Below, in pieces: positions 1 through 64,000 of a stretch of 64,000 nucleotides of DNA. How positions within the stretch are numbered: the stretch's first letter is position 1; every line of letters begins with the position of its first letter. The position numbers and the translations under genes were made by a program. The notes under the pieces are model-generated. The model did not search any database. It worked only from the letters and a program-made list of their open reading frames with translations, and was not told the DNA's origin. This DNA is from Giardia intestinalis. Lineage: Eukaryota. The stretch lies in the NCBI GenBank assembly GCA_000002435.2, contig CM018792.1; one strand, given 5' to 3'.

Positions 1-3000
1 GATCTAAATGTGAAACTAGGGGAGCCAGAGACAGAAGAACGTCATCTGCAGAAGCGTTATCACACACAGACTGCAGCAGGCTATACCAAATTCTAGCAGC
101 TGGGGTATGATCCCCGGCAACATCTGTCTGAACGAGAAGATGATCGCCGCCGTGAATCTCAATTGTGTTGACGAGAACCCGAAAGAACCCACCCAAAATG
201 CCCTGTTCATCCCCTGTAAGTGTGAATGTGCGTAGGATTCGGGTATTCGCCGCAGTACTTGCTCTGGAATGACTGAACATGACTAAATAAAACGCAAATT
301 CACTAGTTCTACTCTTGACTACCTCTGAAAAGGCCCCTTCAAGTGTGTTTTCGTTACTAGACTCCTCTTCATTGAAGAGGCTTTGGTCGTATTCAACATT
401 CTTAAGAGACAGCCCCATGAAAGATGTTATCCGTGTAAAGGTTGTGAAGCTGTGCAGAATATTAAAGTGAGAGATACCGTACTCCACAATCCTGTCATCA
501 ACGTACTGATCTGGAACGCCGTCATTGAGCATACTACTGAGGATGACAGTCCCGTCGCCCTGGCCCGTCACAAATGTTGGAATCTGGTCTAGAAGTTCAG
601 AGTACTCCTGTATTGGTTTGGGGTACACAACGTGTATAGGAGTTTGTCGCCCGTAGGTTAATAAACTGATGTACCGAAAATCCTTTGGATTGGCTGGATA
701 GACAATAGGCTTGACTTGCCGCTGAGCAGAGAAGCTCCAGCACTTATCAAATTTAGGAAATATCAGGGCGTCTAGGGACCCCTTCACCGAAACCTTATCT
801 ATTAGCTCTGCTATGGGGCGCTCTGAAACAGATTTGCGAAGGGTCAGATCAGACCACGGATTTGCATAGGGGATTAGGATGATACGGTCTTTTTCTTTGT
901 CCTTTTTCCCTGGTGTGCCGGTCAGATCCAGGTTAGAGATTTCTTCTGTGCTGGGAGCATACTCCATGATTTCCGAGGCTCTATCAGACAAGGACAGGGA
1001 AGTACGTCTGCTCGTACGTTTGGAGTTTCCCCGAGACTCCTTGTCTGGTCTCGGCTTGGCAGCAGCTTTTCCGTGAGTATCAGAAGTCGAGTCGGCACTT
1101 TTCACTCGCTTTTTATGATTAGCTCTACAATGCTTAGAGTCACTATATGCACTCCCCGTGCTCGACACTATATTGTCAGTTTCCTCTGTAAAGCTGTTCG
1201 AGCCGAGCTCTGCACAACTATCAACGTCCATGCTATCTTCTTCCCCAGTAATATGGGTAAAGGAATGGTCTTGCGAGCCCTGATTGTCTGTGTAGCCATC
1301 AGTGTTAGGCGATGAACTTGAGGAGTTATAGTTGATAAACTTCTCTACTACAGATGTCCTTGCATCTGTTGATGCACGCCTGGCCTTAACATAGGCCGAG
1401 GAGACGCGCTCCTTCACGTAGATGGACGACGGATCCATCTTCTTTACAATCGATGCTATGCTGTCTGGGGTGTCGTTGAGGAGCACACCCTTTGACAGAT
1501 GTTTCGGTTCGCCTGTCTCTACCTTCTTTATCTTTTTCTCCCGTCGTAGCTTCGGAAGATCTGGGTAGTTCAATATGCACTTTTTTGACTTGACTATTCG
1601 TCCGTTGTAGTTGATGTGATGCGGTATATTTTCATACTCTGCTGCTAGCTCATCCATCAACATGGTTATCTCGCTATACCGTCGCAGGTGAGGATACTCA
1701 GACCAACGTATAACGCGCCCGCTGGTACCGTGGAATCCACCAGAGGTCTCTTTGTAGAAGGTCAAGAAGTCACTATCTTCTTTTATAGTAACAGTGTTCC
1801 CTTTGAAAATAAAATCAGGGTGAGAAAATATGTTCGCTAGCTTTCTGGTCTCATACGATCGAGGAATCACGGATCCATGTTCGTTAGAGTAGGTAACCCA
1901 TGGAGAGTAGCATTCCCATGAAAAGATTGGGTTTCCTGTGTGCTGATTTTGAACAACGCTGAGCTCATGATCGTTAACCAATTGGAAGGATGAACTGGTA
2001 ATGGATAGCGAATTCTGTTGGAGTGGACGTACTTTAATTGGCGAAAGCTCTGGCTCTGTCGTATTAGTCCTAGGGTCTGTCTCTTCACTACCGTTTGTCA
2101 CGTGTGTGTCCAGTACGTCAGTAAAATCATCTGTTTGCCCTGGTAGCCTTTGTAAAGTATTCTCTTCCTTTGGCTGAAGAGAACCCGGCATTGTCAGTGA
2201 AGTGTTGTCATAGTGGATCATTATGGAATCAAGCAGTGACCCACAGTTAATATCTAGTTGATAGATGGTAGCATCTTGTTGCAAAGGACAATTTTTATAC
2301 TGATGCTCTGAACTTACGGCGAGAATGGTAGCTGTTGCGCCCTGTGGCAATGAGGTTGTAGGGACCTCTACAATTGTGGTACGTGGACTCTCCTCCGCTG
2401 GCACAACGTCCTCGATTATCTTGGTCAGAGCAGAGGCATACTTGAAGTCATAAAGAGAACTAACAACACCTATTTCCTCTGGCGTTGCGAGTGCTTCCAG
2501 CTTCTTGAAAGCACGATTGAACGCATACTCTGGGAACAGGGTTCCACGACGACGCTTTTTTAAATGCAGAACCCCGTTGATTTCTATTTGCACGGCCTTT
2601 CTATGACAGCAATTTTGAAGAAGCGTTAGCGACCTCTCCACATCTTTTGTCAAAAGAGACGGGTCCTGCTGAATTTTCTCCAGAATACAGTATGCAAGAT
2701 TGGGCATTTTCTTCCTGTATGGAGTAAGATTCAAATGTATCTTAAATAGAGGTTGCTTTTCATTGTGCTGTGAGTCTGCAGAGTCCTTCATAAGAGTGGC
2801 TAGCTCTGTGCAAGTATCACTAGTAGCGTCGATATTGCTAGTAACGTCACTGCCTGGATCATAATTATTGCTGTCGTTATCACCGCCACTACTAGTACGC
2901 GGACAGAGCAGGCGCTTGACGTATATGTTAGTGCTGATGAACTTACTGCTGCAGGGGCTGCCCCCCGGACGTCCTGCCATAGAGATGATGGAGCCCGACG

Positions 3001-3683
3001 CGCCTTGTATCCCTCGCCCACAAGACATAGGTATAGGAAGCCGGAGACAATAGCCTGTTAGAAATCCTGCCATAGAATAACCACCCACTCCGTCAAATGG
3101 GACACTGATTGCTGCAAACCGTGAAATATCGTCATTCCAGTCGGGGTACGTCTGCATGTATGCCTGAACTACCAACCCTCCGAGTGAATGCGCAATTACC
3201 GTCAATCTCTGGCCACCGTTGCGACACCGCATGGCCTTGATACATTTTCGTAGATCCTCCTGAAGTTTGGGGTGTCCGATCTCCTGTCGCCAGTCATAGG
3301 AAAATGCGTCTATAGTGACGCCCTCCTCATAACCGCAATACTTCTTGAACCATTGCAGTAATGTTTCATAATAGTACCCTATTCGCCGCTTACGCAGCAT
3401 GCGCTCGAACCCTTTGAGTGTGAGTAAACGACGGGCCCCCTCGAGCCCCGGGTAAGGCGTAACATCGACATACTTCGCAACATGTGATTCTACCCACAAA
3501 GTTTCTAAATCTGGGGCACACCACAAGTCGTTGGCCACCTTCGTGGCTATCATCATCCGCGGAATAATCTGAGAATTAACCCATGCATCTTCTGCGTGAG
3601 CTGATATGCGTGATTTGGCACGCATTTTACTTCCGACTGTTCCATGAATGAGTAATACCGGCGGCGGCTTTGTTACCATGTAT
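1..3683 (-). CDS. LCAT-like / alpha-beta hydrolase family protein, partial: the C-terminal end runs off the window start. Translation by hand gives one continuous reading frame from ATG at 3683 down to position 1.
   Basis: The minus-strand frame is open over the whole 3.68 kb. The N-terminus reads MVTKPPPVLLIHGTVGSKM. A GxSxG nucleophile motif (VIAHSLGGLVVQAYM) is followed far downstream by GDGTV and a His region (GISHFNILH), the arrangement seen in the LCAT/PDAT lipase family. The start sits in an AT-rich context typical of Giardia. The six-frame track omits this ORF only because its stop codon lies outside the window. Confidence 0.6.
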
Positions 3684-3972
3684 TAAACTTTTTATCAACG
3701 ATATCCATGTACTACATTTTCAACTTCATATGAAATCCAAAGATAGATATAAGCAAACTAGTAGGTAGCATACCTCATTCTTAAGGCAGTGTTCATAACA
3801 TCATATAAAGACAGGACACTACGCTAGACATTAATCTATGGGATTATTGCTTAGTTCATCGCGAAAATGAACATAATCTAGGCATCAATTCCTCTTGTGG
3901 CCAGCTCAATCTTGCATATATTTAAGCAGGAAGCATGATTTGAGGGCTGATTTGCTTTTCAGTTAAGTCTCT

Positions 3973-4728
3973 TTGATTTTCGGAGCTAGTGAAATGCTCT
4001 ACCTTCTGCTTTTGCTCCCTTCTAGCTTTCTACTAAACACTTTCCCAAACACCCCGTGCCTCAGCAGTGTCCGTATAGTGGTTCGTGAAGAGGATCTGTG
4101 TTTTGAGGTCTCCCATGCATCTTCCCCAGAATGCCCTCTCAATGGACTGGACACTGCCACCGCTAAGCTTCGAGTGATGCCATACAATGAATCCAAGAGT
4201 GCATATGTAATAAATCTCGGAACTGTCCCCATGAGCGTCAGCAAGTTCTGTCACCCGGGGCGGCACTACGATGTCCTCGAATCGAAGCTTCTGTTTTCTT
4301 TAGACAATGAAGAATGGCTTGTGTGCAAGAAAAAATCCCTCAAGATCCTCAAGACCATCTTCAGGGAGGGAACCGGCCAACAAGTCGATGAAACCATGTC
4401 AGGTAAAGTCCGTCGAAGCATATGGTACGAGCCTATCGATGGCTCAGCTCCCCAGGCAGTACTGATGCAGATGGAAGATGATGATTGGAGCTACTACGAC
4501 TTCAAATTCAGTCCGGTACCTGGCATTCATGACGCTATCCTGACGATGCGAGTGGGTGAAGGGGCAGTATTCTACATTCCGTACCAAGAGGCGTTCGGGG
4601 AGCATGGCTCAGACACAATACCCCCTAGAGCCCAGGTGATCATGCGATTCGAGATCTTCGAGGCATTTCCCAGCACAGAGGAGGAGATCATATATGAACA
4701 GCCCCGTAATGACGAGGATGACGATTAG
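3973..4728 (+). CDS. FKBP-type peptidyl-prolyl isomerase-like protein with an N-terminal signal peptide. An alternative start is Met at 3994 (MLYLLLLLPSS).
   Basis: 251-aa ORF. The C-terminal half has an FKBP-fold signature (LTMRVGEGAVFYIPYQEAFGEHGSDTIPPRAQVIMRFEIFE). The N-terminus is hydrophobic. An AGTAAAT poly(A) signal overlaps the stop codon at 4727-4733. Confidence 0.5.
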   Translation: MIFGASEMLYLLLLLPSSFLLNTFPNTPCLSSVRIVVREEDLCFEVSHASSPECPLNGLDTATAKLRVMPYNESKSAYVINLGTVPMSVSKFCHPGRHYDVLESKLLFSLDNEEWLVCKKKSLKILKTIFREGTGQQVDETMSGKVRRSIWYEPIDGSAPQAVLMQMEDDDWSYYDFKFSPVPGIHDAILTMRVGEGAVFYIPYQEAFGEHGSDTIPPRAQVIMRFEIFEAFPSTEEEIIYEQPRNDEDDD

Positions 4729-4733
4729 TAAAT
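4727..4733 (+). terminator. Giardia polyadenylation signal AGTRAAY (AGTAAAT) overlapping the TAG stop of the FKBP-like gene.
   Basis: The stop codon at 4726-4728 is immediately followed by aaat, giving AGTAAAT. This matches the established Giardia poly(A) consensus. Confidence 0.5.
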
Positions 4734-4869
4734 TTACATTAGCGGAATAGCTGTGAAAGGTGCTCATGCAGTGTACCGAGAGATGCTGAACAAGGCTAGG
4801 ACAGGGGGCTGATATAATTATTTAAATCATAATATAGCAATCTTCGCAGATTGACAATTGGATTCAATT

Positions 4870-7740
4870 TTAAAGGAAATCTGAATTTCTATTTAATTTC
4901 CTAAGGTCAGAGAAGGACTGACTCTTGGTTTCCCGAGAACCACCCTCTACATTTATACTCTGTTTGCCTGAGGCCTGTAGCTTCTCTATGCATTTCTGAA
5001 TATCTGCCCGCGAACCCGTAACTGACCGGGGCTTCTGGATTCTTATCTTCTCCAGCTTGACATCCGTTATAGGCTTGAACAAGCCGGTTCCATAAAAAAT
5101 ACTAACACGCTCAGAAGTACTATCATGAAGAGAGGAACGTATATCATCGTCCATCAAATCACTAATATAGCACCGTTGCAGCAAGTCTGGAGCAGATAAA
5201 ATTCTCCGTGTGACTAAGGGAGCCTGTAAGGATCTGTTTTCACAAAGGGATAGTCTACAACGTGGTGGGGACGCCTTTGCTAGAGGTGCACTCCTTATTG
5301 GAGTAGAGAAAATTGGAGATAAAGTTGTAGTGTTGATACTTATTGCACAGGCTTCGGGATCTAATGCAACTGTCAAGTGTGGGTCGGCTGCCCACGCTCC
5401 GTGGCCATCAAAGGCATCTATGGACGCTAATGAGCTAACCGTGTGGACGCTACCCTCTGTCCATGCAATTCGATCAGAGGCGCTGTCTGTGGGTCGATAT
5501 CGCATTGGGGTAGGCTTCATGTTAAAGCGCCGAGTGGCCCGGTATGGTACTCTATGGTCAGATCTGCCCGTAACCTCAACTGCCCAATCCGGTGGCTTGA
5601 GTAACTGGTCACGATCACCCAAACAAGAGCTCTGGTCGGTTATTACACAGGTGGTACTCTTATGTGTCTGCTCTGGGCATCCAGCTGATTCCTTGCCAGC
5701 AATGTGTTTTGAGGCAGTCAAGTAGCTGTCAGAAAGTGAATGATTCTTACACTCCTTATCTTTAGACATTTCCTTCTTGTAAGGTGAGGTAGCCAGATCA
5801 ACATTGGGCGCCATGCTGCTTGCTCTTGTGTCTGTGGAAACGTCAAGGTCAACGACAGGATCAATCTTGACAACAGCCCCTTTACTGCCTCCTCCAGGTC
5901 CATGCTTGTGCCTCAGAAGCTCCTTGACAGATAGAGGCGTTGGAGCAATGCACGTGGTAACAGATTCACTATCTATTACAGGAGTGGGGTTAATCTGGGG
6001 AACCGCTAGTGACGATGCATTGCAGTAGAAGGTCTGAAGTGAGGATGGGTTAGTTGCGTTGCGGTGTGATTCGGTCCTAATGCTTGCAGATGCAGTGTGG
6101 GTACCAATATTAGGGTTGGTGTGTTCTAAGAATTGAGAGTCAATACTGGCAACAGAAACGCCTTTGCTTAAGGTGCTGGAGGGCAATCTCTTGGGGGACT
6201 TTAGCTGTCCACTGCCTCTGTTACTTTCACTTTCTGGTCCTGTTGATTGGCAGAGAGAGCTGAGCTTAGACGCCCGTACACTCTTCTTTTCCTTCTTCTT
6301 TAGAAGCTGTTTGCTCTCGGACACACTGATGTTGGGAGGTACTGAATCTGTCACGGAACTTAGCTTTAATGCAGTGGAAGACTTATTTGGCTCTAATATT
6401 CCAGACTCTATGGGTTGCAATGAGGCATCAAGTGTGTGAGGAACGCGTACAAGGGTTTTAAACGCGGGTGATAGGCATATATCATCTTCTGTTGATCTGC
6501 TCTGGTCTGACGGGGTCTCTCCTCTTTGCAAAGGTGCCAGATCATCTACTTTCATAGGAGGAGACATCTCTCGATGCTCGAGTACGTGGCTTACAGATGG
6601 TGTTGTTGCTTCTGGATACTGGGAAACGAGCTCTGTAGATACGGTATTGAGCAGGAAGACATCCGGCCCCAACTCTGATACCATGTCTTCCTCTGTGTTG
6701 AAGTCAGCTGTGTTATCTATTTTCCTTTCATTACTCCCTAAATCTATAGTGCCAGGCTGGTCATTTTCTGCTTGAATAGACTCTATTACTTGCTTGAGAG
6801 TCATCGGAGACTTCTGGGGCGGTGATATATGTAACTTGGTAGGCTTCTCCTTTTCACCTTCCGGTTCCCAAAAGTGGTTCTTCTTCGTCGCCGAATGAAT
6901 AGCCATACGAGAGCGTATCGCCCGATCCATTGTAGCCCCCGGAAATGCTTGCTTGCTAAGGTGCTGAGGAGATCCAAACTGGGTGACTACTACAGGGGTG
7001 ATTGCTGTTCCTTGGAGTGATGGCAATTGAAGACTGACCTTCACAGGATGCCTTTGCGCTGCTACATGCGCTGCTGCTGCAGTTCCTGCAGCTGTATGAC
7101 TAGAAACGTGTCCGCTGCGTAAATGCTCACGAACAATCTCGGATTGAGGGATCTGGTAATCTCCAGGAGAGGTCTGCAGACCCGGATGTGAGGTGCCTGC
7201 CGGAGTAATACGAATTGATGCTGGAACTCGTTGTGAGAGAGCATTCCCATGTGACCGTGACACTGTTTGCGGAAGTAAGCGAGTTGCGTCGATAGTGTTA
7301 ACAGTCTTGGTGGTATTCCCTCGCATGATACCCTGTCGGTCTAATGAACGTGCTGCGGCATATGAGTTGGTAGTGTGTTCACCTGATTCTAAAACCGACA
7401 GGGTGGTGATGTAAGAGCTGCTGTCTCCTTTGGTAGAATCAAATGTACTTGAAAGTGGATTGATAAGTGATACTCCGTGCTTAGAGCGAAAATGAGGCGC
7501 ACTTCCGTACGCCTTCGTGTATCCCTGTGTAGTTCCAGATGCATACGGCGTTTTCACTGCACTCACAGGGCCTGCCTTCTTCCCTTGCATCTCAGCAATG
7601 GACAGAAGTAAGTGTGATTCCCCGGACGCAGATCTCCCAGGGTCCTGGTTGGTTGACGCAACTATAGCGTCATCCAGAGCAGCAAACCTGAATGGCATTA
7701 CTCTAAACGAGCTGCCGCGAAAATCCGGTGCTTTTTTCAA
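4870..7740 (-). CDS. Hypothetical Ser/Thr/Pro-rich low-complexity protein (956 aa).
   Basis: A single 2.87 kb ORF with no recognisable domain. Its start lies 12 bp downstream of the stop of the upstream minus-strand gene, the close spacing typical of Giardia. Confidence 0.45.
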   Translation of the reverse strand: MKKAPDFRGSSFRVMPFRFAALDDAIVASTNQDPGRSASGESHLLLSIAEMQGKKAGPVSAVKTPYASGTTQGYTKAYGSAPHFRSKHGVSLINPLSSTFDSTKGDSSSYITTLSVLESGEHTTNSYAAARSLDRQGIMRGNTTKTVNTIDATRLLPQTVSRSHGNALSQRVPASIRITPAGTSHPGLQTSPGDYQIPQSEIVREHLRSGHVSSHTAAGTAAAAHVAAQRHPVKVSLQLPSLQGTAITPVVVTQFGSPQHLSKQAFPGATMDRAIRSRMAIHSATKKNHFWEPEGEKEKPTKLHISPPQKSPMTLKQVIESIQAENDQPGTIDLGSNERKIDNTADFNTEEDMVSELGPDVFLLNTVSTELVSQYPEATTPSVSHVLEHREMSPPMKVDDLAPLQRGETPSDQSRSTEDDICLSPAFKTLVRVPHTLDASLQPIESGILEPNKSSTALKLSSVTDSVPPNISVSESKQLLKKKEKKSVRASKLSSLCQSTGPESESNRGSGQLKSPKRLPSSTLSKGVSVASIDSQFLEHTNPNIGTHTASASIRTESHRNATNPSSLQTFYCNASSLAVPQINPTPVIDSESVTTCIAPTPLSVKELLRHKHGPGGGSKGAVVKIDPVVDLDVSTDTRASSMAPNVDLATSPYKKEMSKDKECKNHSLSDSYLTASKHIAGKESAGCPEQTHKSTTCVITDQSSCLGDRDQLLKPPDWAVEVTGRSDHRVPYRATRRFNMKPTPMRYRPTDSASDRIAWTEGSVHTVSSLASIDAFDGHGAWAADPHLTVALDPEACAISINTTTLSPIFSTPIRSAPLAKASPPRCRLSLCENRSLQAPLVTRRILSAPDLLQRCYISDLMDDDIRSSLHDSTSERVSIFYGTGLFKPITDVKLEKIRIQKPRSVTGSRADIQKCIEKLQASGKQSINVEGGSRETKSQSFSDLRKLNRNSDFL

Positions 7741-7752
7741 GCGATGATTTAC

Positions 7753-9393
7753 TCATTTCAGGTCAGCGAAAAACGCCTGCCGCCTAGCTTTCACCTTGTT
7801 ACGGTCAAACGTATTGTTCTGTATTGTTGTTTTCAGCGAGGGCTCGGGAGCTGAAGCCTTAACCTTGTTAAAGAATTGCGCCATCTCGCTGTCTGTTGTG
7901 GACGATTCATCCTTTGGAAGTTCATCATCTCTTAGGGGTGCCTCTAGCACACCCTTTAACGGTATTGGGCCACCGTCTGAAGAATCCGAGCAATCTGGGT
8001 TTTGGGGAATTCCATCTCGTATTGGTGTAGTGGAATCATTGCGATCATCGGAGGTGTCTGTAGACGGAGCTCGGACGTACTTGTGACGAGATTCCTCGTC
8101 GAGAAGATCTATCTCTTCCGAATCTGAGCATTGCTCATCCTCACTAATTGGACCCGGGTCTTCTTGCTTCTCAACCAAATCGTACACCCACTTGGCATCC
8201 ATCATGTAGAAAACATCACTGAAGTGCTCTGCAATAGTCAGCAGGCTCTTATCTTCCGATAGCTCCATAACAGATACTGCTCCTTTGAACTCGCTACAAA
8301 ATACCCCATAGTGTATGGGTGGGTACAAACCAACAAGATGCACCACCCCGTCACTAGCCCCCAACAAGTAGTAGTTCCGGTACAACCGTATGACACTCTC
8401 TATGCTCTCCGATGTCGTCCTCAACTTATTCACTGGGAGACCGATGTCTAGCACCGAGAACAACAGGACACTGCCTTCAGATGTACCGCAATAGATATAG
8501 CGCTCGTTTGGGTCCATTATCATGCATGTCAAGCTAAATTCCTCGGGGGATGAGTTGTCCTTCAACCGAAAGACGGGATACTGCTGCTTTCTGCTCATTT
8601 TTCGAACCAATGATGAACGGTCATTGTGATCACCGTTCAGGATGTCGATGTCCTGACTAGGGTCTTGGTCTGCACCTCTTTTAGACTTGCTATTGTTCTT
8701 ACCCTTCCCGATCTCATAACAGTACAGCGTGCCGTCAGCTGACGACGCATATAGCTTGGACTGAAACTCTGACCATGCAAAGCCAGTAATGTAGTCCCCC
8801 GCGTCGCCCAACGACTGTAGTATCTTCAGGTCGGAGTAGTTGTTGCACACATTAATAATATGCACATAGCCCTCATCATCGCCGGCAGCGAGGTACAGAT
8901 GCTCCAGATAGACGAAGACCTCGAGGCAGGAGATGGGATGCTTACAAAGCCTCTTCTTCATTAGAATAACCTCAAAGGTGCATGCGGAAATGGGATCATC
9001 GCGTCCTCTGAAATCGGTTGCAGTGGTAGCAGTGGCAACAAGCTTCTCTGCACACTCTTCTATGTCGCTGGTCCCTACTATTTGAGTGATACTGATGCCT
9101 CCTCCGCTGTCAGTGGAGATCAGCGTCACATCATCCAGCCATTTCAGAGCCCGTATGGCGTCATTATTAGCCTTACAGGATAAGAGAAGCTGTGTTCCTG
9201 GAAAGTACTTGTTATAGTAGTCAAATTCATCTTCGTCGAACGAAATGCTCGACGAAATCTCCTCACCTGGGACGATCTGCCGTATGAAAATACTTCCAAA
9301 CGCTGTTCCGTAGGCAAAGATCTGAGAATTAGAGGAGTAGACCATGGCGGTTATGGTTCCCTCTACCTGTTGTGCCAATAGTTTCTCAGCCAT
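7753..9393 (-). CDS. WD40-repeat beta-propeller protein (546 aa).
   Basis: Recurrent WD-like blades (AGDDEGYVHIINV, ASSADGTLYCYEI, CGTSEGSVLLFSV, GASDGVVHLVGL). The C-terminal tail is acidic. Confidence 0.5.
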   Translation of the reverse strand: MAEKLLAQQVEGTITAMVYSSNSQIFAYGTAFGSIFIRQIVPGEEISSSISFDEDEFDYYNKYFPGTQLLLSCKANNDAIRALKWLDDVTLISTDSGGGISITQIVGTSDIEECAEKLVATATTATDFRGRDDPISACTFEVILMKKRLCKHPISCLEVFVYLEHLYLAAGDDEGYVHIINVCNNYSDLKILQSLGDAGDYITGFAWSEFQSKLYASSADGTLYCYEIGKGKNNSKSKRGADQDPSQDIDILNGDHNDRSSLVRKMSRKQQYPVFRLKDNSSPEEFSLTCMIMDPNERYIYCGTSEGSVLLFSVLDIGLPVNKLRTTSESIESVIRLYRNYYLLGASDGVVHLVGLYPPIHYGVFCSEFKGAVSVMELSEDKSLLTIAEHFSDVFYMMDAKWVYDLVEKQEDPGPISEDEQCSDSEEIDLLDEESRHKYVRAPSTDTSDDRNDSTTPIRDGIPQNPDCSDSSDGGPIPLKGVLEAPLRDDELPKDESSTTDSEMAQFFNKVKASAPEPSLKTTIQNNTFDRNKVKARRQAFFADLK

Positions 9394-9653
9394 GTCAGGC
9401 TACTTATGTGTTATGCGGTGTTGTGCGTGATTAACAACAGTAAGCAATTGGAAATTAAAATTGAATTTAGCATTACATTGCATTTTGCAATAAAATTAGA
9501 AATCGAAGGCCGCTCAACCGTCGAGAACGATAAGGAGCACGCCGGTGAAGCCAGTACTTTCGCCAAAAACTCGACGGGAGAAGTAATGTGTTTATTTTTG
9601 TCAGACTATTTTTTGATAGCACAATCAGTGGCTAAGTAGTCACAGGAAAAAAA

Positions 9654-10601
9654 ATGCCAAAGATTAATGAACTCGAGTGGAACACCGCCCTAGCATTCGC
9701 CAACGTTGACGTAGACCAAGTTGCAAAGGCCGATGCCAACAACATCTTTAAGCTCACTCAGGAGATTGAGGCACTCGTCAAAGAGGACAACGCGAGCTTG
9801 GCCAAATTCAAGATCAAGGAGGTTGGGAACCTGAAGGACCGCACGGCCGTCCTAAATATGGTGAAGATGTATCTCTCTACAGTCAAGCAGGGGCTTTCGT
9901 CCATCAAAAAGTTCACCGAGAAGGAGCTTAACGAGCAGCTCATCGTCGCCATGCAGTCAATCATCCTTGCGTCCAGATCTCTTCCTTGCGAGAAGCTTCA
10001 CCCAGTAGTCAAGCTGTTCGGGTCCATCTATGGCAAAAAGTTCATTGACCAGGCCCTCAGACTACCCTCGTCCGATCAGGCTGGCGGAAAGGATGCAAAC
10101 CCCAAAGATCCTCTAACAAAGGCTGATGACCAGCTCCGGTTCCTTCTCTTCCAGAACGAGCTGACGTCGGAGAGGGTCGATTTGGAGTACAACAAGATAC
10201 GGATGCGTGTTATGAAAATCCCGCGACAGCAGGTGCCTGCTCCCGTCCCAGTGGCCTCCGGACCATCCGGGGCAGGGCCTATCGATTCTCTGATGCCCAG
10301 CAGCGGCGGCGGCGATGCCTTCAATGGCAATGGTGGCGATGCCGGCAATATGGATTCTGACGGAGGTATGCCATCCCTTCTCCCCATCCCTGTATCCAAT
10401 GACGACTACAATGAAACGTGTTTCCCTCCTGTTAATAATAACGTGGACGATCCGTTTCCCACAAGGGATATCTGTCAGATAGACAACAAATCAGATGCAT
10501 TCAGTGCTGGGCCTGCTAACCCAGACCCCTCTCCAGATGACAAGCCCCTAACAATGGACTCCTCCATCCAGGACATGCTCAGAAAGCTGAACAACTACTG
10601 A
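9654..10601 (+). CDS. IST1-like / ESCRT-III-related protein with a C-terminal MIT-interacting motif (315 aa).
   Basis: The N-terminal helical domain follows the IST1 pattern (IILASRSL...KLFGSIYGKKF against IST1 LIWAAPRL...CAKYSKEY). A Pro/Gly-rich linker follows. The C-terminus IQDMLRKLNNY resembles an MIM1 motif (LxxRLxxL). Confidence 0.4.
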   Translation: MPKINELEWNTALAFANVDVDQVAKADANNIFKLTQEIEALVKEDNASLAKFKIKEVGNLKDRTAVLNMVKMYLSTVKQGLSSIKKFTEKELNEQLIVAMQSIILASRSLPCEKLHPVVKLFGSIYGKKFIDQALRLPSSDQAGGKDANPKDPLTKADDQLRFLLFQNELTSERVDLEYNKIRMRVMKIPRQQVPAPVPVASGPSGAGPIDSLMPSSGGGDAFNGNGGDAGNMDSDGGMPSLLPIPVSNDDYNETCFPPVNNNVDDPFPTRDICQIDNKSDAFSAGPANPDPSPDDKPLTMDSSIQDMLRKLNNY

Positions 10602-10643
10602 TCTCTTCGTTTTATTAGGTAAATTGATTGATTTTTTTGGCCC

Positions 10644-10763
10644 AAAATTCAAAAATTCAAAAATTTGGAAATTCAAAAATTCAAAAATTCAAAAATTTGG
10701 AAATTCAAAAATTTGGAAATTTGGAAATTTGGAAATTCAAAAATTTGGAAATTTGGAAATTTG
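10644..10763. repeat. Tandem array of about 15 A/T-rich octamers (AAAAATTC and AAATTTGG units) ending about 24 nt upstream of the CDC48 start codon.
   Basis: Direct reading gives ccaaaattcaaaaattcaaaaatttggaaattc...ggaaatttggaaatttgag. The track's long ORF 10628..13399 has an N-terminal KIQKFGNSKIQKF... section that is simply the translation of this repeat. Confidence 0.8.
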
Positions 10764-10786
10764 AGCCAGATAAAAAAACAAGCCTC

Positions 10787-13399
10787 ATGGACAACAAGAG
10801 CATCTGCTCCAAGTTCAACAACAGGTTCATAGTGAACGACAATCCGGGAGGCGATGATTCACAGATAATTTTGAGCTCGGAGAAGGTCAACGTTTTGGAC
10901 CTCTTCCAGGGAGACTACGTGCGGCTTAAGGGGCGCTTTGGGAAAACCACCCACGCTATGGTCCAGTCGAGGGAGGATGTTGACAAGATAGTGGTTCTGA
11001 TGAACAAAACCATGCGTGCCAATCTGGGGGTCAATCTCGGCGATATCGTCATCCTGTACCCTGCCCAAAACCTTCCTTATCACAAGCGCATCAAGGTGAT
11101 ACCCTTCGAGCAGGATCTCGAGGGGCTCAATATTGCAGGATATACTGTGAAGCAGGGCGAGGACGGCAAGCCTGCCCCGGCGCCCTTCCCCGGTCCCACG
11201 TACGACCTGTTTGACATTTGCATTGCGCCATACTTCAAGGACAAGTGCCGCCCCGTTACTGAGGGTAATACGTTTAAAGTCATGACGACTAGCTTGCCCG
11301 TAAACCGCGAGATAGAGTTTAAGGTGGTTCTTACAGACCCCTCTCCAGCGTGCATCGTCATGGATGGGGGCGAGATCTTCTATGAGGGCGAGCCCATAGA
11401 TAGAGATGAGCACGAGCGCGAGAATACAAAGGTAGGCTACTCAGACCTTGGAGGCCTCGGGAAGGAGCTGGGAATGATCAGGGAACAAATTGAGCTTCCT
11501 CTACGCCACCCAGAGCTCTTCAAGTACCTCGGTGTCAAGCCTCCTCGGGGAATTCTTCTCACGGGTCCCCCAGGCTGCGGTAAGACCACTATCGGAAAGG
11601 CCATCGCAAACGAGGCTGGGGCGTACTTCTTTTTACTAAACGGTGCTGAGATCATGTCATCCATGGCTGGCGAGTCCGAGAAGAACCTGCGCAAGGCGTT
11701 CGACATTTGCGAGCAGGAAGCCGAGAAGTCTGCAAAGGAAAATGATGGTGTGGGGTGCGCTATTCTGTTCATTGACGAAATTGACTGTATTGCCGGAAAC
11801 CGTGCCGAGAGCAAGGGCGAGGTTGAGAAGCGTGTCGTTTCCCAGTTGTTGACCCTCATGGATGGGATCAAGCCCCGCTCCAACGTCATCGTCCTCGCTG
11901 CCACGAACAGACCTAATGTCATTGACCCCGCTCTGCGCAGGTTTGGAAGGTTTGACAGAGAGATACAGATAAATGTTCCCGACGAGAACGGGCGTCTGGA
12001 GATCCTCTCCATCCACACCCGCAAGCTAAAGCTCCATCCGGACGGCGTGGATATTGTCCGCATTGCGAATGAGACAAACGGGTACGTCGGTGCTGACTTG
12101 GCCCAGATATGCACGGAAGCTGCGATGATGTGCGTCCGTGAATCTATGGAGATGGTGCTAGATATGGAGAGTGAGGAGAAGCTGACCGATGAGCAGCTCA
12201 ATAAGATCTTCATCACTGATAGCCACTTTACGGCTGCAATTTCGAAGGTCACACCGAGTACGCTTCGCGAGACCGTTATTGAGATGCCCACAGTCACCTG
12301 GGATGACATTGGCGGTCTTGAGCACACAAAGAGAGAGCTCATCGAGCTTATTCAATATCCCATCCGCTATAAGGAGAAGTATCAACAGATGGGCATCGAG
12401 CCTTCCCGTGGTGCTCTTCTGTGGGGTCCTCCTGGTACAGGAAAGTCCCTTCTTGCAAAAGCAATTGCCAATGAGTGTGGCTGCAATTATATAAGCATTA
12501 AGGGTCCGGAGCTCTTGTCGAAGTGGGTCGGCGAGTCAGAGCAGAACATTAGGAATATCTTCGACAAGGCCAGGCAGGCTGCCCCGTGCGTCCTCTTCTT
12601 CGATGAGATTGAGTCCATTACCCAACATCGTGGAACGTCTGCTAGCGGAGGCGGAGAGGTCACTGATCGGATGCTCAACCAAATCCTCACGGAGCTCGAC
12701 GGTGTTGGTGTGCGTAAGGACGTCTTTATAATCGGAGCCACAAATAGGCCAGATACGATTGACTCCGCTCTTATGCGTCCCGGCCGTCTTGACACGCTTA
12801 TCTACATCCCGCTACCAGATTATCCGTCGAGAGTTGCCGTCCTCAAGGCACACCTCCGAAAGTCAAAGGTTAACGAAAAGGAGGTTTCTCTTGAGCAGAT
12901 AGCGCAGGTCACGGACGGATACTCCGGTGCAGATCTGGCAGAGATATGCAGCCGCGCCTGCAAGTATTCCATCCGTGAGAATGTCGAGGGCTTTTCAAGG
13001 GCCATGTCGGCCTTTGAATCTATGAAGAAGTCGTGGCTCGATAGCCACGGCGGCGTTCTGACACCGGAAAAGGAGAAGGAGTTTGCTGAGCACGAAGAGA
13101 AGATCTCTGAGCGCTTCTCTGACACGAGCATTTCTGGACGCCACTTCGAACAAGCGATCAGAGAGAGCAGGAAGAGCATCTCTGAGGAGGAGATGAGACG
13201 CTTCGAGGTCTTTAAGCAGAGCTACAGTGGGGGAATTGGCGACGGCCTCGGGTCGATGGGCAACGCAGGCCGCAGAAACGCAAACCCCGCCATCGCGAAC
13301 TTCTCGTTCAAGGTAGATGGTCAGACAGGAGCTCGCCAACAACCCCAGGGCGCTGTCCGATCAAAGGCTGGGGCAGGAAACGAGGCAGATATGTTTTAA
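10787..13399 (+). CDS. CDC48: CDC48/p97/VCP-type AAA+ ATPase. Start re-called to Met at 10787 (MDNKSICSKF...).
   Basis: Two Walker A boxes (GPPGCGKT and GPPGTGKS), two Walker B boxes (ILFIDEID and VLFFDEIES), the SRH regions, and a CDC48 N-domain (QGDYVRLKGRFGKTTHAMV, LGDIVILYP). An AGTAAAT poly(A) signal lies at 13416-13422, 17 nt past the stop. Confidence 0.9.
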   Translation: MDNKSICSKFNNRFIVNDNPGGDDSQIILSSEKVNVLDLFQGDYVRLKGRFGKTTHAMVQSREDVDKIVVLMNKTMRANLGVNLGDIVILYPAQNLPYHKRIKVIPFEQDLEGLNIAGYTVKQGEDGKPAPAPFPGPTYDLFDICIAPYFKDKCRPVTEGNTFKVMTTSLPVNREIEFKVVLTDPSPACIVMDGGEIFYEGEPIDRDEHERENTKVGYSDLGGLGKELGMIREQIELPLRHPELFKYLGVKPPRGILLTGPPGCGKTTIGKAIANEAGAYFFLLNGAEIMSSMAGESEKNLRKAFDICEQEAEKSAKENDGVGCAILFIDEIDCIAGNRAESKGEVEKRVVSQLLTLMDGIKPRSNVIVLAATNRPNVIDPALRRFGRFDREIQINVPDENGRLEILSIHTRKLKLHPDGVDIVRIANETNGYVGADLAQICTEAAMMCVRESMEMVLDMESEEKLTDEQLNKIFITDSHFTAAISKVTPSTLRETVIEMPTVTWDDIGGLEHTKRELIELIQYPIRYKEKYQQMGIEPSRGALLWGPPGTGKSLLAKAIANECGCNYISIKGPELLSKWVGESEQNIRNIFDKARQAAPCVLFFDEIESITQHRGTSASGGGEVTDRMLNQILTELDGVGVRKDVFIIGATNRPDTIDSALMRPGRLDTLIYIPLPDYPSRVAVLKAHLRKSKVNEKEVSLEQIAQVTDGYSGADLAEICSRACKYSIRENVEGFSRAMSAFESMKKSWLDSHGGVLTPEKEKEFAEHEEKISERFSDTSISGRHFEQAIRESRKSISEEEMRRFEVFKQSYSGGIGDGLGSMGNAGRRNANPAIANFSFKVDGQTGARQQPQGAVRSKAGAGNEADMF

Positions 13400-13463
13400 A
13401 GACGTATCCAAGGCCAGTAAATAGGTGTTGGTTTTCTACAGGCCTGCAACGGCAACCAAAAAT

Positions 13464-16400
13464 ATGCTTTTGCTCGGTTTACTCTCCGCGTCCTACCTTT
13501 TTATATTCTACAAGCCTGCTTCCTTCGTTGCCGATGAAACTGCGTTTGCAGATCTACAGAGGATCGGCCAGCAAAGCTGCTTAAACAGCGCTAGTCCATC
13601 CCCCATGCCACAGGGGTTCCAAACCCGGTATGAGAAGGATATCACCGCTGAAGCAGCCAAGTGCCAAAACACATGTCAAGTAAGTGGCGGAGCTCCTTGG
13701 ACTCAGTATAATAATATAAATAACCCCGATCACCTATTATATAATGTTATGTGCATCTATCTAATGGCCCTAGCCTATAAATGCCCTCAGTCCACGCACA
13801 ACTCAGCAGATAGCTATAGGAGCGCGATAGAATACGCAGTAAAGTATCTAGCAGACCACGGACTTCAGACAACATATTTAACTCAAGATACCAATACAAC
13901 TAGGACTCTAATTCTTGCTGTGGAGGTCCCCACTTATATCTCTAAATTTCTTCCATTACTTGTGGAAGCGTCATCCTCTCCATCACAGTCATCTGATATG
14001 CAAACTCACTTGCTGAAGATAACAGAAAACATATTTTCATACGTCCCACAATTCACTGATTTGGCAAGCTGTTCAGCCAGGTCAAATGTGTGGAGTGACC
14101 CGGCCAAGTGCCCATACTCAGGTGTTCAGCTGGAAGCGTTTCTAAATAGTATATTCCTTACTCTAAACAAGTTTATCCAAGATAAAGTCAACACCCTAGG
14201 AAATGCGGAGTCCCTGGCGGCATACTTTCGACAAATGCCTACAAACTACTCCCAAACCAGCAATTATTACGTCGATGGCTACCGACTGGACTCGTCCATA
14301 GATCTGTACTACTCCATGCCAATGCAGGGCAGCACAGCATTTGACATTATCTTAGAGACTCTGCGTGCTGTGGAATACTTTGGGTCTGAGGAGAACGAGT
14401 GCGGCTCACGAATATTGGCGACGCTTTACTCTTTCTTCAATCACTCCATTCTTCCATACATGCAGCAATGCAGGCTCTCCGATGCCATTGCCGGTGCACT
14501 GGTGGTCGACGGAGTTCTTGATGGGCATGCTCGCCACGAGATCGCCATAGCGTTGTTTGCTCACATGCACGTACTAGCTGTTTCTAAGGGGTACATACCC
14601 AATTCATTGCCTGAAAATGTAACTGCTCTACTGAATGCGTTCTCGTACCAGGCCAATCAGTGTTTTTCAGCATCTTCTGCAAAGCTTCCCGCTAAATTTG
14701 CATATGGATGTCATTGTGCACTTAGTTTACTTGGGATCAATGCCGTCGCACATTATCATGCAGACGACTTGAAATCAAAGCGGACAGGGGTCCTCTGGCA
14801 GCCGTATGCTGACACTATTTCGATAGTGACCAAGGATCTCGACATCGTGTACGCGATGAGCTCTTACAAAACAGCATACTACAATTGTATTAACAACACA
14901 AATCGTCGTGGGTGGTATCAGAGGGCAGGACACCAATACGTTTATCCAAAAGAGCATCCTAACAAGTACATTAATTATTATCCCTCAATGGAGACCTTTG
15001 CATATCAGGGCGTTGTTGCAGCCAGGGCGCAACTTAAGGATTGTCAGTACCAAAATAACAAGGCAAGTGATAAGCGTGGGTCTACCAACGCCGGATTGGT
15101 TACCGTTGATACTGATGCAGCAATCGTCTACGAGCACATCCATCCTGATACCCGCAATGCATACTTAAAGCTCTTCTACCTTGAGGAGGCGGCAAACGCG
15201 GACGTGAAGAACACTTTCAGCAACAATGTCGCCATTCATACTCTTCTACTCTCCAATATGACTGCAGCTAATCCGTCTACCCAAATACATGATAACATAC
15301 TCGCAATCCCTCTTGGCAGCACAAAGGCTGTCGTTAGTGTGTTCTCTCTCGCAGGACAAAGAGTAGACACAGCCCCTGGAGACGATTGGACAAACACGGA
15401 CAGCGTGAAGTATGCATACGTCAAACTATCGTTTCCAGCCGATCAAGGGGCAGCTGACCAAAGCCCCACGCCCTCGCGTGGCCCAGAGGCCACATCCTAT
15501 GTCACAGGGGTGTGCTTCCATGCCTTCAGTGGGCCAGTAAAGGGACGCATCAAAGAGCTATCAGGGAGCTATGCTGAGCAAGGAGGTGTCTTACCACCAG
15601 ATTCTTCATCAAGTAATGTAAGGCAATACTTTTTGCAACTTCGGATGCGAGTTATGCCGGGCACGGAGTCCTCAAGTAAGTTAGCAATCTACACGTACTT
15701 TCCACGGCTCAGCTCCAGTGTTACAGAGACCGAGTTCAACAAGCTGTGTTCACAGTACAATGGCTCAGTATTCATCAATGGGCAACCAAATCCATCAAGC
15801 TACACATATCAGCAGATCGAGAACGTGCACTTTATCGTTGGAAAGTCCATTGCAAAGAGATATGTGGAGTTTCACGCCATGGCTTTCCTGAAGCCATCAG
15901 AGAGCGTGTTTTACCGAAATGCCACACTTCAGGCGAAGAGTACCGGATTCGTTGCCTTCAAAGCACGCGAGCGCACGCTGCAAATGTCGCTGGTGGACGT
16001 TACCCAGGACAGGCGAGCCGTGAACATGACCCTCTTTAATCTGTCTATTTACGACTTCCTGGAGACCAGCTGTAATCCCAAGAATGCCGATGATCAGATA
16101 CAGCTCTCTGTTCCAGGAATCAACGCCGTATTCTGCTCATGCAAGATGACCTTCAAGCTTACCTCATCCGAAGAGCATGCGTTATTCATGCATAAGGTGA
16201 CAATTGCCTCTGTGACCGTAACGATTTTAATAGCTATTGCGGTCATCATTACCATAGTTGTTATTTTGATCATGAAGAAGCGGTTAAAAGGCGGAGAGAA
16301 ACGTCTACGAAAGGTCCGTGAGAGGAAACAGATAACTGACGCTCAGATACGCTCAGATGCGGTAATAAAGAAGATGGCCAGGCACAGAGGAGAGAAGGAG

Positions 16401-16517
16401 CCACAGGACAAAACGTATCTGGACAACAATTTCCAGGATTCGTTCAGCGCTGATAAGATAGCTGACCTGGCAGAGACAATGTTTAGTAGAGGTGGCTTGG
16501 GAGAGAGCTACCTTTGA
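13464..16517 (+). CDS. Hypothetical type I membrane protein. The ORF could instead start at 13425.
   Basis: The N-terminus is signal-like (MLLLGLLSASYLFIFYKPASFVA). A large luminal domain carries many N-x-S/T sites. A single C-terminal transmembrane helix (VTIASVTVTILIAIAVIITIVVILIM) is followed by a basic cytosolic tail. Confidence 0.5.
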   Translation: MLLLGLLSASYLFIFYKPASFVADETAFADLQRIGQQSCLNSASPSPMPQGFQTRYEKDITAEAAKCQNTCQVSGGAPWTQYNNINNPDHLLYNVMCIYLMALAYKCPQSTHNSADSYRSAIEYAVKYLADHGLQTTYLTQDTNTTRTLILAVEVPTYISKFLPLLVEASSSPSQSSDMQTHLLKITENIFSYVPQFTDLASCSARSNVWSDPAKCPYSGVQLEAFLNSIFLTLNKFIQDKVNTLGNAESLAAYFRQMPTNYSQTSNYYVDGYRLDSSIDLYYSMPMQGSTAFDIILETLRAVEYFGSEENECGSRILATLYSFFNHSILPYMQQCRLSDAIAGALVVDGVLDGHARHEIAIALFAHMHVLAVSKGYIPNSLPENVTALLNAFSYQANQCFSASSAKLPAKFAYGCHCALSLLGINAVAHYHADDLKSKRTGVLWQPYADTISIVTKDLDIVYAMSSYKTAYYNCINNTNRRGWYQRAGHQYVYPKEHPNKYINYYPSMETFAYQGVVAARAQLKDCQYQNNKASDKRGSTNAGLVTVDTDAAIVYEHIHPDTRNAYLKLFYLEEAANADVKNTFSNNVAIHTLLLSNMTAANPSTQIHDNILAIPLGSTKAVVSVFSLAGQRVDTAPGDDWTNTDSVKYAYVKLSFPADQGAADQSPTPSRGPEATSYVTGVCFHAFSGPVKGRIKELSGSYAEQGGVLPPDSSSSNVRQYFLQLRMRVMPGTESSSKLAIYTYFPRLSSSVTETEFNKLCSQYNGSVFINGQPNPSSYTYQQIENVHFIVGKSIAKRYVEFHAMAFLKPSESVFYRNATLQAKSTGFVAFKARERTLQMSLVDVTQDRRAVNMTLFNLSIYDFLETSCNPKNADDQIQLSVPGINAVFCSCKMTFKLTSSEEHALFMHKVTIASVTVTILIAIAVIITIVVILIMKKRLKGGEKRLRKVRERKQITDAQIRSDAVIKKMARHRGEKEPQDKTYLDNNFQDSFSADKIADLAETMFSRGGLGESYL

Positions 16518-17900
16518 ATGCGACAGGTATCAGCCTGTTATTCTAATTATTTTTGGTCTGAAATGAAACTGACTCACCTTTCCTCACGCACCTCAACGTA
16601 CCCCTCCCTCTGCGCCCACTGGGTGGGGACAGACATAGTCGTTGTTGCGGGCGGTGGTGGTGCAGACCGCTCTGGACGTGAGAATAGAATAGAGCTGCTT
16701 CTCGCTGATGGCCTCGAGGAAGTTGCCCATGAAGTCTTGGATGGTGAGCCTGTTTTCTTCCTTGCTCCTGCGACTCATAGCACGTGCTTCTTTGCCGCCT
16801 TGCGGATGAGCTCTATTGCCGTATATGAGATTACAGGCTTGAACGCTTCTGGTACAGAATCGCCAATCCTGGCACTACACAATCAGACAGGGTGGAATGA
16901 TGTGGGAGAGAAACAGCGCATAACCGCTGTTTATGGGTGCGGTGACTATTTGGCCTTTTGTACAGTACACGAGGACACAAGAACAAGTTCCCTTCACATT
17001 TGGTGCTACTCTTGTAATAATGTTGAGAGCGATGACTCTACTCACTCCGCTACCGTTTCATTTGTTTCGCTACCTTCTACTTCTCTTCCTCTACGTTCTA
17101 CTCCCATTTCCATGGTACCCCACATCTCTGAAAAGCACACTGATTTATATGTTGTAAGTCGACAAGGGGAGGTTTCATGCGTATCCCCGGCGCAAATCCC
17201 GCACATTCTGGGGACTGCAACTCCATACAATCAGCATCCGCTTTCTTCCACCGTGCCCATGTCTCAGCCAGAGCCCGGGGCACGTCTCTGCGCAGCTGGC
17301 CAGGAGCAGCTTGTTAGTGGCACAGACGTTCTCAGAGCTCTCTACCCGCTCCATCTGGACACAACACACGCACTTGCGGGTCACTTTGTCGCCCACTTTA
17401 CCGGGAAACGTTCGTGCTCATTATGTCTTCTAGACCAGTGTCTCATCCCTGTCAAGACCTGCCGGGTAAGCTCGACCTTGTCGTGCGGGATCAGCCGCTT
17501 TCACGAGGACTCTGCTGTCGTCTTTATGGTTCTTTCTGACGGAAGCGTCCTAACGTTTGACGCACTGACCCTCACACGTCTTAACTCATACCGGGGAAGC
17601 GAGGACTCTCTTCTTACTGCGCTGGAGCTCACTAGCGGATCGTCTAGGTGCATTGTGGTGTCTCCGGCTGGTGTAGAAATCTGCTCCCTGCACCCAATCA
17701 ACAGCAGCCTTCAAAGTGCATACCGCACAGCACTCTTTATCTCCATCTTTATGGTCGTCGTTCTTGCAATAGGGATTTACTACAGATACCTGGAGAATAC
17801 GGGTAGCCTAGACTCACATCTTCTGTTCATAAAACTTAATCGTATGGTGTCTAGAAAGAATGCGTGGAAAACAAGCGGGTCTGGCGAGATCAGGATTTAG
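16518..17900 (+). CDS. Hypothetical protein with a C-terminal membrane anchor (460 aa). The true start is uncertain.
   Basis: The ORF begins at the ATG of a TGAATG stop-start overlap with the upstream gene. A C-terminal hydrophobic helix (TALFISIFMVVVLAIGIYYRYL) is present. No domain was recognised. Confidence 0.35.
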   Translation: MRQVSACYSNYFWSEMKLTHLSSRTSTYPSLCAHWVGTDIVVVAGGGGADRSGRENRIELLLADGLEEVAHEVLDGEPVFFLAPATHSTCFFAALRMSSIAVYEITGLNASGTESPILALHNQTGWNDVGEKQRITAVYGCGDYLAFCTVHEDTRTSSLHIWCYSCNNVESDDSTHSATVSFVSLPSTSLPLRSTPISMVPHISEKHTDLYVVSRQGEVSCVSPAQIPHILGTATPYNQHPLSSTVPMSQPEPGARLCAAGQEQLVSGTDVLRALYPLHLDTTHALAGHFVAHFTGKRSCSLCLLDQCLIPVKTCRVSSTLSCGISRFHEDSAVVFMVLSDGSVLTFDALTLTRLNSYRGSEDSLLTALELTSGSSRCIVVSPAGVEICSLHPINSSLQSAYRTALFISIFMVVVLAIGIYYRYLENTGSLDSHLLFIKLNRMVSRKNAWKTSGSGEIRI

Positions 17901-20889
17901 ATAAGTTGACCTGCTTCAGTGCATCCCTGGCTGCTTTTGTCGTAGCAAAGTCCCACGCTCCTCGACCATCCTTCGTTCTTAGACCCAGTTCGTGGTCTAC
18001 GAGTAAAGTAATGGCTTCCGCATGGGCATGCTTGCACGCGCTCATGAGGGCTGTGTACCCATCTGTCCTTTGCATCCCCTTTTCATGGGGGAGTAGAATA
18101 GACAGGCATTTGATAAATCCGTGGCTTGCGGCGCTCATAAGGGCGGTCTGTCCATTTTTGAGCTGCATACCACTCTCGTGTTTGGCCAGATACCCTACCG
18201 ACTTAGTGTGGCCTTCCTGGACGGCAAACATCAGGGCACTGAAGCCTCTCCGTGTTGGTATACGGGCCTCGTGCGGAACAAGAAGCTTGATGACGGCGAG
18301 ATTTCCTCTCTGGGCAGCCAACGCCAGGGCTGTGTATCTCCGTCTGTCCTTTATCCCAGCCTCATAGGGTATGAGCAAGCTGACAATTTCCTCATGACCT
18401 TTAACAGACGCTAACATAAGGGCAGTCCGTCCATCCCGGCGCTGAAGTCTTGTCTCATGTTGCAAGAGGAGCCTGACCACCTCGATATGCCCATGCCACG
18501 CAGCAAGCATAAGGGCCGTAGACCCCTCCCATGCCTTTTCCTTGGGGTCTGCTGGCAGGGGTGCCTGCAATCCGGCCTCCTTTTCTATTAAAAGGGCTGC
18601 AAGATCTGCATAGTTCAACACCGCAGCATAGGCCAGTGCCGTATAACCTGTGGTGCTAAACTGGCCGGCTTGATGTATGAATTCCTTAACCTGAGGAGTG
18701 CTACACGCTTTCACCGCCTTCATTAGGTCCGTTAAGGTCGGCTCGTAATGCGTGGGCGGAGTGTCAGGCTCTAGATTTATTAGTGGCCTGTGACTTGTGC
18801 TCACGTCGATAATTTCTTTGAGCTCATGCGCACCAGATTCGGCCGCAAGCTCTGCAGGCTTTTTCCCGTCTTCATTTGCTATACTCCGCTCATAAGGAGC
18901 AAGAATCCGTACACAATCTTTTGAATTGCATCTCACTGCGTGATGCAAAGCCGTGGAGCCCGTCGAATCAGTCAACTTTCCTTCTAGTGGCAGAAGATCA
19001 CGAACAACGCCAAAGCTGTTCTTTTGAGCCGCGTGCATCAAGGCTGTACATCCATCGTTGTCCCTCATACGCGCTTCCTCCTTGACCAGTAACTCAACTG
19101 CGTCCGGAAGATCCGCCATAGCTGCCAGCATAAGTGCAGTATAGCCACGCTCTGTCTTGAGGGAATGTAGGGATTGAAGCAGGTAACGAATCGAATCGGT
19201 GCTATCGTTAAGCGCGGCAACGTGGAGTGCTGTCAACCCTCCTGGGGCCAGGCAGGTTGCTTCGCGTTTGATAAGAAAAGATAACACGTCCGCTTTATTT
19301 TCCTCTGCTGCGATATGTATGGCAGCATAGCCATTGTCATTCTGTATCTTTCCTTCCAGCACATGCAGATGCCGTACAGCATCCTTGCTCCCTATTTTTG
19401 CAGCCATCATGAGGGCGGTAGTCCCAGTTAAATCTTTTCGCTTAGCTTCTTTGTTGGCCAGCTCAGCAATTGCATCAATACTGTTCTGCTGCGTTGCGAT
19501 CATGAGAGCCGTAAAACCATTGCTGGTCGTCATACCCCCTTCATATTTCCAGAGAACCTTGCAGACATCAGCATTGTTATGGCATGCAGCATACATAAGA
19601 GCAGTCCACCCTCTCTCTGTACACACTTTGCCTCTCTCTGTCTTCGCGAGCAGTTTTGCTATTGCTGAATGACCGCAAATTGCTGCATGCATCAGAGCTG
19701 TTCTCCCGGTTGTATCGACCACCATAGAATAGCATTGCATGAGCTTCTTCACAGAGTGCCGGTCGTTGTTCCGTGCAGCAATCATCATATCTGTCCATTG
19801 TTCCTCTACTGCCTCGGAGGGCCTCCTATAGTCAGCAGGAAGAGATGTCATTGCAGTTGTCGCGGAAGACACAACAGACACAGAATCATCTATTGCACCT
19901 ATCTCAGCAGGGGTGCACTCGTCCTTTGACAAAGCAGGCTCCGATGCAGCCTGATCTGACGAGGCAGACTCCGCACAAACAGTGCCGGAATCAGAGTAGT
20001 CTAAGAGATCAAAATCTGCCGTTTTTAGTCCAGTCAAGTTCTTACCATCATAAAGTAACAGTGGGGCCGAGACTATCCTGGGGTTATTTTGCAGAGCCAT
20101 GGCCGGAAGCCTGCGGGCGGGTATGGGAGAAAGAAGGATAGATAGAACAGGCTTGATGTCCTTGTCATAAGATGGTGGAAGAGATATCGTCTCCATGATG
20201 GTCATACTCATATTGTATGCCTCCATAACGGGGCTAACTCTTAAGGGCTTGAGTCCAGTAATAAACTCGTAAATCAAACAGCCCAAAGACCACAGATCTG
20301 CCTTCTCTGTGAGTGTGCCCTGCAGCTCTGATTTTGCTACCGCGTGAAGAAGTTCTGGAGGTGCATAACAATACATCTCTTGGTTGTCTAAAAGAGCCTC
20401 CCCAATACTAAGCGAATCGGGCAGAACATAGTCCACAACCTTAAGGAGCCCCTTGCTACAGAGAATCCGCTCTGGGGTCAAGATGCCGGCAAGGACAACG
20501 CCCACGTCTGAGTCTGGCTTAACTTTACTATGTAAGTAGGCTAACGCCTTTAAGAGCTGCATAAGCGAAGAGTGCACATCATCAAGAGATGGTTTTTTCA
20601 GCGCCCGTAGCTCTGCAAGAGTCTGACCGGCAGAATACAAAATGTAATGCTTCTGCTCACCCTCGTCACAAATGACATCGGCGATTTGGCCTACATGCTG
20701 ACAGACCATTTTCCGCGCCCCGCTGATGCGCGCAGAGAGCCTCTCTTGCTGCGTGGGGGTCAGACAAGCATAAGATAGTTCTCTGCAAATGTATCGAGCT
20801 TTATCCCTTTTTGCTTCCACTGTGTACAAACACCTATCGAGTCCCTGGCCCCATAGTGCTCCTGGCTCATAATTGGAGGCCAGTTTCAT
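17890..20889 (-). CDS. Protein kinase-like (NEK-family-like, probably catalytically degenerate) N-terminal domain fused to a long ankyrin-repeat array (999 aa).
   Basis: The kinase lobe motifs are weak (LWSLGCLIYEF and YCYAPPEL are present, but there is no canonical HRD or DFG). It is followed by more than 15 ankyrin repeats (G[RW]TALM[HY]AA..GH..[IV]..LL). This architecture is typical of the expanded Giardia NEK/ankyrin families. Confidence 0.7.
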   Translation of the reverse strand: MKLASNYEPGALWGQGLDRCLYTVEAKRDKARYICRELSYACLTPTQQERLSARISGARKMVCQHVGQIADVICDEGEQKHYILYSAGQTLAELRALKKPSLDDVHSSLMQLLKALAYLHSKVKPDSDVGVVLAGILTPERILCSKGLLKVVDYVLPDSLSIGEALLDNQEMYCYAPPELLHAVAKSELQGTLTEKADLWSLGCLIYEFITGLKPLRVSPVMEAYNMSMTIMETISLPPSYDKDIKPVLSILLSPIPARRLPAMALQNNPRIVSAPLLLYDGKNLTGLKTADFDLLDYSDSGTVCAESASSDQAASEPALSKDECTPAEIGAIDDSVSVVSSATTAMTSLPADYRRPSEAVEEQWTDMMIAARNNDRHSVKKLMQCYSMVVDTTGRTALMHAAICGHSAIAKLLAKTERGKVCTERGWTALMYAACHNNADVCKVLWKYEGGMTTSNGFTALMIATQQNSIDAIAELANKEAKRKDLTGTTALMMAAKIGSKDAVRHLHVLEGKIQNDNGYAAIHIAAEENKADVLSFLIKREATCLAPGGLTALHVAALNDSTDSIRYLLQSLHSLKTERGYTALMLAAMADLPDAVELLVKEEARMRDNDGCTALMHAAQKNSFGVVRDLLPLEGKLTDSTGSTALHHAVRCNSKDCVRILAPYERSIANEDGKKPAELAAESGAHELKEIIDVSTSHRPLINLEPDTPPTHYEPTLTDLMKAVKACSTPQVKEFIHQAGQFSTTGYTALAYAAVLNYADLAALLIEKEAGLQAPLPADPKEKAWEGSTALMLAAWHGHIEVVRLLLQHETRLQRRDGRTALMLASVKGHEEIVSLLIPYEAGIKDRRRYTALALAAQRGNLAVIKLLVPHEARIPTRRGFSALMFAVQEGHTKSVGYLAKHESGMQLKNGQTALMSAASHGFIKCLSILLPHEKGMQRTDGYTALMSACKHAHAEAITLLVDHELGLRTKDGRGAWDFATTKAARDALKQVNLSKS

Positions 20890-20929
20890 AGTGACTTTTA
20901 AAAACCCTTTAAACTATTGTACCTATCTA

Positions 20930-21367
20930 ATGTCCATCTCACGCTTACAGAGTGAATTTAAGCGCTTACAGCTCATGCCCCCAAGATACATGTTTGTAGA
21001 CTTTGACGGTATTGATCTTTCAGAATGGGAAATCTGCATGATCGGACCCGCGAGCTCCCCTTACGAAGCATGTCTTTTCCATGTGCACCTCTCTATAGGA
21101 AGGGAATACCCTATATCTCCACCTACTATCACATTTAACTCTAGAATACTTCATCCCAACATATCGGACAGGGGGCTTGTATGCCCTAATCTAGTGAATA
21201 AAGACTGGACCCACACCATGGGAATTCAAGATCTCATGGAACTGCTACAGGATATCCTACTGACCCCACGCATGGAGAAGGCATACTTGATGGACATCTG
21301 TGCTGCAAGATTATACGCGTCCGATGTCCGAGCCCTTACGCAAGAAATGGCTAAAATGTCATCATAG
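20930..21367 (+). CDS. Ubiquitin-conjugating enzyme E2 (UBC fold). Start re-called to 20930 to remove the overlap with the upstream gene.
   Basis: MSISRLQSEFKRLQLMPP...WEICMIGPASSPYE...YPISPPTITFNSRILHPNISDRGLVCPNLV gives the UBC core, with the HPN motif and a catalytic Cys. Confidence 0.7.
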   Translation: MSISRLQSEFKRLQLMPPRYMFVDFDGIDLSEWEICMIGPASSPYEACLFHVHLSIGREYPISPPTITFNSRILHPNISDRGLVCPNLVNKDWTHTMGIQDLMELLQDILLTPRMEKAYLMDICAARLYASDVRALTQEMAKMSS

Positions 21368-21424
21368 AGCACAGCAATAATATGCGTCATACTATTGTGT
21401 TATACAGTAAATACTGGAGTGTTG

Positions 21425-22384
21425 CTACGGGCTGGTTGAGGGTGCGTCTATTTCCCAGCTAGCCACCTTGGCGCGACAAATTGGGCACTGGTCACTCGTC
21501 TTCTGGAAGCAAGAGGCACAGGAAATGCATAGCAGACGATGGGTACAAGGAAGAGCCCGGATTATGGCTACTTCATCGAGACATATGCTGCAGTGCTCGG
21601 CGCCTGAAACGACATCTGGAGGAAGAGAGTCTATGATAAGAAACTGAAGTCCGGGCCCATAAACTAGCTCCTTGATCAGCTGATTCTGGGAGTTACTGGC
21701 ATAGAGACGCAGATCAGGAGATGGAGCATTTATCAATCGGTACTCGTAAGGGATGAGGATTTTGACTATGTCAGTGTGCTCCTTGGAGATCGCATAAGCA
21801 AGAGCAGACCAGCCTCGAGAATCAACGATAGATGATTCGTGCGGAGCTAACAAGGCTACTACTCGTACGTGACCCAACAAAGATGCACGCATGAGAGCCG
21901 TCACCCCATCCTGATCCTTCATGCCAGCTTCTGTGTCAATAAGCAGGGCTAGAAGGCTGTAGTGGTTAAGGCCGGCGGCTAACATGAGTGCCGTGACACC
22001 GTATGAATCCTGATGTCTTGAGTAGTTTCTAGCGTGTAATTTCACACTAGAGACATCATTTGCTACCACGGACTCCATCAGAGGAGTCCAGCTCAGTGTG
22101 TGGTACTCTGGCTCACATAGATCAGCGACACTTTGCTCACTACCAGCCAGGAGCGCGTGCCTCAGCGCCGAGAAGCCACTGTTATCGCAAACCCCTGCTT
22201 CCTTCTGCAGCAGAGCACGGTGAATGCGCTGATTGTTCCGGGCCGCATGCATCAGGGCAGTCATGCCAGTTGCGTCACGCGTGCCACCTTCTTCGTCAAT
22301 AAGACTGTCAACTTCGGTAGTTTGGCCTTCTGCCGCAGCACACATCAGGGCAGTGCGGCAATAAGTGTCGGCGTTCAGCAGCAT
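21425..22384 (-). CDS. Ankyrin-repeat protein with a C-terminal C3HC4 RING finger, a putative E3 ubiquitin ligase (319 aa).
   Basis: About 6 ankyrin repeats, followed by CSICLDEVAIIRALPCTHRLLCISCASCFQKTSDQCPICRA. Confidence 0.7.
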   Translation of the reverse strand: MLLNADTYCRTALMCAAAEGQTTEVDSLIDEEGGTRDATGMTALMHAARNNQRIHRALLQKEAGVCDNSGFSALRHALLAGSEQSVADLCEPEYHTLSWTPLMESVVANDVSSVKLHARNYSRHQDSYGVTALMLAAGLNHYSLLALLIDTEAGMKDQDGVTALMRASLLGHVRVVALLAPHESSIVDSRGWSALAYAISKEHTDIVKILIPYEYRLINAPSPDLRLYASNSQNQLIKELVYGPGLQFLIIDSLPPDVVSGAEHCSICLDEVAIIRALPCTHRLLCISCASCFQKTSDQCPICRAKVASWEIDAPSTSP

Positions 22385-22502
22385 TTAACCGCCGCGATGT
22401 TTAAAAAAGAAAAGTGATGTTCCTTACTTTATGTTCTCAGAAAATCAACAAACCATCCATCTTAGATCGTAAAATAAATTGCCGGTATAAAAATTTCAAA
22501 AG

Positions 22503-23012
22503 TTGAATTGTGACAGTGAAGCAATCACTATGTCTACTCCTTCTACTCTTGGAGAAAAGGCTTCATCACGGAGCGCCGGTATTTGTTCTTTGATCGCTCA
22601 TGTCTTTAGACGGCATGACATGGAAAAGGACCTCGAAGACTTTGTCGAGAGTCCTGCTGGCATAGCGCTAATTGTGTTCGTATCTTTGTTACTCTTGGCT
22701 ACCATCCTAGTCGTGATCATCGTTCCTATCGTATGCAACCGGCGCCAAAGGCAAGCAGCGAGCTACCAGGCTATGATGACGCCTTCGGGTGTTGTGCGTA
22801 AGTCTCGGCACCCTGTCACAGCGAGGCCCGGCATGGGAGGCCCTGAGTTTAACACCGGTCAGACGCAGCCTCCAACCGTGGCCCCGCCTACCATTGAAAT
22901 GAAAACTACTTTATGGGCGCAGCCATCCAACCCCACCGTCCGTGGATCAGGGATGAGTGCAGGACAAACTGCTGCGCTGTTTCCTCCCGCTGTGACAAGA
23001 GCGGGGTCATAA
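22503..23012 (+). CDS. Hypothetical single-pass membrane protein (169 aa). The start could be the internal Met at 22530.
   Basis: One transmembrane helix (IALIVFVSLLLLATILVVIIVPIV) and a Pro-rich tail. No homolog was recognised. Confidence 0.3.
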   Translation: MNCDSEAITMSTPSTLGEKASSRSAGICSLIAHVFRRHDMEKDLEDFVESPAGIALIVFVSLLLLATILVVIIVPIVCNRRQRQAASYQAMMTPSGVVRKSRHPVTARPGMGGPEFNTGQTQPPTVAPPTIEMKTTLWAQPSNPTVRGSGMSAGQTAALFPPAVTRAGS

Positions 23013-23187
23013 AGAGGATAACTGGCCAGGTCAGGCCTGGCCTGCATCACATATTTTGGTTACACCATTTTTCATAGTGAATCTTAAGCAGATATCTTTT
23101 CTCTGGGCTTCACGTTGCCCGTGCTGACGCCCCGTTTGCCCGGGCCAGCAATTCAAAAAGTGGAAATTCGTTAATCCAGAATCCGCA

Positions 23188-26100
23188 ATGCGCACGGTGG
23201 GGGCCGACGCTTGCTCGGATTTTTATTCGTCGACAATTCTCTCACGCCGCAAATATGTGACAGTGCTACTTGGAACGACCTACACAACCCCAGAACCCCA
23301 CGTTGCAAAGCTTTATAATATGAAGGAAATACGGGAGTCATCGCTGTTACAGTTTGTTAACGATCCACATTGTCTCCAGTACATCCAACATCCTCGTCTA
23401 TTGCGCTGCTACGGTTGCAGGGTCAATCCTCGACGAGACACAGTGACATTATTTGAAGAATTTGGCCAGGTGAGTCTGCAGAAACTTATTTTGGAACATA
23501 GAAAAACTGGGAAGTGCTTCTCTGAATCAGCACTGTGGTCTATTGCCGCTGCTGTAGCAAGCTTACTCCAGTATCTCCACCAGCATGATAACAAGACCTT
23601 CTATAACGCGGTTTCTAACAACACCATCAATATGGGCAGCATGGTGCATGGGAATTTGAAGCCATCTAATGTGTACATAACGCATCAAAAGGATATCTCA
23701 TCGTTTGGACTCTCGGACGTGAAGATAACGCATCCAGCTATATATCGTAACTTTGGTACATCTCGAAACTCAGCTGGTAAGCAGATTGATGAGTTGATAT
23801 ACCATGCCCCCGAGATTTTAAATGCCTTGGCCACCCCGACTCCTCCAGGGATCTCTGCATATGACGCTAACACAGCGTGCTGCGGCGCTGCTCCAGACCT
23901 CTGGTCTCTGGGTATTATCCTCTATGAAATGATGGCCCTAGCAAAGCCCAGCCACACCAATCAAACTGTTCTTTCTCGCCTAGACAATCACAATCCTGGG
24001 ACAATCACCGCCATGCCAGACTTGGATCTAAGCGATACATATAGCACTGATCTTCTTAATGTTATCACACAGCTGCTTAGCCCAGATCCTCTTCAAAGGC
24101 CACGGATCCAGTCTCTTTTGCTTACAGGCCCAATCATGTCCATACTTCAAGGCTCGCCGCCTCTTTCTCCCCTTAGGCAGAGGAGGCCTGAAGCGTTTCC
24201 AGCTCATCCAGGCCTACTTATCAAGGGCCCCACAGTGAGAGAGCATGCACTTGAAGACGTGACGATTTCTGGGCTAAGCAATATAGATCACAGAGACCTG
24301 TCTGTTGTGGATGCTGATGCATCATCAGCGCGCAAAAGGGAAATGGATTTGGAAACTGTCATTAAGGTTCTCAATACTGGCAATAAAAACGCACAACAGT
24401 TATCTACTTCTAAGCCACCTGCTACAGCACTTAACGATCCTATTAGCACCGGTAATCTCCTGCACGAGCCCTTACCAGTCATCAAGACAGCAATTCATTT
24501 GACAGGGAGTTGCGACAACTCACAACGAAGCATAGCTGGCGATAGCGAAGATAACTTGGCGCTGGACATGGATGCAGGCTCAAATTCAGACTCCGAAACT
24601 ATGGACTTTTGCCCTGCTCCTCTGAGTAACCCTCCCAATCCGACCAAAAAAGAGCACTCCCAGGCAGAGACCCCGAGTATCATGCAAGATAGGCCTCTTC
24701 GAAATTTCGTTCATAGTAGCCGAGTCCTGCAGCCAGGAGTACTGGAGACAATCAACGAGGATAGCCCAGAGCGTGCATCTACATGTACAAGGTTGCGGGC
24801 CAAGCAGCACGAAAGACAATCAGAAAGCATCCAGAGCAGATCCTTGTCTGCACGTCCTCGTCAGATACGGCCAGCAAATCCTTACAAGGCCCGTATGAGT
24901 ACTCACGAATTGGTATCACTGCTAATCTCCAATACACCATCCAATGGCAGCACATCTAAGTACTCTTACCGCAACCCAGAAGATCCCTTAGTCTATAAGC
25001 AGATATACGTACGAGGCACTCTCCCAAGTAGCAGACATACATCAGATGGCATGCATGCAGATATATCGCATACTATTTTCGGTCTATCACCAGCTAACTA
25101 TGTTTCTTTTGACGCCACTCGGTCTAGTTCTATCAGATCCCAATCTTTATCAAGCCGCTCAAGGGAGAACACCGTCCTGAATCAGGCTAGCCATGATGGA
25201 CTATCAGGCGATTCTCGCAGCGTACATTCGGCCTTACCCCAAAGGTCTAGTTCTCAAGGACATCGGCCTGCAGACCGCAAGATGATTAGCTGGCGTTCCA
25301 AGGAAGATGCCATTGCAAACGCACACCAGGTGAAGCGTGACAAAAAGGGAAATACGCAACTGATGCTTGCGGCCTTGTCTAACAACCTTAAGGCTGTGCA
25401 TGAATATGCATCACAGGCCGGCTTGCAGAATAAGTTTGGGTTTACTGCAATGATGATAGCTGCAAAGAGAGGGTTTGTGGAGATTGTGAAGATCCTCATG
25501 AACCAGGAGTCAGGAATTACTACAAAACGCAAATGTGGTGTACCCTCTGCCACGGCACTGATACTGGCTGCAATGTGCGGCCAGGCAGAAATAGTGTACT
25601 TGCTGCACGAAAAGGAGAGAGGGATTCAGGATAAGTCGGGGATGACAGCGTTAATGCATGCAGCCATGCGAGGGTATACCGATATTGTATTAATTCTCAG
25701 GAGTGCAGAGGCACGTAAGCGTGACTTTCACGGATGCACTGCATTGTTGATGGCAACAGAGTATAACAGGTTAGATATAATTAAGCTTCTTATTGACCAG
25801 GAGGCGCAGATGTCCACGACAGATGGATACAAATATGGTAGCGGGTTCACTGCTCTGATGTGTGCTGCCCGATTAGGATTCGTGCAGGCCGTAGAGCTAC
25901 TCGTCAAAAAGGAGGCCAACATGATGCACATGCCGGCAGACAGAGAAACAGGAGGTTTTACTGCACTGGTGTGGGCCGCCAGAGAAGGTCATCTGGCATG
26001 CATAAAAGTGCTTGCGCCTTACGAGGCGGCTCTTTCAGGGGGCCTTGCTATTGTTGAAGGAGAAAAATCTCTTACTAATTCCAAGGTCAAGAAACAAAGA

Positions 26101-26199
26101 ATTCGCTCACTCATTCGGAGGCACATGTGCCCTGACGAGATGGAGGGTTCGGTGCTGGCCAGGAGCTCAACTAGGGTTTTGCGGACTTGTGACATCTAA
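23188..26199 (+). CDS. NEK-like kinase-domain protein with C-terminal ankyrin repeats (1003 aa). The kinase is probably degenerate.
   Basis: The kinase subdomains are recognisable (HGNLKPSNVYI in place of HRD, SFG in place of DFG, and APE, DLWSLGIILYEMM). The Ser-rich middle is followed by about 8 ankyrin repeats. A 22-nt motif related to the CDC48 upstream repeat lies just 5' of the ATG. Confidence 0.7.
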   Translation: MRTVGADACSDFYSSTILSRRKYVTVLLGTTYTTPEPHVAKLYNMKEIRESSLLQFVNDPHCLQYIQHPRLLRCYGCRVNPRRDTVTLFEEFGQVSLQKLILEHRKTGKCFSESALWSIAAAVASLLQYLHQHDNKTFYNAVSNNTINMGSMVHGNLKPSNVYITHQKDISSFGLSDVKITHPAIYRNFGTSRNSAGKQIDELIYHAPEILNALATPTPPGISAYDANTACCGAAPDLWSLGIILYEMMALAKPSHTNQTVLSRLDNHNPGTITAMPDLDLSDTYSTDLLNVITQLLSPDPLQRPRIQSLLLTGPIMSILQGSPPLSPLRQRRPEAFPAHPGLLIKGPTVREHALEDVTISGLSNIDHRDLSVVDADASSARKREMDLETVIKVLNTGNKNAQQLSTSKPPATALNDPISTGNLLHEPLPVIKTAIHLTGSCDNSQRSIAGDSEDNLALDMDAGSNSDSETMDFCPAPLSNPPNPTKKEHSQAETPSIMQDRPLRNFVHSSRVLQPGVLETINEDSPERASTCTRLRAKQHERQSESIQSRSLSARPRQIRPANPYKARMSTHELVSLLISNTPSNGSTSKYSYRNPEDPLVYKQIYVRGTLPSSRHTSDGMHADISHTIFGLSPANYVSFDATRSSSIRSQSLSSRSRENTVLNQASHDGLSGDSRSVHSALPQRSSSQGHRPADRKMISWRSKEDAIANAHQVKRDKKGNTQLMLAALSNNLKAVHEYASQAGLQNKFGFTAMMIAAKRGFVEIVKILMNQESGITTKRKCGVPSATALILAAMCGQAEIVYLLHEKERGIQDKSGMTALMHAAMRGYTDIVLILRSAEARKRDFHGCTALLMATEYNRLDIIKLLIDQEAQMSTTDGYKYGSGFTALMCAARLGFVQAVELLVKKEANMMHMPADRETGGFTALVWAAREGHLACIKVLAPYEAALSGGLAIVEGEKSLTNSKVKKQRIRSLIRRHMCPDEMEGSVLARSSTRVLRTCDI

Positions 26200-26213
26200 C
26201 GTAAAATCTAAAA

Positions 26214-27374
26214 ATGGCAGATGACATGGTTACCGCGAGTGGTGCAAGTAGTGGCGATGATCATGCTAGCAATTTGAATGAAGAACAGCTCGATGCATCT
26301 GAAGAGCAGCCCCTTGGTCCAGAGACTCTAGTCTATGAAGAACCAGATGACGTGGCTGCGGATGAAGAGGGTACTCTTCGGCATGAGTCCATTAACGACT
26401 TGGAAGCACACTCGTCCTCTGAGAAGCTTGGGGATGTGGAACATGTTAGTGAGCACACAAGTCCCAAAGAGGCTAACGGAAAGGACGACCTTGAAGAAGG
26501 GGATGAAACTTCCATCCTAGCTGCAGAAATCCTTGAAGACGACCCCATTGTATACGCTCCAGAAGATATCATGGATGAAGAGGATGACCGGCCACCCGAG
26601 TCCCCAGCTGCTTTGCCAGAGGAACAACGCGTGTTAGCTAGTGCCGGAGATTACCAGAACGTTGATGCACTTCTCGCTAGACAAGCGTATGATCCACTGG
26701 GGCATCCAGAGGTTGGTGGGCTGGACGATGTTGATCCTTTGAGAGCTTCGGTCGATCCTGGATGCACGCCAGAGGACCACCTAGAAGCAGAAGAGCTTGT
26801 CATTATTAATGTTGATCTAGACATGGCGCAACAAGAGGACGCGAAGGGTTCTGCAGAACCGGAGGCCTCTCCTGTTGTACCTGCGAAGGCCCCTGACCAA
26901 CACTTACCTTCAATCAATAGTTTACAGGCGTCTGGTTCTAAACCACACGAAGACAGTTTCGATGAGAGTACAGCTAGAAAGCATATAGTTGACCAAACTG
27001 TGGATGCAGGGGAGGAGCCCGTGGATCCCAGTATGCACCCGGCCATCGCCCAAGCAATTAAAACAAGAAATGACCACTTTCCTTTGTTAAGTGATCCAAA
27101 GCTACCCCACACTAGGGAAAACTTCAACCTGCCTCCCCTTGTAGAGGGTCACAGTGTTCCTGTGGACAAAGGGACATACAAAGACTACGTGTTTGATCTG
27201 GAGCGGCAAGAATACCTTCAAAAGGAGGAGGTCACAAAGGCTCATACAGAGTACTTGGAGAAACACCACGAACTCAAACAGATTGTAAGCGACTTCCTGA
27301 CTAGTATTCTAATTGACAAACCAACTGATGTATACCAATACGCTGCAGATTACTTTAGTGTTGTAGTGAATTAA
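26214..27374 (+). CDS. Acidic protein with a C-terminal RIIa/Dpy-30-type dimerisation-docking motif (386 aa).
   Basis: The N-terminal ~250 aa is very rich in D and E. The C-terminus LKQIVSDFLTSILIDKPTDVYQYAADYFS matches the RIIa helix-turn-helix consensus found in flagellar and radial-spoke-associated proteins. Confidence 0.55.
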   Translation: MADDMVTASGASSGDDHASNLNEEQLDASEEQPLGPETLVYEEPDDVAADEEGTLRHESINDLEAHSSSEKLGDVEHVSEHTSPKEANGKDDLEEGDETSILAAEILEDDPIVYAPEDIMDEEDDRPPESPAALPEEQRVLASAGDYQNVDALLARQAYDPLGHPEVGGLDDVDPLRASVDPGCTPEDHLEAEELVIINVDLDMAQQEDAKGSAEPEASPVVPAKAPDQHLPSINSLQASGSKPHEDSFDESTARKHIVDQTVDAGEEPVDPSMHPAIAQAIKTRNDHFPLLSDPKLPHTRENFNLPPLVEGHSVPVDKGTYKDYVFDLERQEYLQKEEVTKAHTEYLEKHHELKQIVSDFLTSILIDKPTDVYQYAADYFSVVVN

Positions 27375-27381
27375 CTATTTG

Positions 27382-28758
27382 TCACAGGTTATCTCGCAAG
27401 GCAGATGAGTGCCTTAACAGAGGAGCATTCGGGGCGTCTGGCTCTGGTGACGAGCGCTGGAGAGTCACGATGGAACAGCTGGTGTCTTCACATACCGGTA
27501 TCGTTAAAAAGATCGTATTTGGTTTCCTGAGCTGCATCTCTCCCAGTTGCATCTCGAAGTTAGTGACCAGCTTCTCCTCTTCAAGTGCCATGAGAACATA
27601 ATGCTTAGGATGAAACTTCCCTGAGAGAGACTTCAATACGCTAATGTTTATCTCTGATATATTGAGATTGAGTCGCTTCATCCAAGAACTGAAGAAATCT
27701 TCCAGTTTATCAGCCATGGTTTGAGGTGGGTTGTTAACCAGGTGGAAGTAGCAGGAAAGTGCTCCGACCAGAGAGGCATCCGCAACATCTATCAGAGAGT
27801 CAGGGATGCACGCAATAAGAAGAAGATGCTCTGCAATACCCGTACCATGCCTGGCCTCGCATCTCAGGAAGAACTCCTCTACAGAAGCTAGTTCAACAGA
27901 TTGACCAATTGTAGATAATATAACATTAATTCTTTCTGGAGATAACAAACGCAACTTGAGAAGCTGCTTGACTAAGTTTATGCTTCTGGTATCTCTAATG
28001 TTTAGGTAAGGAAGACAAACGGGGACAGTGCAGATGTCTCTGACTATTTCGGTCAAGGCCATTAGTGCCATCACCAACAATCTGTAGAGACCTAACAAAG
28101 CTAACGCGCTCTCTAAGTGACTTGTCCCCATGGAGGAGGGGCCACTATCAACCATGTTACACAATGTTGAAACCACCTCGGCAGTGAGACGCTCATGTAG
28201 AAGCGCAATTGAGATGTAGAGGCGTCTATAGTTAATGAGCTCTCTCACCGTATCAATGTACTGGCTATACGCTCCAGTGTTCTGTCTTGTTGCACCAAAG
28301 TGAGCACGAACAGCGTCCTGCTCATCTGTGGTAATGCCTAATTCAGTCCACAGCTTTTCCAAGGCTACATCTCCGCCACGCGGGTTTTCCTCCGTAGAAG
28401 TGTGTTTCCTGGCGCTGAGCTTGTTAATGAATGGATTCGTTTTATTGTATTTGTCCTCCACGGGTGGGGTTCTGCGATCGAACAAAGCCAATGATGTATC
28501 TGGAACTGCTGTGTTATTTACATACAATTCTCTCTTTTCTGCCACACAGAGATGGGGGCTGTTTAATTTAGACGTGAAATAATCAGATTGCAGGACTTTT
28601 TGTGGATGCACATGCTCCTGTGTGAACCGCTGAAAATCTTCTTCGGAGACGCTTGAAACACCGTTCAAGATCTCTGCTTCACCGTTCAGTGAGGGGGAAA
28701 GGATAGAAATCCCGGAGTATGGAAAGGATGGGTGACTGAGTGGGCCAGATTGCGCCAT
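27382..28758 (-). CDS. Hypothetical protein (458 aa).
   Basis: A long uninterrupted ORF that fits tightly between its neighbours. No domain was recognised. Confidence 0.45.
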   Translation of the reverse strand: MAQSGPLSHPSFPYSGISILSPSLNGEAEILNGVSSVSEEDFQRFTQEHVHPQKVLQSDYFTSKLNSPHLCVAEKRELYVNNTAVPDTSLALFDRRTPPVEDKYNKTNPFINKLSARKHTSTEENPRGGDVALEKLWTELGITTDEQDAVRAHFGATRQNTGAYSQYIDTVRELINYRRLYISIALLHERLTAEVVSTLCNMVDSGPSSMGTSHLESALALLGLYRLLVMALMALTEIVRDICTVPVCLPYLNIRDTRSINLVKQLLKLRLLSPERINVILSTIGQSVELASVEEFFLRCEARHGTGIAEHLLLIACIPDSLIDVADASLVGALSCYFHLVNNPPQTMADKLEDFFSSWMKRLNLNISEINISVLKSLSGKFHPKHYVLMALEEEKLVTNFEMQLGEMQLRKPNTIFLTIPVCEDTSCSIVTLQRSSPEPDAPNAPLLRHSSALRDNL

Positions 28759-28850
28759 GCTTTTTTAAGAGGAAGGGTTTGAAGAGCGCTATGCACTGTC
28801 ACATGGGTGCATTTACTTACAAAAAGGTAAGGATGCCAATGGCCACGCGT

Positions 28851-30062
28851 TTATACTTCTGTAGTTGTATCAACTAGATATGCCTCTCGATATTCAGCTG
28901 CGGGGTCTATAGGGATTATAACTGTCCGCAGGCTCATGTTCTTATTGACAAACGCCTTGTCTCCTCTGCGTTCATACACATATTTCGAGAGGGTCTGCTC
29001 CTCGTTAGCTATAAACTGCAGGCACTCAGAGCCCGTCAGGGGCCGAAATTGTAAGGAGTTCATCCGCTCCTTAGGAAGGTAAGCACTTGGATGAGACCAC
29101 AAATATGCGTTCCACCGGGTAATAAGATCTGGGATCGGACGAGTGTTTAGCTCTACCGTGCCATCCGTTCGAGGAGGAGACAGGGATGATGTAGTTACCG
29201 ATGTGTACCCCTGCTGTTCATTCAAGGTGCTATATGGGGCGTTAAGCAGAAGTCTAAGATAGAAGTCAGTAAAGGGATCCTGATACAATCCGAATTTGTT
29301 GCCTTTCTTGGCTATTTGTGTTGAATGGTCTCTCATGTAATCGTGAATTTGTCTCCGAGCGTCTACAACGGAACCTGCGCTGCCACAAAACCTCGCAAGG
29401 TAGAATATCTTTTCTGCGATGCCTGGAGCATAAAGAGTATTGTCTCGTACAAGACGGTACCACTCAGATTGATAAATGCTTTGGACAGGCGCTAATTGGG
29501 GTAGTCCCACGGGTGCATCCAGCTCCTTACGGAGATAATGGATCAGTGAAATCAAGCGAACTGTGTAATAACTATACCGCGTTAGCACTCCAATAAATGT
29601 ATCAACAGATTCTTCAGAAAGGGGCCGTAAGTTGGCACTAAGGTTTGGTGCATCCCGAGGTTCTATAAACTGCTGTCGTGCGCACTGTTGAAGCATCTCA
29701 CGATACTTGTGACAGTGGTTGTACTCGTTTAAATATTGCTTGACCATCTGTAGTCGTTTAAAGTAGAGATCTTGTAGCTCTTCACGCTGCTTCAGGAGAT
29801 TCATCACGAAACGCTTTTCTCCCTCAGGAAGCCCTACTAGATTCATGTCTATCCGAATTACATGCAGAGTTGTTATAGATACTGTTTCGCAGAGAGGGAG
29901 CGGATTAGGAGAAAACTGGGGCTCATGATAAACGTATAATCCTTGGGGTTTAGCGGTAGATTTCTTTTTCCGAGAGATCCCCCGCTTAGTGGAGGGCGCA
30001 GGACCTCGGCGTGCAGTACCGGAACGATGCGAGACGACAACCCTCCGACGGACATTTGACAT
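28851..30062 (-). CDS. Hypothetical protein (403 aa) with a basic N-terminus.
   Basis: A long ORF. The N-terminal 60 aa are rich in Arg and Lys. No domain was recognised. Confidence 0.45.
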   Translation of the reverse strand: MSNVRRRVVVSHRSGTARRGPAPSTKRGISRKKKSTAKPQGLYVYHEPQFSPNPLPLCETVSITTLHVIRIDMNLVGLPEGEKRFVMNLLKQREELQDLYFKRLQMVKQYLNEYNHCHKYREMLQQCARQQFIEPRDAPNLSANLRPLSEESVDTFIGVLTRYSYYTVRLISLIHYLRKELDAPVGLPQLAPVQSIYQSEWYRLVRDNTLYAPGIAEKIFYLARFCGSAGSVVDARRQIHDYMRDHSTQIAKKGNKFGLYQDPFTDFYLRLLLNAPYSTLNEQQGYTSVTTSSLSPPRTDGTVELNTRPIPDLITRWNAYLWSHPSAYLPKERMNSLQFRPLTGSECLQFIANEEQTLSKYVYERRGDKAFVNKNMSLRTVIIPIDPAAEYREAYLVDTTTEV

Positions 30063-30146
30063 GTTATAATTTCTTTTATAACAGAGTTGGCGGATTTACT
30101 AGGTGCGGATAGGAGAATAGAATGATAGAGCGATCTCCTTAGAATA

Positions 30147-31550
30147 TTAGCCTGCCTGTAAGAACTGAGCAAAATGGTTAGTCAAATATGCTAGGGTGTT
30201 ACGAATGTACGCAGTGTGCTTTGCAACATTTAGCCGATAGCCCTCGATATACTCATGCCAGGTACTAGAAAAGTCACTCTCAGTTTGGAGAGAACTCGCC
30301 TCTGTGGGCGAGATAACATCCACGTTGAATAGACCACAGTACACGCAAGGGATGTCCGAGATATTCAAATTAGGAAACCAAAAGCACTTACTACACTGTC
30401 TACACCTTCCGCATCCACGCTCGGTCCTTGTGAAGAGATCTATGTTAAGCACGAACATTGCTGTCTTCATGGTAAACAGATTCTCAACTTTGTTAGAAAG
30501 CTCCCTGGAAATGTAAAAGAGCTCCTCAGTTGTGTCGTTATTTTCCTGTGAGCTCTGTTCCTGGTCTTGATGCACGGATTCGCTATCTGTTTCGTCTTCT
30601 TCTTCAGACTGGTCTGATGAGGAGGAAGCCTTTGAGGTATCAACTGTTTCTAACGCAGATGGATCAGTGGCAGCGACTGATATTGGTGTTACATATCCTC
30701 GTATAAGCAAGCATAACATGAAAAATATGGAGCACTGGCTGGTTACTTCTTCAAGCGATTTTCCCTTGAGAAACAGCTTCCGACACAGAGGGCACGTATA
30801 GTTACCGGCCCTTATCAGAGAGTTAAGGCATTTTATATGGATATAATGTCTGTTTTCGCAGCCAATCTCGGTGTGATCGTATATGCTTGTTTTCAACTCC
30901 TCTTGACAGATACAGCAAACATAATCGGTGGCGTCACACTTGTGCGTATCAAAGAACTGCTTCTTGTAGCATTGCCTGCAGATATCACAGTGCTTGTGCT
31001 CCCCTTGCTTTCCCACACGACAGAACGTACATGATTCACAGTGGAAAAAAGGCTTAACCTCAGGGGATATCAGGCTGATATAGTTACACTTTGGACAGAA
31101 ACTCTTTGCAACTTCCCCTTTGCAATGCGTGCAACGAAGTCCGATTGGGCCCACTTTATCACAGAGCAAGCAGCGCATCGAGGTGATGGCAAAGCGATCC
31201 AGCTCGTCACACTGGGATTCAAAATCGTCGTTATGACAGAGTCTGCAAGAATAATCTTTATTGCATTTGGGGCAAATCACGCGGCAATTTAAAGGATAGT
31301 GCATGCATCCATTAACTGTCTCCTGGATAACGTCAAGATAAACTATATCTTCGGCAACCTCCTGATCATTTTGCAAGCTTAGACCATTGAGATCTTCGAA
31401 CGTTAAGTCGTCTCTCCAATCAGAAAAAAGCATAATGGGAGTACTACTGGGGGTAAAGCTAGAATTGGCTGGCCTAACAACATAATGCCTTAGAAGCACC
31501 CTATCCTCCTTATTAACCCTATAATAACAATAGCATACGTAGGAAAACAT
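30147..31550 (-). CDS. CHY zinc-finger plus RING-H2 E3 ubiquitin ligase (RCHY1/Pirh2-like) (467 aa).
   Basis: A dense Cys/His array with the CHY/CTCHY pattern (CPKCNKDYSCRLCHND...CLLCD...CTHCKGEVAKSFCPKCNYISL...FHCESCTFCRVG...HKCDATDYVCCICQEEL...CENRHYIHIKCLNSLIRAGNYTCPLCRK). An acidic, Ser-rich C-terminal tail follows. Confidence 0.75.
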   Translation of the reverse strand: MFSYVCYCYYRVNKEDRVLLRHYVVRPANSSFTPSSTPIMLFSDWRDDLTFEDLNGLSLQNDQEVAEDIVYLDVIQETVNGCMHYPLNCRVICPKCNKDYSCRLCHNDDFESQCDELDRFAITSMRCLLCDKVGPIGLRCTHCKGEVAKSFCPKCNYISLISPEVKPFFHCESCTFCRVGKQGEHKHCDICRQCYKKQFFDTHKCDATDYVCCICQEELKTSIYDHTEIGCENRHYIHIKCLNSLIRAGNYTCPLCRKLFLKGKSLEEVTSQCSIFFMLCLLIRGYVTPISVAATDPSALETVDTSKASSSSDQSEEEDETDSESVHQDQEQSSQENNDTTEELFYISRELSNKVENLFTMKTAMFVLNIDLFTRTERGCGRCRQCSKCFWFPNLNISDIPCVYCGLFNVDVISPTEASSLQTESDFSSTWHEYIEGYRLNVAKHTAYIRNTLAYLTNHFAQFLQAG

Positions 31551-31818
31551 GGAGATGGCTGTTAACGTAAGTATTGCAATAGTTAATTAATTTTTCTGTT
31601 TCTGGCCTCAACCCGAGGTCTCTTTAGGATGTCTGTTTACATGTTACACTACTTACTTTCGTTATTCACCTACTAACTCATTTGTTATATCTTCTAATCT
31701 GCAACCTTCGCGTATCAATTGATACTTCAAGCCCTTTTCAGAGCTTACTCCGGGCGCGCCGGGAGGCCTGCGACGGGTGCGAGCCTGCTGACCTGCTGAC
31801 CCGGGTGGAAAGAAAAGG

Positions 31819-32337
31819 ATGGCGTTCAGCTACTTCACGGTCCCGTCTGGCCAGCCCTTCAGGAGGCCGCTGCCCGGCCACGTTGTCGCGCGGCTAGCGC
31901 AGCCCCTCCGGAGGACGCGCTCTGTCGAGGAAGCGGCGGACCGCCGAAGCCAGGCCCTCTGGCGGCGTTCGGAAAAGGCCGGCGAGGTGTACAGAGCGGC
32001 CCGCAAGATCGCCATGAGCAGGCACTTGTTCGACTTTCACGACCGCGCAGTCGCCAAGCACCGCGCAGAAAGGGCGCAGCAGGAGGCAGAGCGCCGAAGG
32101 ACAGCGCTCCTCCAGTGCAAATCCGACGCGATAGCAGCTGGATACAACGAGTGGTACGACGCGCGGGTGTGCAAGGAGGAAGAGGAACACCTATCTAAGT
32201 CAAAGCGCGACAGGTATGGCGGTAAACGGGCAGGCCTCTGGGAAGAGCATCTGATACTCAGCAACGCCTCTATTCGCGTTTCCTCAGTGGGCCCAGCAAG
32301 GGCCCTTTCTGCTCCATATCAGCCAGCGTCTAATTGA
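31819..32337 (+). CDS. Hypothetical 172-aa protein with a basic, coiled-coil-like sequence, in palindrome arm copy 1.
   Basis: An intact ORF that is identical in both arms, Arg/Ala/Glu-rich (RAERAQQEAERRRTALLQ). No homolog was recognised. It may be a genuine small gene carried in the duplicated segment. Confidence 0.3.
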   Translation: MAFSYFTVPSGQPFRRPLPGHVVARLAQPLRRTRSVEEAADRRSQALWRRSEKAGEVYRAARKIAMSRHLFDFHDRAVAKHRAERAQQEAERRRTALLQCKSDAIAAGYNEWYDARVCKEEEEHLSKSKRDRYGGKRAGLWEEHLILSNASIRVSSVGPARALSAPYQPASN

Positions 32338-35300
32338 TGAAAAGTCTTCCTGCAAACCAAGTACTCTATTAAGTGGTTCGTTAGTGAATAGCACCTGTAC
32401 CAAATAGAGAGTTGCATAACGAGCTCAGAGGTTTTCTTCCTCTGTTGAGCCCGTTGCATAGATGAAGTTGGTACGCCTCAATCAGATATCTGAAGTGCCT
32501 CTTTATGAATGTACTCACAGATGCAACTAGAAGAGGTGCATCACACCTGACTCCATGTGTACAGACTTGACGCTATGCAAGATTACTTGACGGAAGTCTT
32601 CAGGGACGCTAGTCATCGGTCTACACGCCAAGGATTAGGAGTCTACATAAGATGCTCTCGCTATACTCTTTTGTATGTTGAAAGGAGCTGATTTCCTAAA
32701 ACACACTGATAAATATCAATAGCTTAAGCTTGAGGCCACAACTCCTCTTTGAACAACAGTCTATCGATGCTCAAGTATGGATTTCTAGAGTATTGATCAC
32801 GATAACCAGGTCTTTGAGATTGTCTTAAATGTCCAACCTTTCTAAAGCGCAGTTTAAATGACTACTAGTTTCCATGGTTTGTAGGCCGTAGTATAGACTT
32901 CGTTGAACTATTATACTTTTCCCATATCCCATAAACGTGCAGAAGGCTACTGTATTCTTGGAAGGGGTGATCTTTCATATATTTCTAAGCACTGAACCGT
33001 GGTTAGGATTGGTGTACAAGGTTATCAGACACACACGATGTCCATATTAAGACGCAGGACTTAAATGCTACAGGCGGCCTCAGAAAGAGCTCTCTGAGGG
33101 AACAAGAAGTGAGGCGACTAATGCACCGAAGATGCTGCGGGCCTCTGTCCACGGAGTGCAAACCCATTACTATGCAATTCGCTACCACAGGCTTCTGTCT
33201 GCGGCGACACAACTACTAGGTGACATCACACTCTGGAAGCTAGTGTGCGGGCTCACGTTGTAAGGTCGGCGGACCGGAGGATGCAGGAGCCACGGGGTAG
33301 TGACTGACCATCATGGCTTCTATAGGCTCTGCGGCTATTAGTACAGGGGCAGGGATGCTGCATCCTGGTGATTGGCCCAGAGCCGCACCATCCAATGGGC
33401 CGACGACCCTCATGTTGTTTCAATCTGAAGCGGCCTCCACTGCTGCCCCCGTACGAGTTGGAGAAGGGGTCGGCCCCATCGAATGCGGCAGAGAACAACA
33501 AGTCCCCAGTCTTCGGGCGAGGAAGATGGGTGATCTCGTCCAGGTGAAGCCGACTCCTCACCGTCCTCTGGGTCCTGCCTCTTCTACCGCCCTGGCACAA
33601 CATAGCTCGGTAGGGGGCGGCGTGTCTGCGCTACAGGACGCGTCGTCAAGAAAGAGTGGGCCTGGAGAGGCCCGACGGCCACCGCTGGGATAGGCCTCAG
33701 AAGCCCTTGGCTGCAGGATACGCTACTGCCAGGGTCAGTGCAGGCTATGGCTTTGAGGAAGCGCAGGACTGACGGGCGCTATCAGGAAACACCTGGCACG
33801 TTCTCGTGGAGAGGGGGACTCAGGCTTGGGGGCTTGGCAGTGTCGGGCCCGGGCTGGGTAGAGAGCTTGCTGTACCCGGAAGTGAAGACCCCAGCAAGCA
33901 GGAATAGTGGCCACAGCCAGTACAGCCGGCGGGTCGACCCGGGCCTCTTCAGCCGCGCTTGATGGAGCCCGACGTTGCGCCAGGCGACGGGACAGGGCAC
34001 CGGCCGTCTCTAGGGCATGCAGGAGGCGAGGCTTGTGAGCCCATGGGCGTCTGGCCTGCAAGCTGAGGCCACATCGGTGACGAGGCCCAGAGTGACGCAG
34101 CGTGGACGCTCTGTGGTGACGGGCCTGACAATGAGTGCAGCAAAGTTATGGGAATGGGCTCCGTCTGGGTCAGGACCTCAGAGTTCTCTTCGTCGTAAGG
34201 AAGAATAGGGCAGTGCGGTATAAGGGAGGCATCCGGCAAGATATGCTGGGAAACTGGCCCGTTGCGGTAAGTCACGGGCGCTGCCAAACACGGCGTCTCT
34301 TCTCTTAGACAGAAGACAGGCAGAATGGGTGACTGCGGAGGCTGCAGTGTCCGTGGTAGATCGCGGCATCGCAATGCGGCTGGGTCCGTGCCGGTGTGTC
34401 TGCCCGGACTCTAAGTGCGCTCTGAGGATCACCTGCTGATGGGCTGGAAGGCCCGAGAAGTGATGTGCTGCCCCTGTCATTGCGGGCAGCGCCCCGTGAC
34501 ACGCACTCGAGCCAGGGCCTCCTGGTGGCCAGAAGCAGAGCAGAGGCAGACGGCCGGTCGTGCATCCGTCCGGGCGGCTCACTGCATGTAGAGCGAAGAA
34601 GACCACTTGCGCCGCTCGGGTTATCGCTCAGCATCAAGTGCGGATGGAAGGCTGGGCCCGGCAACCAGGGCACCGACCTGTACGCTCCTGTCAGCCATCC
34701 CAGGCCGGCCAGAAGCCAGGCTCGACAGGCAGTGCAAAAGCCAGGGAAGCCAGCGTGATCATCGGGCCCGCGTTTGAATGCTAAAAAACTTGGGCGGCGA
34801 TGGCGACTGTCGTCTTCCTGGGAGGGCGCCTCTTCGCACAGGGTCAGCCGTCCTGGCCCTGCATGCTGGGTGCGCGGCTCGAGGGCGCGCTATGCTAGTT
34901 GAGGGCCTGCCAGGCGCTGCAGCCTACGAATAGCACGGACGGATGCAACGGGGTGTCCGAGCAGTGCACTGTCTTTGTCCCAGAGAGCTGTGGTTCTAAC
35001 CATGCGCCCTACACCAGCTCGGCATACCCCTGCTGCTTCCGCTGCTGGTCTGTCTGCCACTTGTTTATTATAGCGGGGGCGCATACGCTTGGGGTGTCGC
35101 CTAGGCACTGTAGTGGTCTTCTCTGACGGTGCGTGTATATTCACATGATGGCCGATGGGTGGAGCGGCTGCCTGATCTCCGAGCTCTCATTGCAACAAGG
35201 CGGGGCGTCGGCTGTCTACACGCCTCTAAGCGAGCCCGCGACCTCTGTGCAGATGCCTGCTCGCCGCGCTCCATAGTGACGGCTGTACACCCAGAAGGGG

Positions 35301-37566
35301 CTGCAGAATCCTCCGCTGTCCTTCGATGTGGACCACGGCTTGTGCACAGGCTAGCGACGGGGCCTGCACACTAGCTTCTATGGGCCCAGCCTGCCAGGCA
35401 CCTGGATCACAGTGCACGTCAAGACCGCACACTCGTTTGCATGCTCGCTGCTAATGTTGAACAGGACTGCGAGGGGTCTGTCTCTGGCCATCCTCGCCTT
35501 AGTACCTGGCCCTTGATGACACGCCTCAGTAGAGGATGGTGTCTTCTAAGTGCTCGGAAGACTATCCGTGCATGGCGGTTCCCGGAGAGTCGGTTCGCAC
35601 AGAAAGCGTAGATGTGCCCGGCGGGCTAGTGGGGTAAGGCTGGGGCTACAGAGACTAGCCATTAGTCCGGATTACAGCAGGGACACCTGTAGTGCCTCCT
35701 CGGCTCCTAAGCGTGGAAAGGCCGTAGAACTTGCAGATGAGTTGGAGGCTGCTTTTTGATTTTATGCATTTGCAGCAGAGCAGAGTTTACTGAAGGTCCA
35801 CTTATTCTAAATTCGAGGAGCCTCATCTCTTCCTCACACACGGTGAGATGATCGATTGTAGGGGTGTACTGTGCAAACCGGTGACAGTCAGCGTATCTAT
35901 TATCCAGACGGATACTGCCTGCGTCCTCCTGTGGCAGACCACCACCAGGGCCCCCAATCTACACATCTGTTCTGGCATCTGTCGGGCAATCATCACCTCC
36001 TGTCGAAGGATTGCTATACGTTACACATCTTGAGCCATCCATCGACCAGGTGGTGCCATAAGCTCTTGTCCCCTACTTGTCCACTCAATGCATACTCTGA
36101 GCGCCGCCAGTTGCACTCACGTCTGCACTACTCATCTGGATGCCCCCCACTCTTCAAGAGCACATGCCCGCAGCCGATGCTCCGTATTACAAGAGAAGTC
36201 AGCCGGATCACTGCGCTGTGCATAGCTCTCATAGGCGTGTTGCTATGCGCGCCCAGCCTTTCCACCCGTAGGCCGCCACGCGTTCACATGTGCGCCAGCG
36301 CCGCCGAGCTTTCGTGGTTTCGAGTGGCCCTGATGCATGGAGCGCTTGCGCACAAGTCCTTCCACCACTGACCCAGGCCGACCCCTCGCAAGATCCTTAG
36401 CGGAGTTGCATCCGAGATGTGTGTCTGCGTTGCTGTCCAGGTGCATGTGCCGGCCCTGGTGCTTCTCACAAGCTTGCGAGCATCGAGCTGGCCTCTACCG
36501 AACCGTATCAGAAGTCAGCACCAGGATGTGGTCCCCTCGGTTGGGCTCTGCAGGCTCCCAGAGCTACGCACCAAAGGGCCGTTCTTCTTTGCGCCGTGTA
36601 ACGTAGGGAGATGCACCGAGCTACTACGCCCTCTCCGTGTGGCGTGGTTTACGACGGGGGACGGGATCCCTGTGCTCATTGTCTATCTGCCCAGGGCCAG
36701 CCGCAGCCCGGGTTGAGGATGACAAGCGAAGATCTCCCAGCTCCTTGTCAGCGGGTGGGAGATCCCGCCACTCTAGTACCCACAACAAAGGGTGCCGATC
36801 ACTGGCAGAGGGACACGACACCCAGGCCCCGCTCCTTCCACTGATGGTACCTAATAAGAGACTCCTTTGTCGCCTGCACCAACAACCTCAGGCACCGTGG
36901 GTCAGAGTGCCTCCATAGTGGACAGCGGTAGCACTATGATGATCTGGGGTGATATGAGTCCTGGCTTACTGGCTCAGGAGGCAGCACGCTTTGGGTGGTT
37001 CTTCCCTCTTGTCCAGATCTGGGAGGGCTGGCTGCCTTCCGAGCCCCCTGGCACCTTGTCAGGTGATGGAGTGTCTTAAAGTATTCATTACAAAAGATCA
37101 GAAATAGCGCCATGCATTCCCAATAGATCAGAGGGTCTCACGAGCTACTCTATGCTGATTCACACCTTTCATGGACCCTAGCGACCACTGTAACCTTCTT
37201 TCGGGATCTTGCAAGGGACTGTCCTTGAGTGCGATTCCCCATGACAGCCGGGAGTCGCAGACATAATCCAAAGGGATGAGAGTACTACAGAGGCTGAGAG
37301 GAGAGTGCCGATGCACAGGGGTCCGCAGAGACCCGACTCGTACAGGGAAGGCGTGGAGGCTGGCTCTCCAGGGATGTAGAGCCACCAGGAAAGGAGCCGG
37401 CAGTGGGGCTGAGGGTCAGCAGAGGCACCCGAGCCGTCCTCTGATTGACCGCGAGGCAGCAGGCACATGGGGCGGCATCACCGCTTGTTTTTGGATTTTC
37501 TGCTTCCCTGCGCGTTGTGCAGGGGTCCGTAGTGGGTTGAGTATCACAGGCTACGCACAGCAACGC

Positions 37567-37581
37567 GTTTACTACCTAAGT
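37567..37581 (-). terminator. Extended vsp polyadenylation motif ACTYAGRTAGTRAAY (ACTTAGGTAGTAAAC on the minus strand), just 3' of the left-arm vsp.
   Basis: It is the reverse complement of gtttactacctaagt at 37567-37581, starting 5 nt after the vsp stop codon. This is the conserved 3' signature of Giardia vsp genes. Confidence 0.75.
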
Positions 37582-37585
37582 ACAT

Positions 37586-39811
37586 CTACGCCTTCCCTCT
37601 GCAGATGAACCACCAGCAGAGGAAGCCCACAAGGCCTCCGACGACGACAATGACTGCGACAGAGATCCCCGCGATGGCACCGGTAGAAAGGCCGCTCTTG
37701 TTCGTGCTTCCGTCGGTACTGTCACCATCTTTTATGAGGTAGCAGAGGACGGAGCCACTACCAGCCGATGGAGGGGCGCAGCTAGCGCAGTTGGCGACGC
37801 CGGTGATGGATCCCCCGTCGCTCTTGTCGCATGCTATGCACTTTTCTTTGGACAGGTAGTACCCTGCAGCGCACACCGTGCACTTGGTGGCATCGTTCGC
37901 ATTGCACTCGGAGCACCCAGTGGCGCAGGGAACACACTTCTGAGTGTTACCGCCAGTCTTAGCATATCCAGCCTTGCACGTGTCGCACTGGTCCTGGCTG
38001 GTGCACGTCTTACATCCGGCCGAGCAAGTGGTGAGCGCGCCGTTATCCAGCTTGTACCCGTCGGCCGGAGTCTGACAAGCATCGCTCGCTTCTGCTGCGG
38101 CTAAGCAGACGCTCTTTCCGGGGAACTTGGTCGTCTCATAGCAGCCCCCGTTCATACGAAGAAGCCCGTTGGCGCATTTATTGCAAACACCACTTCCTTG
38201 AGTAGTGCACGTAATGGCCTTTCCGGCCGCCGCCGAGCAGACTCCGTTCTGCGGAAACTGGCCGGCGTCCTTGCACTTGGAGCAGTAGGCCGTGCCATTG
38301 ACCGTCAGCTCGCACTTCTCGCAGTTGTTAGCATTTGGCTCGCATCCTGGTTTGCACGTCCCCGTGTTGCCCTCTCCTTCGTAGCTGAGGGCCTTCTTAG
38401 GCTCGCAGCTCGTACACCCGTTGGAGTTCCCGTTCGCGCACGTCTTACACGAGGTATCGCACTTGGCACAGGCGGCTCCGCTCTTGTAATATCCGTCCTT
38501 GCAGGTATCACACTGTCCGTTCTCGTTGCACAGGAGGCAGTTCTCGACCTCGCACTTCTTGCAGGCCTTCTTGCCCCCCTCGTTGGTGCCCGCGTAGTAG
38601 CCTCCCAGATCTCCGCAGTTATCGATGCACTGGCCCGTGGGCGTGAGGGCCTTAGTGCCCTCGCACTCTGTGCACACCTCCTTGCTTGTCTTCGGCTCAC
38701 TGCATGTCTTGCAGCCGGGGGTGTTGCACTGGGGGTCGGATTTCTTCGTGCACCCGGTGCCCGCGTTGTCGGGAACGTAGCCCTCGACGCACTCACAAAC
38801 GCCAGAGGTCTTTTCCTCGTTGGAGTTCAAGGGGCAGCTTTCAACGCACCCCTTCTTGTTTGGCTGGATCTTCTTATTAGGCCCGCACGTCTTGCAAACC
38901 ACTCCGGTGGGGCCTTTCTCACAAGTGGCGCAGTCCACCGTCCCTCCGGAAGCGCAGGTGTTGCACTCCTTTGCTTCCTTATCAACGTAATGAGTTGCCG
39001 GGCAGCCGTTTGCGTCAACGCACGTGCCAGTTGTGGACTCGTCATCCTTCTTTAGGTACGGCTTGTCATCCTTGCAGGAGGTGCACTTCGCAGCCCCAGT
39101 CTTACAGGTCTTGCATGTCTCAGCGCACTTGCTGCATTTTTTACCGCCCGTTGTATCGACGAAGAACCCTTCAGTGCCGGTGCACTCCTGTTCCGTCACA
39201 CACGACGTCGCGCCCCCGTCCGTCTTAACAATCCTCGCGGTTTGCTGCGCATCAGGGCCGCACGCAGTACACTTAGCAACTCCATTAGCTTGGCTCGTCA
39301 GTGCAGACCCGTCACAGGTAGTGCACCCGGCCACGCCCGTGTATGTCTTATCGCCAAGCGTTATGCCCGTCGCGTCTCCGCACGGTATAACCGACTGGTG
39401 AGAGACATCTGCGCCCGGTGGCACGAAGTATCCTTGCGCGGCTTGTGTGCATTTTCCCTCAGAGGCTTGCGTGCACATGGTCTGTCCGGGCTGCTGGGCT
39501 GCTTCGTAACACCCGCCCTTGTACATGAAAGTCTGACCAGCGCACTGTCCACAGGTCTGATCGGCTGTATTGCCTCCGGAGCTATCTTTACACTTATCTG
39601 TTGCACCATCTTTGCCTACACATTTTCCATTGATAGGAACAGATCCTGCGTCACATTGAGAACAGTACAGCTTATCGCCAATCAGAACGTTACATGCGTC
39701 TGCTGCACAATTAGTGTTATCTGCGCATTGAACTTCCCGCACGTGCTCTGCTACTTTTTCTGCCCATGCAATCTGGATGGCTAGGCCCGCGAATATAAAA
39801 CTACCGAACAT
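37586..39811 (-). CDS. vsp: Variant-specific surface protein (VSP), 741 aa, left-arm copy.
   Basis: Signal peptide MFGSFIFAGLAIQIAWA. About 11 percent Cys, arranged in dozens of CXXC motifs. Two GGCY motifs. A C-terminal transmembrane helix and the invariant cytoplasmic tail CRGKA. The start is ATGTT. The protein is identical to the right-arm copy. Confidence 0.92.
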   Translation of the reverse strand: MFGSFIFAGLAIQIAWAEKVAEHVREVQCADNTNCAADACNVLIGDKLYCSQCDAGSVPINGKCVGKDGATDKCKDSSGGNTADQTCGQCAGQTFMYKGGCYEAAQQPGQTMCTQASEGKCTQAAQGYFVPPGADVSHQSVIPCGDATGITLGDKTYTGVAGCTTCDGSALTSQANGVAKCTACGPDAQQTARIVKTDGGATSCVTEQECTGTEGFFVDTTGGKKCSKCAETCKTCKTGAAKCTSCKDDKPYLKKDDESTTGTCVDANGCPATHYVDKEAKECNTCASGGTVDCATCEKGPTGVVCKTCGPNKKIQPNKKGCVESCPLNSNEEKTSGVCECVEGYVPDNAGTGCTKKSDPQCNTPGCKTCSEPKTSKEVCTECEGTKALTPTGQCIDNCGDLGGYYAGTNEGGKKACKKCEVENCLLCNENGQCDTCKDGYYKSGAACAKCDTSCKTCANGNSNGCTSCEPKKALSYEGEGNTGTCKPGCEPNANNCEKCELTVNGTAYCSKCKDAGQFPQNGVCSAAAGKAITCTTQGSGVCNKCANGLLRMNGGCYETTKFPGKSVCLAAAEASDACQTPADGYKLDNGALTTCSAGCKTCTSQDQCDTCKAGYAKTGGNTQKCVPCATGCSECNANDATKCTVCAAGYYLSKEKCIACDKSDGGSITGVANCASCAPPSAGSGSVLCYLIKDGDSTDGSTNKSGLSTGAIAGISVAVIVVVGGLVGFLCWWFICRGKA

Positions 39812-41069
39812 TAACCAATCTGATAAATTGATAGGAAAAGAATCGCGGTACGTTCAGCCAATCCGTGTGACTGACACACCGCGGAGTATGGTAGCCTGCT
39901 TGGCGATCAGTAATAAAACGGGATCCACTAGTCTTCTTGAATGTTGCTTCACCCCTCACAATCTAGACACAATGATGATCACCCGACCACTTGTGTGGCC
40001 CATTGTCTTGCAGCGCGGAGCCCTACAGTGGCCATCTTCTGAACGACGCCACCCTGCCATTCGCGGAGGGCCCCTCATCCTCCCTCGTTATAGACCGTGG
40101 CAAAAGAGACACAGCAGGCGGCTTGTCCATCTCCGTAAACATCCGAGAGGGCCCTGCCTGTCTGTGTGAGGAGGTTTACTCTTTCCACCGAGGGCGGTTT
40201 TCGACTACTTCCGGCGCATCAGTCGCGTCCGGGCGGTGGCGTGCCGCTGGGGCCTGCCTGCGGCGTGGTCCAGAAGTCTCACGGGTAAGCCTCGCTCAAT
40301 TCCCGGCCAGCCCGGAGGCGAAGGGTGGTCGTGGGTCGCAGTGATAGCCACAGCGGTGGCAAAGAGGGGTCCCCTCCACGTGTGGATCTGGGGTCTCGCG
40401 TTCCTCGGCTGTTCTGCGGGCATGTGCACACAATCGGACCTGAGGCGAAGGAGAGCCCGCGAGGACCCGATCCGCATTACGAACGCAAGATCGTACCTCC
40501 GGACCCCAAACAGCAAGCCGTGAGTCTCTACTTGGGAGACCACTCCGAAGACGCTTGCCCTCTGGCAGGACACACATGCTGGCTCTGTGGCCTACCGTGT
40601 GAGAGCGCCAACAACTAACCGAGCACCTGAGAGAAGCAAACGATGACAGACACAGAGTACCGGGCGACGACAAGCTGATCCTTCCGGCCCAGTACCGAAC
40701 CAGACAGAGCTCGCCATGCTCATCCACCAAGGTGCACCCATGATCGCGAGCATCGAGCAGGCAGGGACTGGGGTCGCTCTTCCCGCTATCAGGGGCCTAG
40801 ACGCCCTGGTGGGAAGCCCCAGAGGACTCAAGCAACACAGTAGAGCAGGCCCAGAGCAAGTCGGACCCAGATCCAGAGAGGGCGAGGCGCCGGATAGCAA
40901 ACAGGGTGAACAACGCGCTGAGCTTCGGGGCAGTTGCTAAGGCTCTCCGCGCCCTTGATGACACGCCCATGGTAGACATCAAGTCGGAGAAGGCCAAGGC
41001 TGCCCTCAGCGCGCTACACCCGTGCGTCCTCCCCGAAGGCTACGTTGGCCTTGACTACCCTCTATCGAT

Positions 41070-42804
41070 GAACTCGACGGGGCTGGAGTGGCAACCGAGG
41101 AGGAAATGAGAAAGGCCCTGTTGGGACTCTCAACAAGAAGGCCTCGGGCGGTCCAGCTCAGGTGATGAAGCAGAACGACGACTGTGAAATGCCTCACGCA
41201 GGCGTACAACGAGCTGACCACCCACCCCGAAGGAGTCCGACGGATACCCCCGATCGCGATAGGCGAGACGGTCACGAACACCTTCCACCGCGTCCTGCTG
41301 AAGCGGCTGGTCAGGCATGCCAACTACCTCTCATGCGAACAGATCGCCTTCAAGCAGAACGCATACGCGGTAGGTGTGAGGAGGGCCCACGAGCTCATCA
41401 GCAGGCGGGGGTGCACCCCGTCTCCCTCGACATAAAGAACGCCCTCAACTCCCTCCCGAGGGCAGAGGTCGTCAGAGCCCTGAACGAGGCGGGCGTCCCG
41501 AAGGTCCTAGTCGACTACATTAGGAACTTCCTCGACCTGAGGCACAGCCGGGACGTGAAGTGCGAGGTCTGGGGCGTCCCCCAGGGCGACCCGCTCAGCA
41601 CTTTCCTCTTCTGCATGGCCATCGAGCGCCTCCTGAGACGCCTCAAGGAGAGGGGCATCACCTTCCTTGCCTAGCGGACGACATCGTGGCGCTCCACGAC
41701 GAGGCCTACCCGGCAGGCACGATAATACAGCAGGCCACGGTGGAGGCCGCCGCCATGGACCTGACGATCAGGAGCGACAAGTGCAAGTCCACCATGGCGG
41801 GCGAGGAGGTGACTTTCCTCAACCACCCGGTGTCCCCCACCCCTGCAAGCCTTGCCCCAAAGGCCATCGCAGGTGCTGAGACTGCCCCCATAACCATCCA
41901 CTAGAAGCTCATCTTGATGTCACTCTGTGTGGTCCCGATGGTGAACTACGCCCCCCTGGTCGAGATAACATCGGACAAGGCGGACTACGAGGAGCTCGAC
42001 AGACGTCGCACAAGGCTTCAGCAAAATAACCAACAGAAGCTGCGATCGCCTGGTCGACTTCCTGGCGTACCCGAAGGAGAAGGGCGGTCTGGGCCTGCTC
42101 ATGCCGGGGCTCTGCCACGACGAGCTGCGGAGGGCATGGGCCTCCCCGGACGTCAACAAGGGGACCAGGGACCCGGTGGAGCTGTCGGTGGGCGGCCAGG
42201 CACTGCAGGGGAAGGGGACCTACTTCAACCGCCTCCTCACGCGCACACATCAGCTTCCGGACAGAGCGGCGGCGTGCTGACCGAGGAGGAAAGGGCCCTG
42301 AAGGAGAGAGATGGCTCGATCATGGCGCAGACAAGAGGCACCTGCCCAGGCTGCCACACGGCGAGGACCCTCGACCACGAGGCACGACATGATCGTCGCG
42401 TGCCTGTACCTCCGCGTCTCGGGGAAGTTCAACGCAGAGCTGGAGGTCAAGACCCACAGCCACCTCAGCGACCAGAACCAGAAGCCCGACATCTGGCTCG
42501 TCGACAAGTGCAAGGCAGTGGACGTGCGTGTCATCCAGCCCCGCCAGATGGATGCCTACTACAACGAGAAGGTCAAGAAGTACAGGGACGGGACGCTCCC
42601 GATCATCTACGGGACAGACGGCTCCCTCCACCCCAGTCCAAGGGGCACCTCGAGGAGCTCCACGTGGACCTCTATCCGGGCTGCCTTCGCCATCGCCCAC
42701 ATGGCTGCAAAGGCGAACGAGCACCCGACGAAGCTGATCAGACGCGACCGGGCCGAAAGCCTGGCCACCCAGAGCGACCGCCTCCTGTCATCCTACTTCT
42801 GACA
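41070..42804 (+). mobile_element. Dead, 5'-truncated non-LTR retrotransposon (R2-clade; Genie/Gil-like, most like the degenerate Genie 2/GilD type). Reverse-transcriptase and REL-type endonuclease domains are broken by at least 4 frameshifts. A possible upstream zinc-finger remnant lies at ~40560-40650 and an untranslated tail runs to ~43046.
   Basis: RT motifs are spread over three frames: RRIPPIAIGETVTNTFHRVLLKRL; PVSLDIKNALNSL; GVPQGDPLSTFLF; and ITFLA followed by ADDIVALHDEAY, where the YADD box is broken by a 1-nt indel near 41675. The C-terminal block RGTCPGCH...RHDMIVACLYLRVSGKFNAELEVKTHSHLSDQNQKPDIWLVDKCKAVDVRVIQP aligns with the R2 REL-endonuclease (CCHC plus PD..D..K: RHNKIVSFVA...RKPDII...IVDVQVV). 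There is no intact ORF. Confidence 0.8.
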
Positions 42805-43657
42805 ACCGAATGAGCCCATCCCTGGGACCTGTCGACAACGATCGAGGGGGGGGCAAAGACTGGACACACAACCGAGTTGAATCCCAACCAGTGGAGAGAG
42901 CCCCGCTAGCTGCTGCTGATCTACATGGACAGTATCGAAAATGACAACAAAGACCAGAGCTTCACCCACCATGAAGGGAGAACAAGGAGAGGCACCCTCA
43001 GTAGAACAGTGAGTCCGTAAGAAAACCTCGAAAAGATCGATGTGCACGCCCGCGGAACAGCCGAGGAACGCGAGACCCCAGATCCACACGTGGAGGGGAC
43101 CCCTCTTTGCCACCGCTGTGGCTATCACTGCGACCCACGACCACCCTTCGCCTCCGGGCTGGCCGGGAATTGAGCGAGGCTTACCCGTGAGACTTCTGGA
43201 CCACGCCGCAGGCAGGCCCCAGCGGCACGCCACCGCCCGGACGCGACTGATGCGCCGGAAGTAGTCGAAAACCGCCCTCGGTGGAAAGAGTAAACCTCCT
43301 CACACAGACAGGCAGGGCCCTCTCGGATGTTTACGGAGATGGACAAGCCGCCTGCTGTGTCTCTTTTGCCACGGTCTATAACGAGGGAGGATGAGGGGCC
43401 CTCCGCGAATGGCAGGGTGGCGTCGTTCAGAAGATGGCCACTGTAGGGCTCCGCGCTGCAAGACAATGGGCCACACAAGTGGTCGGGTGATCATCATTGT
43501 GTCTAGATTGTGAGGGGTGAAGCAACATTCAAGAAGACTAGTGGATCCCGTTTTATTACTGATCGCCAAGCAGGCTACCATACTCCGCGGTGTGTCAGTC
43601 ACACGGATTGGCTGAACGTACCGCGATTCTTTTCCTATCAATTTATCAGATTGGTTA

Positions 43658-45883
43658 ATGTTCGGTAGTTTTATATTCGCGGGCCTAGCCATCCAGATTG
43701 CATGGGCAGAAAAAGTAGCAGAGCACGTGCGGGAAGTTCAATGCGCAGATAACACTAATTGTGCAGCAGACGCATGTAACGTTCTGATTGGCGATAAGCT
43801 GTACTGTTCTCAATGTGACGCAGGATCTGTTCCTATCAATGGAAAATGTGTAGGCAAAGATGGTGCAACAGATAAGTGTAAAGATAGCTCCGGAGGCAAT
43901 ACAGCCGATCAGACCTGTGGACAGTGCGCTGGTCAGACTTTCATGTACAAGGGCGGGTGTTACGAAGCAGCCCAGCAGCCCGGACAGACCATGTGCACGC
44001 AAGCCTCTGAGGGAAAATGCACACAAGCCGCGCAAGGATACTTCGTGCCACCGGGCGCAGATGTCTCTCACCAGTCGGTTATACCGTGCGGAGACGCGAC
44101 GGGCATAACGCTTGGCGATAAGACATACACGGGCGTGGCCGGGTGCACTACCTGTGACGGGTCTGCACTGACGAGCCAAGCTAATGGAGTTGCTAAGTGT
44201 ACTGCGTGCGGCCCTGATGCGCAGCAAACCGCGAGGATTGTTAAGACGGACGGGGGCGCGACGTCGTGTGTGACGGAACAGGAGTGCACCGGCACTGAAG
44301 GGTTCTTCGTCGATACAACGGGCGGTAAAAAATGCAGCAAGTGCGCTGAGACATGCAAGACCTGTAAGACTGGGGCTGCGAAGTGCACCTCCTGCAAGGA
44401 TGACAAGCCGTACCTAAAGAAGGATGACGAGTCCACAACTGGCACGTGCGTTGACGCAAACGGCTGCCCGGCAACTCATTACGTTGATAAGGAAGCAAAG
44501 GAGTGCAACACCTGCGCTTCCGGAGGGACGGTGGACTGCGCCACTTGTGAGAAAGGCCCCACCGGAGTGGTTTGCAAGACGTGCGGGCCTAATAAGAAGA
44601 TCCAGCCAAACAAGAAGGGGTGCGTTGAAAGCTGCCCCTTGAACTCCAACGAGGAAAAGACCTCTGGCGTTTGTGAGTGCGTCGAGGGCTACGTTCCCGA
44701 CAACGCGGGCACCGGGTGCACGAAGAAATCCGACCCCCAGTGCAACACCCCCGGCTGCAAGACATGCAGTGAGCCGAAGACAAGCAAGGAGGTGTGCACA
44801 GAGTGCGAGGGCACTAAGGCCCTCACGCCCACGGGCCAGTGCATCGATAACTGCGGAGATCTGGGAGGCTACTACGCGGGCACCAACGAGGGGGGCAAGA
44901 AGGCCTGCAAGAAGTGCGAGGTCGAGAACTGCCTCCTGTGCAACGAGAACGGACAGTGTGATACCTGCAAGGACGGATATTACAAGAGCGGAGCCGCCTG
45001 TGCCAAGTGCGATACCTCGTGTAAGACGTGCGCGAACGGGAACTCCAACGGGTGTACGAGCTGCGAGCCTAAGAAGGCCCTCAGCTACGAAGGAGAGGGC
45101 AACACGGGGACGTGCAAACCAGGATGCGAGCCAAATGCTAACAACTGCGAGAAGTGCGAGCTGACGGTCAATGGCACGGCCTACTGCTCCAAGTGCAAGG
45201 ACGCCGGCCAGTTTCCGCAGAACGGAGTCTGCTCGGCGGCGGCCGGAAAGGCCATTACGTGCACTACTCAAGGAAGTGGTGTTTGCAATAAATGCGCCAA
45301 CGGGCTTCTTCGTATGAACGGGGGCTGCTATGAGACGACCAAGTTCCCCGGAAAGAGCGTCTGCTTAGCCGCAGCAGAAGCGAGCGATGCTTGTCAGACT
45401 CCGGCCGACGGGTACAAGCTGGATAACGGCGCGCTCACCACTTGCTCGGCCGGATGTAAGACGTGCACCAGCCAGGACCAGTGCGACACGTGCAAGGCTG
45501 GATATGCTAAGACTGGCGGTAACACTCAGAAGTGTGTTCCCTGCGCCACTGGGTGCTCCGAGTGCAATGCGAACGATGCCACCAAGTGCACGGTGTGCGC
45601 TGCAGGGTACTACCTGTCCAAAGAAAAGTGCATAGCATGCGACAAGAGCGACGGGGGATCCATCACCGGCGTCGCCAACTGCGCTAGCTGCGCCCCTCCA
45701 TCGGCTGGTAGTGGCTCCGTCCTCTGCTACCTCATAAAAGATGGTGACAGTACCGACGGAAGCACGAACAAGAGCGGCCTTTCTACCGGTGCCATCGCGG
45801 GGATCTCTGTCGCAGTCATTGTCGTCGTCGGAGGCCTTGTGGGCTTCCTCTGCTGGTGGTTCATCTGCAGAGGGAAGGCGTAG
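43658..45883 (+). CDS. vsp: Variant-specific surface protein (VSP), 741 aa, right-arm copy. Its amino-acid sequence is identical to the left-arm vsp.
   Basis: The features match those of 37586-39811, including the CRGKA terminus. It is transcribed away from the palindrome centre. Confidence 0.92.
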   Translation: MFGSFIFAGLAIQIAWAEKVAEHVREVQCADNTNCAADACNVLIGDKLYCSQCDAGSVPINGKCVGKDGATDKCKDSSGGNTADQTCGQCAGQTFMYKGGCYEAAQQPGQTMCTQASEGKCTQAAQGYFVPPGADVSHQSVIPCGDATGITLGDKTYTGVAGCTTCDGSALTSQANGVAKCTACGPDAQQTARIVKTDGGATSCVTEQECTGTEGFFVDTTGGKKCSKCAETCKTCKTGAAKCTSCKDDKPYLKKDDESTTGTCVDANGCPATHYVDKEAKECNTCASGGTVDCATCEKGPTGVVCKTCGPNKKIQPNKKGCVESCPLNSNEEKTSGVCECVEGYVPDNAGTGCTKKSDPQCNTPGCKTCSEPKTSKEVCTECEGTKALTPTGQCIDNCGDLGGYYAGTNEGGKKACKKCEVENCLLCNENGQCDTCKDGYYKSGAACAKCDTSCKTCANGNSNGCTSCEPKKALSYEGEGNTGTCKPGCEPNANNCEKCELTVNGTAYCSKCKDAGQFPQNGVCSAAAGKAITCTTQGSGVCNKCANGLLRMNGGCYETTKFPGKSVCLAAAEASDACQTPADGYKLDNGALTTCSAGCKTCTSQDQCDTCKAGYAKTGGNTQKCVPCATGCSECNANDATKCTVCAAGYYLSKEKCIACDKSDGGSITGVANCASCAPPSAGSGSVLCYLIKDGDSTDGSTNKSGLSTGAIAGISVAVIVVVGGLVGFLCWWFICRGKA

Positions 45884-45887
45884 ATGT

Positions 45888-45902
45888 ACTTAGGTAGTAA
45901 AC
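45888..45902 (+). terminator. Extended vsp polyadenylation motif ACTYAGRTAGTRAAY (ACTTAGGTAGTAAAC), 3' of the right-arm vsp.
   Basis: The sequence reads tag atgt ACTTAGGTAGTAAAC gcg, starting 5 nt after the stop codon. Confidence 0.75.
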
Positions 45903-48900
45903 GCGTTGCTGTGCGTAGCCTGTGATACTCAACCCACTACGGACCCCTGCACAACGCGCAGGGAAGCAGAAAATCCAAAAACAAGCGGTGATGCCGCCCC
46001 ATGTGCCTGCTGCCTCGCGGTCAATCAGAGGACGGCTCGGGTGCCTCTGCTGACCCTCAGCCCCACTGCCGGCTCCTTTCCTGGTGGCTCTACATCCCTG
46101 GAGAGCCAGCCTCCACGCCTTCCCTGTACGAGTCGGGTCTCTGCGGACCCCCGTGCATCGGCGCTCTCCTCTCAGCCTCTGTAGTACTCTCATCCCTTTG
46201 GATTATGTCTGCGACTCCCGGCTGTCATGGGGAATCGCACTCAAGGACAGTCCCTTGCAAGATCCCGAAAGAAGGTTACAGTGGTCGCTAGGGTCCATGA
46301 AAGGTGTGAATCAGCATAGAGTAGCTCGTGAGACCCTCTGATCTATTGGGAATGCATGGCGCTATTTCTGATCTTTTGTAATGAATACTTTAAGACACTC
46401 CATCACCTGACAAGGTGCCAGGGGGCTCGGAAGGCAGCCAGCCCTCCCAGATCTGGACAAGAGGGAAGAACCACCCAAAGCGTGCTGCCTCCTGAGCCAG
46501 TAAGCCAGGACTCATATCACCCCAGATCATCATAGTGCTACCGCTGTCCACTATGGAGGCACTCTGACCCACGGTGCCTGAGGTTGTTGGTGCAGGCGAC
46601 AAAGGAGTCTCTTATTAGGTACCATCAGTGGAAGGAGCGGGGCCTGGGTGTCGTGTCCCTCTGCCAGTGATCGGCACCCTTTGTTGTGGGTACTAGAGTG
46701 GCGGGATCTCCCACCCGCTGACAAGGAGCTGGGAGATCTTCGCTTGTCATCCTCAACCCGGGCTGCGGCTGGCCCTGGGCAGATAGACAATGAGCACAGG
46801 GATCCCGTCCCCCGTCGTAAACCACGCCACACGGAGAGGGCGTAGTAGCTCGGTGCATCTCCCTACGTTACACGGCGCAAAGAAGAACGGCCCTTTGGTG
46901 CGTAGCTCTGGGAGCCTGCAGAGCCCAACCGAGGGGACCACATCCTGGTGCTGACTTCTGATACGGTTCGGTAGAGGCCAGCTCGATGCTCGCAAGCTTG
47001 TGAGAAGCACCAGGGCCGGCACATGCACCTGGACAGCAACGCAGACACACATCTCGGATGCAACTCCGCTAAGGATCTTGCGAGGGGTCGGCCTGGGTCA
47101 GTGGTGGAAGGACTTGTGCGCAAGCGCTCCATGCATCAGGGCCACTCGAAACCACGAAAGCTCGGCGGCGCTGGCGCACATGTGAACGCGTGGCGGCCTA
47201 CGGGTGGAAAGGCTGGGCGCGCATAGCAACACGCCTATGAGAGCTATGCACAGCGCAGTGATCCGGCTGACTTCTCTTGTAATACGGAGCATCGGCTGCG
47301 GGCATGTGCTCTTGAAGAGTGGGGGGCATCCAGATGAGTAGTGCAGACGTGAGTGCAACTGGCGGCGCTCAGAGTATGCATTGAGTGGACAAGTAGGGGA
47401 CAAGAGCTTATGGCACCACCTGGTCGATGGATGGCTCAAGATGTGTAACGTATAGCAATCCTTCGACAGGAGGTGATGATTGCCCGACAGATGCCAGAAC
47501 AGATGTGTAGATTGGGGGCCCTGGTGGTGGTCTGCCACAGGAGGACGCAGGCAGTATCCGTCTGGATAATAGATACGCTGACTGTCACCGGTTTGCACAG
47601 TACACCCCTACAATCGATCATCTCACCGTGTGTGAGGAAGAGATGAGGCTCCTCGAATTTAGAATAAGTGGACCTTCAGTAAACTCTGCTCTGCTGCAAA
47701 TGCATAAAATCAAAAAGCAGCCTCCAACTCATCTGCAAGTTCTACGGCCTTTCCACGCTTAGGAGCCGAGGAGGCACTACAGGTGTCCCTGCTGTAATCC
47801 GGACTAATGGCTAGTCTCTGTAGCCCCAGCCTTACCCCACTAGCCCGCCGGGCACATCTACGCTTTCTGTGCGAACCGACTCTCCGGGAACCGCCATGCA
47901 CGGATAGTCTTCCGAGCACTTAGAAGACACCATCCTCTACTGAGGCGTGTCATCAAGGGCCAGGTACTAAGGCGAGGATGGCCAGAGACAGACCCCTCGC
48001 AGTCCTGTTCAACATTAGCAGCGAGCATGCAAACGAGTGTGCGGTCTTGACGTGCACTGTGATCCAGGTGCCTGGCAGGCTGGGCCCATAGAAGCTAGTG
48101 TGCAGGCCCCGTCGCTAGCCTGTACACAAGCCGTGGTCCACATCGAAGGACAGCGGAGGATTCTGCAGCCCCTTCTGGGTGTACAGCCGTCACTATGGAG
48201 CGCGGCGAGCAGGCATCTGCACAGAGGTCGCGGGCTCGCTTAGAGGCGTGTAGACAGCCGACGCCCCGCCTTGTTGCAATGAGAGCTCGGAGATCAGGCA
48301 GCCGCTCCACCCATCGGCCATCATGTGAATATACACGCACCGTCAGAGAAGACCACTACAGTGCCTAGGCGACACCCCAAGCGTATGCGCCCCCGCTATA
48401 ATAAACAAGTGGCAGACAGACCAGCAGCGGAAGCAGCAGGGGTATGCCGAGCTGGTGTAGGGCGCATGGTTAGAACCACAGCTCTCTGGGACAAAGACAG
48501 TGCACTGCTCGGACACCCCGTTGCATCCGTCCGTGCTATTCGTAGGCTGCAGCGCCTGGCAGGCCCTCAACTAGCATAGCGCGCCCTCGAGCCGCGCACC
48601 CAGCATGCAGGGCCAGGACGGCTGACCCTATGCGAAGAGGCGCCCTCCCAGGAAGACGACAGTCGCCATCGCCGCCCAAGTTTTTTAGCATTCAAACGCG
48701 GGCCCGATGATCACGCTGGCTTCCCTGGCTTTTGCACTGCCTGTCGAGCCTGGCTTCTGGCCGGCCTGGGATGGCTGACAGGAGCGTACAGGTCGGTGCC
48801 CTGGTTGCCGGGCCCAGCCTTCCATCCGCACTTGATGCTGAGCGATAACCCGAGCGGCGCAAGTGGTCTTCTTCGCTCTACATGCAGTGAGCCGCCCGGA

Positions 48901-51131
48901 CGGATGCACGACCGGCCGTCTGCCTCTGCTCTGCTTCTGGCCACCAGGAGGCCCTGGCTCGAGTGCGTGTCACGGGGCGCTGCCCGCAATGACAGGGGCA
49001 GCACATCACTTCTCGGGCCTTCCAGCCCATCAGCAGGTGATCCTCAGAGCGCACTTAGAGTCCGGGCAGACACACCGGCACGGACCCAGCCGCATTGCGA
49101 TGCCGCGATCTACCACGGACACTGCAGCCTCCGCAGTCACCCATTCTGCCTGTCTTCTGTCTAAGAGAAGAGACGCCGTGTTTGGCAGCGCCCGTGACTT
49201 ACCGCAACGGGCCAGTTTCCCAGCATATCTTGCCGGATGCCTCCCTTATACCGCACTGCCCTATTCTTCCTTACGACGAAGAGAACTCTGAGGTCCTGAC
49301 CCAGACGGAGCCCATTCCCATAACTTTGCTGCACTCATTGTCAGGCCCGTCACCACAGAGCGTCCACGCTGCGTCACTCTGGGCCTCGTCACCGATGTGG
49401 CCTCAGCTTGCAGGCCAGACGCCCATGGGCTCACAAGCCTCGCCTCCTGCATGCCCTAGAGACGGCCGGTGCCCTGTCCCGTCGCCTGGCGCAACGTCGG
49501 GCTCCATCAAGCGCGGCTGAAGAGGCCCGGGTCGACCCGCCGGCTGTACTGGCTGTGGCCACTATTCCTGCTTGCTGGGGTCTTCACTTCCGGGTACAGC
49601 AAGCTCTCTACCCAGCCCGGGCCCGACACTGCCAAGCCCCCAAGCCTGAGTCCCCCTCTCCACGAGAACGTGCCAGGTGTTTCCTGATAGCGCCCGTCAG
49701 TCCTGCGCTTCCTCAAAGCCATAGCCTGCACTGACCCTGGCAGTAGCGTATCCTGCAGCCAAGGGCTTCTGAGGCCTATCCCAGCGGTGGCCGTCGGGCC
49801 TCTCCAGGCCCACTCTTTCTTGACGACGCGTCCTGTAGCGCAGACACGCCGCCCCCTACCGAGCTATGTTGTGCCAGGGCGGTAGAAGAGGCAGGACCCA
49901 GAGGACGGTGAGGAGTCGGCTTCACCTGGACGAGATCACCCATCTTCCTCGCCCGAAGACTGGGGACTTGTTGTTCTCTGCCGCATTCGATGGGGCCGAC
50001 CCCTTCTCCAACTCGTACGGGGGCAGCAGTGGAGGCCGCTTCAGATTGAAACAACATGAGGGTCGTCGGCCCATTGGATGGTGCGGCTCTGGGCCAATCA
50101 CCAGGATGCAGCATCCCTGCCCCTGTACTAATAGCCGCAGAGCCTATAGAAGCCATGATGGTCAGTCACTACCCCGTGGCTCCTGCATCCTCCGGTCCGC
50201 CGACCTTACAACGTGAGCCCGCACACTAGCTTCCAGAGTGTGATGTCACCTAGTAGTTGTGTCGCCGCAGACAGAAGCCTGTGGTAGCGAATTGCATAGT
50301 AATGGGTTTGCACTCCGTGGACAGAGGCCCGCAGCATCTTCGGTGCATTAGTCGCCTCACTTCTTGTTCCCTCAGAGAGCTCTTTCTGAGGCCGCCTGTA
50401 GCATTTAAGTCCTGCGTCTTAATATGGACATCGTGTGTGTCTGATAACCTTGTACACCAATCCTAACCACGGTTCAGTGCTTAGAAATATATGAAAGATC
50501 ACCCCTTCCAAGAATACAGTAGCCTTCTGCACGTTTATGGGATATGGGAAAAGTATAATAGTTCAACGAAGTCTATACTACGGCCTACAAACCATGGAAA
50601 CTAGTAGTCATTTAAACTGCGCTTTAGAAAGGTTGGACATTTAAGACAATCTCAAAGACCTGGTTATCGTGATCAATACTCTAGAAATCCATACTTGAGC
50701 ATCGATAGACTGTTGTTCAAAGAGGAGTTGTGGCCTCAAGCTTAAGCTATTGATATTTATCAGTGTGTTTTAGGAAATCAGCTCCTTTCAACATACAAAA
50801 GAGTATAGCGAGAGCATCTTATGTAGACTCCTAATCCTTGGCGTGTAGACCGATGACTAGCGTCCCTGAAGACTTCCGTCAAGTAATCTTGCATAGCGTC
50901 AAGTCTGTACACATGGAGTCAGGTGTGATGCACCTCTTCTAGTTGCATCTGTGAGTACATTCATAAAGAGGCACTTCAGATATCTGATTGAGGCGTACCA
51001 ACTTCATCTATGCAACGGGCTCAACAGAGGAAGAAAACCTCTGAGCTCGTTATGCAACTCTCTATTTGGTACAGGTGCTATTCACTAACGAACCACTTAA
51101 TAGAGTACTTGGTTTGCAGGAAGACTTTTCA

Positions 51132-51650
51132 TCAATTAGACGCTGGCTGATATGGAGCAGAAAGGGCCCTTGCTGGGCCCACTGAGGAAACGCGAATAGA
51201 GGCGTTGCTGAGTATCAGATGCTCTTCCCAGAGGCCTGCCCGTTTACCGCCATACCTGTCGCGCTTTGACTTAGATAGGTGTTCCTCTTCCTCCTTGCAC
51301 ACCCGCGCGTCGTACCACTCGTTGTATCCAGCTGCTATCGCGTCGGATTTGCACTGGAGGAGCGCTGTCCTTCGGCGCTCTGCCTCCTGCTGCGCCCTTT
51401 CTGCGCGGTGCTTGGCGACTGCGCGGTCGTGAAAGTCGAACAAGTGCCTGCTCATGGCGATCTTGCGGGCCGCTCTGTACACCTCGCCGGCCTTTTCCGA
51501 ACGCCGCCAGAGGGCCTGGCTTCGGCGGTCCGCCGCTTCCTCGACAGAGCGCGTCCTCCGGAGGGGCTGCGCTAGCCGCGCGACAACGTGGCCGGGCAGC
51601 GGCCTCCTGAAGGGCTGGCCAGACGGGACCGTGAAGTAGCTGAACGCCAT
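51132..51650 (-). CDS. Hypothetical 172-aa protein in palindrome arm copy 2, identical to 31819-32337.
   Basis: The mirror twin of the left-arm ORF, with identical translation. Confidence 0.3.
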   Translation of the reverse strand: MAFSYFTVPSGQPFRRPLPGHVVARLAQPLRRTRSVEEAADRRSQALWRRSEKAGEVYRAARKIAMSRHLFDFHDRAVAKHRAERAQQEAERRRTALLQCKSDAIAAGYNEWYDARVCKEEEEHLSKSKRDRYGGKRAGLWEEHLILSNASIRVSSVGPARALSAPYQPASN

Positions 51651-51854
51651 CCTTTTCTTTCCACCCGGGTCAGCAGGTCAGCAGGCTCGCACCCGTCGCA
51701 GGCCTCCCGGCGCGCCCGGAGTAAGCTTTGGGGATGCCCACATTTCAGAAGTATTCAAATCCTAACTACATTACATAGTCATAATCTCAATACGAAGAAA
51801 CAGTCGGCCTACTAAGTTACCAATGGACGTACCAAGCAAGTTAATGGGAGCTAT

Positions 51855-52595
51855 TCACTTTGTGAAGGTCTTAGAAAAGTATTCCTTCTTCTTTTCGGGA
51901 TCAGGAATAATGAAGTCGTTCTTCTCAGGAGTCCAGCCGCACGGGATGACACCGCCGGTTTTATCAGCGTACTGGAAGGCCTGAATCATACGCATAGCTT
52001 CTTCGACAGAGCGACCCACAGGAAAATCGTTAATTGTAACATGGCGTACAATTCCTTTATCGGAGACGATAAACATGGCACGCAGAGCAAGACCCATTTC
52101 CTCAACGAGTATGCCAAAATCACGTGCCATCTTATGATTCGTGTCGGCGAATAGATCACATTTGCAGGGCCCGATCCCCCCGTCTGTCTTATTCTGAAGG
52201 CACCAAGCGTGGTGGCTATAAACAGTGTCTGTCGAGCCAATGATAATCTCAGTGTTATACTTCTTCTTCAGTTGCTCAGCCATAGAGGAAAAATGAATGA
52301 TCTCAGAGGGACAGACAAAGGTGAAGTCGGCTGGATAGAAGAAGATGATCAGATATTTGCCCTTGTAATCTGCAAGCTTACGCTTAGTAAACTTGAGTTC
52401 AGGGGTAAGGACCTCCACTTCAAAGTCGGGACAAGGGGTGCCTGGAATGGGAACGGAACTGGTTGTCTTGAGCTGCATGCAGACTTCTGTGTCGCCAAAC
52501 TTCTCACACTTATCAGGTATGCACGTATTCTTATTCACGGTCAGCGTACAAGCAGCCGCAAAGGCAACCGAGATAAGACATATCAGCAGTAGCAT
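51855..52595 (-). CDS. 2-Cys peroxiredoxin (thioredoxin peroxidase) with a predicted N-terminal signal peptide. The start is called at MLLLICLISVAFAAA; the ORF could extend to 52739.
   Basis: Peroxidatic Cys motif FTFVCPSEI. Resolving Cys region GGVIPCGWTP. Thioredoxin-fold core (KYLIIFFYPADF...). A hydrophobic leader lies ahead of the catalytic domain. Confidence 0.8.
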   Translation of the reverse strand: MLLLICLISVAFAAACTLTVNKNTCIPDKCEKFGDTEVCMQLKTTSSVPIPGTPCPDFEVEVLTPELKFTKRKLADYKGKYLIIFFYPADFTFVCPSEIIHFSSMAEQLKKKYNTEIIIGSTDTVYSHHAWCLQNKTDGGIGPCKCDLFADTNHKMARDFGILVEEMGLALRAMFIVSDKGIVRHVTINDFPVGRSVEEAMRMIQAFQYADKTGGVIPCGWTPEKNDFIIPDPEKKKEYFSKTFTK

Positions 52596-52772
52596 TTTTA
52601 TTGGGCCTTTTTCGTGTAAATTACTTCCAGCTTCATTCTTTAACACGATACTGCATCTGCGCCTTCGTCTCCCCCTCCTCTCACAATAGTGCCCCTTCCT
52701 GCATAATGCTAACTGCTTTGCAAGAGCCTGTAGTGTCACATATATCTTAGAGGTATATGCTTAAAATATAAC

Positions 52773-55700
52773 ATGCAGCACGTCTTGCCGCAGTTTCAAA
52801 AAGCACAGTCTCGAGGAGCATCTGAGAGGAGATCATCTTGTTTGCAGCGCCATCCAATTAACCCACTTGCCAAGGAATTTGACTACCGAGAGTCTGAGCG
52901 GGTTTTTGCAGAGGCCTCTGTAACAACCGTTTGCGGCAACGGTCGGGACATTGCCATTGACGGCGTTCCAGGAATAGGGTCTCTTTGTAATCCGCGCGCC
53001 GTATCCATCTACGCACCCGATAATCCGCCTTATTCAGCTACAGACACATTTCATCTGCTTATCGCCGATTCTACAGGGCTACGAGTGGCTAGTCGCTCGG
53101 TTTTACGCACACTTAAGACCCTAACAACTAAGAACTCTGTAGCGTCTGTTTCCATCGCGGGGGTCGTCCAGGTTCCTTTGGGTGTGGTGTTCACAGATGA
53201 TATTCATCATAAGATAAAGCTGCTGCGCCCTCTTCCTTCCAATAAGATGCTAGACCCCTATGATTCACTTCTAGACAAAACATTTTATACGGAGCAGCGC
53301 AAGGACAAACGAAGTGCAGATGTTACGCACAGTTTGATAACTCTCTCAGGCTCTGTCGCGGGCCATGCAGACGGGCTGATCACCAAGGCGCTCTTCAACA
53401 GACCTACTGGACTCGCCAGTGCATGCAGCGGCCGAATAATTCTGATTTGCGATACCGGAAATAATTGCATTCGTTGCCTCGATATTCAAAACCACTTTGT
53501 GACTACGCTTGTGGGTACTCCTGGAAAGTCGAAGTCTGAATACATGACTAAGAGACAATCAAACCCGCTGGATCCTTTTGTGAGGGAGGCCATTCCTATT
53601 GACAAGGCAACCCTCAGAAGGCCGATGGGGATCTGCATCTCCAGTACAAAACCGGGGGTTGTTTATATAACAGACACCGGTAACCACACTGTCAAAAAGA
53701 TAGACACGATCAATCAGCTAGTTCAAAACATCGCTGGGTTAGAGGGTCAAGCGGGGTCCTCCCTGGGCTATGAGAGTATGCTCAATACACCGATAGGAAT
53801 ATGCGAACTGCCAGACAGAACGCTCTTAGTATCTGACAAGGTGGGGCTGCACCGTGTCTGTCCAGATAGATGTTTTCTTTGGCAAGTGTCAAGCACTAGA
53901 AAAAGCTCGGGCTGGAGAGACGGCCCTCTCGCAAAAGCCCTGTTCAGTAGTCCGAATGGACTTGCCTTCGACGGAGAGCACGTGTTTGTTTGCGATATTG
54001 GAAACCAGAATATCCGCATGATCACGTTTGGCGCAGTGACAGCCCAGGATGGTGCATCGGCCCTGAACGCGGCATTATCTGAGCACCAGGAAAGCAACAC
54101 CGGGAACCCTGGTGCTCCTAAGCAGGAAAGAGATGGGCGAGCTATGCCCGTTGATAGAACAGAAGACTATGGGAAACACATTAGCTATCAGAACGGTGCG
54201 CAGGACTACGATGATAACGACACTGTTGAAATACACGGGAGCAGGGCATCCTATTCTAAAGAAAAGGCAATTCCTTCTTCAGTCAAATTCACAACAGCGG
54301 ATAATATTCGCCACGTGCGGGAGCGCAAGCGAAGTGGTACTCCAGATTATGGTTACTACCGACACATGCATCGAGAAGAAAAGCAGAGAATTCAATCAGA
54401 GTCCAGTGACAGCACAGAGATGATAGAAAAAGTTGTCGTTACTCCTATGGAAGGTAGCCACGGAAAAACTTCTAATCTTAGCCCTAAGACTCTGGATGCA
54501 AGGGCACAGTCTCTGCAGGCGCGCACGGGGTACAACTTTAAGACAGTGCGAAGAACGGATTCTTCGGATGCTAACGCCTCTGAAGCGCGGGTTGGTGGCC
54601 CAATGGACCCACTGCTTAAAGAGGATGACGTTCCCAATCTTACTAAAATAGAAGTTCTTAGGGGTACAAATGCATCTCTCCATAATGCGATATTAGAACC
54701 TCATCTACAGGTTGAGAGTGTAATTGATGCCGCAAGGGTGACTGGAGCCGGCACAGCGGCTGTAGAGCAAACAGTTTTTACTAGAACGCGAAAGTCAACT
54801 GGACATGATGAGATTAGTATAAGTGGCACCCGTGTCAATCATACTCCCGATACGGTCTTAGAGCAATTTAGGGTAGAGCCGTACACTAATTCACGAGCAG
54901 GTGGAGACCACTTGATGGCTCATACACAGAACACAGCACCCCACCAACTCCAAAAGCACGAGCACTTAACAGAAGCGGAAGACGAATATACTCTATACAA
55001 GTCACTGTCATCAACTGCCAGTACTGGCGCCAGGTCCATGAACGATTGCTCATTTCCCTCACGAAATATAGACACACCAATGGTCACACTAGGGCGCTTA
55101 GACAAGAGAGCCAAGAGCAGTGCAACAAAGCAGCTTCCATACCTTAACGACCCCATGTCTCCAGAGGCTTCAGACAAGCTACAGGATGGAGGTAGCAAGA
55201 CAGGGCAGAGAAGAACTAGACCAGGGTCCCACAGAGAGTACATAGCCACCTCAATAGAGTCGGAATCGTCACGTTCTGGGTCCGATGGCCGACGATTCAG
55301 GCCAGAATCCATAAGGAAAAGATCCAGTAGCTGGGGCAGTCCACACAAATCCAAGGAGGCTTCAGATTTGCGAATATCACCCTCATTGTCAAAGAGGTTC
55401 ACCAATCCACCAAGAAACATTAACGACTTATTACTCAGCAAATACCAAGAGAAGCACAAAAGTTTCTTCGTAGCACTTGTACGGTGCTCACATAGTCACG
55501 CATCCATGGTATTCTCGCATGTTCCCAGGAGAGATGGCGAGATCACTGCATTAGACTTCTACTCCATGGTAATATCTCGTTGCATAGCTGCAAAGTTCCT
55601 CCTCCTCATGGTGAAGGTGGTGGACGGAGATCAGCTATGCACAGCTGGTTTTGACTCTCTGGGAAGACAAGCTCTGTCACTTAATGACTTCGGGAAACAT

Positions 55701-56156
55701 AACGGGGCGCATTCTCGCGGAAAGACAGCCAAGAATGCATCACTGAGTATGGGAGCAGCTGCTATCTTTTCTGTTTATGGAGACAGTGCAGACCTTTCTG
55801 TTAAAAGCATAACAGTGAGTGGAGTTAAGACTAAGATCACTACAAAGTTTGGGAAGTCACTAGACCTCTCATTGATACAATTCCCCGATCTCATTGACAG
55901 GACAATGTGGCGATCCTCGGCTCAACTCTCACAGATAATAGACAATGCAGAGATCGATGAAGAAGAAAACAAAGAAAATATAACTCTGGTGTGTCCAATA
56001 GAAATAACCTTTTCATATCAGCAGATACGGAGCACAGCAACAGTTGACCTTTTGTTAACAAATGAAAAGCTGACCTTAAGGTACACTACAGACGAGTGCA
56101 CACATCAGCTATGCGGCTTTTTGCATACACAGGCACTCTATCCAATTCAGATGTAA
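52773..56156 (+). CDS. NHL-repeat beta-propeller protein with a long low-complexity C-terminal region (1127 aa).
   Basis: Several NHL-type blades (RPMGICISSTKPGVVYITDTGNHTVKKID; LVSDKVGLHRVC; PNGLAFDGEHVFVCDIGNQNIRMI; RIILICDTGNNCIRCLD). Confidence 0.5.
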   Translation: MQHVLPQFQKAQSRGASERRSSCLQRHPINPLAKEFDYRESERVFAEASVTTVCGNGRDIAIDGVPGIGSLCNPRAVSIYAPDNPPYSATDTFHLLIADSTGLRVASRSVLRTLKTLTTKNSVASVSIAGVVQVPLGVVFTDDIHHKIKLLRPLPSNKMLDPYDSLLDKTFYTEQRKDKRSADVTHSLITLSGSVAGHADGLITKALFNRPTGLASACSGRIILICDTGNNCIRCLDIQNHFVTTLVGTPGKSKSEYMTKRQSNPLDPFVREAIPIDKATLRRPMGICISSTKPGVVYITDTGNHTVKKIDTINQLVQNIAGLEGQAGSSLGYESMLNTPIGICELPDRTLLVSDKVGLHRVCPDRCFLWQVSSTRKSSGWRDGPLAKALFSSPNGLAFDGEHVFVCDIGNQNIRMITFGAVTAQDGASALNAALSEHQESNTGNPGAPKQERDGRAMPVDRTEDYGKHISYQNGAQDYDDNDTVEIHGSRASYSKEKAIPSSVKFTTADNIRHVRERKRSGTPDYGYYRHMHREEKQRIQSESSDSTEMIEKVVVTPMEGSHGKTSNLSPKTLDARAQSLQARTGYNFKTVRRTDSSDANASEARVGGPMDPLLKEDDVPNLTKIEVLRGTNASLHNAILEPHLQVESVIDAARVTGAGTAAVEQTVFTRTRKSTGHDEISISGTRVNHTPDTVLEQFRVEPYTNSRAGGDHLMAHTQNTAPHQLQKHEHLTEAEDEYTLYKSLSSTASTGARSMNDCSFPSRNIDTPMVTLGRLDKRAKSSATKQLPYLNDPMSPEASDKLQDGGSKTGQRRTRPGSHREYIATSIESESSRSGSDGRRFRPESIRKRSSSWGSPHKSKEASDLRISPSLSKRFTNPPRNINDLLLSKYQEKHKSFFVALVRCSHSHASMVFSHVPRRDGEITALDFYSMVISRCIAAKFLLLMVKVVDGDQLCTAGFDSLGRQALSLNDFGKHNGAHSRGKTAKNASLSMGAAAIFSVYGDSADLSVKSITVSGVKTKITTKFGKSLDLSLIQFPDLIDRTMWRSSAQLSQIIDNAEIDEEENKENITLVCPIEITFSYQQIRSTATVDLLLTNEKLTLRYTTDECTHQLCGFLHTQALYPIQM

Positions 56157-56168
56157 ATTATTCAGCGG

Positions 56169-56969
56169 TTACTCCCATTCATGGCCAGCAGGAGCAAGCT
56201 TAAGCTGCTGCAGAGTGGCCTTAGAAAACTGGATGATCTTCTTAGCACGGTACTCAGGCCCTAGCGCCCTTTTACCATCAAATACGCGTGTCAGCTGCCT
56301 GCGCAGCTCTTCAATATACTCAGCACTGCCGAACCTAAACTCGGATACCTCCGTGGTATCGTTGATCATAATGTATTTTTTATTTTGCTCATGAACATGT
56401 GCGGCCATGGTGGGAGCAAATATCTCTGCTAGAAGCTCTGCATTTGAGGTCTCTGGCTGTGCAAGCTTGGTAGAGAACCAACGCATAAGCATAGCCTTTA
56501 GCTTATCGCGGATCCTCGCCTCAAGCTCCTCGAGAGACTGAGCGTCCTTGAAGTCCATCTCAATCCGGCCTGGCGAGGCAGCACTATTATTGGACGGGTC
56601 GGCATTGAGAGCGCCCGCCACTCGATCCTGAGTCTTTGGCACCTGGAATGAGTGCACATGCTTGAATTTCTCCTTTATGAGTTCTGCCCTCTTGATATTG
56701 ACTTCCTGGCGGCGCTTTGCACGGCTGAGAGCATCCTTTTCCTCCAGTCTACTATGACTTTGCATTTCGGCTATGTCTATGACCTGCTTGGTCAGCAACT
56801 TCTGCAACTTTTCAACCTTTGCAGCTTCTTCGTTCTCTGGCGCATCTGGGTCTTTACCCCGACGTGGAGCCTCCTGCCGCCGATCTAGGACAACTGACTC
56901 AAAGCTTGGCGTGAAGAGAAGCCCAAGGTGTGCAAAGATCCCCTCTGTGGGGGGCTGGAGCAGGTTCAT
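56169..56969 (-). CDS. Hypothetical coiled-coil protein (266 aa).
   Basis: An uninterrupted ORF, charged and predicted helical. No family was recognised. Confidence 0.45.
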   Translation of the reverse strand: MNLLQPPTEGIFAHLGLLFTPSFESVVLDRRQEAPRRGKDPDAPENEEAAKVEKLQKLLTKQVIDIAEMQSHSRLEEKDALSRAKRRQEVNIKRAELIKEKFKHVHSFQVPKTQDRVAGALNADPSNNSAASPGRIEMDFKDAQSLEELEARIRDKLKAMLMRWFSTKLAQPETSNAELLAEIFAPTMAAHVHEQNKKYIMINDTTEVSEFRFGSAEYIEELRRQLTRVFDGKRALGPEYRAKKIIQFSKATLQQLKLAPAGHEWE

Positions 56970-57073
56970 TATCTTCTGTAAATGTTACCTCAGGTTTGAG
57001 ATAGAATATTCTAATAAAATACTAAGAACTTTAAATTGGATTTAGCGCAAATCTGTTTGCTCACGGACGAGCC

Positions 57074-57667
57074 ATGTCGCGAATCGTTATCGACTGCAAG
57101 GGGCACATCCTGGGGCGCCTTTCCGCCATTGTTGCTAAGGAGCTTTTGCACGGGCACGAGGTTGCCCTCGTCCGCTGCGAGAAGGCGATCATTAGCGGTG
57201 CGTTCCGAGATGTCAAGGCACACTACCTCAAGAAGATGCACAAGCGCACAAACTTCAACCATCTCCGTGGCCCCTTCCACTTTCGCGCGCCCGCCGAGAT
57301 TGTGCGCAGAACGATTAGGGGCATGATTCCGTACAAGACGGTTCGTGGCAGCGACGCCATGAGCCGCCTCCGTGTCTACGACGGGATCCCTCCCTGCTGT
57401 GCGAGGTACAAGCGCGTGGTCTGCCCGTCAGCGATGGCGTACCTTTGCTTGAGGCCTGAGCGCAGAAGGTGTGAGGTCGGCCGAGTGGCCCATGAGATCG
57501 GCTGGCAGCACGCAGCAGACGTAGAGAGGTACGAGAAGAGGAGGCTGGAAGAGTGCGACAAGTGGTACCAGGACAAGATCCAAATTGACAAGAAGATCGC
57601 TGAGGCAGCCGAGAAGGACGCCGAGCTCCAGAGGATCAATGCGGAGCTCGCCAAGTATGGTTACTAG
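57074..57667 (+). CDS. RPL13A: 60S ribosomal protein L13a (uL13).
   Basis: MSRIVIDCKGHILGRLSAIVAKELLHGHEVALVRCE...RGPFHFRAPAEIVRRTIRGMIPYKTVRGSDAMSRLRVYDGIPP is collinear with eukaryotic L13a. An AGTAAAC poly(A) signal lies at 57689-57695. Confidence 0.9.
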   Translation: MSRIVIDCKGHILGRLSAIVAKELLHGHEVALVRCEKAIISGAFRDVKAHYLKKMHKRTNFNHLRGPFHFRAPAEIVRRTIRGMIPYKTVRGSDAMSRLRVYDGIPPCCARYKRVVCPSAMAYLCLRPERRRCEVGRVAHEIGWQHAADVERYEKRRLEECDKWYQDKIQIDKKIAEAAEKDAELQRINAELAKYGY

Positions 57668-57721
57668 GCATGCTAAGCATTTACAAGCAGTAAACAGCCC
57701 CAGGTGTGTCTTCTTTGCACG

Positions 57722-58303
57722 TCATTGGGAAGGGCACTGGACGTCGCCGTCCTTCTTGAGGCTCGTGCGGCGAGCTTCGGCAGCGGCTTTCTCTGCGCTG
57801 CGGATGTCTGGAGGTTTTGTGTATGCTATGATGAGGGTGTTGTTCTGGAGCTTCAGCTTGGCGAGATTGGCCAGGTGAGGCAACTTGGCACGGCGTAAGT
57901 CTTGAATAACCAGACGCTTGAAGTACTTCTTGTTCTGTGTTTTTAGCAGGAGCTCATCATTTTCTACTGTGAGAAAATAGTTACTCTCTGGGCCAGGTAG
58001 ATTCGTTATCTTAAAGACAAATGCCGTCTCACTGTCTAGTCTAGAAACCGTTGGAGTAGACTTGGAAGCGTACATCCCAGCAACCACCTCTGTTGAACTA
58101 GCTTCAGCAACCTCTCCAACCTCTATCTCCCATGACATCTCGCGGCCCAAGTTCGTTCTGCGCCGCCACTTTCGGAGAAGAAGAAGTTGGGTATCTGCCG
58201 CAAATTCTTCAATGCATTCAGAGCCATCCTCGAAGACTGTATGTATGCGGCATACGTTGTTCTGATTTACAGCTGTCTTCTTTCCTCCCGGAATTAGGGA
58301 CAT
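57722..58303 (-). CDS. DPCD: DPCD (deleted in primary ciliary dyskinesia) homologue (193 aa).
   Basis: Collinear with metazoan DPCD. [14 protein letters not shown] matches [52 protein letters not shown] matches [51 protein letters not shown] matches TLIISYQKP. The C-terminus DGDVQCPSQ matches DGDCKTQ. Confidence 0.75.
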   Translation of the reverse strand: [193 protein letters not shown]

Positions 58304-58732
58304 CTACAGCTTTCTACGCTTTATTAAAAAGGCAGGTAATGCGAACGTCTCTCGGCGGCACGCCGAAATTTCGTTGTAGATCACGACGACTCTGTTAATA
58401 CACTAATGGTCTGCACAAGGTATTGCCCATGCTGCTTTTTGAGTGATGCAAACTAGCACTTAAAAGCGCTTAAGTGCACTGGCTAAAAAGGTTCAATTGA
58501 TCGGGTTATCGAGCTGTGACAGATCCAGGATTAACTTTGAATGAGATCCATAAAGGCACTACTTTAATATATGTCAGATTGATGAGATGCAGCGTACCAG
58601 ACCAGAAGAGTGTAAGGCTTTCGATAGGCCAAACAACAGATTGAAGCCCATTTAAACTCACTATGCGGGCACATGACAAGGGAGCTTTCAAATATTGCAG
58701 CTAAACCCTACCCTTTAGGGACAGACGTTAAC

Positions 58733-59767
58733 TCAGATATCGACTAACATCAGAGTATGCATACTGTCGAGCTTTCTCAGGGATTCCTTTGCTCTTTCCA
58801 CATAACAACTAGCGTCTGAATCGGGATGGTCTGTAACGGGAGCAGCTAGTAGCTGCGCCACCGTGTCTGGACCTACACCGCTGATACGAGCATTTCCATT
58901 AATCTTAAGTGTGAGTCGAGGTATTAACGCTAGCGCATCCAAATCTTCAATGTTGTAGAGAGAGAGCGAGATCTCCAGCACATCAAGCTTCATAATAGAT
59001 AGACTGCAAATCCCCGTGTCGCGGGCATCTTGGCTTCCAAGAAGACTCTCCGATTGTGGCATGGAGCAGTGAGAGAAGTGGAGTTCTTTCAGCAGAGGGA
59101 AGCAATCAGCAATAGAAAATAAGAGTTGCGAAGAGATCCAGTGACAGTCATCAATCTCTAACAATTGTAGCTTTGAAAGTACAATAGCAGGGGTGGTACA
59201 CGTGCTCAGCATTCCAAGTTTATGAAAGAGACTTGCCCCCTTAATGAGGTCAATCGGAAACTGGCGAGAAGACGCCGTTGTGAGCTTAAGAGATAGCCTG
59301 CGCAGATTTGGAAACGTGTGATCAATGTATGAGAGTATTAGGTTTTCCGGTATGTTAAGTTGTACGTCGTGAAGCAGTAAACTTTCAATATGTTGAAGCT
59401 CATATGAAAGTGCGAAGAACGGATAGAACAGGAGGCGAGGGCTATTTCTGACAATTAGCTTCTTGACTGTGTTAGCATGGACGGCTGAGCCGAGTATCCA
59501 AAGAATCTTCTTTCCGCCTTCTATCTCGTTACTGGTAAGTTCCTCTACTAAAATGGTATGCACATCTTTACACAGCACCTCGGACATTTCGTATTTGGTG
59601 CTGAACTTGTCATTGACAAGCAGAACACCATCTTGTATTAGCGGTGACAAAGATGGGCCAGTTACGGGATCAGCCGTTGGCTGCAGTTGAGGGTCAGTTA
59701 CAGGTGTCCTAGTAGTGTTCGAAGGCATCAATAATCGCTTAAGAGGTGGAGGCATGAGAAGAGACAT
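58733..59767 (-). CDS. Leucine-rich-repeat (F-box/LRR-like) protein (344 aa).
   Basis: Repeated L..L..L.L..C..I periodicity (LRRLSLKLTT, LQLLEIDDCHWIS, LKELHFSHCSM, LDVLEISLSL). Confidence 0.5.
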   Translation of the reverse strand: MSLLMPPPLKRLLMPSNTTRTPVTDPQLQPTADPVTGPSLSPLIQDGVLLVNDKFSTKYEMSEVLCKDVHTILVEELTSNEIEGGKKILWILGSAVHANTVKKLIVRNSPRLLFYPFFALSYELQHIESLLLHDVQLNIPENLILSYIDHTFPNLRRLSLKLTTASSRQFPIDLIKGASLFHKLGMLSTCTTPAIVLSKLQLLEIDDCHWISSQLLFSIADCFPLLKELHFSHCSMPQSESLLGSQDARDTGICSLSIMKLDVLEISLSLYNIEDLDALALIPRLTLKINGNARISGVGPDTVAQLLAAPVTDHPDSDASCYVERAKESLRKLDSMHTLMLVDI

Positions 59768-59848
59768 ATGGATATACGAGTAGATTGTCTCTAACTTTAA
59801 ATCTTCTGAGTGCCAAGACTTTTAGGATAGACCTGGTCCTCTGCAAAA

Positions 59849-61444
59849 ATGAAGCCTCCCGGTCACAAAGAGCAATGGGGGAAGGGTCTTGTAAGTCTGC
59901 ACAAAACAGTGAACGTCACTACACCGACCTGTCAAATAGTCCATGTCCTGCGACAGGCAGCAGAGAAAATGCCGCTCAGACTCGATGCTGACAAAAGCTT
60001 GGTTCAGAGTGGCAGGTTGTTATACGAAAAGGCGAACAGTCCGATAAACTATTTTCGGCGCGCCCCTTTATTTACCTACCATACCCCTAACAACGCCACA
60101 TATGAAGGCAAGATCACCCCATACACCTCAGTTTTAGGTATCCCGGCATACCGTATTACATCTGCCGCTCCCAGATCTACCACTGGAAAGCGTCGCCTAT
60201 CATCCCCATCACCTCAAGGTCCGGCAAAAATCCCAAAGGGCATGCTACCGATAACCTGCCAAGGCACTAGTATGGAAGCCCTCGAGCAGCGGAGGAAGTA
60301 CAACAATGCCATGAGGGTATTTAAAAGGCACGTTCATAGAGCACGCCTTGAGTCAGCACTCCAGACCATGACATACGACCCAGAATTTGATGCTCATGAG
60401 TATCTGCGAGATGACATTGCACACGAGCTTCGGATACGCTCCCTGGAGGCCATGAAACAGAAGTATTGCAACCAAGATGAGATTTACTTTGCAGAGTACG
60501 CCAGCTATCATCAACCGCTACTCAACTACAAAGACAAGACTACCATGGAGCACAAGCAAATACACTCTATTACATCCAATACGCAGTCATTCATTGGGCA
60601 ATGCGACAACACTCAGTACCAACTACGACCCAAAACAGATGACACTAGATTGTACGGATCAGGAGATGTACACAGTAACCAGTTAAAACGGCGAAAGAAA
60701 ATGTTGATCGATATGCGCATGGACCAGTGTTGTGATGACGACGAAACAGCTGCGTATGTGGCGATGTATGGCATCTTCAGTAAGTTCAGGGGGATGGATA
60801 TCAAGCGTGCGACAAAGATACCGCATCTAGTTAATGGAATATACAATGACCTGGCAGACTTAGTCCATCTGCGCCCTGCCCGAGCCTTCGATGCAGATAG
60901 CTCGTTTGACGCTAGAGATGAGATTGAATCACTGACAAGTGAAAACGGCGAGGATACTGAGCATTATATTTCTGGGCTGTGTAAAAGAAACGCCTCCAAA
61001 GAAGCAAGCCGATCTGAAGGGCCTCGTCGGGGCACCATACACACACCCAAGACTGTACAAAGCAAGTCGAGATCCAGACGCCATCCTTACCCAAGCGTAC
61101 AGTCCGATAAGAGACAGACAAGCACCGGATATTTACATCCAGCTCCAGGCAAACAGAATCTCCCTGGGACCATAGGTAGAGAGTCATCTCCTGTAATATC
61201 TAAGGCTAGCCCATTTATTTATCAAGCGCCTCCTATTCAACAAGGAAATCAGCATTTCACCAGCTTTGCGGTCACCGACCAATCTTTAGAAAGACCGGAC
61301 GGGGGCCTGGGCGACAGGATCGCAAACTACATTCGCACAACATTAGAACCGATCGCCATTCGTAGGGAAAGCGTTGAGGATGGATCTTCGATACGAGAAA
61401 TAAGCGAGGCTTCCATTGATCTTTCGCCCTCGTCTAAGGACTAG
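59849..61444 (+). CDS. Hypothetical protein (531 aa). The start is uncertain.
   Basis: A long ORF transcribed divergently from the LRR gene across an 80-bp gap. No domain was recognised. Confidence 0.4.
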   Translation: MKPPGHKEQWGKGLVSLHKTVNVTTPTCQIVHVLRQAAEKMPLRLDADKSLVQSGRLLYEKANSPINYFRRAPLFTYHTPNNATYEGKITPYTSVLGIPAYRITSAAPRSTTGKRRLSSPSPQGPAKIPKGMLPITCQGTSMEALEQRRKYNNAMRVFKRHVHRARLESALQTMTYDPEFDAHEYLRDDIAHELRIRSLEAMKQKYCNQDEIYFAEYASYHQPLLNYKDKTTMEHKQIHSITSNTQSFIGQCDNTQYQLRPKTDDTRLYGSGDVHSNQLKRRKKMLIDMRMDQCCDDDETAAYVAMYGIFSKFRGMDIKRATKIPHLVNGIYNDLADLVHLRPARAFDADSSFDARDEIESLTSENGEDTEHYISGLCKRNASKEASRSEGPRRGTIHTPKTVQSKSRSRRHPYPSVQSDKRQTSTGYLHPAPGKQNLPGTIGRESSPVISKASPFIYQAPPIQQGNQHFTSFAVTDQSLERPDGGLGDRIANYIRTTLEPIAIRRESVEDGSSIREISEASIDLSPSSKD

Positions 61445-61462
61445 ATGGTAGTTAACTTGTCT

Positions 61463-64000
61463 TTAATTTTCCTCATCTGTGTTGTCACCATGGACATTTG
61501 CGCTGCTGGAGACAAAGTATCCTATGGATTCGCGTGTATTCGGGGCTGTGGCAGCTTCTTCGGCCGGCAAGCTGTCGTCGATAAATGCCGGCTCACTTGT
61601 ATCTGGAACCTTTTCCAATGAACTTATTTTTAGATCACTTGCCGTGACATCTATCCCAAAATTGACAACGCGCTGAGGGGATTGTGGCTCCTGAGCCACC
61701 CGAGGAATCCCTGCGCCTGCGGACACGGGAGGCAGGACAATCGAGTATGTGGACAGCTCGGCTGGACGAAGTCCGTCGTTCCCCTTTACATTAGGATACT
61801 CAAGAGTGGCCACATAGTCCTTGGTGCTGCCATCCCCAATGTTGCGGCTTGGCGGTGCACTTTCTTGCATGAGGGTCATGCTTCCGGGCGCAAAGTATTT
61901 GGGTGTGTCATCGTTGATCTGCGTTGCTTCAGGCGTAGCTTTGGAAAATGTGGTGAGAATTAGATCACCATCCATGTGATCGTTAGGCGTGCTAGACTTG
62001 CCCAGTGAAGCAAACAGGTGCCGTGTCTGGGTGTGCTCTGGTAACACGTCTTGCTCAAACTGTTTCGGATCCATACCCGCCTCGTTTGCACGGATGGAGA
62101 GGCTAGCGTATATCTGCTGTGTTCTATTCTCAGTATCATAGTCGGGTTCCTGAGTGGCACCTGTTAGCTTGCCAAGCAACTCGCGACGCTCATCTGGTGG
62201 TGGAAAGTTACTGATAGCTGGCTTGTTAAGTTTTGTTAATTGACTCAGTTGGCGGACTATCTCCAGGGATTGATTCCGCAGAAGGCTATCCTGTGCAGCT
62301 TCGGTGTCTGTCTTAGATTTATTTCGCTGACTATCTCTCGGTCTTTCTTTCTTTGATTGCCGCACAGTAGCATTGCGCTTCTTCTCTTCTTCAATCAACC
62401 CTGACCCGGGGCCCTTCAATGCAGGGAGAGGCAAGCTGACCGACAAATTAGCGTCATCACTTCGGAGGCGGGTGGCTTTTTTCTTTGTGGAGCTGATGTT
62501 GCTAGATACCGAATCGCTCCACTGAGGCGTTTCAATGGTGGAGTCAGATGCAGAGCGCATAGAGTTGTGGGAGACTTTCGACTTGGACGAGCCACGTTTT
62601 GCTGCCTTCTTTGGTCGTGAAGCGTCACCGGGTCGAAGGGGTACAGATGCTACTTGAGCTCCACTATGATGGCCTCCCAAGTAGGACGAACCAGGAGTGG
62701 AATCGGTCCGGGAACTATCTAGTGCTGCAGGACCACTTCGTGATGCTGTCCGCGGCCTTGTTAAGCTCTTAGACCTTCTTTCAACGAGAAGCCCATCACC
62801 GTTGGAGCTAGACCTTAGTGGGCGCGAGTTTTTCACCTGATAGTACGGGCGCCCACTGTCTGGCGTGTCCATGCTGAAATCACTGATACTGTTGTGGCGG
62901 GCAACATGCTGACTCTTAGTTGGCTTCTTTTTACGAGGCTCGGTATCTATCGATTTATAGACTGAAGCATACGATTCTGAAACGGGCACCATCCGAAGGG
63001 TGCGCTTAAAGCTTTCTTCTCCCTTGAGCATGTCAATGGCCTCGTCCATATAGTGGCACTTAAGAATACTCTCAGGCGGCGCCAGTTTTCTAAGATCATC
63101 TGGAATGTCCAAATAGCCATCATCACGAATTGTTTGGCTACCTTTTAGTATATGCCTTTGAGTGTGGAGTTTGTTTGAAAGGGCCATAAGCTCCTCTTCC
63201 TTCTCCTTTGTCATGTTCAGAGCTCTGATGGAATTTATCGCCTTGAACTCCTTATTCGAGAGCACATTTTCTTTCTCGTACTGAACCCTCCGAAGATGCA
63301 TCTCCGCCCTCTTTGTCCGTAGATCCTTCAGCAGTTCGTCCTCTAAGGCTCGTTGACGCGCATTAACAGACGTCTCAAGGATGTGTCTGCTAGAGCGAAG
63401 CTCCTCTTCTTCAAGTTTGCGCGCCTTTGCATCTTGCTTATTACGATATATCTTTCCGAAATTCTTCAGCGTTACTTCTATGCGCTGACTGGTTTCGCTG
63501 ATCCGTTCGGCGTTCTCCTTCAATTTTTCTGTAGATGCGCGCTTAGCACCTGCCAGACGACGGTTCTCCCTTAGCGCATGATCCACTGATTTGGAACGAG
63601 CAACGTCTTCCCAATACTCGTTGAACACTTTTGTGTGCCGCAGCTGATTTTCGCGCAAAGACTGCTGAAGTCTCTCCACTTCCTGCCGCTTCTTTTCTTG
63701 TGCACGCTGGCTCCTTTGTTCTCGAATAAGTTGTCGCTCCTTGAACTCAAGCTCGCGTGCCCGGTCTTCTGCCTTGCGCTCTTGGGCCAGTTGATACAAG
63801 AACTCCTCTCGAGGAACCGAGCGCGTCTTGGAGCGGACAGATTGGTCGTCGAGATAACGCTGACGACGCTGGAGCAGAGCATCATGTGCATGCATTTCCT
63901 GGATAGTCTTTGCATATGAGCGTTTCCTGCATTCCTCCTGCTGGCGCTGAAAGCTACTAAAGATCTCAAGGCGGTGCTGCTCCTGAAGAATGTACTTAAT
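61463..64000 (-). CDS. Hypothetical coiled-coil, Ser-rich protein, partial. The frame stays open past the Met at 63895 to the window end, so the N-terminus probably lies outside the window.
   Basis: Hand translation of the reverse complement of 63896-64000 gives ...IKYILQEQHRLEIFSSFQRQQEECRKRSYAKTIQEMHAHD without a stop. The N-terminal 300 aa are rich in heptad Arg/Glu/Leu. The C-terminal half is a Ser/Thr-rich low-complexity region. Confidence 0.5.
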   Translation of the reverse strand: MKYILQEQHRLEIFSSFQRQQEECRKRSYAKTIQEMHAHDALLQRRQRYLDDQSVRSKTRSVPREEFLYQLAQERKAEDRARELEFKERQLIREQRSQRAQEKKRQEVERLQQSLRENQLRHTKVFNEYWEDVARSKSVDHALRENRRLAGAKRASTEKLKENAERISETSQRIEVTLKNFGKIYRNKQDAKARKLEEEELRSSRHILETSVNARQRALEDELLKDLRTKRAEMHLRRVQYEKENVLSNKEFKAINSIRALNMTKEKEEELMALSNKLHTQRHILKGSQTIRDDGYLDIPDDLRKLAPPESILKCHYMDEAIDMLKGEESFKRTLRMVPVSESYASVYKSIDTEPRKKKPTKSQHVARHNSISDFSMDTPDSGRPYYQVKNSRPLRSSSNGDGLLVERRSKSLTRPRTASRSGPAALDSSRTDSTPGSSYLGGHHSGAQVASVPLRPGDASRPKKAAKRGSSKSKVSHNSMRSASDSTIETPQWSDSVSSNISSTKKKATRLRSDDANLSVSLPLPALKGPGSGLIEEEKKRNATVRQSKKERPRDSQRNKSKTDTEAAQDSLLRNQSLEIVRQLSQLTKLNKPAISNFPPPDERRELLGKLTGATQEPDYDTENRTQQIYASLSIRANEAGMDPKQFEQDVLPEHTQTRHLFASLGKSSTPNDHMDGDLILTTFSKATPEATQINDDTPKYFAPGSMTLMQESAPPSRNIGDGSTKDYVATLEYPNVKGNDGLRPAELSTYSIVLPPVSAGAGIPRVAQEPQSPQRVVNFGIDVTASDLKISSLEKVPDTSEPAFIDDSLPAEEAATAPNTRESIGYFVSSSANVHGDNTDEEN

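Follow-up and report, generated by a model that had tools for sequence, protein, structure and literature searches.

The window, a 64,000-nt stretch of the Giardia intestinalis WB genome, harbours on chromosome 4 a 20 kb inverted segmental duplication that is real and interstitial. Its left arm (31739..40424) and right arm (43045..51730), each 8,686 nt long, are reverse complements of one another with seven mismatches and no indels, and they enclose a unique core of 2,620 nt; a repeat search of the window reported this inverted pair only. Compared base by base on the axis start+end=83469, the arms are 99.92% identical. Three of the mismatches (31741, 40415, and 40422) lie no more than 10 nt from an arm end, and the four interior ones (34839, 35345, 37306, and 37317) are all transitions within a non-coding tract. 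With the arm ends excluded (31742-40414), four mismatches in 8,673 nt correspond to 99.95% identity. At both arm ends, outside the arms and into the core, identity drops from 100% to the random level of about 25% inside one 100-nt bin. The longest inverted match arising from chance in 64 kb is estimated at about 16 nt.

Two genes in unique sequence, both outside the repeat and both on the minus strand, border the structure. The left flank carries a zf-CHY protein gene (30147..31550; 467 aa; Pfam zf-CHY, E 3.3e-13) lying 189 nt from the arm, and the right flank carries a peroxiredoxin gene (51855..52595; 246 aa from the first ATG) lying 125 nt from it, with matches to Pfam AhpC-TSA (E 3.1e-31) and 1-cysPrx_C and a hydrophobic N-terminus. 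Orthologues of the CHY gene sit among the same neighbours in four non-A Giardia lineages. The outermost gene of the arms encodes a 172-aa protein, identical in the left (31819..32337, plus strand) and right (51132..51650, minus strand) copies, and begins 80 nt inside the left arm. This gene, ORF172, has homologues with 73-79% amino acid identity in other Giardia lineages and a dN/dS of 0.10-0.16; its product has no Pfam match. It is followed by an AT-rich non-coding stretch (32338..33117; GC 0.42), at whose last position, 33117, all but one of the WB short-read contigs stop. Beyond it lies a GC-rich non-coding tract of about 4.5 kb per arm (33118..37585, mirrored at 45884..50351; GC 0.595, range 0.53-0.66), which carries all four interior mismatches. 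Searches of this tract gave no Pfam match in six frames and no Rfam match, codon periodicity is absent (2.1 versus 33.9 for the vsp gene), and neither similarity to the VSP or the reverse transcriptase (RT) core nor internal repeats were found.

The innermost gene of each arm is a complete vsp gene (37586..39811, minus strand; 43658..45883, plus strand) encoding an identical 741-aa protein (Pfam VSP, E 1.6e-140) with a signal peptide, CXXC motifs, and a CRGKA tail. The two ORFs show zero mismatches and are divergent (head-to-head), with start codons 3,846 nt apart. An Inr, TAATGTT, sits at the start codon, and the 5' flank (39812..40196) separates it from a retroelement terminal repeat. The first-pass annotation had described a ~20 kb near-perfect palindrome with arms over 99.9% identical, each holding a complete vsp gene, a GC-rich tract, and a 172-aa ORF, around a unique centre with a dead retrotransposon and between the CHY and peroxiredoxin genes. 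Comparison of the window with its own reverse complement bears this out, showing collinear inverted arms and boundaries that differ from the earlier coordinates by only 1-2 nt. The arm contents agree with Pfam matches, mirror ORF pairs, and the GC profile, and the retrotransposon with a frameshifted reverse transcriptase in the core. Mirror ORF pairs obey start+end=83469, the axis also used for the base-by-base comparison.

The palindrome is the already published vsp162.1/162.2 pair (GL50803_111936/111933). Table 5 of Adam 2010 (BMC Genomics 11:424) lists vsp162 as head-to-head with 3847 nt spacing, and the supplement of that paper gives 162.1/162.2 as an identical head-to-head pair of 741 aa on chromosome 4 with the same Inr; Table 2 of Xu 2020 (Sci Data 7:38) gives 111933/111936 as divergent genes of 741 aa on chromosome 4, 3846 bp apart with a pseudo-RT between them. 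The assignment follows from this agreement in protein length, orientation, 3846-3847 spacing, RT remnant, chromosome, and Inr. The earlier suggestion of an exceptional new feature therefore does not stand, as the locus is a catalogued member of a documented class, the identical inverted VSP pairs, with about 20 in WB and others in G. muris. Members of this class have identical ORFs in inverted orientation and flanks that are identical up to an abrupt divergence (Adam 2010; Xu 2020; bioRxiv 10.1101/2022.03.07.483299), and retrotransposon remnants are published as frequent between members of head-to-head pairs. Only the inner (5') divergence point is tabulated in these publications; for vsp162 it is 561 nt, versus the 603-613 nt measured here, and Adam 2010 leaves the 3' divergence of vsp162 blank, the contigs having ended in the repeat. 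We found that the arms continue for 5.85 kb after the vsp stop codon, taking in a second, conserved gene. This outward extension and the coincidence of the inner arm ends with retrotransposon terminal inverted repeats both appear to go beyond the accounts of the pair cited here.

The unique core (40425..43044, plus strand) is the internal part of a dead non-LTR retrotransposon, with an RT remnant at about 41169-41901 spread over three reading frames. When the three frames were joined in a frameshift-repaired translation, RVT_1 matched with E 6.7e-23 and 81.9 bits (cut-off 29.6), and R2 retrotransposon proteins were the top solved-structure matches (E 7e-7). The translation of 42302-42799 contains a KPD-x12-D motif and found no match in Pfam and PDB searches; it is possibly a remnant of a restriction-enzyme-like PD...D endonuclease. 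All 19 database homologues of the core come from Giardia, and all 19 are fragments of 78-212 aa. We compared the core with three solitary copies from isolate DH (L014, L015, and L016), to which it is 91.7-93.9% identical. When the four copies are aligned, the gap runs number 14-21 per sequence and most have lengths that are not multiples of 3; every copy is degenerate, and the core element carries 2.9% private substitutions. The family is presumably GilD or Genie 2.

The solitary copies also end in inverted repeats, measuring 186 nt (100% identity), 170 nt (98%) plus 34 nt, and 137 nt (96%) plus 36 nt, and these are homologous to window positions 40234-40430 and 43039-43235. In an alignment of all eight ends, the column at which left and right ends diverge on the inner side is common to all four copies and coincides with the point where the 8.7-kb arms end on the inside; at its outer limit the left terminal repeat differs among copies. 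Two of the three solitary copies have target-site duplications of 15-17 nt outside the repeats (TGCCGATTGTAGAGAG and TCTACAGTCAAACCATA), and an uninterrupted paralogue of the target site was found for one. The shared divergence column, the position of the target-site duplications, and this paralogue together indicate that the terminal repeats belong to the element. In the window they occupy the innermost part of each arm (40197..40424 and its mirror, 43045..43272), with an outer limit that is approximate, since identity to the DH repeats is only about 73-75%; the secure homology on the left is 40234-40430. The family thus has terminal inverted repeats of roughly 200 nt (~140-230 nt). The 8.7-kb arms are continuous with them and share their inner end point exactly, so that each arm consists of about 0.23 kb of element repeat and about 8.46 kb of host DNA. 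As to gene conversion, the short repeats give mixed evidence: the terminal arms of L015 are identical where private substitution rates would predict about 6-7 differences, and those of L014 and L016 can be explained without it. Weak inverted homology (74% over 112 nt) also flanks L015 symmetrically, at a distance of about 660 nt from either end.

We consider it probable that the vsp162.1/162.2 duplication, centred on this dead R2-like retrotransposon, grew outward from its terminal repeats, an order of events drawn from one locus and three solitary copies. The element's short inverted repeat would have nucleated the palindrome, when a 3' end that had broken or stalled within one terminal repeat paired with the other repeat. 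Synthesis proceeding outward would then have added an inverted copy of about 8.5 kb of the opposite flank, followed by rejoining, a process akin to inverted-repeat expansion by break repair or template switching. The outer junctions show neither a target-site duplication nor clear microhomology. Of the two arms, the one on the CHY side is probably original and the one on the Prx side its copy, because the adjacency of CHY and ORF172 is conserved in other Giardia lineages: in a non-A lineage the region upstream of CHY joins the region upstream of ORF172 directly (L019 versus L020/L021). A retroelement repeat cannot account for VSP palindromes in general, since G. muris has identical inverted VSP pairs yet almost no retrotransposons and the 12-13 tail-to-tail pairs of WB have no annotated RT between their members.

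Such retroelement-free pairs, in G. muris and in WB (Adam 2010; Xu 2020), lend some weight to the reverse order, in which the palindrome arose by the general VSP-pair process and the retrotransposon later inserted into its centre or spacer. The inverted homology around L015 would likewise fit a preference for insertion between inverted repeats. However, the vsp162 arms pass without a break into the terminal repeat on either side, leaving no remnant of a unique spacer and no direct target-site duplication, and the insertion would need to have struck exactly the axis of a spacer-less 17-kb palindrome or to have been followed by homogenisation. The solitary copies, moreover, sit in ordinary non-palindromic sites with normal target-site duplications, and we regard this order as unlikely. 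Lower still is the probability of a single-step origin, in which target-primed reverse transcription or a second-strand event went awry and copied the 3' end and downstream host DNA, inverted, onto the 5' side. The 5' end of the element does repeat its 3' end in inverted form, and the left repeat has a variable outer limit among copies. Against this, all four copies have the same junction between left repeat and core, which points to an inherited repeat and makes the variable limit ordinary 5' truncation. A single step would also make the Prx-side arm the original, contrary to the CHY-ORF172 adjacency in other lineages, and it would need later homogenisation in any case, the element carrying 2.9% private substitutions where the arms differ by 0.05%.

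That the arms are 99.95% identical may mean that the event was recent, that arm-to-arm gene conversion is still under way, or both. There is a modest chance that the palindrome is old: before assemblages A, B, and C/D split, it would have grown from the terminal repeats, or at least its ORF172-containing outer part would have been duplicated, and continuous intrachromosomal gene conversion would since have held the arms at 99.95% identity. It would then resemble a Y-chromosome palindrome, but in a tetraploid and putatively asexual protist, and its outer boundary, about 80 nt upstream of a conserved gene, would itself be conserved. Inversion of the core and arm-to-arm conversion are both plausible at the locus; the two core orientations give identical junction sequences, and telling them apart takes reads of more than about 9 kb with anchors in the unique flanks. 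The contigs obtained from other isolates were single ones, collapsed or partial. The fragility of inverted repeats is known to depend on the spacer, and with one of 2.6 kb, cruciform extrusion or hairpin fold-back, which the first-pass annotation had raised, would be unlikely.

We saw no evidence of a dedicated function for the palindrome. A selected role, in which it protects vsp162 and ORF172 through intrachromosomal gene conversion or feeds double-stranded RNA into VSP silencing, is very improbable. The four interior mismatches are all non-coding and the gene copies identical, but four are too few for their location to be informative when the tract makes up half of the arm. In four non-A lineages the contigs all end close to the homologous outer boundary, a hint of an old duplication, although such breaks may have other causes, such as a GC-rich motif. 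Judging by orientation, head-to-head vsp transcription would run away from the core and would not by itself produce a hairpin RNA.

Near-perfect palindromes with arms of such extreme identity are a known class of assembly artefact, but a fold-back chimera or a mis-joined collapsed repeat with a single real arm is scarcely credible here and is rejected, given that both outer junctions occur in independent short-read contigs, that the head-to-head pair with 3847-nt spacing was already present in the 2007 Sanger assembly and appears again in the PacBio assembly, and that the arms differ at seven positions. The CHY flank-arm junction is found in six of these contigs and the Prx flank-arm junction in five, each 100% identical to the window, and two further contigs terminate 32 nt into the arm, as a repeat boundary would lead one to expect. 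The PacBio assembly as a whole was checked against optical maps (Xu 2020).

The duplication leaves the genome with two identical copies each of one VSP gene and of the 172-aa gene, as well as a substrate for core inversion. Such arms put mapping and assembly at risk; neither reads nor small RNAs nor edits directed at vsp162 or the 172-aa gene can be attributed to a single copy, and earlier assemblies broke inside such VSP repeats. The vsp162 locus therefore offers a clean, fully resolved example of how the identical inverted VSP pairs of Giardia are built. If the coincidence of arm end and terminal repeat holds at the other retroelement-containing head-to-head pairs, namely 50229/d50229, d112801/112801, and 119706/119707, it would provide a concrete, testable origin for head-to-head VSP duplications and, if general, link mobile-element relics to the expansion of the antigenic-variation repertoire.

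Several known systems bear comparison with this structure. The human Y-chromosome palindromes P1-P8, which reportedly undergo arm-to-arm gene conversion, likewise have arms over 99.9% identical, a unique spacer, and gene pairs in the arms, whereas the arms at vsp162 are shorter by a factor of 10-1000 and enclose a transposon relic as spacer, and their conversion is hypothetical. Boundary shifts of the plastid inverted repeat, and the inverted duplications that template switching mediated by inverted repeats is said to produce in human and yeast genomes, resemble the vsp162 locus in having a short prior inverted repeat at the inner end of far longer, almost identical arms and unique flanks outside; the likeness is one of mechanism only, no intermediate, polymorphic state, or junction signature having been found at the vsp162 locus. 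GilD and Genie 2 are reportedly a dead non-LTR family of Giardia, and the inverted terminal repeats of Genie 2 are said to reach about 172 bp. An endonuclease remnant after the RT may be common to both. Shared with this family are an RT, uniformly degenerate copies, solitary copies with terminal inverted repeats and target-site duplications, and a chromosome-internal, gene-poor, VSP-adjacent setting, GilD having been found in gene-poor regions beside VSPs (PMC2861651). What sets the window copy apart is that its inverted termini run on into 8.5 kb of duplicated host DNA.

The palindrome consists of a single inverted pair, which an inverted-repeat search of 28-56 kb placed at 31739-40424 and 43045-51730, with arms of 8,686 nt and a spacing of 2,620 nt. 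When every base was compared across the symmetry axis (start + end = 83469), the arms differed by 7 mismatches and 0 indels, and mirror identity just outside the arms and across the core was ~25 %, the random level. Four interior mismatches (34839, 35345, 37306, and 37317) are all non-coding transitions, giving a divergence of 4/8,673 positions (0.05 %), and the others (31741, 40415, and 40422) each lie no more than 10 nt from an arm end. The ORFs of 31.8-51.7 kb are all present as mirror pairs. The first-pass annotation, which had described 8.7-kb inverted arms around a 2.6-kb core and ORF pairs obeying the same axis, was thus right in both respects, its coordinates to 1-2 nt. Two of the seven mismatches, 40415 and 40422 (mirror 43054 and 43047), are clustered within 10 nt of the core, as would be predicted if arm-to-arm homogenisation tapers off towards the core. 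No tandem or internal repeats were found within the arm or core, and the core shows no nucleotide similarity to the arms or the remainder of the window.

From the outside inward, each arm comprises 80 nt of upstream sequence, the 172-aa ORF (31819-32337 / 51132-51650), a 780-nt AT-rich stretch, a 4.47-kb GC-rich tract (33118-37585 / 45884-50351; 59.5 % GC), a complete 741-aa VSP gene (37586-39811, minus strand / 43658-45883, plus strand; Pfam VSP, E 1.6e-140), and 613 nt of vsp 5' flank. A signal peptide, CXXC motifs, and a CRGKA tail are all present in the VSP protein, and 3,846 nt separate the start codons of the two genes, which lie head-to-head. Outside the arms, Pfam identified a zf-CHY gene on the left, at 189 nt, and a peroxiredoxin gene on the right, at 125 nt. 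Arm contents and flanking genes are therefore those originally proposed. The peroxiredoxin ORF (51855-52739) includes a 48-codon upstream extension starting at GTG; from its first ATG (52595) the protein is 246 aa, with a hydrophobic, signal-peptide-like N-terminus (MLLLICLISVAFAAAC). A look-up of the exact VSP sequence in other assemblies returned no record, and no Rfam family was found in 31000-44000. The GC-rich tract is non-coding. We considered a decayed VSP, RT, or other gene and rejected this, as the tract has no Pfam match in six frames, no similarity to VSP or RT/core peptides, and no codon periodicity (signal of 2.1 vs 33.9 for the vsp gene).

To the possibility of a fold-back assembly chimera, raised in the first-pass annotation, short-read contigs gave a clear answer. 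An exact-protein look-up across many sequencing runs recovered contigs identical or nearly identical to the window, six of which (L001, L004-L008) are continuous from the CHY side into the arm and five (L009-L013) from the peroxiredoxin side. Two more (L002, L003) end 32 nt inside the arm, as anticipated if the edge of a repeat creates a branch in the assembly graph. The inner configuration was observed in the Sanger era, and the PacBio assembly as a whole was verified against optical maps. Taken with the junction contigs, this indicates that both arms are real, and we reject the chimera. With a single exception, which extends to 33198, the WB short-read contigs entering the arm end exactly at 33117 (mirror 50352), the border between the AT-rich stretch and the GC-rich tract. 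In the reference, this position has no repeat and no difference between the arms. The contigs may stop there because the sequence recurs at higher copy number elsewhere in the genome, because haplotypes differ in structure, or, if RNA-seq runs are among those sampled, because a transcript ends.

The 172-aa ORF encodes an Arg/Glu-rich product without a Pfam domain. Its homologues in other Giardia lineages share 73-79 % protein identity, with a dN/dS of 0.10-0.16 and a dS of ~0.8 for WB vs a non-A lineage, and by these comparisons it behaves like a real conserved gene that was co-duplicated with the vsp. Its database homologues are all unnamed and lack both NCBI and UniRef records, so the gene is perhaps unannotated in public Giardia annotations. 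No relatives were found in JGI metagenomes.

As had been proposed, the core contains a dead retrotransposon. Its reverse transcriptase lies on the plus strand, split over three reading frames, and when joined conceptually matches RVT_1 (E 6.7e-23), with R2 retrotransposon proteins as its closest solved relatives. A KPD-x12-D motif downstream is a candidate remnant of a restriction-enzyme-like endonuclease; neither Pfam nor a comparison with solved structures gave a match. The 19 database homologues of the reverse transcriptase are all short Giardia fragments, 76-92 % identical with one exception at 42 %, and the family therefore appears dead. The element may belong to the GilD / Genie 2 family. 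Genie 2, a dead Giardia element, was reportedly described by Burke et al. in 2002 with inverted terminal repeats of up to ~172 bp; the literature we consulted does not quote these repeats.

Three further copies of the element were recovered from isolate DH (GCA_000498715.1; contigs L014, L015, and L016), none of them located between VSPs. Their alignments to the window cover 40398-43011/43032, and that of L015 covers 40236-43235. In a four-copy alignment, the internal parts were 91.7-93.9 % identical between the DH copies and the window core and among the DH copies themselves, with 14-21 gap runs per sequence, mostly not multiples of 3, and private substitutions of 1.5-2.9 %. In isolate DH, L016 1-1225 corresponds to window 1225-1 (99.5 %), and the element at L016 8566-11678 lies ~7.3 kb beyond the window's left end on the opposite strand, so that this chromosomal neighbourhood holds at least two copies.

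The solitary copies end in inverted repeats of their own: 186 nt at 100 % in L015, 170 nt at 98 % plus 34 nt more in L014, and 137 nt at 96 % plus 36 nt more in L016. These termini are homologous to the innermost ~190 nt of the window arms. When the eight ends were aligned together, the left and right sequences of all four copies diverged at one common column, which marks the inner limit of the 8.7-kb arms. The arms thus begin at the retroelement's own inverted termini, which is an addition of this analysis. The outer end of the left repeat is shortened in L015 and L016, and the repeat-core join falls at the same point in every copy; because this junction is constant, the left repeat is an inherited part of the element with ordinary 5' truncation rather than one remade at each insertion. 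Direct target-site duplications lie outside the repeats in two solitary copies (TGCCGATTGTAGAGAG in L015 and TCTACAGTCAAACCATA in L016), and the L015 target has an uninterrupted paralogue elsewhere. L015 8729-8805 and 11985-12570 are jointly homologous (80-82 %) to a single unbroken stretch, L014 8232-8876, in inverted orientation; this empty-site paralogue directly abuts the L014 element copy. Such an arrangement suggests that the family inserted into or beside repeated sequence. L015 also carries a 112-nt inverted homology (8040-8145 / 12639-12749; 74 %) placed symmetrically ~660 nt outside each element end, which could represent either the decayed remains of an outer inverted repeat or gene fragments that are paralogous by chance.

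The locus itself has been catalogued. Xu et al. 2020 (PMC7000408, Table 2) list the WB chromosome 4 pair 111933/111936 (<- ->, 741 aa, 3846 bp apart) with a reverse-transcriptase pseudogene between the genes, and our locus agrees with every one of these values. Adam et al. 2010 (PMC2996952) give vsp162 as a head-to-head pair with an inter-ORF distance of 3847 nt, and their supplement identifies 162.1/162.2 as GL50803_111936/111933, identical head-to-head genes of 741 aa on chromosome 4 with the initiator TAATGTT, which is present in the window. Identical inverted VSP pairs numbered 14 in 2010 and 19-20 in the newer assembly. Four pairs (50229, 112801, 111933, and 119706) contain an RT remnant. 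Hypothetical genes duplicated alongside neighbouring VSPs have been noted, and head-to-head pairs are known with retrotransposon relics between them (bioRxiv 10.1101/2022.03.07.483299), and GilD elements adjoin VSPs in gene-poor regions (PMC2861651). G. muris has seven identical inverted VSP pairs, yet very few retrotransposons (PMC7641422). The palindrome is real and striking, but belongs to a known class and is not exceptional. In Adam et al. 2010 (PMC2996952) the 3' divergence point of vsp162 is blank, contigs having stopped within such repeats, and the published descriptions we found do not give the full extent of the arms. Neither gene number occurs in the supplements of Pollo et al. 2020, which thus list no called structural variant here. 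To this record we add precise limits for the arms, evidence that the GC-rich tract is non-coding, a conserved, co-duplicated and apparently unannotated 172-aa gene, and the position of the arm ends at the terminal inverted repeats of the dead retroelement.

The high identity of the arms may stem from a recent event or from gene conversion. Evidence for conversion from the short terminal repeats is mixed: the L015 repeat arms are identical vs ~6-7 differences predicted from private substitution rates, and those of L014 and L016 can be explained without conversion. CHY contigs of four non-A lineages (L020 1-217, L021 1-194, L022 1-223, and L023 1-248) end 25-100 nt upstream of the 172-aa ORF start, a position that in WB corresponds to the outer arm boundary. 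Two contigs bearing the ORF (L017/L018, 1-103) start at that position, and L019, a short contig of one non-A lineage, parallels the ~1.4-kb arm contig pattern in WB. These coinciding ends hint at a repeat boundary conserved across assemblages, and hence at an old structure; alternatively, a GC-rich motif at the boundary could break the non-A assemblies. We consider it rather doubtful that the palindrome is ancient and its arms kept alike by conversion. Inverted-repeat fragility drops steeply as the spacer lengthens, and on this dependence the cruciform extrusion and fold-back hairpins suggested earlier are unlikely with a 2.6-kb spacer. Arm-to-arm recombination, as core inversion or conversion, is a realistic process. 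Core-inversion isomers would share junction sequences and are thus detectable only with reads >9 kb anchored in the unique flanks.

We lean modestly towards a palindrome that grew specifically from the element's terminal repeats. In each arm, ~0.23 kb of element terminus passes without a break into 8.46 kb of host DNA, with no unique remnant or direct target-site duplication between the two, which makes nucleation at the terminal repeats the simplest reading. The outer palindrome junctions show no convincing target-site duplication or microhomology. From this structure, we infer an order of events and a repair mechanism in which the short inverted repeat of the retroelement would nucleate the palindrome. 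In this scheme, a 3' end left by a break or stall within one terminus would pair with the other, DNA synthesis would proceed outward and copy the opposite flank in inverted form, and the copied end would rejoin close to the peroxiredoxin gene. The CHY-side arm is probably the original, since the regions upstream of the CHY gene and of the 172-aa ORF are directly continuous in a non-A lineage (L019 vs L020/L021). Two other non-A lineages (ERR33333xx runs), which probably correspond to the dog assemblages C and D of PMC6939161, also have CHY contigs that extend to the ORF-upstream region.

A retroelement inserted into a pre-existing VSP palindrome stays in contention, given the retroelement-free VSP pairs of WB and G. 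muris and the weak symmetric inverted homology outside L015, but it needs insertion exactly on the axis or homogenisation afterwards. Formation in one step during retrotransposition fits poorly with an inherited repeat-core junction, a CHY side that looks ancestral, and private substitutions of 2.9 % in the element vs 0.05 % divergence between the arms. Nothing supports retention of the palindrome for a selected function. Growth from the terminal repeats, in turn, has possible counterparts in other systems. Inverted repeats expand by break repair in plastid genomes, and inverted repeats mediate template switching in other eukaryotes; the mechanism proposed here may be analogous to both.

What the first reader, a model, noticed from the sequence alone, without database searches (positions are those of the whole stretch)
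33250..37560. A 4.3 kb GC-rich tract without ORFs in each arm, compositionally unlike the surrounding genome
Elsewhere in the window, genes abut at tens of bp. These 4.3 kb, mirrored at ~45.9-50.2 kb, are GC-rich (locally up to ~70 percent) and contain only short, mutually overlapping ORFs of at most 166 aa in all six frames, which is the signature of non-coding or decayed sequence. A block of this size and composition next to a vsp gene is unexpected. It may be an eroded mobile element, a decayed gene array, a non-coding RNA locus or a chromatin boundary. A further ~0.9 kb AT-normal stretch without ORFs (32338-33250) separates it from the 172-aa ORF.
Basis: seen in the sequence. Interest (0 to 1): 0.5.

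Follow-up and report, generated by a model that had tools for sequence, protein, structure and literature searches.

The report
Non-coding GC-rich DNA flanking Giardia VSP pair
The 4.3 kb tract is real but ordinary: it is neutrally evolving non-coding DNA downstream of a catalogued, inverted pair of Giardia surface-antigen (VSP) genes, a gene-poor, GC-rich, fast-changing kind of region already described around VSP genes.

Summary
Window 33250-37560 and its mirror 45909-50219 are 60% GC against 48% in the core, and no ORF exceeds 166 aa. The window is Giardia intestinalis WB chromosome 4. The tract lies inside an 8,686-nt inverted repeat whose arms differ at 7 sites. That repeat carries the published head-to-head identical pair vsp162.1/.2 (GL50803_111936/111933).

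The tract shows no coding signal:
- ORF lengths match composition-preserving shuffles.
- Period-3 power is 1.2, against 9.2 for the VSP.
- No Pfam or Rfam hit, and no internal repeats.
- A 232-276 aa ORF that is open in other isolates has dN/dS near 1.

Among assemblage-A isolates the tract diverges 4-8%, while synonymous sites in flanking genes diverge 3.4%. At the same site in assemblage E (P15), the sequence recovered lacks both the tract and the VSP. Substitutions run GC to AT by 42 to 9, so the high GC is inherited from an earlier state and is decaying.

A retrotransposon relic does exist, but it sits in the centre between the arms (41271-42935), not in the tract.

Published work already reports that VSP surroundings are gene-poor, GC-rich and variable. 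The tract is therefore a large example of a known kind, and its ultimate origin is unresolved. Interest is low.

The parts
31739..40424 (.). Left arm of the inverted repeat (8,686 nt)
   Evidence: One search reports the pair. One search finds 7 mismatches to the right arm, all transitions.
43045..51730 (.). Right arm of the inverted repeat
31819..32337 (+). 172-aa orphan gene (GL50803_00135269), duplicated at 51132-51650 (-). It is a real gene.
   Evidence: Exact match to KAE8304550/553. It is conserved in assemblage E. dN 0.010 and dS 0.076 against L019. No Pfam family.
32338..33049 (.). AT-normal non-coding spacer (about 40% GC). Its first ~450 nt are alignable with assemblage E.
   Evidence: It is 70% identical to P15 over 32345-32787 and 5.8% divergent from L019.
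33050..37585 (.). GC-rich non-coding tract (the finding's 33250-37560). It lies between the convergent 3' ends of the 172-aa gene and the VSP.
   Evidence: GC. No Pfam or Rfam hit. ORF lengths equal random expectation. Period-3 power 1.2. dN/dS about 1 in the longest frame. 6.7% divergent from L019. Nothing is annotated here in the 2020 annotation, where KAE8304550 and 551 are consecutive. The deprecated 2007 ORF GL50803_119130 is 33253-33603 (-).
45884..50419 (.). Mirror copy of the GC-rich tract in the right arm
37586..39811 (-). VSP gene vsp162 (741 aa, 28 CXXC). The identical copy is at 43658-45883 (+), head to head with 3,846 nt between the ORFs.
   Evidence: Pfam VSP at E 1.6e-140. Exact match to KAE8304551/552. 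Adam 2010 Table 5 and supplement list vsp162.1/.2 = GL50803_111936/111933, HH identical pair, chromosome 4, 741 aa, 3847 bp.
40425..43044 (.). Unique centre between the arms (2,620 nt, about 62% GC)
41271..42935 (+). Frameshifted relic of a non-LTR retrotransposon (RT C-terminal part plus endonuclease), a member of a multi-copy dead family. It lies outside the finding's coordinates.
   Evidence: 42311-42802 is an exact match to XP_001704665 'Reverse transcriptase/endonuclease, putative'. There are 33 paralogue clusters in Giardia. tblastn maps all of them to this stretch and nowhere else. Period-3 power is 3.5-11.6.

Best explanation
The tract is neutrally evolving non-coding DNA that travels with a VSP gene. 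It fills the convergent gap between the 3' end of a small conserved orphan gene and the 3' end of vsp162. Together with both genes, it forms each arm of an 8.7 kb palindrome on Giardia WB chromosome 4.

It does nothing that depends on its sequence. It is one of the long, gene-poor, GC-rich, hypervariable stretches that surround VSP genes at breaks in synteny.

Inferred history:
1. A VSP-plus-tract segment is present in the assemblage A lineage, between the zf-CHY and peroxiredoxin genes and next to a dead retrotransposon relic.
2. That segment, together with the 172-aa gene, was then duplicated in inverted orientation around the relic.
3. The two arms have since been kept nearly identical by arm-to-arm gene conversion, while the sequence as a whole drifts quickly between isolates.
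4. The high GC content is inherited from an earlier state and is now eroding towards AT.

Shown here: the tract is non-coding, unique in sequence, fast and neutrally evolving, losing GC, and not present in the sequence recovered at the orthologous site in assemblage E. Inferred: the order of events, gene conversion between the arms, and the absence of any sequence-specific function.
For: Identity of the locus. The VSP, the 172-aa protein and the zf-CHY protein match WB proteins KAE8304549-553 exactly, and those accessions are consecutive, so nothing is annotated in the tract. The pair is vsp162.1/.2.

Non-coding:
- No Pfam hit at E<=1 in six frames.
- No Rfam hit at gathering score or at E<=1.
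- No tandem or internal repeats.
- ORF lengths equal shuffle expectation.
- Period-3 power is 1.2, against 9.2 for the VSP and 4.0 for core genes.
- The longest frame has dN/dS 0.7-1.3, variable sites at codon positions 26/26/21, and stop codons at different places in different isolates.
- The '166-aa ORF' is broken by indels that are not multiples of three when isolates are compared.

Unique sequence. Two tract queries return only orthologous copies, and a scan of 1.84 billion representatives adds nothing. The tract has no similarity to the rest of the window.

Fast and neutral. The tract is 6.7% and the spacer 5.8% divergent from L019. Flanking genes show pS 0.034 and pN 0.0057. Five haplotypes differ by 3-8%.

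GC decay. Polarised singleton changes are 42 GC-to-AT against 9 AT-to-GC (p = 3e-6). The implied equilibrium GC is 0.27-0.33, against the current 0.63.

Lineage-specific. In P15 the spacer runs straight into the homologue of the WB centre relic. Neither P15 contig at this locus contains the tract or a VSP.

Concerted evolution. The arms are 99.92% identical. Contigs from isolates whose tract is 6-7% divergent start or stop at the same repeat boundary, at 31742 and 31757.

Literature. VSP surroundings are gene-poor with more allelic variation (PMC7000408). VSP intergenic regions have mean 2,131 nt and raised GC, and duplicated pairs are flanked by retrotransposon relics (bioRxiv 10.1101/2022.03.07.483299).
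Against: - The source of the high GC is not identified.
- At 5.2 kb the gap is more than twice the published mean VSP intergenic length.
- The P15 contig on the peroxiredoxin side ends 2 kb past the 172-aa gene, so absence of the tract in assemblage E is shown only for the sequence recovered.
- No cross-isolate data cover 36670-37585.
- No expression, small-RNA or chromatin data were available, so a role that does not depend on primary sequence (spacer, boundary, transcript) is not excluded.
- The GC-to-AT excess comes from about 1.2 kb of five haplotypes and from singleton changes. It would also be seen if biased gene conversion later removed such changes.
- Gene conversion between arms in the other isolates is inferred from collapsed contigs. 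It was not observed directly.
Confidence: 0.8

Rival explanations
1. The tract is the eroded non-coding part (long untranslated region) or a heavily decayed body of a Giardia non-LTR retrotransposon (GilD, GilM or GilT). It would then be a mobile-element relic like the one in the centre.
For: A relic of that family lies 3.7 kb away at 41271-42935. A preprint states that duplicated VSP pairs are 'always surrounded by retrotransposon relics'. The tract is GC-rich like the relic.
Against: None of the 41 RT/endonuclease family fragments hits the tract at E<=0.01. Pfam finds no RVT or endonuclease domain at E<=1. The tract has no period-3 signal, whereas the centre relic keeps one. Tract queries find only orthologues, whereas the relic query finds 33 paralogue clusters. 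The tract shows no similarity to the centre. No coding relic adjoins it on either side.
Confidence: 0.1
2. The tract is the remains of one or more old VSP or other cysteine-rich genes (a decayed gene array). Its high GC would be a leftover of VSP codon usage.
For: It sits next to a VSP. Its GC (0.60) is close to that of the VSP gene (0.575). GC is decaying as expected for sequence that has lost constraint. CXXC motifs summed over six frames number 15, against 7.2 +/- 2.6 in shuffles. VSP pseudogenes are very common in this genome.
Against: The Pfam VSP model finds nothing at E<=1. tblastn of the neighbouring VSP gives a best E of 0.12 over 22 residues. Period-3 power is at the white-noise level. 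ORF lengths are random. tblastx finds no similarity to the VSP gene in the window.
Confidence: 0.07
3. The tract has a function that does not depend on conserved primary sequence. Candidates are a spacer or chromatin boundary isolating the silent VSP from housekeeping genes, or a zone of convergent transcription that yields double-stranded RNA for VSP silencing.
For: It lies between two convergent genes. A GC-rich block also follows the 172-aa gene's spacer in assemblage E, although it is a different sequence, the relic X. VSP expression is epigenetically controlled (abstract of PMC2996952).
Against: There is no conserved island within the tract. Evolution is neutral and fast. The sequence recovered from assemblage E lacks the tract. 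No structured-RNA match was found. Nothing in the sequence requires a function.
Confidence: 0.05

Closest known systems
Gene-poor, GC-rich, variable regions around Giardia VSP genes (Xu et al. 2020, PMC7000408; bioRxiv 10.1101/2022.03.07.483299)
   Same: The tract adjoins a VSP, has no supported genes, has GC well above the 48% core, and varies more between isolates than the core does. It lies at a break in synteny between assemblages.
   Different: It is larger than usual: 5.2 kb from gene to gene, against a published median of 1,280 nt and mean of 2,131 nt. It lies 3' of the VSP, whereas the published GC analysis covered 5' upstream regions.
Inverted identical VSP pairs (Adam et al. 2010, PMC2996952), specifically vsp162.1/.2 = GL50803_111936/111933
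   Same: This is that pair: head to head, identical 741-aa ORFs, chromosome 4, 3,846-3,847 nt between the ORFs.
   Different: Where Table 5 of that paper gives a flank divergence point, it lies 139-729 nt from the ORF. For vsp162 no 3' divergence point is given. Here the identity runs 5.85 kb past the stop codon and takes in the tract and a second, non-VSP gene.
Dead non-LTR retrotransposon relics of Giardia (annotated 'Reverse transcriptase/endonuclease, putative'; the GilD/GilM/GilT families of Arkhipova and Morrison 2001, cited from memory and via PMC10999387)
   Same: Such a relic is present in the same palindrome, at 41271-42935. It is GC-rich and frameshifted.
   Different: The tract has no protein-level similarity to the family, is not multi-copy, and keeps no codon periodicity. 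The relic and the tract are separate features.
Large palindromes kept uniform by arm-to-arm gene conversion (for example human Y-chromosome palindromes and plastid inverted repeats; from general knowledge)
   Same: The arms are 99.92% identical, while the same arms differ by 6-7% between isolates that appear to share the repeat boundary.
   Different: Conversion was not observed directly here. Divergence inside the arms is higher than in the flanks, not lower as in plastid inverted repeats.

Membership tests
VSP-flanking gene-poor GC-rich region | Directly adjoins a VSP gene | tested here: met
   The tract ends at the stop codon of the 741-aa VSP, at 37586.
VSP-flanking gene-poor GC-rich region | No supported protein-coding gene | tested here: met
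   Nothing is annotated between KAE8304550 and KAE8304551.
VSP-flanking gene-poor GC-rich region | GC above the genome or core average | tested here: met
   0.598 against 0.483 +/- 0.032.
VSP-flanking gene-poor GC-rich region | Raised sequence variation | tested here: met
   6.7% against pS 0.034 in flanking genes. Haplotypes are 3-8% apart. This measures variation between isolates. Allelic variation within WB reads could not be measured.
Inverted identical VSP pair (Adam 2010) | Two identical VSP ORFs in inverted orientation, 2-4 kb apart | tested here: met
   No differences within the ORFs. The ORFs are head to head and 3,846 nt apart. This matches the vsp162 entry.
Non-LTR retrotransposon relic (Gil family) | Similarity to the element's RT or endonuclease protein | tested here: not met
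   All family fragments map to 41271-42935 only. No Pfam RVT hit in the tract.
Non-LTR retrotransposon relic (Gil family) | Multiple dispersed copies in the genome | tested here: not met
   Only orthologous hits for two tract segments. This tested predicted proteins, not whole-genome DNA.
Non-LTR retrotransposon relic (Gil family) | DNA similarity to the element's untranslated regions | not testable with these tools
   No Giardia genome or repeat library could be searched at the DNA level.
VSP / cysteine-rich pseudogene | blastx or HMM similarity to VSP or CRMP proteins | tested here: not met
   The Pfam VSP model finds nothing. tblastn of the adjacent VSP has best E 0.12.
VSP / cysteine-rich pseudogene | Enrichment of CXXC motifs in a reading frame | tested here: inconclusive
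   15 over six frames against 7.2 +/- 2.6 in shuffles. The VSP gene has 28 in its own frame.
Protein-coding gene disrupted by frameshifts | Purifying selection or codon periodicity in some frame | tested here: not met
   dN/dS 0.7-1.3 and variable sites 26/26/21. Period-3 power 1.2. Indels between isolates are not multiples of three.
rDNA or another described non-coding RNA | Match to an Rfam covariance model | tested here: not met
   No match at gathering score in the window and none at E<=1 over 32300-43100.

The most novel reading that the evidence does not exclude
The tract is not inert. As the long convergent gap between a housekeeping-type gene and a VSP, duplicated in a palindrome, it could act as a sequence-independent insulator. 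It could also be a source of convergent transcripts feeding RNA-based silencing of vsp162. In that case its length and GC, rather than its sequence, would be under selection.
Probability: 0.05. Interest if true: 0.55.

Novelty: already known. Interest (0 to 1): 0.2.

Why it matters
It matters little on its own. It shows that a conspicuous block without ORFs in the compact Giardia genome is a large example of the published VSP-neighbourhood pattern. It is not a hidden gene, an rDNA fragment or a new element.

Three by-products may interest people studying how VSP repertoires evolve:
- The palindrome arms appear to evolve in concert while diverging fast between isolates.
- The GC richness of this VSP flank is out of equilibrium and eroding.
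- The same slot between zf-CHY and peroxiredoxin carries a differently built palindrome in assemblage E.

Tried and rejected
- rDNA or structured RNA: rejected. Rfam finds nothing at gathering score or at E<=1.
- Protein-domain remnants in six frames, with stops masked as X: none at E<=1. A first attempt using DNA references failed because of the stop codons.
- Tandem and internal repeats, and G-quadruplex motifs: none.
- Similarity of the tract to the rest of the window by blastn and tblastx: only itself and its mirror.
- A hidden gene. A 232-276 aa ORF is open in other isolates at 35084-34308 (-), and WB has one stop codon in that frame. It looked promising but is neutral. The 166-aa ORF is broken by indels between isolates.
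- A dispersed repeat. This was suggested because nine AI contigs all end at 33117. It is not supported by the protein-level searches. The cause of the shared break is unresolved.
- Retrotransposon relic: true for the centre, not for the tract.
- Look-up of WB tract ORFs: only the deprecated GL50803_119130 (33253-33603) is on record.
- Look-up of P0003, a 43-aa 'member' of the VSP cluster: it returned unrelated eukaryotic contigs and used the last look-up.
- Exact-pattern scan of JGI metagenome contigs with a conserved 49-mer of the tract: no hit.
- The Arkhipova and Morrison 2001 paper could not be read.
Full report
**1.

The window is Giardia. The 741-aa ORF at 37586-39811 (-) matches the Pfam VSP family at E 1.6e-140. 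It is an exact match to WB proteins KAE8304551/552. The neighbouring zf-CHY protein and a 172-aa hypothetical protein match KAE8304549 and KAE8304550/553, all on a 2.76 Mb contig.

The tract 33250-37560 is 59.8% GC. The core of the window is 48.3 +/- 3.2% in 500-nt windows. The local peak is 70.5% in 200 nt, and GC steps up at about 33000-33050. The longest ORF with a start codon is 166 aa, and the longest stop-free stretch is 194 codons.

The tract is mirrored because it lies inside an inverted repeat with arms 31739-40424 and 43045-51730. The arms differ at only 7 of 8,686 positions. All seven are transitions; four lie in the tract and none in an ORF.

The tract is not the only GC-rich part of the locus. 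The VSP gene and the 3.8 kb between the two VSPs are equally GC-rich.

**2. It is non-coding by every test available**

- ORF lengths in the tract equal those of shuffles that keep local composition. The longest is 194 against 191 +/- 41, and there are 11 segments of at least 100 codons against 10.5 +/- 2.8.
- Period-3 Fourier power averages 1.2, the white-noise value. It is 9.2 in the VSP, 4.0 in core genes and 3.5-11.6 in the retroelement relic of the centre.
- Six-frame translations with stops masked hit no Pfam family at E<=1.
- Rfam finds nothing at gathering score in the window, or at E<=1 in 32300-43100.
- There are no tandem repeats, no internal direct or inverted repeats of note, and no G-quadruplex motifs.
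- The tract resembles nothing else in the window.
- The adjacent VSP protein finds nothing in it, with best E 0.12.

**3. The one promising ORF is a chance ORF**

A search with the 194-codon frame (34308-34889, minus strand) found only unnamed proteins of 232-276 aa from other Giardia samples, 85-95% identical. In those samples the frame is open from about 35084 to 34308. WB has a single stop at 34890-34892.

Across five haplotypes the variable sites fall 26/26/21 on codon positions 1/2/3. Pairwise dN/dS is 0.73-1.32. Different isolates carry stops at different places. A scan of 1.84 billion representative proteins added no relative.

The 166-aa ORF (35871-36371) has one 62%-identical counterpart. 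The DNA alignment shows several indels inside it that are not multiples of three. Neither ORF is a gene.

**4. It evolves fast and neutrally, and its GC is decaying**

Contigs from other assemblage-A-type samples cover 31739-36670 (L011-L015, L019-L022).

Against L019:
- Flanking genes have pS 0.034 and pN 0.0057.
- The 172-aa gene has dN 0.010 and dS 0.076, so it is a real gene under constraint.
- The AT-normal spacer is 5.8% divergent and the tract 6.7% divergent.

Five tract haplotypes differ from one another by 3-8%, and no conserved island stands out.

I polarised changes as singletons against at least three agreeing haplotypes over 34200-35376. There are 42 GC-to-AT changes against 9 AT-to-GC (binomial p = 3e-6). 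The implied equilibrium GC is 0.27-0.33, against the present 0.63, and the result holds with CpG sites removed.

The high GC is therefore a legacy and not a steady state. There is a caveat: biased gene conversion acting later on such changes would give the same picture.

**5. Context: a catalogued VSP palindrome at a synteny break**

The pair is vsp162.1/.2 (GL50803_111936/111933). Adam et al. 2010 list it as a head-to-head identical pair on chromosome 4, 741 aa, 28 CXXC, with 3,847 bp between the ORFs (PMC2996952). Their table gives no 3' divergence point for it. Here the identity runs 5.85 kb beyond the stop codon.

The unique centre holds a frameshifted relic of a non-LTR retrotransposon at 41271-42935 (+):
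- 42311-42802 is exactly XP_001704665 'Reverse transcriptase/endonuclease, putative'.
- The family has 33 paralogue clusters in Giardia.
- All 41 tested fragments map to this stretch and none maps to the tract.

In assemblage E (P15) the same slot is built differently:
- On the peroxiredoxin side, the 172-aa gene and about 450 nt of spacer are followed directly by the homologue of the WB centre relic.
- On the zf-CHY side, a 99.3%-identical inverted copy of that relic follows the zinc-finger gene, and then comes a NEK-type kinase/ankyrin gene.
- No tract and no VSP are present in the sequence recovered.

The tract-plus-VSP unit is therefore specific to the assemblage A lineage at this site, or was lost in E. 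It lies at a synteny break of the kind already linked to VSP, NEK and ankyrin families (PMC7000408).

**6. Concerted evolution of the arms (inference)**

Contigs from samples whose tract is 6-7% diverged from WB end or begin at the WB repeat boundary: L013 at 31742, and L020-L022 at 31757. This suggests that the palindrome predates the divergence of these isolates. Yet the WB arms differ by only 0.08%. Arm-to-arm gene conversion is the simplest reading, but it was not observed directly.

**7. Comparison with what is known**

Xu et al. 2020 report that regions around VSPs are gene-poor and show more allelic variation.

A 2022 preprint reports the following:
- VSP intergenic regions have a median of 1,280 nt and a mean of 2,131 nt, against a genome median of 79 nt.
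- GC is higher near VSPs.
- Hypothetical genes next to duplicated VSPs are themselves duplicated.
- Retrotransposon remnants lie between head-to-head pairs.

The tract fits this description. It is a large example on the 3' side.

**8. Verdict**

- The specific candidates (mobile element, gene array, RNA locus) were tested and not supported for the tract. The RNA test covers only described Rfam families.
- The claim that the tract is unexpected is not supported by the literature.
- What sequence the GC-rich DNA descends from remains unknown.
- Also unexplained are the common contig break at 33117 in AI isolates and a second, 77.5%-identical version of 35348-36402 in one metagenome.
- Novelty: already known kind. 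Interest: low.

Noticed in passing
window 41271-42935 (+): The unique centre between the two VSPs holds a frameshifted relic of a non-LTR retrotransposon (RT C-terminal part plus endonuclease). It belongs to a multi-copy dead family with 33 paralogue clusters in WB, DH and GS. 42311-42802 equals XP_001704665.
   Followed up: yes
L016 10980-12539 and L023 (reverse complement) 268-1831, both P15, assemblage E: At the same slot between zf-CHY and peroxiredoxin, P15 has a different palindrome. The homologue of the WB centre relic is itself the inverted repeat (99.3% over 1,564 nt). A NEK-type kinase/ankyrin gene lies inside, and only one copy of the 172-aa gene was seen.
   Followed up: partly
window 31819-32337 (+) and 51132-51650 (-): The duplicated 172-aa 'hypothetical protein' (GL50803_00135269/135270) is a real gene. 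It has dN/dS about 0.14, is conserved at 91% identity in assemblage E, and has no Pfam family. Its dS (0.076) is about twice that of the flanking genes.
   Followed up: partly
window 33078-33117: Nine of ten short-read contigs from WB-like isolates end exactly at 33117. That is 18 nt past an imperfect palindrome (CCTCAGA-A-AGAGCTCT-CTGAGG, 33078-33099) and coincides with the GC step. The cause was not determined; it could be heterozygosity, a repeat or a coverage drop.
   Followed up: partly
L024 181-1208, matching window 35348-36402: A metagenome that also holds the 93.7% orthologue (L021) contains a second version of this part of the tract. It is 77.5% identical overall and mosaic: about 70% identical, then about 92%. 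Similarity stops sharply at 35348.
   Followed up: partly
window 33800-34000: The GC-richest point of the tract (0.74 in 100 nt at 33909) coincides with the most indel-rich, least alignable stretch between isolates. Several contigs and one scaffold gap end here.
   Followed up: no
window 31741, 34839, 35345, 37306, 37317, 40415, 40422: These are the only seven differences between the two arms. All are transitions, and three of them sit within 10 nt of the arm ends.
   Followed up: yes
window 33253-33603 (-): This 116-aa ORF is the deprecated 2007 gene model GL50803_119130 (XP_001704671). It was dropped in the 2020 annotation and nothing here supports it.
   Followed up: yes
P0003 (listed as a member of the VSP cluster), L025-L027: A 43-aa sequence filed in the 90% cluster of this VSP is unrelated to it. 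It comes from non-Giardia eukaryotic contigs, so the cluster membership is spurious.
   Followed up: yes

What the first reader, a model, noticed from the sequence alone, without database searches (positions are those of the whole stretch)
37586..45883. Identical vsp genes arranged head-to-head across the retroelement as a built-in inverted repeat
The two 2,226-bp vsp ORFs encode identical proteins and are transcribed divergently from the core. Read-through or antisense transcription from either promoter or from the retroelement would generate RNA complementary to the other copy. VSP switching in Giardia is reported to involve RNAi-type silencing of all but one vsp. An identical inverted pair flanking a retroelement, a class of locus known to produce small RNAs, is a natural dsRNA source. 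It could also behave as a co-silenced or co-expressed unit. Arm identity additionally means the two copies can be homogenised, or one used to repair the other.
Basis: inference. Interest (0 to 1): 0.65.

Follow-up and report, generated by a model that had tools for sequence, protein, structure and literature searches.

The report
Known inverted pair of Giardia VSPs
This is the already catalogued VSP-162 pair of Giardia intestinalis WB chromosome 4: two identical surface-antigen genes pointing away from a dead retrotransposon inside a 20-kb palindrome, and that layout does not by itself produce double-stranded vsp RNA.

Summary
ORFs 37586-39811(-) and 43658-45883(+) are 2,226/2,226 nt identical VSP genes, divergent, with a frameshifted reverse-transcriptase relic between them. 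It is also already published. The protein equals GL50803_00111933/GL50803_00111936 (VSP-162.2/162.1). Xu 2020 Table 2 and Rodriguez-Walker 2022 S4 list this exact pair ('<- ->', 741 aa, 3,846 bp apart, psiRT between).

The genes sit in a palindrome with 8,686-nt arms (7 transition mismatches, 99.92%) and a 2,620-nt spacer. The spacer plus the inner 191 nt of each arm is one copy of a dead retroelement that carries about 170-210-nt terminal inverted repeats in every complete copy I recovered.

The dsRNA argument fails on geometry. In a head-to-head pair, any transcript starting between the genes reads into a vsp in sense. A poly(A) signal also lies between the core and each ATG. Published strand-specific RNA-seq shows antisense reads here, but within the range of three other VSP loci I looked up. 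Another identical pair (VSP1267) can be the dominant expressed antigen. Small RNAs were not testable. Homogenisation of the arms is plausible but unproven.

Verdict: already known, low interest.

The parts
31739..40424 (.). Left arm of the palindrome (8,686 nt)
   Evidence: Inverted repeat found. There are 7 transition mismatches against the right arm. Independent short-read contigs confirm the outer junction.
43045..51730 (.). Right arm of the palindrome (8,686 nt)
   Evidence: A contig from a roughly 96%-identical isolate (L008) runs across the outer junction into the right flank.
37586..39811 (-). vsp copy 1 (VSP-162, one of GL50803_00111933/111936), 741 aa
   Evidence: ORF. Pfam VSP E=1.6e-140 for the identical right copy. 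100% identical to P0121 = KAE8304551.1/KAE8304552.1, XP_001704664.2/XP_001704669.1. The left/right assignment of the two locus tags was not determined.
43658..45883 (+). vsp copy 2, 2226/2226 nt identical to copy 1
   Evidence: The initiator context TAATGTT at the ATG and the extended VSP poly(A) motif TACTTAGGTAGTAAACGCGT 5 nt after the stop match the S1 and S6 tables of the Rodriguez-Walker preprint.
45896..45902 (+). Poly(A) signal AGTAAAC of the right vsp (mirror copy at 37567-37573 on the - strand)
   Evidence: Pattern scan.
40425..43044 (.). Unique spacer of the palindrome (2,620 nt), entirely retroelement-derived
   Evidence: It aligns end to end with relic copies in isolate DH at 83-87% identity.
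40234..43235 (+). One copy (3,002 nt) of a dead non-LTR-type retroelement, probably GilD/Genie 2, including its terminal inverted repeats
   Evidence: The homology limits are shared by four DH copies: L001 8904-11982, L003 3445-6511, L004 8806-11955, and L005 from 5528. All protein relatives are short Giardia RT fragments of 99-267 aa.
40234..40424 (.). Left terminal inverted repeat of the retroelement, which is also the innermost 191 nt of the left arm
   Evidence: Aligned with the terminal repeats of L001, L003, L004 and L005. Each complete DH copy has its own 166-211-nt inverted termini.
43045..43235 (.). Right terminal inverted repeat of the retroelement, which is also the innermost 191 nt of the right arm
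41079..42030 (+). Reverse-transcriptase coding relic, broken by frameshifts
   Evidence: tblastn with Giardia RT fragments switches frame. RVT_1 positions 62-149 lie in ORF 41162-41674 and positions 146-203 in ORF 41560-41904.
43289..43295 (+). AGTRAAY poly(A) signal between the core and the right vsp ATG (mirror copy at 40174-40180 on the - strand)
   Evidence: It would stop core-derived transcripts about 365 nt before the vsp start codon. This is an inference from the consensus only.
31819..32337 (+). 172-aa ORF in the outer arm (mirror copy at 51132-51650 on the - strand), probably a real duplicated gene
   Evidence: Relatives of 166-172 aa at 98, 79 and 74% identity in other Giardia assemblies. 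It has its own AGTRAAY 46 nt after the stop, at 32383. No Pfam match.
32384..37566 (.). G+C-rich (0.57-0.63) stretch of the arm with no convincing ORF (mirror copy at 45903-51085)
   Evidence: Composition. Only short Arg/Pro/Ala/Gly-rich stop-to-stop frames. No RT or VSP relic by tblastn. No tandem repeats. No Rfam family.

Best explanation
The locus is the known VSP-162.1/162.2 pair (GL50803_00111936/GL50803_00111933) on chromosome 4 of Giardia intestinalis WB. It is one of about 20 identical inverted VSP pairs in that genome.

Anatomy (shown): a 20-kb palindrome. At its centre is one 3.0-kb copy of a dead retroelement with a frameshifted reverse transcriptase. Like the other complete copies of its family, it ends in inverted repeats of about 190 nt. 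In this copy the inverted repeat does not stop at the element's ends. It continues outward for a further 8.5 kb on each side, carrying about 420 nt of upstream sequence, the vsp gene, 5 kb of G+C-rich non-coding DNA and a 172-aa ORF.

Origin (inferred): the element's terminal repeats served as the homology for a break-repair or template-switch event. That event copied one flank to the other side in inverted orientation, as in the expansion of plastid inverted repeats. The 99.92% arm identity reflects a recent event, arm-to-arm gene conversion, or both.

Function (inferred): the result is two copies of one antigen gene, each with its own short promoter and its own poly(A) signal, transcribed outward. 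They behave as a single VSP type in mutually exclusive expression. The head-to-head layout is not a built-in source of vsp double-stranded RNA. Antisense vsp RNA exists here, as it does for most VSP genes, and must start outside the gene pair.
For: Identity of the locus:
- The protein is 100% identical to KAE8304551.1/KAE8304552.1 and XP_001704664.2/XP_001704669.1.
- The locus tags are in S1 of the Rodriguez-Walker preprint.
- Xu 2020 Table 2 has the row 'chr 4, 111933, 111936, <- ->, 741 aa, 3846 bp, psiRT'.
- The S4 table has the row with 'Two retrotransposon relics, 3,846'.
- Adam 2010 Table 5 lists head-to-head gene 162 at 3,847 bp. The names VSP-162.1/162.2 appear in PMC5192507.

Anatomy:
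- Arms and mismatches.
- RT relic.
- The spacer plus the inner 191 nt of each arm aligns with four relic copies from isolate DH.
- In DH the inverted termini stop at the element ends in L001 (about 211 nt) and L004 (186 nt, 100% identical).

Transcription geometry:
- Gene orientation.
- Positions of poly(A) signals.

Behaviour:
- Antisense TPM at this pair is 16-35, against 11-109 for three other VSP loci.
- Only 12-20% of VSPs have more sense than antisense. The VSP1267 pair reaches 87% of VSP transcripts in a clone.
- GL50803_111933 protein was detected by mass spectrometry.

Reality of the two arms.
Against: - The origin model rests on one WB locus and four relic copies from another isolate. 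I could not retrieve the other three WB head-to-head pairs that hold an RT remnant, so I could not check whether their arms also begin at the element's terminal repeats.
- An element with inverted termini inserted exactly at the centre of an older palindrome would give the same picture.
- Gene conversion is not demonstrated. The mismatch-free 3,097-nt block over the vsp is not significantly depleted of differences (0 in 3,097 nt against 4 in 5,576 nt, P about 0.17, my calculation).
- Within-copy similarity of the terminal repeats exceeds between-copy similarity only for the window, L004 and part of L001.
- The poly(A) argument uses a consensus motif only.
- No small-RNA data were examined, so a Dicer-dependent role is not excluded.
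- The name GilD/Genie 2 and its reported inverted repeats come from my memory of Arkhipova & Morrison 2001 and Burke et al. 2002. Neither paper could be opened.
Confidence: 0.8

Rival explanations
1. The inverted pair is a natural source of double-stranded vsp RNA. Read-through or antisense transcripts from the promoters or the retroelement pair with the other copy, are diced, and silence this VSP, possibly related ones as well.
For: - A long near-perfect inverted repeat exists.
- Published strand-specific RNA-seq shows antisense reads on the pair and reads on both strands of the pseudogene between them.
- There is no AGTRAAY on the + strand between 32384 and 43288. An antisense transcript starting in the outer arm could therefore in principle run through the left vsp and the core.
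- RNAi components have been implicated in VSP control (Prucca 2008, as cited in PMC2817412).
- Small RNAs are reported from a Giardia retroposon (Ullu 2005, as cited in PMC2875222).
Against: - In a head-to-head pair, every transcript that starts between the genes is sense to the vsp it enters. Read-through from the vsp promoters runs outward.
- AGTRAAY signals at 43289(+) and 40180(-) lie between the core and each ATG.
- Antisense levels here fall inside the range of one single-copy and two other paired VSP loci. Antisense is the rule for VSPs generally.
- The VSP1267 identical pair can be the dominant expressed antigen. VSP-162.2 protein is detectable.
- The small-RNA report concerns the telomeric family, not this dead family.
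Confidence: 0.08
2. An old palindrome later hit by the retroelement. The vsp-bearing palindrome existed first with little or no spacer. The retroelement, with its own inverted termini, landed at the fragile centre. The arms have since been kept 99.9% identical by gene conversion while the element decayed.
For: - The element family is old: copies are 83-87% identical and frameshifted. The arms differ by only 0.08%.
- Identical inverted VSP pairs also occur in G. muris, so the architecture recurs or persists in the genus.
- The terminal repeats of L004 are 100% identical despite the family's age, which suggests conversion between inverted copies does occur.
Against: - It needs an insertion exactly at the symmetry centre.
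- Copies L001 and L004 show the inverted termini are a property of the element where no large palindrome exists.
- L003 shows that a vsp palindrome around this element can decay to 82-90%, so conversion is not reliably maintained.
Confidence: 0.15
3. Assembly artefact. The palindrome is a chimeric or fold-back product of long-read assembly, and there is really one vsp copy.
For: Perfect-looking palindromes can arise from chimeric long reads. Duplicated VSP pairs were once questioned as artefacts of the older assembly.
Against: - The arms differ at 7 positions.
- Independent short-read contigs join the left unique flank to the arm, carry the left-specific base at 31741, and end 33 nt into the repeat.
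- A contig from another isolate crosses the right junction.
- The pair is reported with the same spacing in both a Sanger and a PacBio assembly.
Confidence: 0.02
4. The duplication is selected for dosage or switching. Two promoters for one antigen double the chance that this VSP is chosen, or double its output once chosen.
For: - Forty of 136 VSP genes in WB are in identical pairs, and G. muris has seven pairs.
- In the VSP1267 clone the reads split about 43.6% to each copy under fractional counting.
Against: - Fractional counting of multi-mapping reads splits them equally by construction. The authors state they cannot tell whether one or both copies are active.
- The arms also duplicate 5 kb of apparently non-coding DNA and another ORF, as expected for an unselected segmental event.
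Confidence: 0.1

Closest known systems
Identical inverted VSP gene pairs of Giardia intestinalis WB (Adam et al. 2010, PMC2996952; Xu et al. 2020, PMC7000408; Rodriguez-Walker et al. 2022 preprint, 10.1101/2022.03.07.483299)
   Same: This is one of them, row for row: chromosome 4, 111933/111936, '<- ->', 741 aa, 3,846 bp apart, RT remnant between. It is called vsp162 / VSP-162.1 and 162.2.
   Different: Nothing about the pair itself differs. The papers give the ORF spacing and, for the older assembly, a 5' divergence point of 561 nt. In the passages I read they do not give the 8.7-kb extent of the arms, the 7 arm differences, or the coincidence of the arm ends with the retroelement's terminal repeats.
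VSP1267 pair (GL50803_00112208/d112208), the first identical inverted VSP pair described
   Same: Two identical VSP ORFs in inverted orientation, 2.6-3 kb apart.
   Different: It is given as tail-to-tail in Adam 2010 but as head-to-head in the text of the 2022 preprint. I could not resolve the discrepancy. It is shown to be the expressed antigen in a clone. For VSP-162 only population-level protein detection is available.
GilD / Genie 2, the dead non-LTR retrotransposon family of Giardia (Arkhipova & Morrison 2001; Burke, Malik & Eickbush 2002; both recalled from memory, neither could be opened)
   Same: A reverse-transcriptase relic with frameshifts. All relatives found are fragments. It is interstitial rather than arrayed. 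It has inverted repeats of about 170-210 nt at both ends of every complete copy recovered.
   Different: I had no named reference sequence, so the family assignment is by description only. In this copy the inverted repeat extends 8.5 kb beyond the element.
Hairpin-RNA / inverted-repeat endo-siRNA loci (for example Drosophila hpRNA genes, plant inverted-repeat siRNA loci)
   Same: Long, nearly perfect inverted repeat with a unique spacer.
   Different: Those loci are transcribed as one unit across both arms. Here the known promoters lie between the arms and point outward. Poly(A) signals flank the core. No spanning transcript or small RNA has been shown.
Large palindromes kept alike by arm-to-arm gene conversion (human Y-chromosome palindromes; plastid inverted repeats and their expansion by break repair)
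   Same: Arms more than 99.9% identical around a unique spacer. Genes are duplicated in mirror image. The repeat boundary lies in otherwise ordinary DNA.
   Different: Conversion is inferred here, not shown. The seed appears to be a transposable element's own terminal repeats.

Membership tests
[quoted passage not shown] | Match to the VSP family profile above the curated threshold | tested here: met
   Pfam PF03302, E=1.6e-140, 468.9 bits against a cut-off of 31.4.
[quoted passage not shown] | N-terminal signal peptide, single C-terminal membrane span, invariant CRGKA tail | tested here: met
   The translation ends ...GFLCWWFICRGKA and starts MFGSFIFAGLAIQIAWA. The published S1 table lists a signal peptide, one transmembrane domain and a CRGKA tail for this gene. 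The signal peptide was not predicted independently here.
[quoted passage not shown] | VSP initiator context at the ATG and extended VSP poly(A) motif just after the stop codon | tested here: met
   TAATGTT spans the start codon. TACTTAGGTAGTAAACGCGT begins 5 nt after the stop. Both match the S1 and S6 tables.
Identical inverted VSP pairs of G. intestinalis WB | Two VSP ORFs identical at nucleotide level | tested here: met
   2226/2226 nt.
Identical inverted VSP pairs of G. intestinalis WB | Inverted orientation with a few kb between the ORFs | tested here: met
   Head-to-head, 3,846 nt apart. This equals the published value for 111933/111936.
Identical inverted VSP pairs of G. intestinalis WB | Flanks nearly identical up to an abrupt divergence point | tested here: met
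   Identity ends abruptly at 40424/43045 (inner) and 31739/51730 (outer). The 100 nt beyond each boundary are at chance level, 25-26%.
Identical inverted VSP pairs of G. intestinalis WB | Same gene as a catalogued pair | tested here: met
   100% protein identity to KAE8304551.1/KAE8304552.1. The locus tags GL50803_00111933/111936 are listed as duplicates of each other.
GilD / Genie 2 dead non-LTR retrotransposon | Reverse-transcriptase domain | tested here: met
   RVT_1, E=2.6e-10, 40.8 bits against a cut-off of 29.6. The continuation lies in a second frame.
GilD / Genie 2 dead non-LTR retrotransposon | Only degenerate copies: frameshifts, no intact ORF | tested here: met
   Frame changes in the tblastn alignment. 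All 13 database relatives are fragments of 99-267 aa. Four DH copies are 83-87% identical.
GilD / Genie 2 dead non-LTR retrotransposon | [quoted passage not shown] 2002) | tested here: met
   L001 has about 211 nt, L003 about 166 nt, L004 186 nt, and the window 191 nt at homologous positions. That this feature defines the family is from memory, not from a paper I could open.
GilD / Genie 2 dead non-LTR retrotransposon | Sequence identity to the named reference element | not testable with these tools
   No reference sequence was available. The describing papers were not held.
Hairpin-RNA / inverted-repeat siRNA locus | Both arms lie in one transcription unit | tested here: inconclusive
   By sequence alone, the promoters point outward, and AGTRAAY signals at 43289(+) and 40180(-) lie between the core and each gene. 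No transcript-structure data could be read.
Hairpin-RNA / inverted-repeat siRNA locus | Dicer-sized small RNAs from both strands of the arms, enriched over comparable single-copy genes | not testable with these tools
   No small-RNA read data were accessible. The main Giardia endo-siRNA paper could not be opened.
Hairpin-RNA / inverted-repeat siRNA locus | Excess antisense RNA relative to comparable genes | tested here: not met
   Antisense TPM is 16-35 here. A single-copy VSP gives 23-60, a tail-to-tail pair 11-27, and another head-to-head pair 55-109. The sample is small. Antisense TPM is normalised within the antisense counts.
Palindromes maintained by arm-to-arm gene conversion | Arm identity far above that of unconstrained paralogous sequence | tested here: met
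   99.92% over 8,686 nt, against 83-87% between copies of the enclosed element family.
Palindromes maintained by arm-to-arm gene conversion | Direct evidence of conversion: arms more alike within a lineage than orthologous arms between lineages | tested here: inconclusive
   Only fragments of the arms from other isolates were recovered. The terminal repeats show within-copy co-variation in the window, L004 and L001, but not in L003.

The most novel reading that the evidence does not exclude
The palindrome is a working hairpin-RNA gene after all, but driven from outside the pair.

An antisense transcript would start in the outer arm and run along the 10.9 kb of + strand that lacks any AGTRAAY (32384-43288). 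It would then read through the signal at 43289 into the sense copy and fold back on itself. Dicer would receive vsp double-stranded RNA. Paired VSPs, and the dead retroelement's terminal repeats at their centre, would then be seeds of the RNAi-type silencing proposed for the VSP family.

A milder version is also not excluded. The element's roughly 190-nt terminal repeats may be the general seed from which Giardia grows its identical head-to-head vsp pairs.
Probability: 0.07. Interest if true: 0.6.

Novelty: already known. Interest (0 to 1): 0.12.

Why it matters
It matters little as a discovery. This exact gene pair, its orientation, its spacing and the RT remnant between the copies are already tabulated in the reference-genome paper and in a later survey of cysteine-rich genes.

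Three points may help anyone working on VSP control:
1. The duplicated unit is 8.7 kb per arm, not just the gene. Read-mapping and knock-out designs must allow for that.
2. A head-to-head pair cannot make vsp antisense RNA from its own promoters, so dsRNA arguments apply to tail-to-tail pairs if they apply at all.
3. The palindrome begins exactly at the terminal inverted repeats of a dead retroelement. This suggests a concrete, testable route by which such pairs arise.

Tried and rejected
- Fetching the WB chromosome-scale locus, or the other WB head-to-head pairs, by exact protein look-up failed for the window VSP, P0121 and P0017. The three sister pairs with RT remnants therefore could not be compared.
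- Rfam at gathering thresholds found nothing in the window.
- No tandem repeats lie in 31000-52500.
- The 299-aa and 163-aa ORFs in the 3' half of the core have no Pfam match even at E=10. A restriction-like endonuclease domain I suspected from a PD...D-x-K-like motif is unsupported.
- The G+C-rich 5 kb of each arm gave only low-complexity frames and no RT or VSP relic. I treat it as non-coding.
- Three papers could not be opened: Liao et al. 2014 on endo-siRNAs, Arkhipova & Morrison 2001, and Ullu et al. 2005. Searches for 'Genie 2' found nothing relevant. A search for any prior proposal that inverted vsp pairs make dsRNA found none.
- I tested whether the vsp is specifically protected from arm differences. 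It is not significant: 0 differences in 3,097 nt against 4 in 5,576 nt, P about 0.17.
- I tested whether the terminal repeats evolve in concert within copies. This is clear for L004 and the window, partial for L001, and absent in L003, so I do not claim it.
- The assembly-artefact reading is rejected.
- The bacterial-type promoter/terminator scanner was not used, because it does not apply to Giardia.

Full report
**Observation.** The window holds a single large inverted repeat. Its arms are 31739-40424 and 43045-51730, 8,686 nt each, around a 2,620-nt spacer. They are identical at all 2,226 nucleotides. Both match the Pfam VSP family (E=1.6e-140) and end in CRGKA. Their 5' ends face the core, so they are head-to-head and transcribed outward. 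The core contains a reverse-transcriptase relic. ORF 41162-41674 matches RVT_1 positions 62-149 (E=2.6e-10), and the domain continues at positions 146-203 in a different frame in ORF 41560-41904. tblastn with Giardia RT fragments switches frames between 41079 and 42030. The repeat tool printed 100%, but a base-by-base comparison finds 7 transition differences, at 31741, 34839, 35345, 37306, 37317, 40415 and 40422, giving 99.92%.

**Source and prior knowledge.** The protein is 100% identical to a cluster member carrying accessions KAE8304551.1, KAE8304552.1, XP_001704664.2 and XP_001704669.1 from Giardia intestinalis WB clone C6, on a 2,761,001-bp contig. Supplementary table S1 of Rodriguez-Walker et al. 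(bioRxiv 10.1101/2022.03.07.483299) gives the locus tags GL50803_00111933 and GL50803_00111936 on NC_051859.1, each listed as the duplicate of the other. [quoted passage not shown] Xu et al. 2020 (PMC7000408) list the same pair in Table 2 with 741 aa, 3,846 bp and a psiRT between. They note that 4 of the 7 outward-pointing pairs contain an RT remnant. Adam et al. 2010 (PMC2996952) already had it as head-to-head gene 162 with 3,847 bp between ORFs. PMC5192507 names VSP-162.1 (GL50803_111936) and VSP-162.2 (GL50803_111933). The 3,846 nt between the ORFs in this window matches exactly. G. muris also has seven identical inverted VSP pairs (PMC7641422). The finding is a rediscovery of a tabulated feature.

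**Is the palindrome real?** Duplicated VSP pairs were once suspected to be assembly artefacts. Here the arms differ at seven sites. Contigs from unrelated short-read runs (Logan assemblies of SRR1957175 and DRR745022) run from the left unique flank to window position 31771, are 100% identical to the left arm including its private base at 31741, and stop 33 nt into the repeat. That is what a k-mer graph does at a repeat boundary. A contig from an isolate about 96% identical crosses the right junction. Two independent reference assemblies report the same spacing. The artefact reading is rejected.

**What the core is.** All database relatives of the RT fragment are short Giardia fragments of 99-267 aa. 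I recovered four copies of the same relic from isolate DH (GCA_000498715.1): L001, L003, L004 and L005. They align to window 40234-43235 at 83-87% identity, with shared end points. The element is therefore about 3.0 kb. It fills the whole spacer and reaches 191 nt into each arm. Every complete DH copy has its own inverted termini at the homologous positions: about 211 nt in L001, 186 nt and 100% identical in L004, and about 166 nt in L003. In L001 and L004 the inverted repeat stops at the element's ends, and no VSP flanks the L001 copy. In L003 the element lies inside a decayed (82-90%) palindrome with tail-to-tail VSPs. From memory, this matches the dead family called GilD (Arkhipova & Morrison 2001) or Genie 2 (Burke et al. 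2002), for which inverted repeats of up to about 172 bp were reported. I could not open either paper, so the name is provisional.

**How the palindrome most likely arose (inferred).** The arms are the element's terminal repeats continued outward for 8,495 nt of host DNA. The simplest route starts with a break beside one terminal repeat. The broken end invades the other terminal repeat, and synthesis copies the opposite flank in inverted orientation. The end then rejoins at what is now an outer junction. This is the model used for large expansions of plastid inverted repeats. It explains why the identity starts exactly at the element and why it ends abruptly in unrelated sequence (chance-level identity beyond both boundaries). 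It also explains why RT remnants sit in most head-to-head pairs. The alternative is an insertion of the element at the centre of an older palindrome that gene conversion has kept uniform. I cannot exclude this and give it about 0.15. Evidence for conversion is weak. The 3,097-nt mismatch-free block that includes the vsp is not statistically special (P about 0.17). Within-copy co-variation of the terminal repeats is seen in only some copies.

**What else the arms carry.**
- About 420 nt of vsp upstream sequence lies between the element's terminal repeat and the vsp start codon.
- The vsp has its initiator context TAATGTT and the extended VSP poly(A) motif.
- About 5.2 kb is G+C-rich DNA (0.57-0.63, against 0.45-0.50 in the flanks) with no credible ORF, no RT or VSP relic, no tandem repeat and no Rfam match.
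- A 172-aa ORF (31819-32337, mirror copy at 51132-51650) has length-conserved relatives at 98, 79 and 74% identity in other Giardia assemblies and its own AGTRAAY 46 nt after the stop. It is probably a real duplicated gene.

**The dsRNA interpretation.** In an inverted pair, the + strand is sense for the right copy and antisense for the left. In a head-to-head pair, everything that begins between the genes reads outward into a vsp in sense. This holds for a vsp promoter firing in reverse, for the + oriented RT relic, and for its antisense. Read-through past either vsp's poly(A) signal leaves the palindrome without meeting the other copy. It would hold for tail-to-tail pairs.

The sequence also has AGTRAAY at 43289(+) and its mirror at 40180(-), between the core and each start codon. 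A core-spanning RNA ending there could pair over only about 250 nt, mostly the element's terminal repeats. Antisense vsp RNA has to start outside the pair. Nothing in the sequence forbids that, since there is no AGTRAAY on the + strand from 32384 to 43288. But the same is true in principle of any VSP gene.

**Published expression data.** Table S9 of the Rodriguez-Walker preprint has seven sense and seven antisense TPM columns, under unique mapping and under two-location mapping.
- With unique mapping, both copies are essentially zero, as expected for identical genes.
- With two-location mapping, each copy has sense 2.0-5.9 and antisense 16-35.
- Three comparison loci: the single-copy VSP GL50803_00101074 has sense 84-857 and antisense 23-60. 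The tail-to-tail pair 103992 has 34-45 and 11-27. The head-to-head psiRT pair 119706/119707 has 2.6-8.9 and 55-109.
- Antisense TPM is normalised within the antisense counts, so sense and antisense values are not directly comparable. The sample is four loci.

The paper itself states that only 12-20% of VSPs have more sense than antisense. It also reports that in a clone expressing VSP1267, itself an identical inverted pair, that pair accounts for 87% of VSP transcripts. GL50803_111933 protein was detected by mass spectrometry in non-encysting trophozoites (PMC3877021). Antisense RNA is therefore present but not distinctive. Identical pairing does not prevent a VSP from being the expressed one, and this VSP is made in at least part of a population. 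I could not examine small RNAs. The main endo-siRNA paper was not available, and the older Solexa survey reports small reads on both strands of many VSPs without singling out pairs (PMC2817412). A search for any earlier proposal that inverted vsp pairs generate dsRNA found none.

**Verdict.** The feature is already known at the level of this exact locus. The only modest additions are the true extent and near-identity of the arms, the exact coincidence of the arm ends with the terminal inverted repeats of a dead retroelement, and the geometric point that head-to-head pairs cannot make vsp antisense from their own promoters. Interest is low.

Noticed in passing
window 40234-40424 and 43045-43235; L001 8878-9088/11796-12008; L003 3449-3612/6330-6495; L004 8806-8991/11768-11953: Every complete copy of the dead retroelement has terminal inverted repeats of about 166-211 nt. 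A roughly 22-nt hypervariable patch inside them is the same on both ends of a copy in the window, L004 and L001, but differs between copies. In L003 the two ends differ, and its right end resembles L005's left end. This hints at conversion or exchange between ends and between copies.
   Followed up: partly
L003 1-9990 (DH isolate, AHGT01000066.1): A decayed palindrome (82-90% between arms) surrounds the same retroelement family. It has two diverged VSP genes pointing towards the element, i.e. tail-to-tail, the opposite orientation to the window's pair.
   Followed up: partly
L003 3101-3303 and 6599-6800: A 203-nt direct repeat (98.5%) brackets the retroelement unit and its inverted termini in this DH copy. 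Its meaning is unknown.
   Followed up: no
window 31819-32337 (+) and 51132-51650 (-): A 172-aa ORF is duplicated in the outer arms. It has no Pfam domain, but length-conserved relatives at 74-98% identity appear in other Giardia assemblies. In the protein search it appeared only from Logan and ENA assemblies, not under an NCBI protein name. GL50803_00111938, which has reads only when two-location mapping is allowed, may be this or another duplicated arm gene.
   Followed up: partly
window 33108 (mirror 50361): Two short-read contigs from different isolates (L008, L010) both end exactly at this position, where the G+C-rich part of the arm begins. This suggests a further repeat or structural boundary there in other isolates.
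   Followed up: no
window 32384-37566 (mirror 45903-51085): About 5.2 kb of G+C 0.57-0.63 DNA lies downstream of each vsp. It has no credible ORF, RNA family, tandem repeat or transposon relic. It stands out against flanks at 0.45-0.50.
   Followed up: partly
window 32384-43288, + strand (mirror on the - strand): No AGTRAAY poly(A) consensus occurs along 10.9 kb of the strand antisense to the left vsp. From the rest of the window, about 2-4 would be expected. This is marginal and was not corrected for G+C content.
   Followed up: no
window 31742-34838 and 37318-40414: The two longest mismatch-free blocks between the arms are both exactly 3,097 nt. I take this as coincidence.
   Followed up: no
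window 31739-51730: The repeat finder reports the arms as '100% complementary', although direct comparison shows 7 mismatches. The printed percentage is rounded.
   Followed up: yes
literature, not the window: VSP1267 is described as tail-to-tail in Adam 2010 but as 'head to head, 2,648 nt' in the text of the 2022 preprint. The discrepancy was not resolved here.
   Followed up: no

Follow-up and report, generated by a model that had tools for sequence, protein, structure and literature searches.

In a 64,000-nt stretch of DNA (the window) from Giardia intestinalis (WB-type, assemblage A), a palindrome of ~20 kb carries an identical VSP gene in each arm and a dead retrotransposon between the arms. 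Every full-length copy of this retrotransposon family is bracketed by a conserved inverted repeat, ~170-225 bp long, and the arms of the window palindrome start with this same repeat. These observations are new here, as are the range of arm lengths beyond the repeat, from none to 8.5 kb, and the mosaic sharing of frameshifts among paralogous dead copies. Given these relationships, we infer that the palindrome probably was seeded at the element's own repeat and has been kept uniform by gene conversion, around a core that fits a decayed full-length GilD/Genie 2 element.

The palindrome arms span positions 31739-40424 and 43045-51730 (8,686 nt each), leaving 2,620 nt (40425-43044) as the only single-copy DNA between them. 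Compared base by base, the arms differ at seven sites (31741, 34839, 35345, 37306, 37317, 40415 and 40422 in the left arm), corresponding to 99.92% identity; the cores of paralogous copies are 92-96% identical, and the right arm is 97-99% identical between isolates. If a 2-nt indel is allowed, the inverted repeat extends to GTGCAC hexamers at 40429 and 43041. A zf-CHY gene and a peroxiredoxin gene adjoin the outer arm boundaries, which are sharp, and the palindrome is interstitial, flanked on either side by unique DNA. We detected no homology beyond the outer boundaries (local score of 15, compared with a shuffle mean of 14.5), no visible microhomology at these boundaries, no tandem repeats in the 30-53 kb portion of the window and no RNA families in an Rfam search of the window.

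Each arm contains a VSP gene encoding 741 aa with a CRGKA tail. The left copy (37586-39811, minus strand) has its start codon toward the core and matches the Pfam VSP family with an E value of 1.6e-140, and the right copy (43658-45883, plus strand) is 100% identical to it over 741 aa by tblastn. The two ORFs are arranged head to head and are separated by 3,846 bp. Also duplicated is a 172-aa ORF of unassigned function, which begins 80 nt inside the left arm (31819-32337, plus strand), is mirrored in the right arm (51132-51650, minus strand) and is called as a gene in the short-read contigs L006 and L012. This ORF had no match in a Pfam search and has homologues at 74-98% identity in other Giardia assemblies; the flanks of the divergent homologues (L009-L011) are too short or too diverged to point to an ancestral arm. 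A 5.2-kb GC-rich stretch (53-60%) of each arm (32338-37585; mirror at 45884-51131) holds no recognizable gene, with no ORF longer than 194 aa, no Pfam match and no similarity to VSP or GilD sequences. The initial annotation had described a flanking inverted repeat of ~8.7 kb that includes whole genes, and both the length and the gene content were borne out.

Judged by its 741-aa VSP, divergent orientation, 3,846-bp spacing and the psiRT between the genes, the locus matches the chromosome 4 head-to-head VSP pair GL50803_00111933/00111936, the row for which in Table 2 of the WB reference genome paper reads chromosome 4, 111933, 111936, <- ->, 741 aa, 3846, psiRT (Xu et al., 2020; PMC7000408). 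By spacing, the pair also fits vsp162, which has an intergenic distance of 3847 (Adam et al., 2010; PMC2996952). The VSP pair with its RT remnant is real but largely ordinary: the window is one of the published identical inverted VSP pairs of WB (such as vsp1267; Adam et al., 2010; Xu et al., 2020), and taken alone it amounts to a correct re-identification of an annotated feature. The novelty that had been attached to an RT remnant at this locus was overstated, since a remnant is already listed between exactly these two genes. Unlike the published descriptions, which cover the gene pair plus a few hundred bp of flank, we traced the arms for 8.7 kb to sharp boundaries and identified the spacer together with a conserved terminal inverted repeat.

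The single-copy core (40430-43040, plus strand) fits the body of a dead GilD/Genie 2-like non-LTR retrotransposon, with similarity to four other copies (L001-L004) along its whole length (84-87% identity by blastn, 92-94% over ungapped columns). It contains the remains of a single ORF (40524-42802, plus strand), now distributed among three frames. Against the majority of four other copies, the window copy shows at least 16 frame-breaking indels, and it has an in-frame TAG at 41902, where the other copies have CAG. The reverse transcriptase domain (41184-41800, plus strand) was recognized by Pfam RVT_1 both in a stitched 624-aa translation (E 3.9e-20; 72.9 bits with a cutoff of 29.6) and in an uninterrupted single-frame stretch of 87 aa (41411-41671; E 2.3e-10), and the best PDB sequence matches to the core protein are R2 proteins (9nl2, 5.8e-13; 8gh6, 6.1e-10). 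The RT motifs, which are scattered over all three plus-strand frames, include motif A (VSLDIKNALNS, from 41420), motif B (GVPQGDPLS, from 41573) and a motif C, (Y)ADD, that has suffered a 1-nt deletion after 41673 (GCCTA-GCGGACGAC, compared with GCCTATGCGGACGAC in L003 and L004).

Downstream of the RT, motif alignment and R2 matches define a restriction-like endonuclease (42343-42583, plus strand), comprising a CCHC knuckle remnant at 42343-42378 (CPGCH...H), from which a 38-nt deletion took the last Cys in the window copy, and a catalytic block (RHD plus KPD...D...EK..KY) at 42482-42583. The region aligns with R2Bm residues 925-1032, its motifs (C-x2-C...H...C, RH, PD, D and EK..KY) are conserved in 12 diplomonad elements, and the C-terminal half of the core protein matches diplomonad proteins annotated as 'reverse transcriptase/endonuclease'. 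With an AlphaFold model of the intact ORF P0001 (83% identical), only R2 proteins were found at E 1e-7 to 1e-5, followed by PD-(D/E)XK influenza PA-N endonucleases. At the other end of the ORF, an N-terminal Cys/His motif (CWLCGLPCES..LTEHL; 40570-40650, plus strand) is only suggestive of a possible C2H2-like finger; it has no Pfam match and its second histidine is at an atypical distance, and intact relatives carry comparable motifs at the same place (CPDCARY..HHAAH in P0083, CKMCRARY..HVARLGH in P0071). The 3´ untranslated tail (42803-43040, plus strand) is conserved in all copies up to the right-hand repeat and has no poly(A) run. The longest core ORF with real homology is shorter than 170 aa, and the core encodes nothing functional. 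The initial annotation, which had read the core as a dead non-LTR retrotransposon with an RT and an R2-type endonuclease, with motifs spread over three reading frames and a YADD box broken by a single-base indel, was correct on all of these points.

The same annotation had called the element 5´-truncated, a description that the comparison of copies does not support. The 5´ limit is identical in the four copies that reach it (the fifth, L004, ends at its contig end), and the family consensus (813 aa) runs colinearly with an intact relative of 828 aa, starting at about residue 13, with a pre-RT region of ~255 aa in both. Because of this common limit and colinearity, the window copy is a full-length member of the family that has lost many internal segments, and not a 5´-truncated insertion; random 5´ truncation is ruled out by the common ends across copies. 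All copies that reach the ends have both ends in common together with the inverted terminal repeat, and no LTRs, target-site duplications or variable 5´ ends were found in the family copies. The absence of these insertion hallmarks concerns the origin of the present copies, as DNA; it does not touch the ORF's ancestry.

GilD and Genie 2 are names given to the same 'dead' Giardia lamblia family, by Arkhipova and Morrison in 2001 and by Burke et al. in 2002, respectively, and its copies are reportedly flanked by inverted repeats of 172 bp. The core fits this family, as the initial annotation had suggested, with the assignment made by described properties and not by alignment to a deposited reference. 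Among 5.8 billion proteins, the only close relatives of the core protein were five frameshifted Giardia ORFs, and all six copies examined contain frameshifts or deletions. The family is 28% identical over 545 columns to the intact 883-aa Giardia RT P0071, which argues for a separate lineage; P0071, being intact and judging by its annotation, probably stands for the Genie 1 group. Like GilD/Genie 2, the family is restricted to Giardia, decayed, marked by internal deletions and distinct from the telomeric GilM/GilT (Genie 1) elements, has inverted repeats of ~170 nt (170 nt, 98% identity in L001) and adjoins VSP genes in gene-poor DNA, as documented for GilD (PMC2861651). The window copy departs from GilD/Genie 2 in the reach of its inverted repeat, which extends over 8.7 kb and takes in an entire VSP gene. 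In JGI metagenome contigs, two exact-pattern scans with conserved GilD 23- and 28-mers gave no match.

Like the R2 elements (R2Bm, R2Tg), the family has a single ORF in which a CCHC knuckle and a PD-(D/E)XK endonuclease come after the RT. Unlike R2, to which it is ~16% identical, it has no rDNA target, no detected Myb domain and an ORF of only ~815 aa, and it possesses terminal inverted repeats, which R2 is without. In the architecture we propose for the family, the one ORF starts with a Cys/His motif region, continues with an RT and closes with the CCHC knuckle and the PD-(D/E)XK restriction-like endonuclease.

The family-conserved repeat forms the innermost ~220 bp of each window arm (IR-L, 40205-40429; IR-R, 43041-43265). 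IR-L has homologous counterparts in the 5´ flanks of L001, L002 and L003, and IR-R is homologous to the repeat of other copies. Sequence outside the conserved repeat differs by locus; in the window, the repeat is followed by 8.5 kb of locus-specific DNA including the VSP gene, and in L001, which does not adjoin a VSP, the inverted repeat is the family repeat itself. Other copies also are bracketed by inverted sequence, with arms of 55 nt (degenerate) in L002, 170 nt in L001, at least 431 nt in L005 and at least 890 nt in L003, compared with 8,686 nt in the window. An inner repeat segment of ~15 nt is kept in other copies and absent from both window arms, and the predicted single-strand fold of a repeat arm is unremarkable (z = 0.86). 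The earlier suggestion of a short family repeat enlarged here to 8.7 kb is well supported by the homology of the inner ~220 bp and by the differing arm lengths; nucleation at the element is our proposal.

Because the inner ~220 bp of the arms are homologous to the repeat at other loci and arm length is graded, we favor a model in which the element's own short inverted repeat would serve as the palindrome seed. Recombination or replication template switching between repeat copies (by fold-back or break-induced copying) could copy one flank, inverted, to the other side, which would duplicate the VSP gene, and arm-to-arm gene conversion since then would hold arm identity at about 99.9%. Also in favor of this model are the locus-specific sequence outside the repeat, the closer match between the arms (99.92%) than between paralogous cores (92-96%) and the loss of the same ~15-nt inner segment from both arms. 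A very recent duplication, instead of ongoing conversion, could likewise account for such close identity. Short inverted repeats seed palindromes in Tetrahymena rDNA and in yeast and mammalian models, and human Y-chromosome palindromes stay uniform through arm-to-arm gene conversion. By analogy, the window resembles the palindromes of Tetrahymena rDNA and of yeast and mammalian amplification in having a short inverted repeat exactly at the arm-spacer boundary, and it resembles those of the human Y chromosome in that arms >99.9% identical enclose a few kb of unique spacer. Unlike in the seeded-palindrome models, the window palindrome is interstitial, and a second switch or join would be required. 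Frame-breaking indels, including the 1-nt deletion in the YADD box, form a mosaic among the paralogous copies, each being shared by a different subset of them. Since dead copies have frameshifts in common in this way, the family probably spread and exchanged sequence at the DNA level after its death, and not by retrotransposition.

Seeding at the repeat has to be weighed against the possibility, which we regard as unlikely, that identical inverted VSP pairs are formed by VSP-associated recombination without retrotransposons, with GilD surviving or trapped in the gene-poor loops. In G. muris, where retrotransposons are rare, seven identical head-to-head or tail-to-tail VSP pairs have NEK, ankyrin and zinc-finger remnants between them (PMC7641422), and Adam et al. 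described the spacers simply as non-coding DNA (Adam et al., 2010; PMC2996952). Since psiRT is annotated in only four of the 19 WB pairs (4/7 head-to-head, 0/12 tail-to-tail; one pair has NEK between its genes; PMC7000408), VSP palindromes may form without GilD. However, the conserved repeat also brackets L001, away from VSPs, and is homologous between loci, which makes it part of the element unit rather than of VSP flanks, and the window arms begin exactly with it. Moreover, in isolates DH (L003) and GS (L005), the spacers of tail-to-tail VSP pairs do hold GilD sequence, though tail-to-tail pairs are not annotated with an RT in WB, and the WB annotation therefore probably undercounts RT remnants between VSP pairs. 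A different role for the repeat, as a target, also can be considered. Restriction-like-endonuclease elements are typically site-specific, as established for R2, and site-specificity of Genie 1 was reportedly noted by Burke in 2002. An R2-like endonuclease might have put GilD into the center of a pre-existing dispersed palindrome, with the long arms being older or having grown independently; the 5´ and 3´ junctions with the repeat are identical in all copies, and L003 has further repeat motifs away from its main element. We judge this quite improbable: the mosaic of shared frameshifts implies that dead copies were duplicated or recombined as DNA, which explains identical junctions without site-specific insertion, the extra motifs in L003 are joined to an inverted fragment of the GilD 3´UTR and hence are element ends and not empty sites, and no empty repeat-repeat site was seen in the sequences compared.

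There is very little chance that the palindrome is a long-read assembly artefact (a duplicated contig end or fold-back chimera, for example). Such an error might be suspected from the near-identity of the arms over 8.7 kb, and duplicated VSP pairs were earlier questioned as artefacts (bioRxiv 10.1101/2022.03.07.483299), but contigs of independent short-read assemblies cross both outer junctions, L006 on the left (100% identity) and L012 (from a 97% identical isolate) and L013 (isolate DH) on the right, in contradiction to such an error. Other short-read contigs stop ~one k-mer (~32 nt) inside the boundaries (L007 and L008 end at 31771, and L014 starts at 51698), as for a true two-copy repeat. 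In addition, the arms differ at seven sites and by the 2-nt indel, and the Sanger-era assembly contains the same pair with the same spacing (PMC2996952). We give almost no credence to a functional host gene or an active retrotransposon as the source of the motifs. Those of the RT and of the endonuclease are recognizable, and L004, a metagenomic copy, is split into no more than three ORFs, but the frame-breaking indels, in-frame stop, broken YADD and deleted CCHC cysteine of the window copy contradict both an active element and a host gene.

Giardia is a major human parasite whose antigenic variation is based on its VSP genes, and the route by which the repertoire is duplicated is not settled. 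To this problem, our preferred reading of seeding at the repeat adds a testable link, given the relic's conserved inverted repeat at the arm-spacer boundary, an arm length that grows to 8.7 kb and lesions that point to DNA-level spread. If confirmed genome-wide, a repeat-seeded origin would explain VSP pairs mechanistically. A tentative and, in our estimate, somewhat unlikely extension is that the ~200-bp terminal inverted repeat of a dead retrotransposon is a general engine that makes and maintains Giardia inverted VSP pairs. All or most of the ~20 WB pairs, including the tail-to-tail pairs, then would have GilD-derived centers, the unit would spread as DNA, carrying along and duplicating antigen genes, and the palindromes might yield hairpin transcripts that feed RNA-based VSP silencing. 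Identical inverted pairs have been called a 'cryptic observation' (Adam et al., 2010; PMC2996952); later work noted retrotransposon relics between some of the pairs.

The window contains a single large inverted repeat, with arms of 8,686 nt each (31739-40424 and 43045-51730) around a spacer of 2,620 nt. Base-by-base comparison of the two arms gave 7 mismatches (99.92% identity), and GTGCAC hexamers at 40429 and 43041 mark the inner limit of the repeat once a 2-nt indel is allowed. G+C content is 53-62% in the arms and core and 46-51% in the flanks. Each arm carries a 741-aa VSP ORF with a CRGKA tail (Pfam VSP, E 1.6e-140), its start codon towards the core, and a 172-aa ORF immediately inside the outer boundary. 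We also noted a near-perfectly duplicated stretch of 5.2 kb in both arms (32338-37585, mirrored at 45884-51131; 53-60% G+C) in which no gene could be recognised; it has no ORF longer than 194 aa, gave no match in Pfam, Rfam or tandem-repeat searches and resembles neither VSP nor GilD sequence.

An assembly artefact was rejected as the source of the palindrome, since contigs of other Giardia assemblies span both outer junctions and others stop about 32 nt inside them. On the left, the short-read contig L006 connects the flank with 1.4 kb of arm at 100% identity; on the right, contigs extend from the flank into the arm by 3.4 kb in a 97% identical isolate (L012) and by 0.5 kb in isolate DH (L013). 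The contigs that stop short end at 31771 on the left and 51698 on the right, as expected for a de Bruijn assembler at a true repeat.

The VSP start codons lie at 39811 and 43658, a separation of 3,846 bp, and this spacing and layout equal those of a published pair, so the feature was already annotated. The WB reference genome lists 111933 and 111936 on chromosome 4 as 741-aa genes arranged '<- ->', 3846 bp apart, with 'psiRT' between them (Table 2 in PMC7000408), and a Sanger-era survey describes vsp162 as a head-to-head pair with a spacing of 3847 (PMC2996952). A 2022 preprint reports that retrotransposon remnants are frequent between head-to-head VSP pairs and proposes duplication 'driven by transposition' (bioRxiv 10.1101/2022.03.07.483299). 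Neither the locus nor its RT remnant is therefore new to the literature; added here are a conserved terminal repeat that is likely to have seeded the palindrome, graded arm lengths, and evidence of spread at the DNA level.

The initial annotation had read the spacer as a dead, 5´-truncated non-LTR retrotransposon with an R2-type endonuclease, plausibly of the GilD/Genie 2 lineage; the finding was confirmed, and most of this reading proved correct. Reverse transcriptase (RT) motifs are spread over three frames of the plus strand, and Pfam RVT_1 matches both the uninterrupted frame 41411-41671 (E 2.3e-10) and a stitched 624-aa translation (E 3.9e-20). The sole close protein relatives are five 'hypothetical' Giardia duodenalis ORFs, which are frameshifted too. 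Among solved structures, the 813-aa conceptual protein, a majority consensus of five copies, best matches R2 retrotransposon proteins (9nl2, 5.8e-13; R2Bm 8gh6, 6.1e-10), and its C-terminal portion can be aligned with the R2 endonuclease region via C-x2-C...H...C, RH(D/N), KPD, D and EK..KY. P0001, an intact C-terminal ORF of 367 aa from a metagenomic copy with 83% identity to the window, served as query in an exhaustive HMMER search. The search found intact diplomonad proteins labelled 'reverse transcriptase/endonuclease' in Spironucleus, Hexamita and Giardia, all of which keep this motif block. For an AlphaFold model of P0001 (mean pLDDT 64; 75-84 across the endonuclease), R2 proteins were the only matches at E 1e-7 to 1e-5, and the PD-(D/E)XK endonuclease of influenza PA came next.

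Knowledge of the GilD/Genie 2 family dates from 2001-2002. Identity between the consensus and an intact 883-aa Giardia RT (P0071) is only 28%, indicating a separate lineage, and, compared by described properties, the core element fits GilD/Genie 2 in its separate lineage, its decay, its inverted repeats and the VSP gene neighbourhood documented for GilD (PMC2861651).

Sixteen or more frame-breaking indels separate the window copy from the majority sequence of four related copies, among them deletions of 17, 53, 22 and 38 nt. Position 41902 reads TAG where the other copies have CAG, and the YADD box is broken, as originally noted, by a single-base indel, a deletion after 41673; together these lesions show that the copy is dead. 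The supposed 5´ truncation was not supported. All four copies extending to the 5´ end share one start (the metagenomic copy, L004, is cut off by its contig end), and the consensus runs colinear with P0083, an intact relative of 828 aa (residues 115-793 on 128-813; E 4e-67 at 28% identity). Both have about 255-270 residues ahead of the RT, and a Cys/His motif is located where intact relatives carry a zinc finger. What is missing at the start amounts to a dozen or so codons at most, and it is missing family-wide. P0083 itself, from Logan contigs of 4.5-5 kb, is apparently intact, with an N-terminal CxxC...HxxxH motif, RT and endonuclease, and is possibly the living element most closely related to the dead Giardia family.

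Frame-breaking indels are common to differing subsets of copies at different loci, including the pairs window/L002, window/L003, window/L001, L001/L004 and L002/L003, and the trios window/L001/L002 (the YADD lesion) and window/L002/L003. This mosaic excludes independent decay after retrotransposition and can be explained by duplication and recombination of already-dead copies; at the level of sequence, it is evidence that dead copies spread as DNA.

The innermost ~220 bp of the window arms (40205-40429 and 43041-43265) are homologous to sequences bracketing other copies of the element, and arm sequence outside this conserved repeat is locus-specific. As anticipated, inverted repeats were found around other copies, with lengths of 55 nt, degenerate (L002), 170 nt at 98% identity between flanking genes that are not VSPs (L001), at least 431 nt with VSP 3´ ends in the arms (L005, assemblage B), and at least 890 nt with a VSP 3´ end in the arm (L003, isolate DH), the latter two reaching contig ends; the window arms each hold a whole VSP gene. 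Judged from these alignments, the inverted repeat is part of the family unit. The near-identity of the window arms compares with 92-96% between paralogous cores, and both arms lack an inner segment of ~15 nt kept by other copies, a common loss implying that the arms were homogenised or that one was made from the other.

We infer that the palindrome most likely was seeded by this repeat and maintained by arm conversion. The short repeat bracketing the element would provide intrachromosomal inverted homology, such that a break or stalled replication fork beside it could lead to fold-back or to a template switch from one repeat copy to the other, and one flank, with its VSP gene, would be copied in inverted orientation onto the opposite side of the element. 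The sharp outer boundary would require a second join, and arm-to-arm conversion would afterwards keep the arms uniform. Other eukaryotes are known to have palindromes for which short inverted repeats were the seed, as well as palindromes that gene conversion keeps uniform, and the proposed Giardia mechanism would work alike. The earlier suggestion of a larger version of a short-repeat phenomenon, or of nucleation at the element, thus gains support from the repeat at the inner arm ends and the graded arm lengths, with the route of formation itself a reconstruction.

In the main alternative, the formation of VSP pairs need not depend on GilD, as might be expected from G. muris, where such pairs occur without retrotransposons (PMC7641422), and from WB, where no RT is annotated in most pairs (PMC7000408). 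This explanation has to accommodate a repeat that also brackets a copy without a nearby VSP (L001), and the presence of GilD in the spacers of tail-to-tail VSP pairs in DH and GS. We favor palindrome formation seeded by the repeat.

Several further observations were made at these loci. In the tail-to-tail pair of L005 (contig AHHH01000426), the 1,640-nt spacer retains just the element's 3´ half and the right conserved repeat. In WB, the published tail-to-tail pairs have implied spacers of about 1.4-2.2 kb, close in size to that of L005 (PMC7000408), and may hold the same truncated GilD derivative despite having no annotated RT. In L003, inverted repeats at 163-491, 491-762, 760-928 and 924-1052 match 3887-4773 with identities of 99%, 97%, 95% and 86% towards the centre, a gradient that looks like strata in which the outer parts were more recently added or converted than the conserved inner repeat. 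Beyond its main inverted repeat, L003 also carries, at 306-561 and its mirror 4379-4630, a reverse-complemented second GilD right end (repeat motif plus 3´UTR fragment), and the same inverted 3´UTR piece lies upstream in L002 (8892-8936); these suggest nested or repeated palindrome formation, or spacer inversion. At the arm difference 34839/48630, the right arm of L012 has the WB left-arm allele, compatible with exchange between arms.

Adjoining the right arm is a peroxiredoxin (AhpC-TSA) gene (51855-52739, minus strand), called at 263, 246 or 231 aa in other assemblies, indicating that its start is inconsistently annotated; the window protein is not on record with either of two start codons tried, and neighbouring genes are on record. 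At the left boundary, two contigs from a Giardia lineage ~73% identical (L009:1-570 and L010:1-570, against window 31739-32288) begin within ~10 nt of the equivalent of the outer arm boundary, a hint that the boundary of the repeat next to the 172-aa ORF may be old and common to assemblages.
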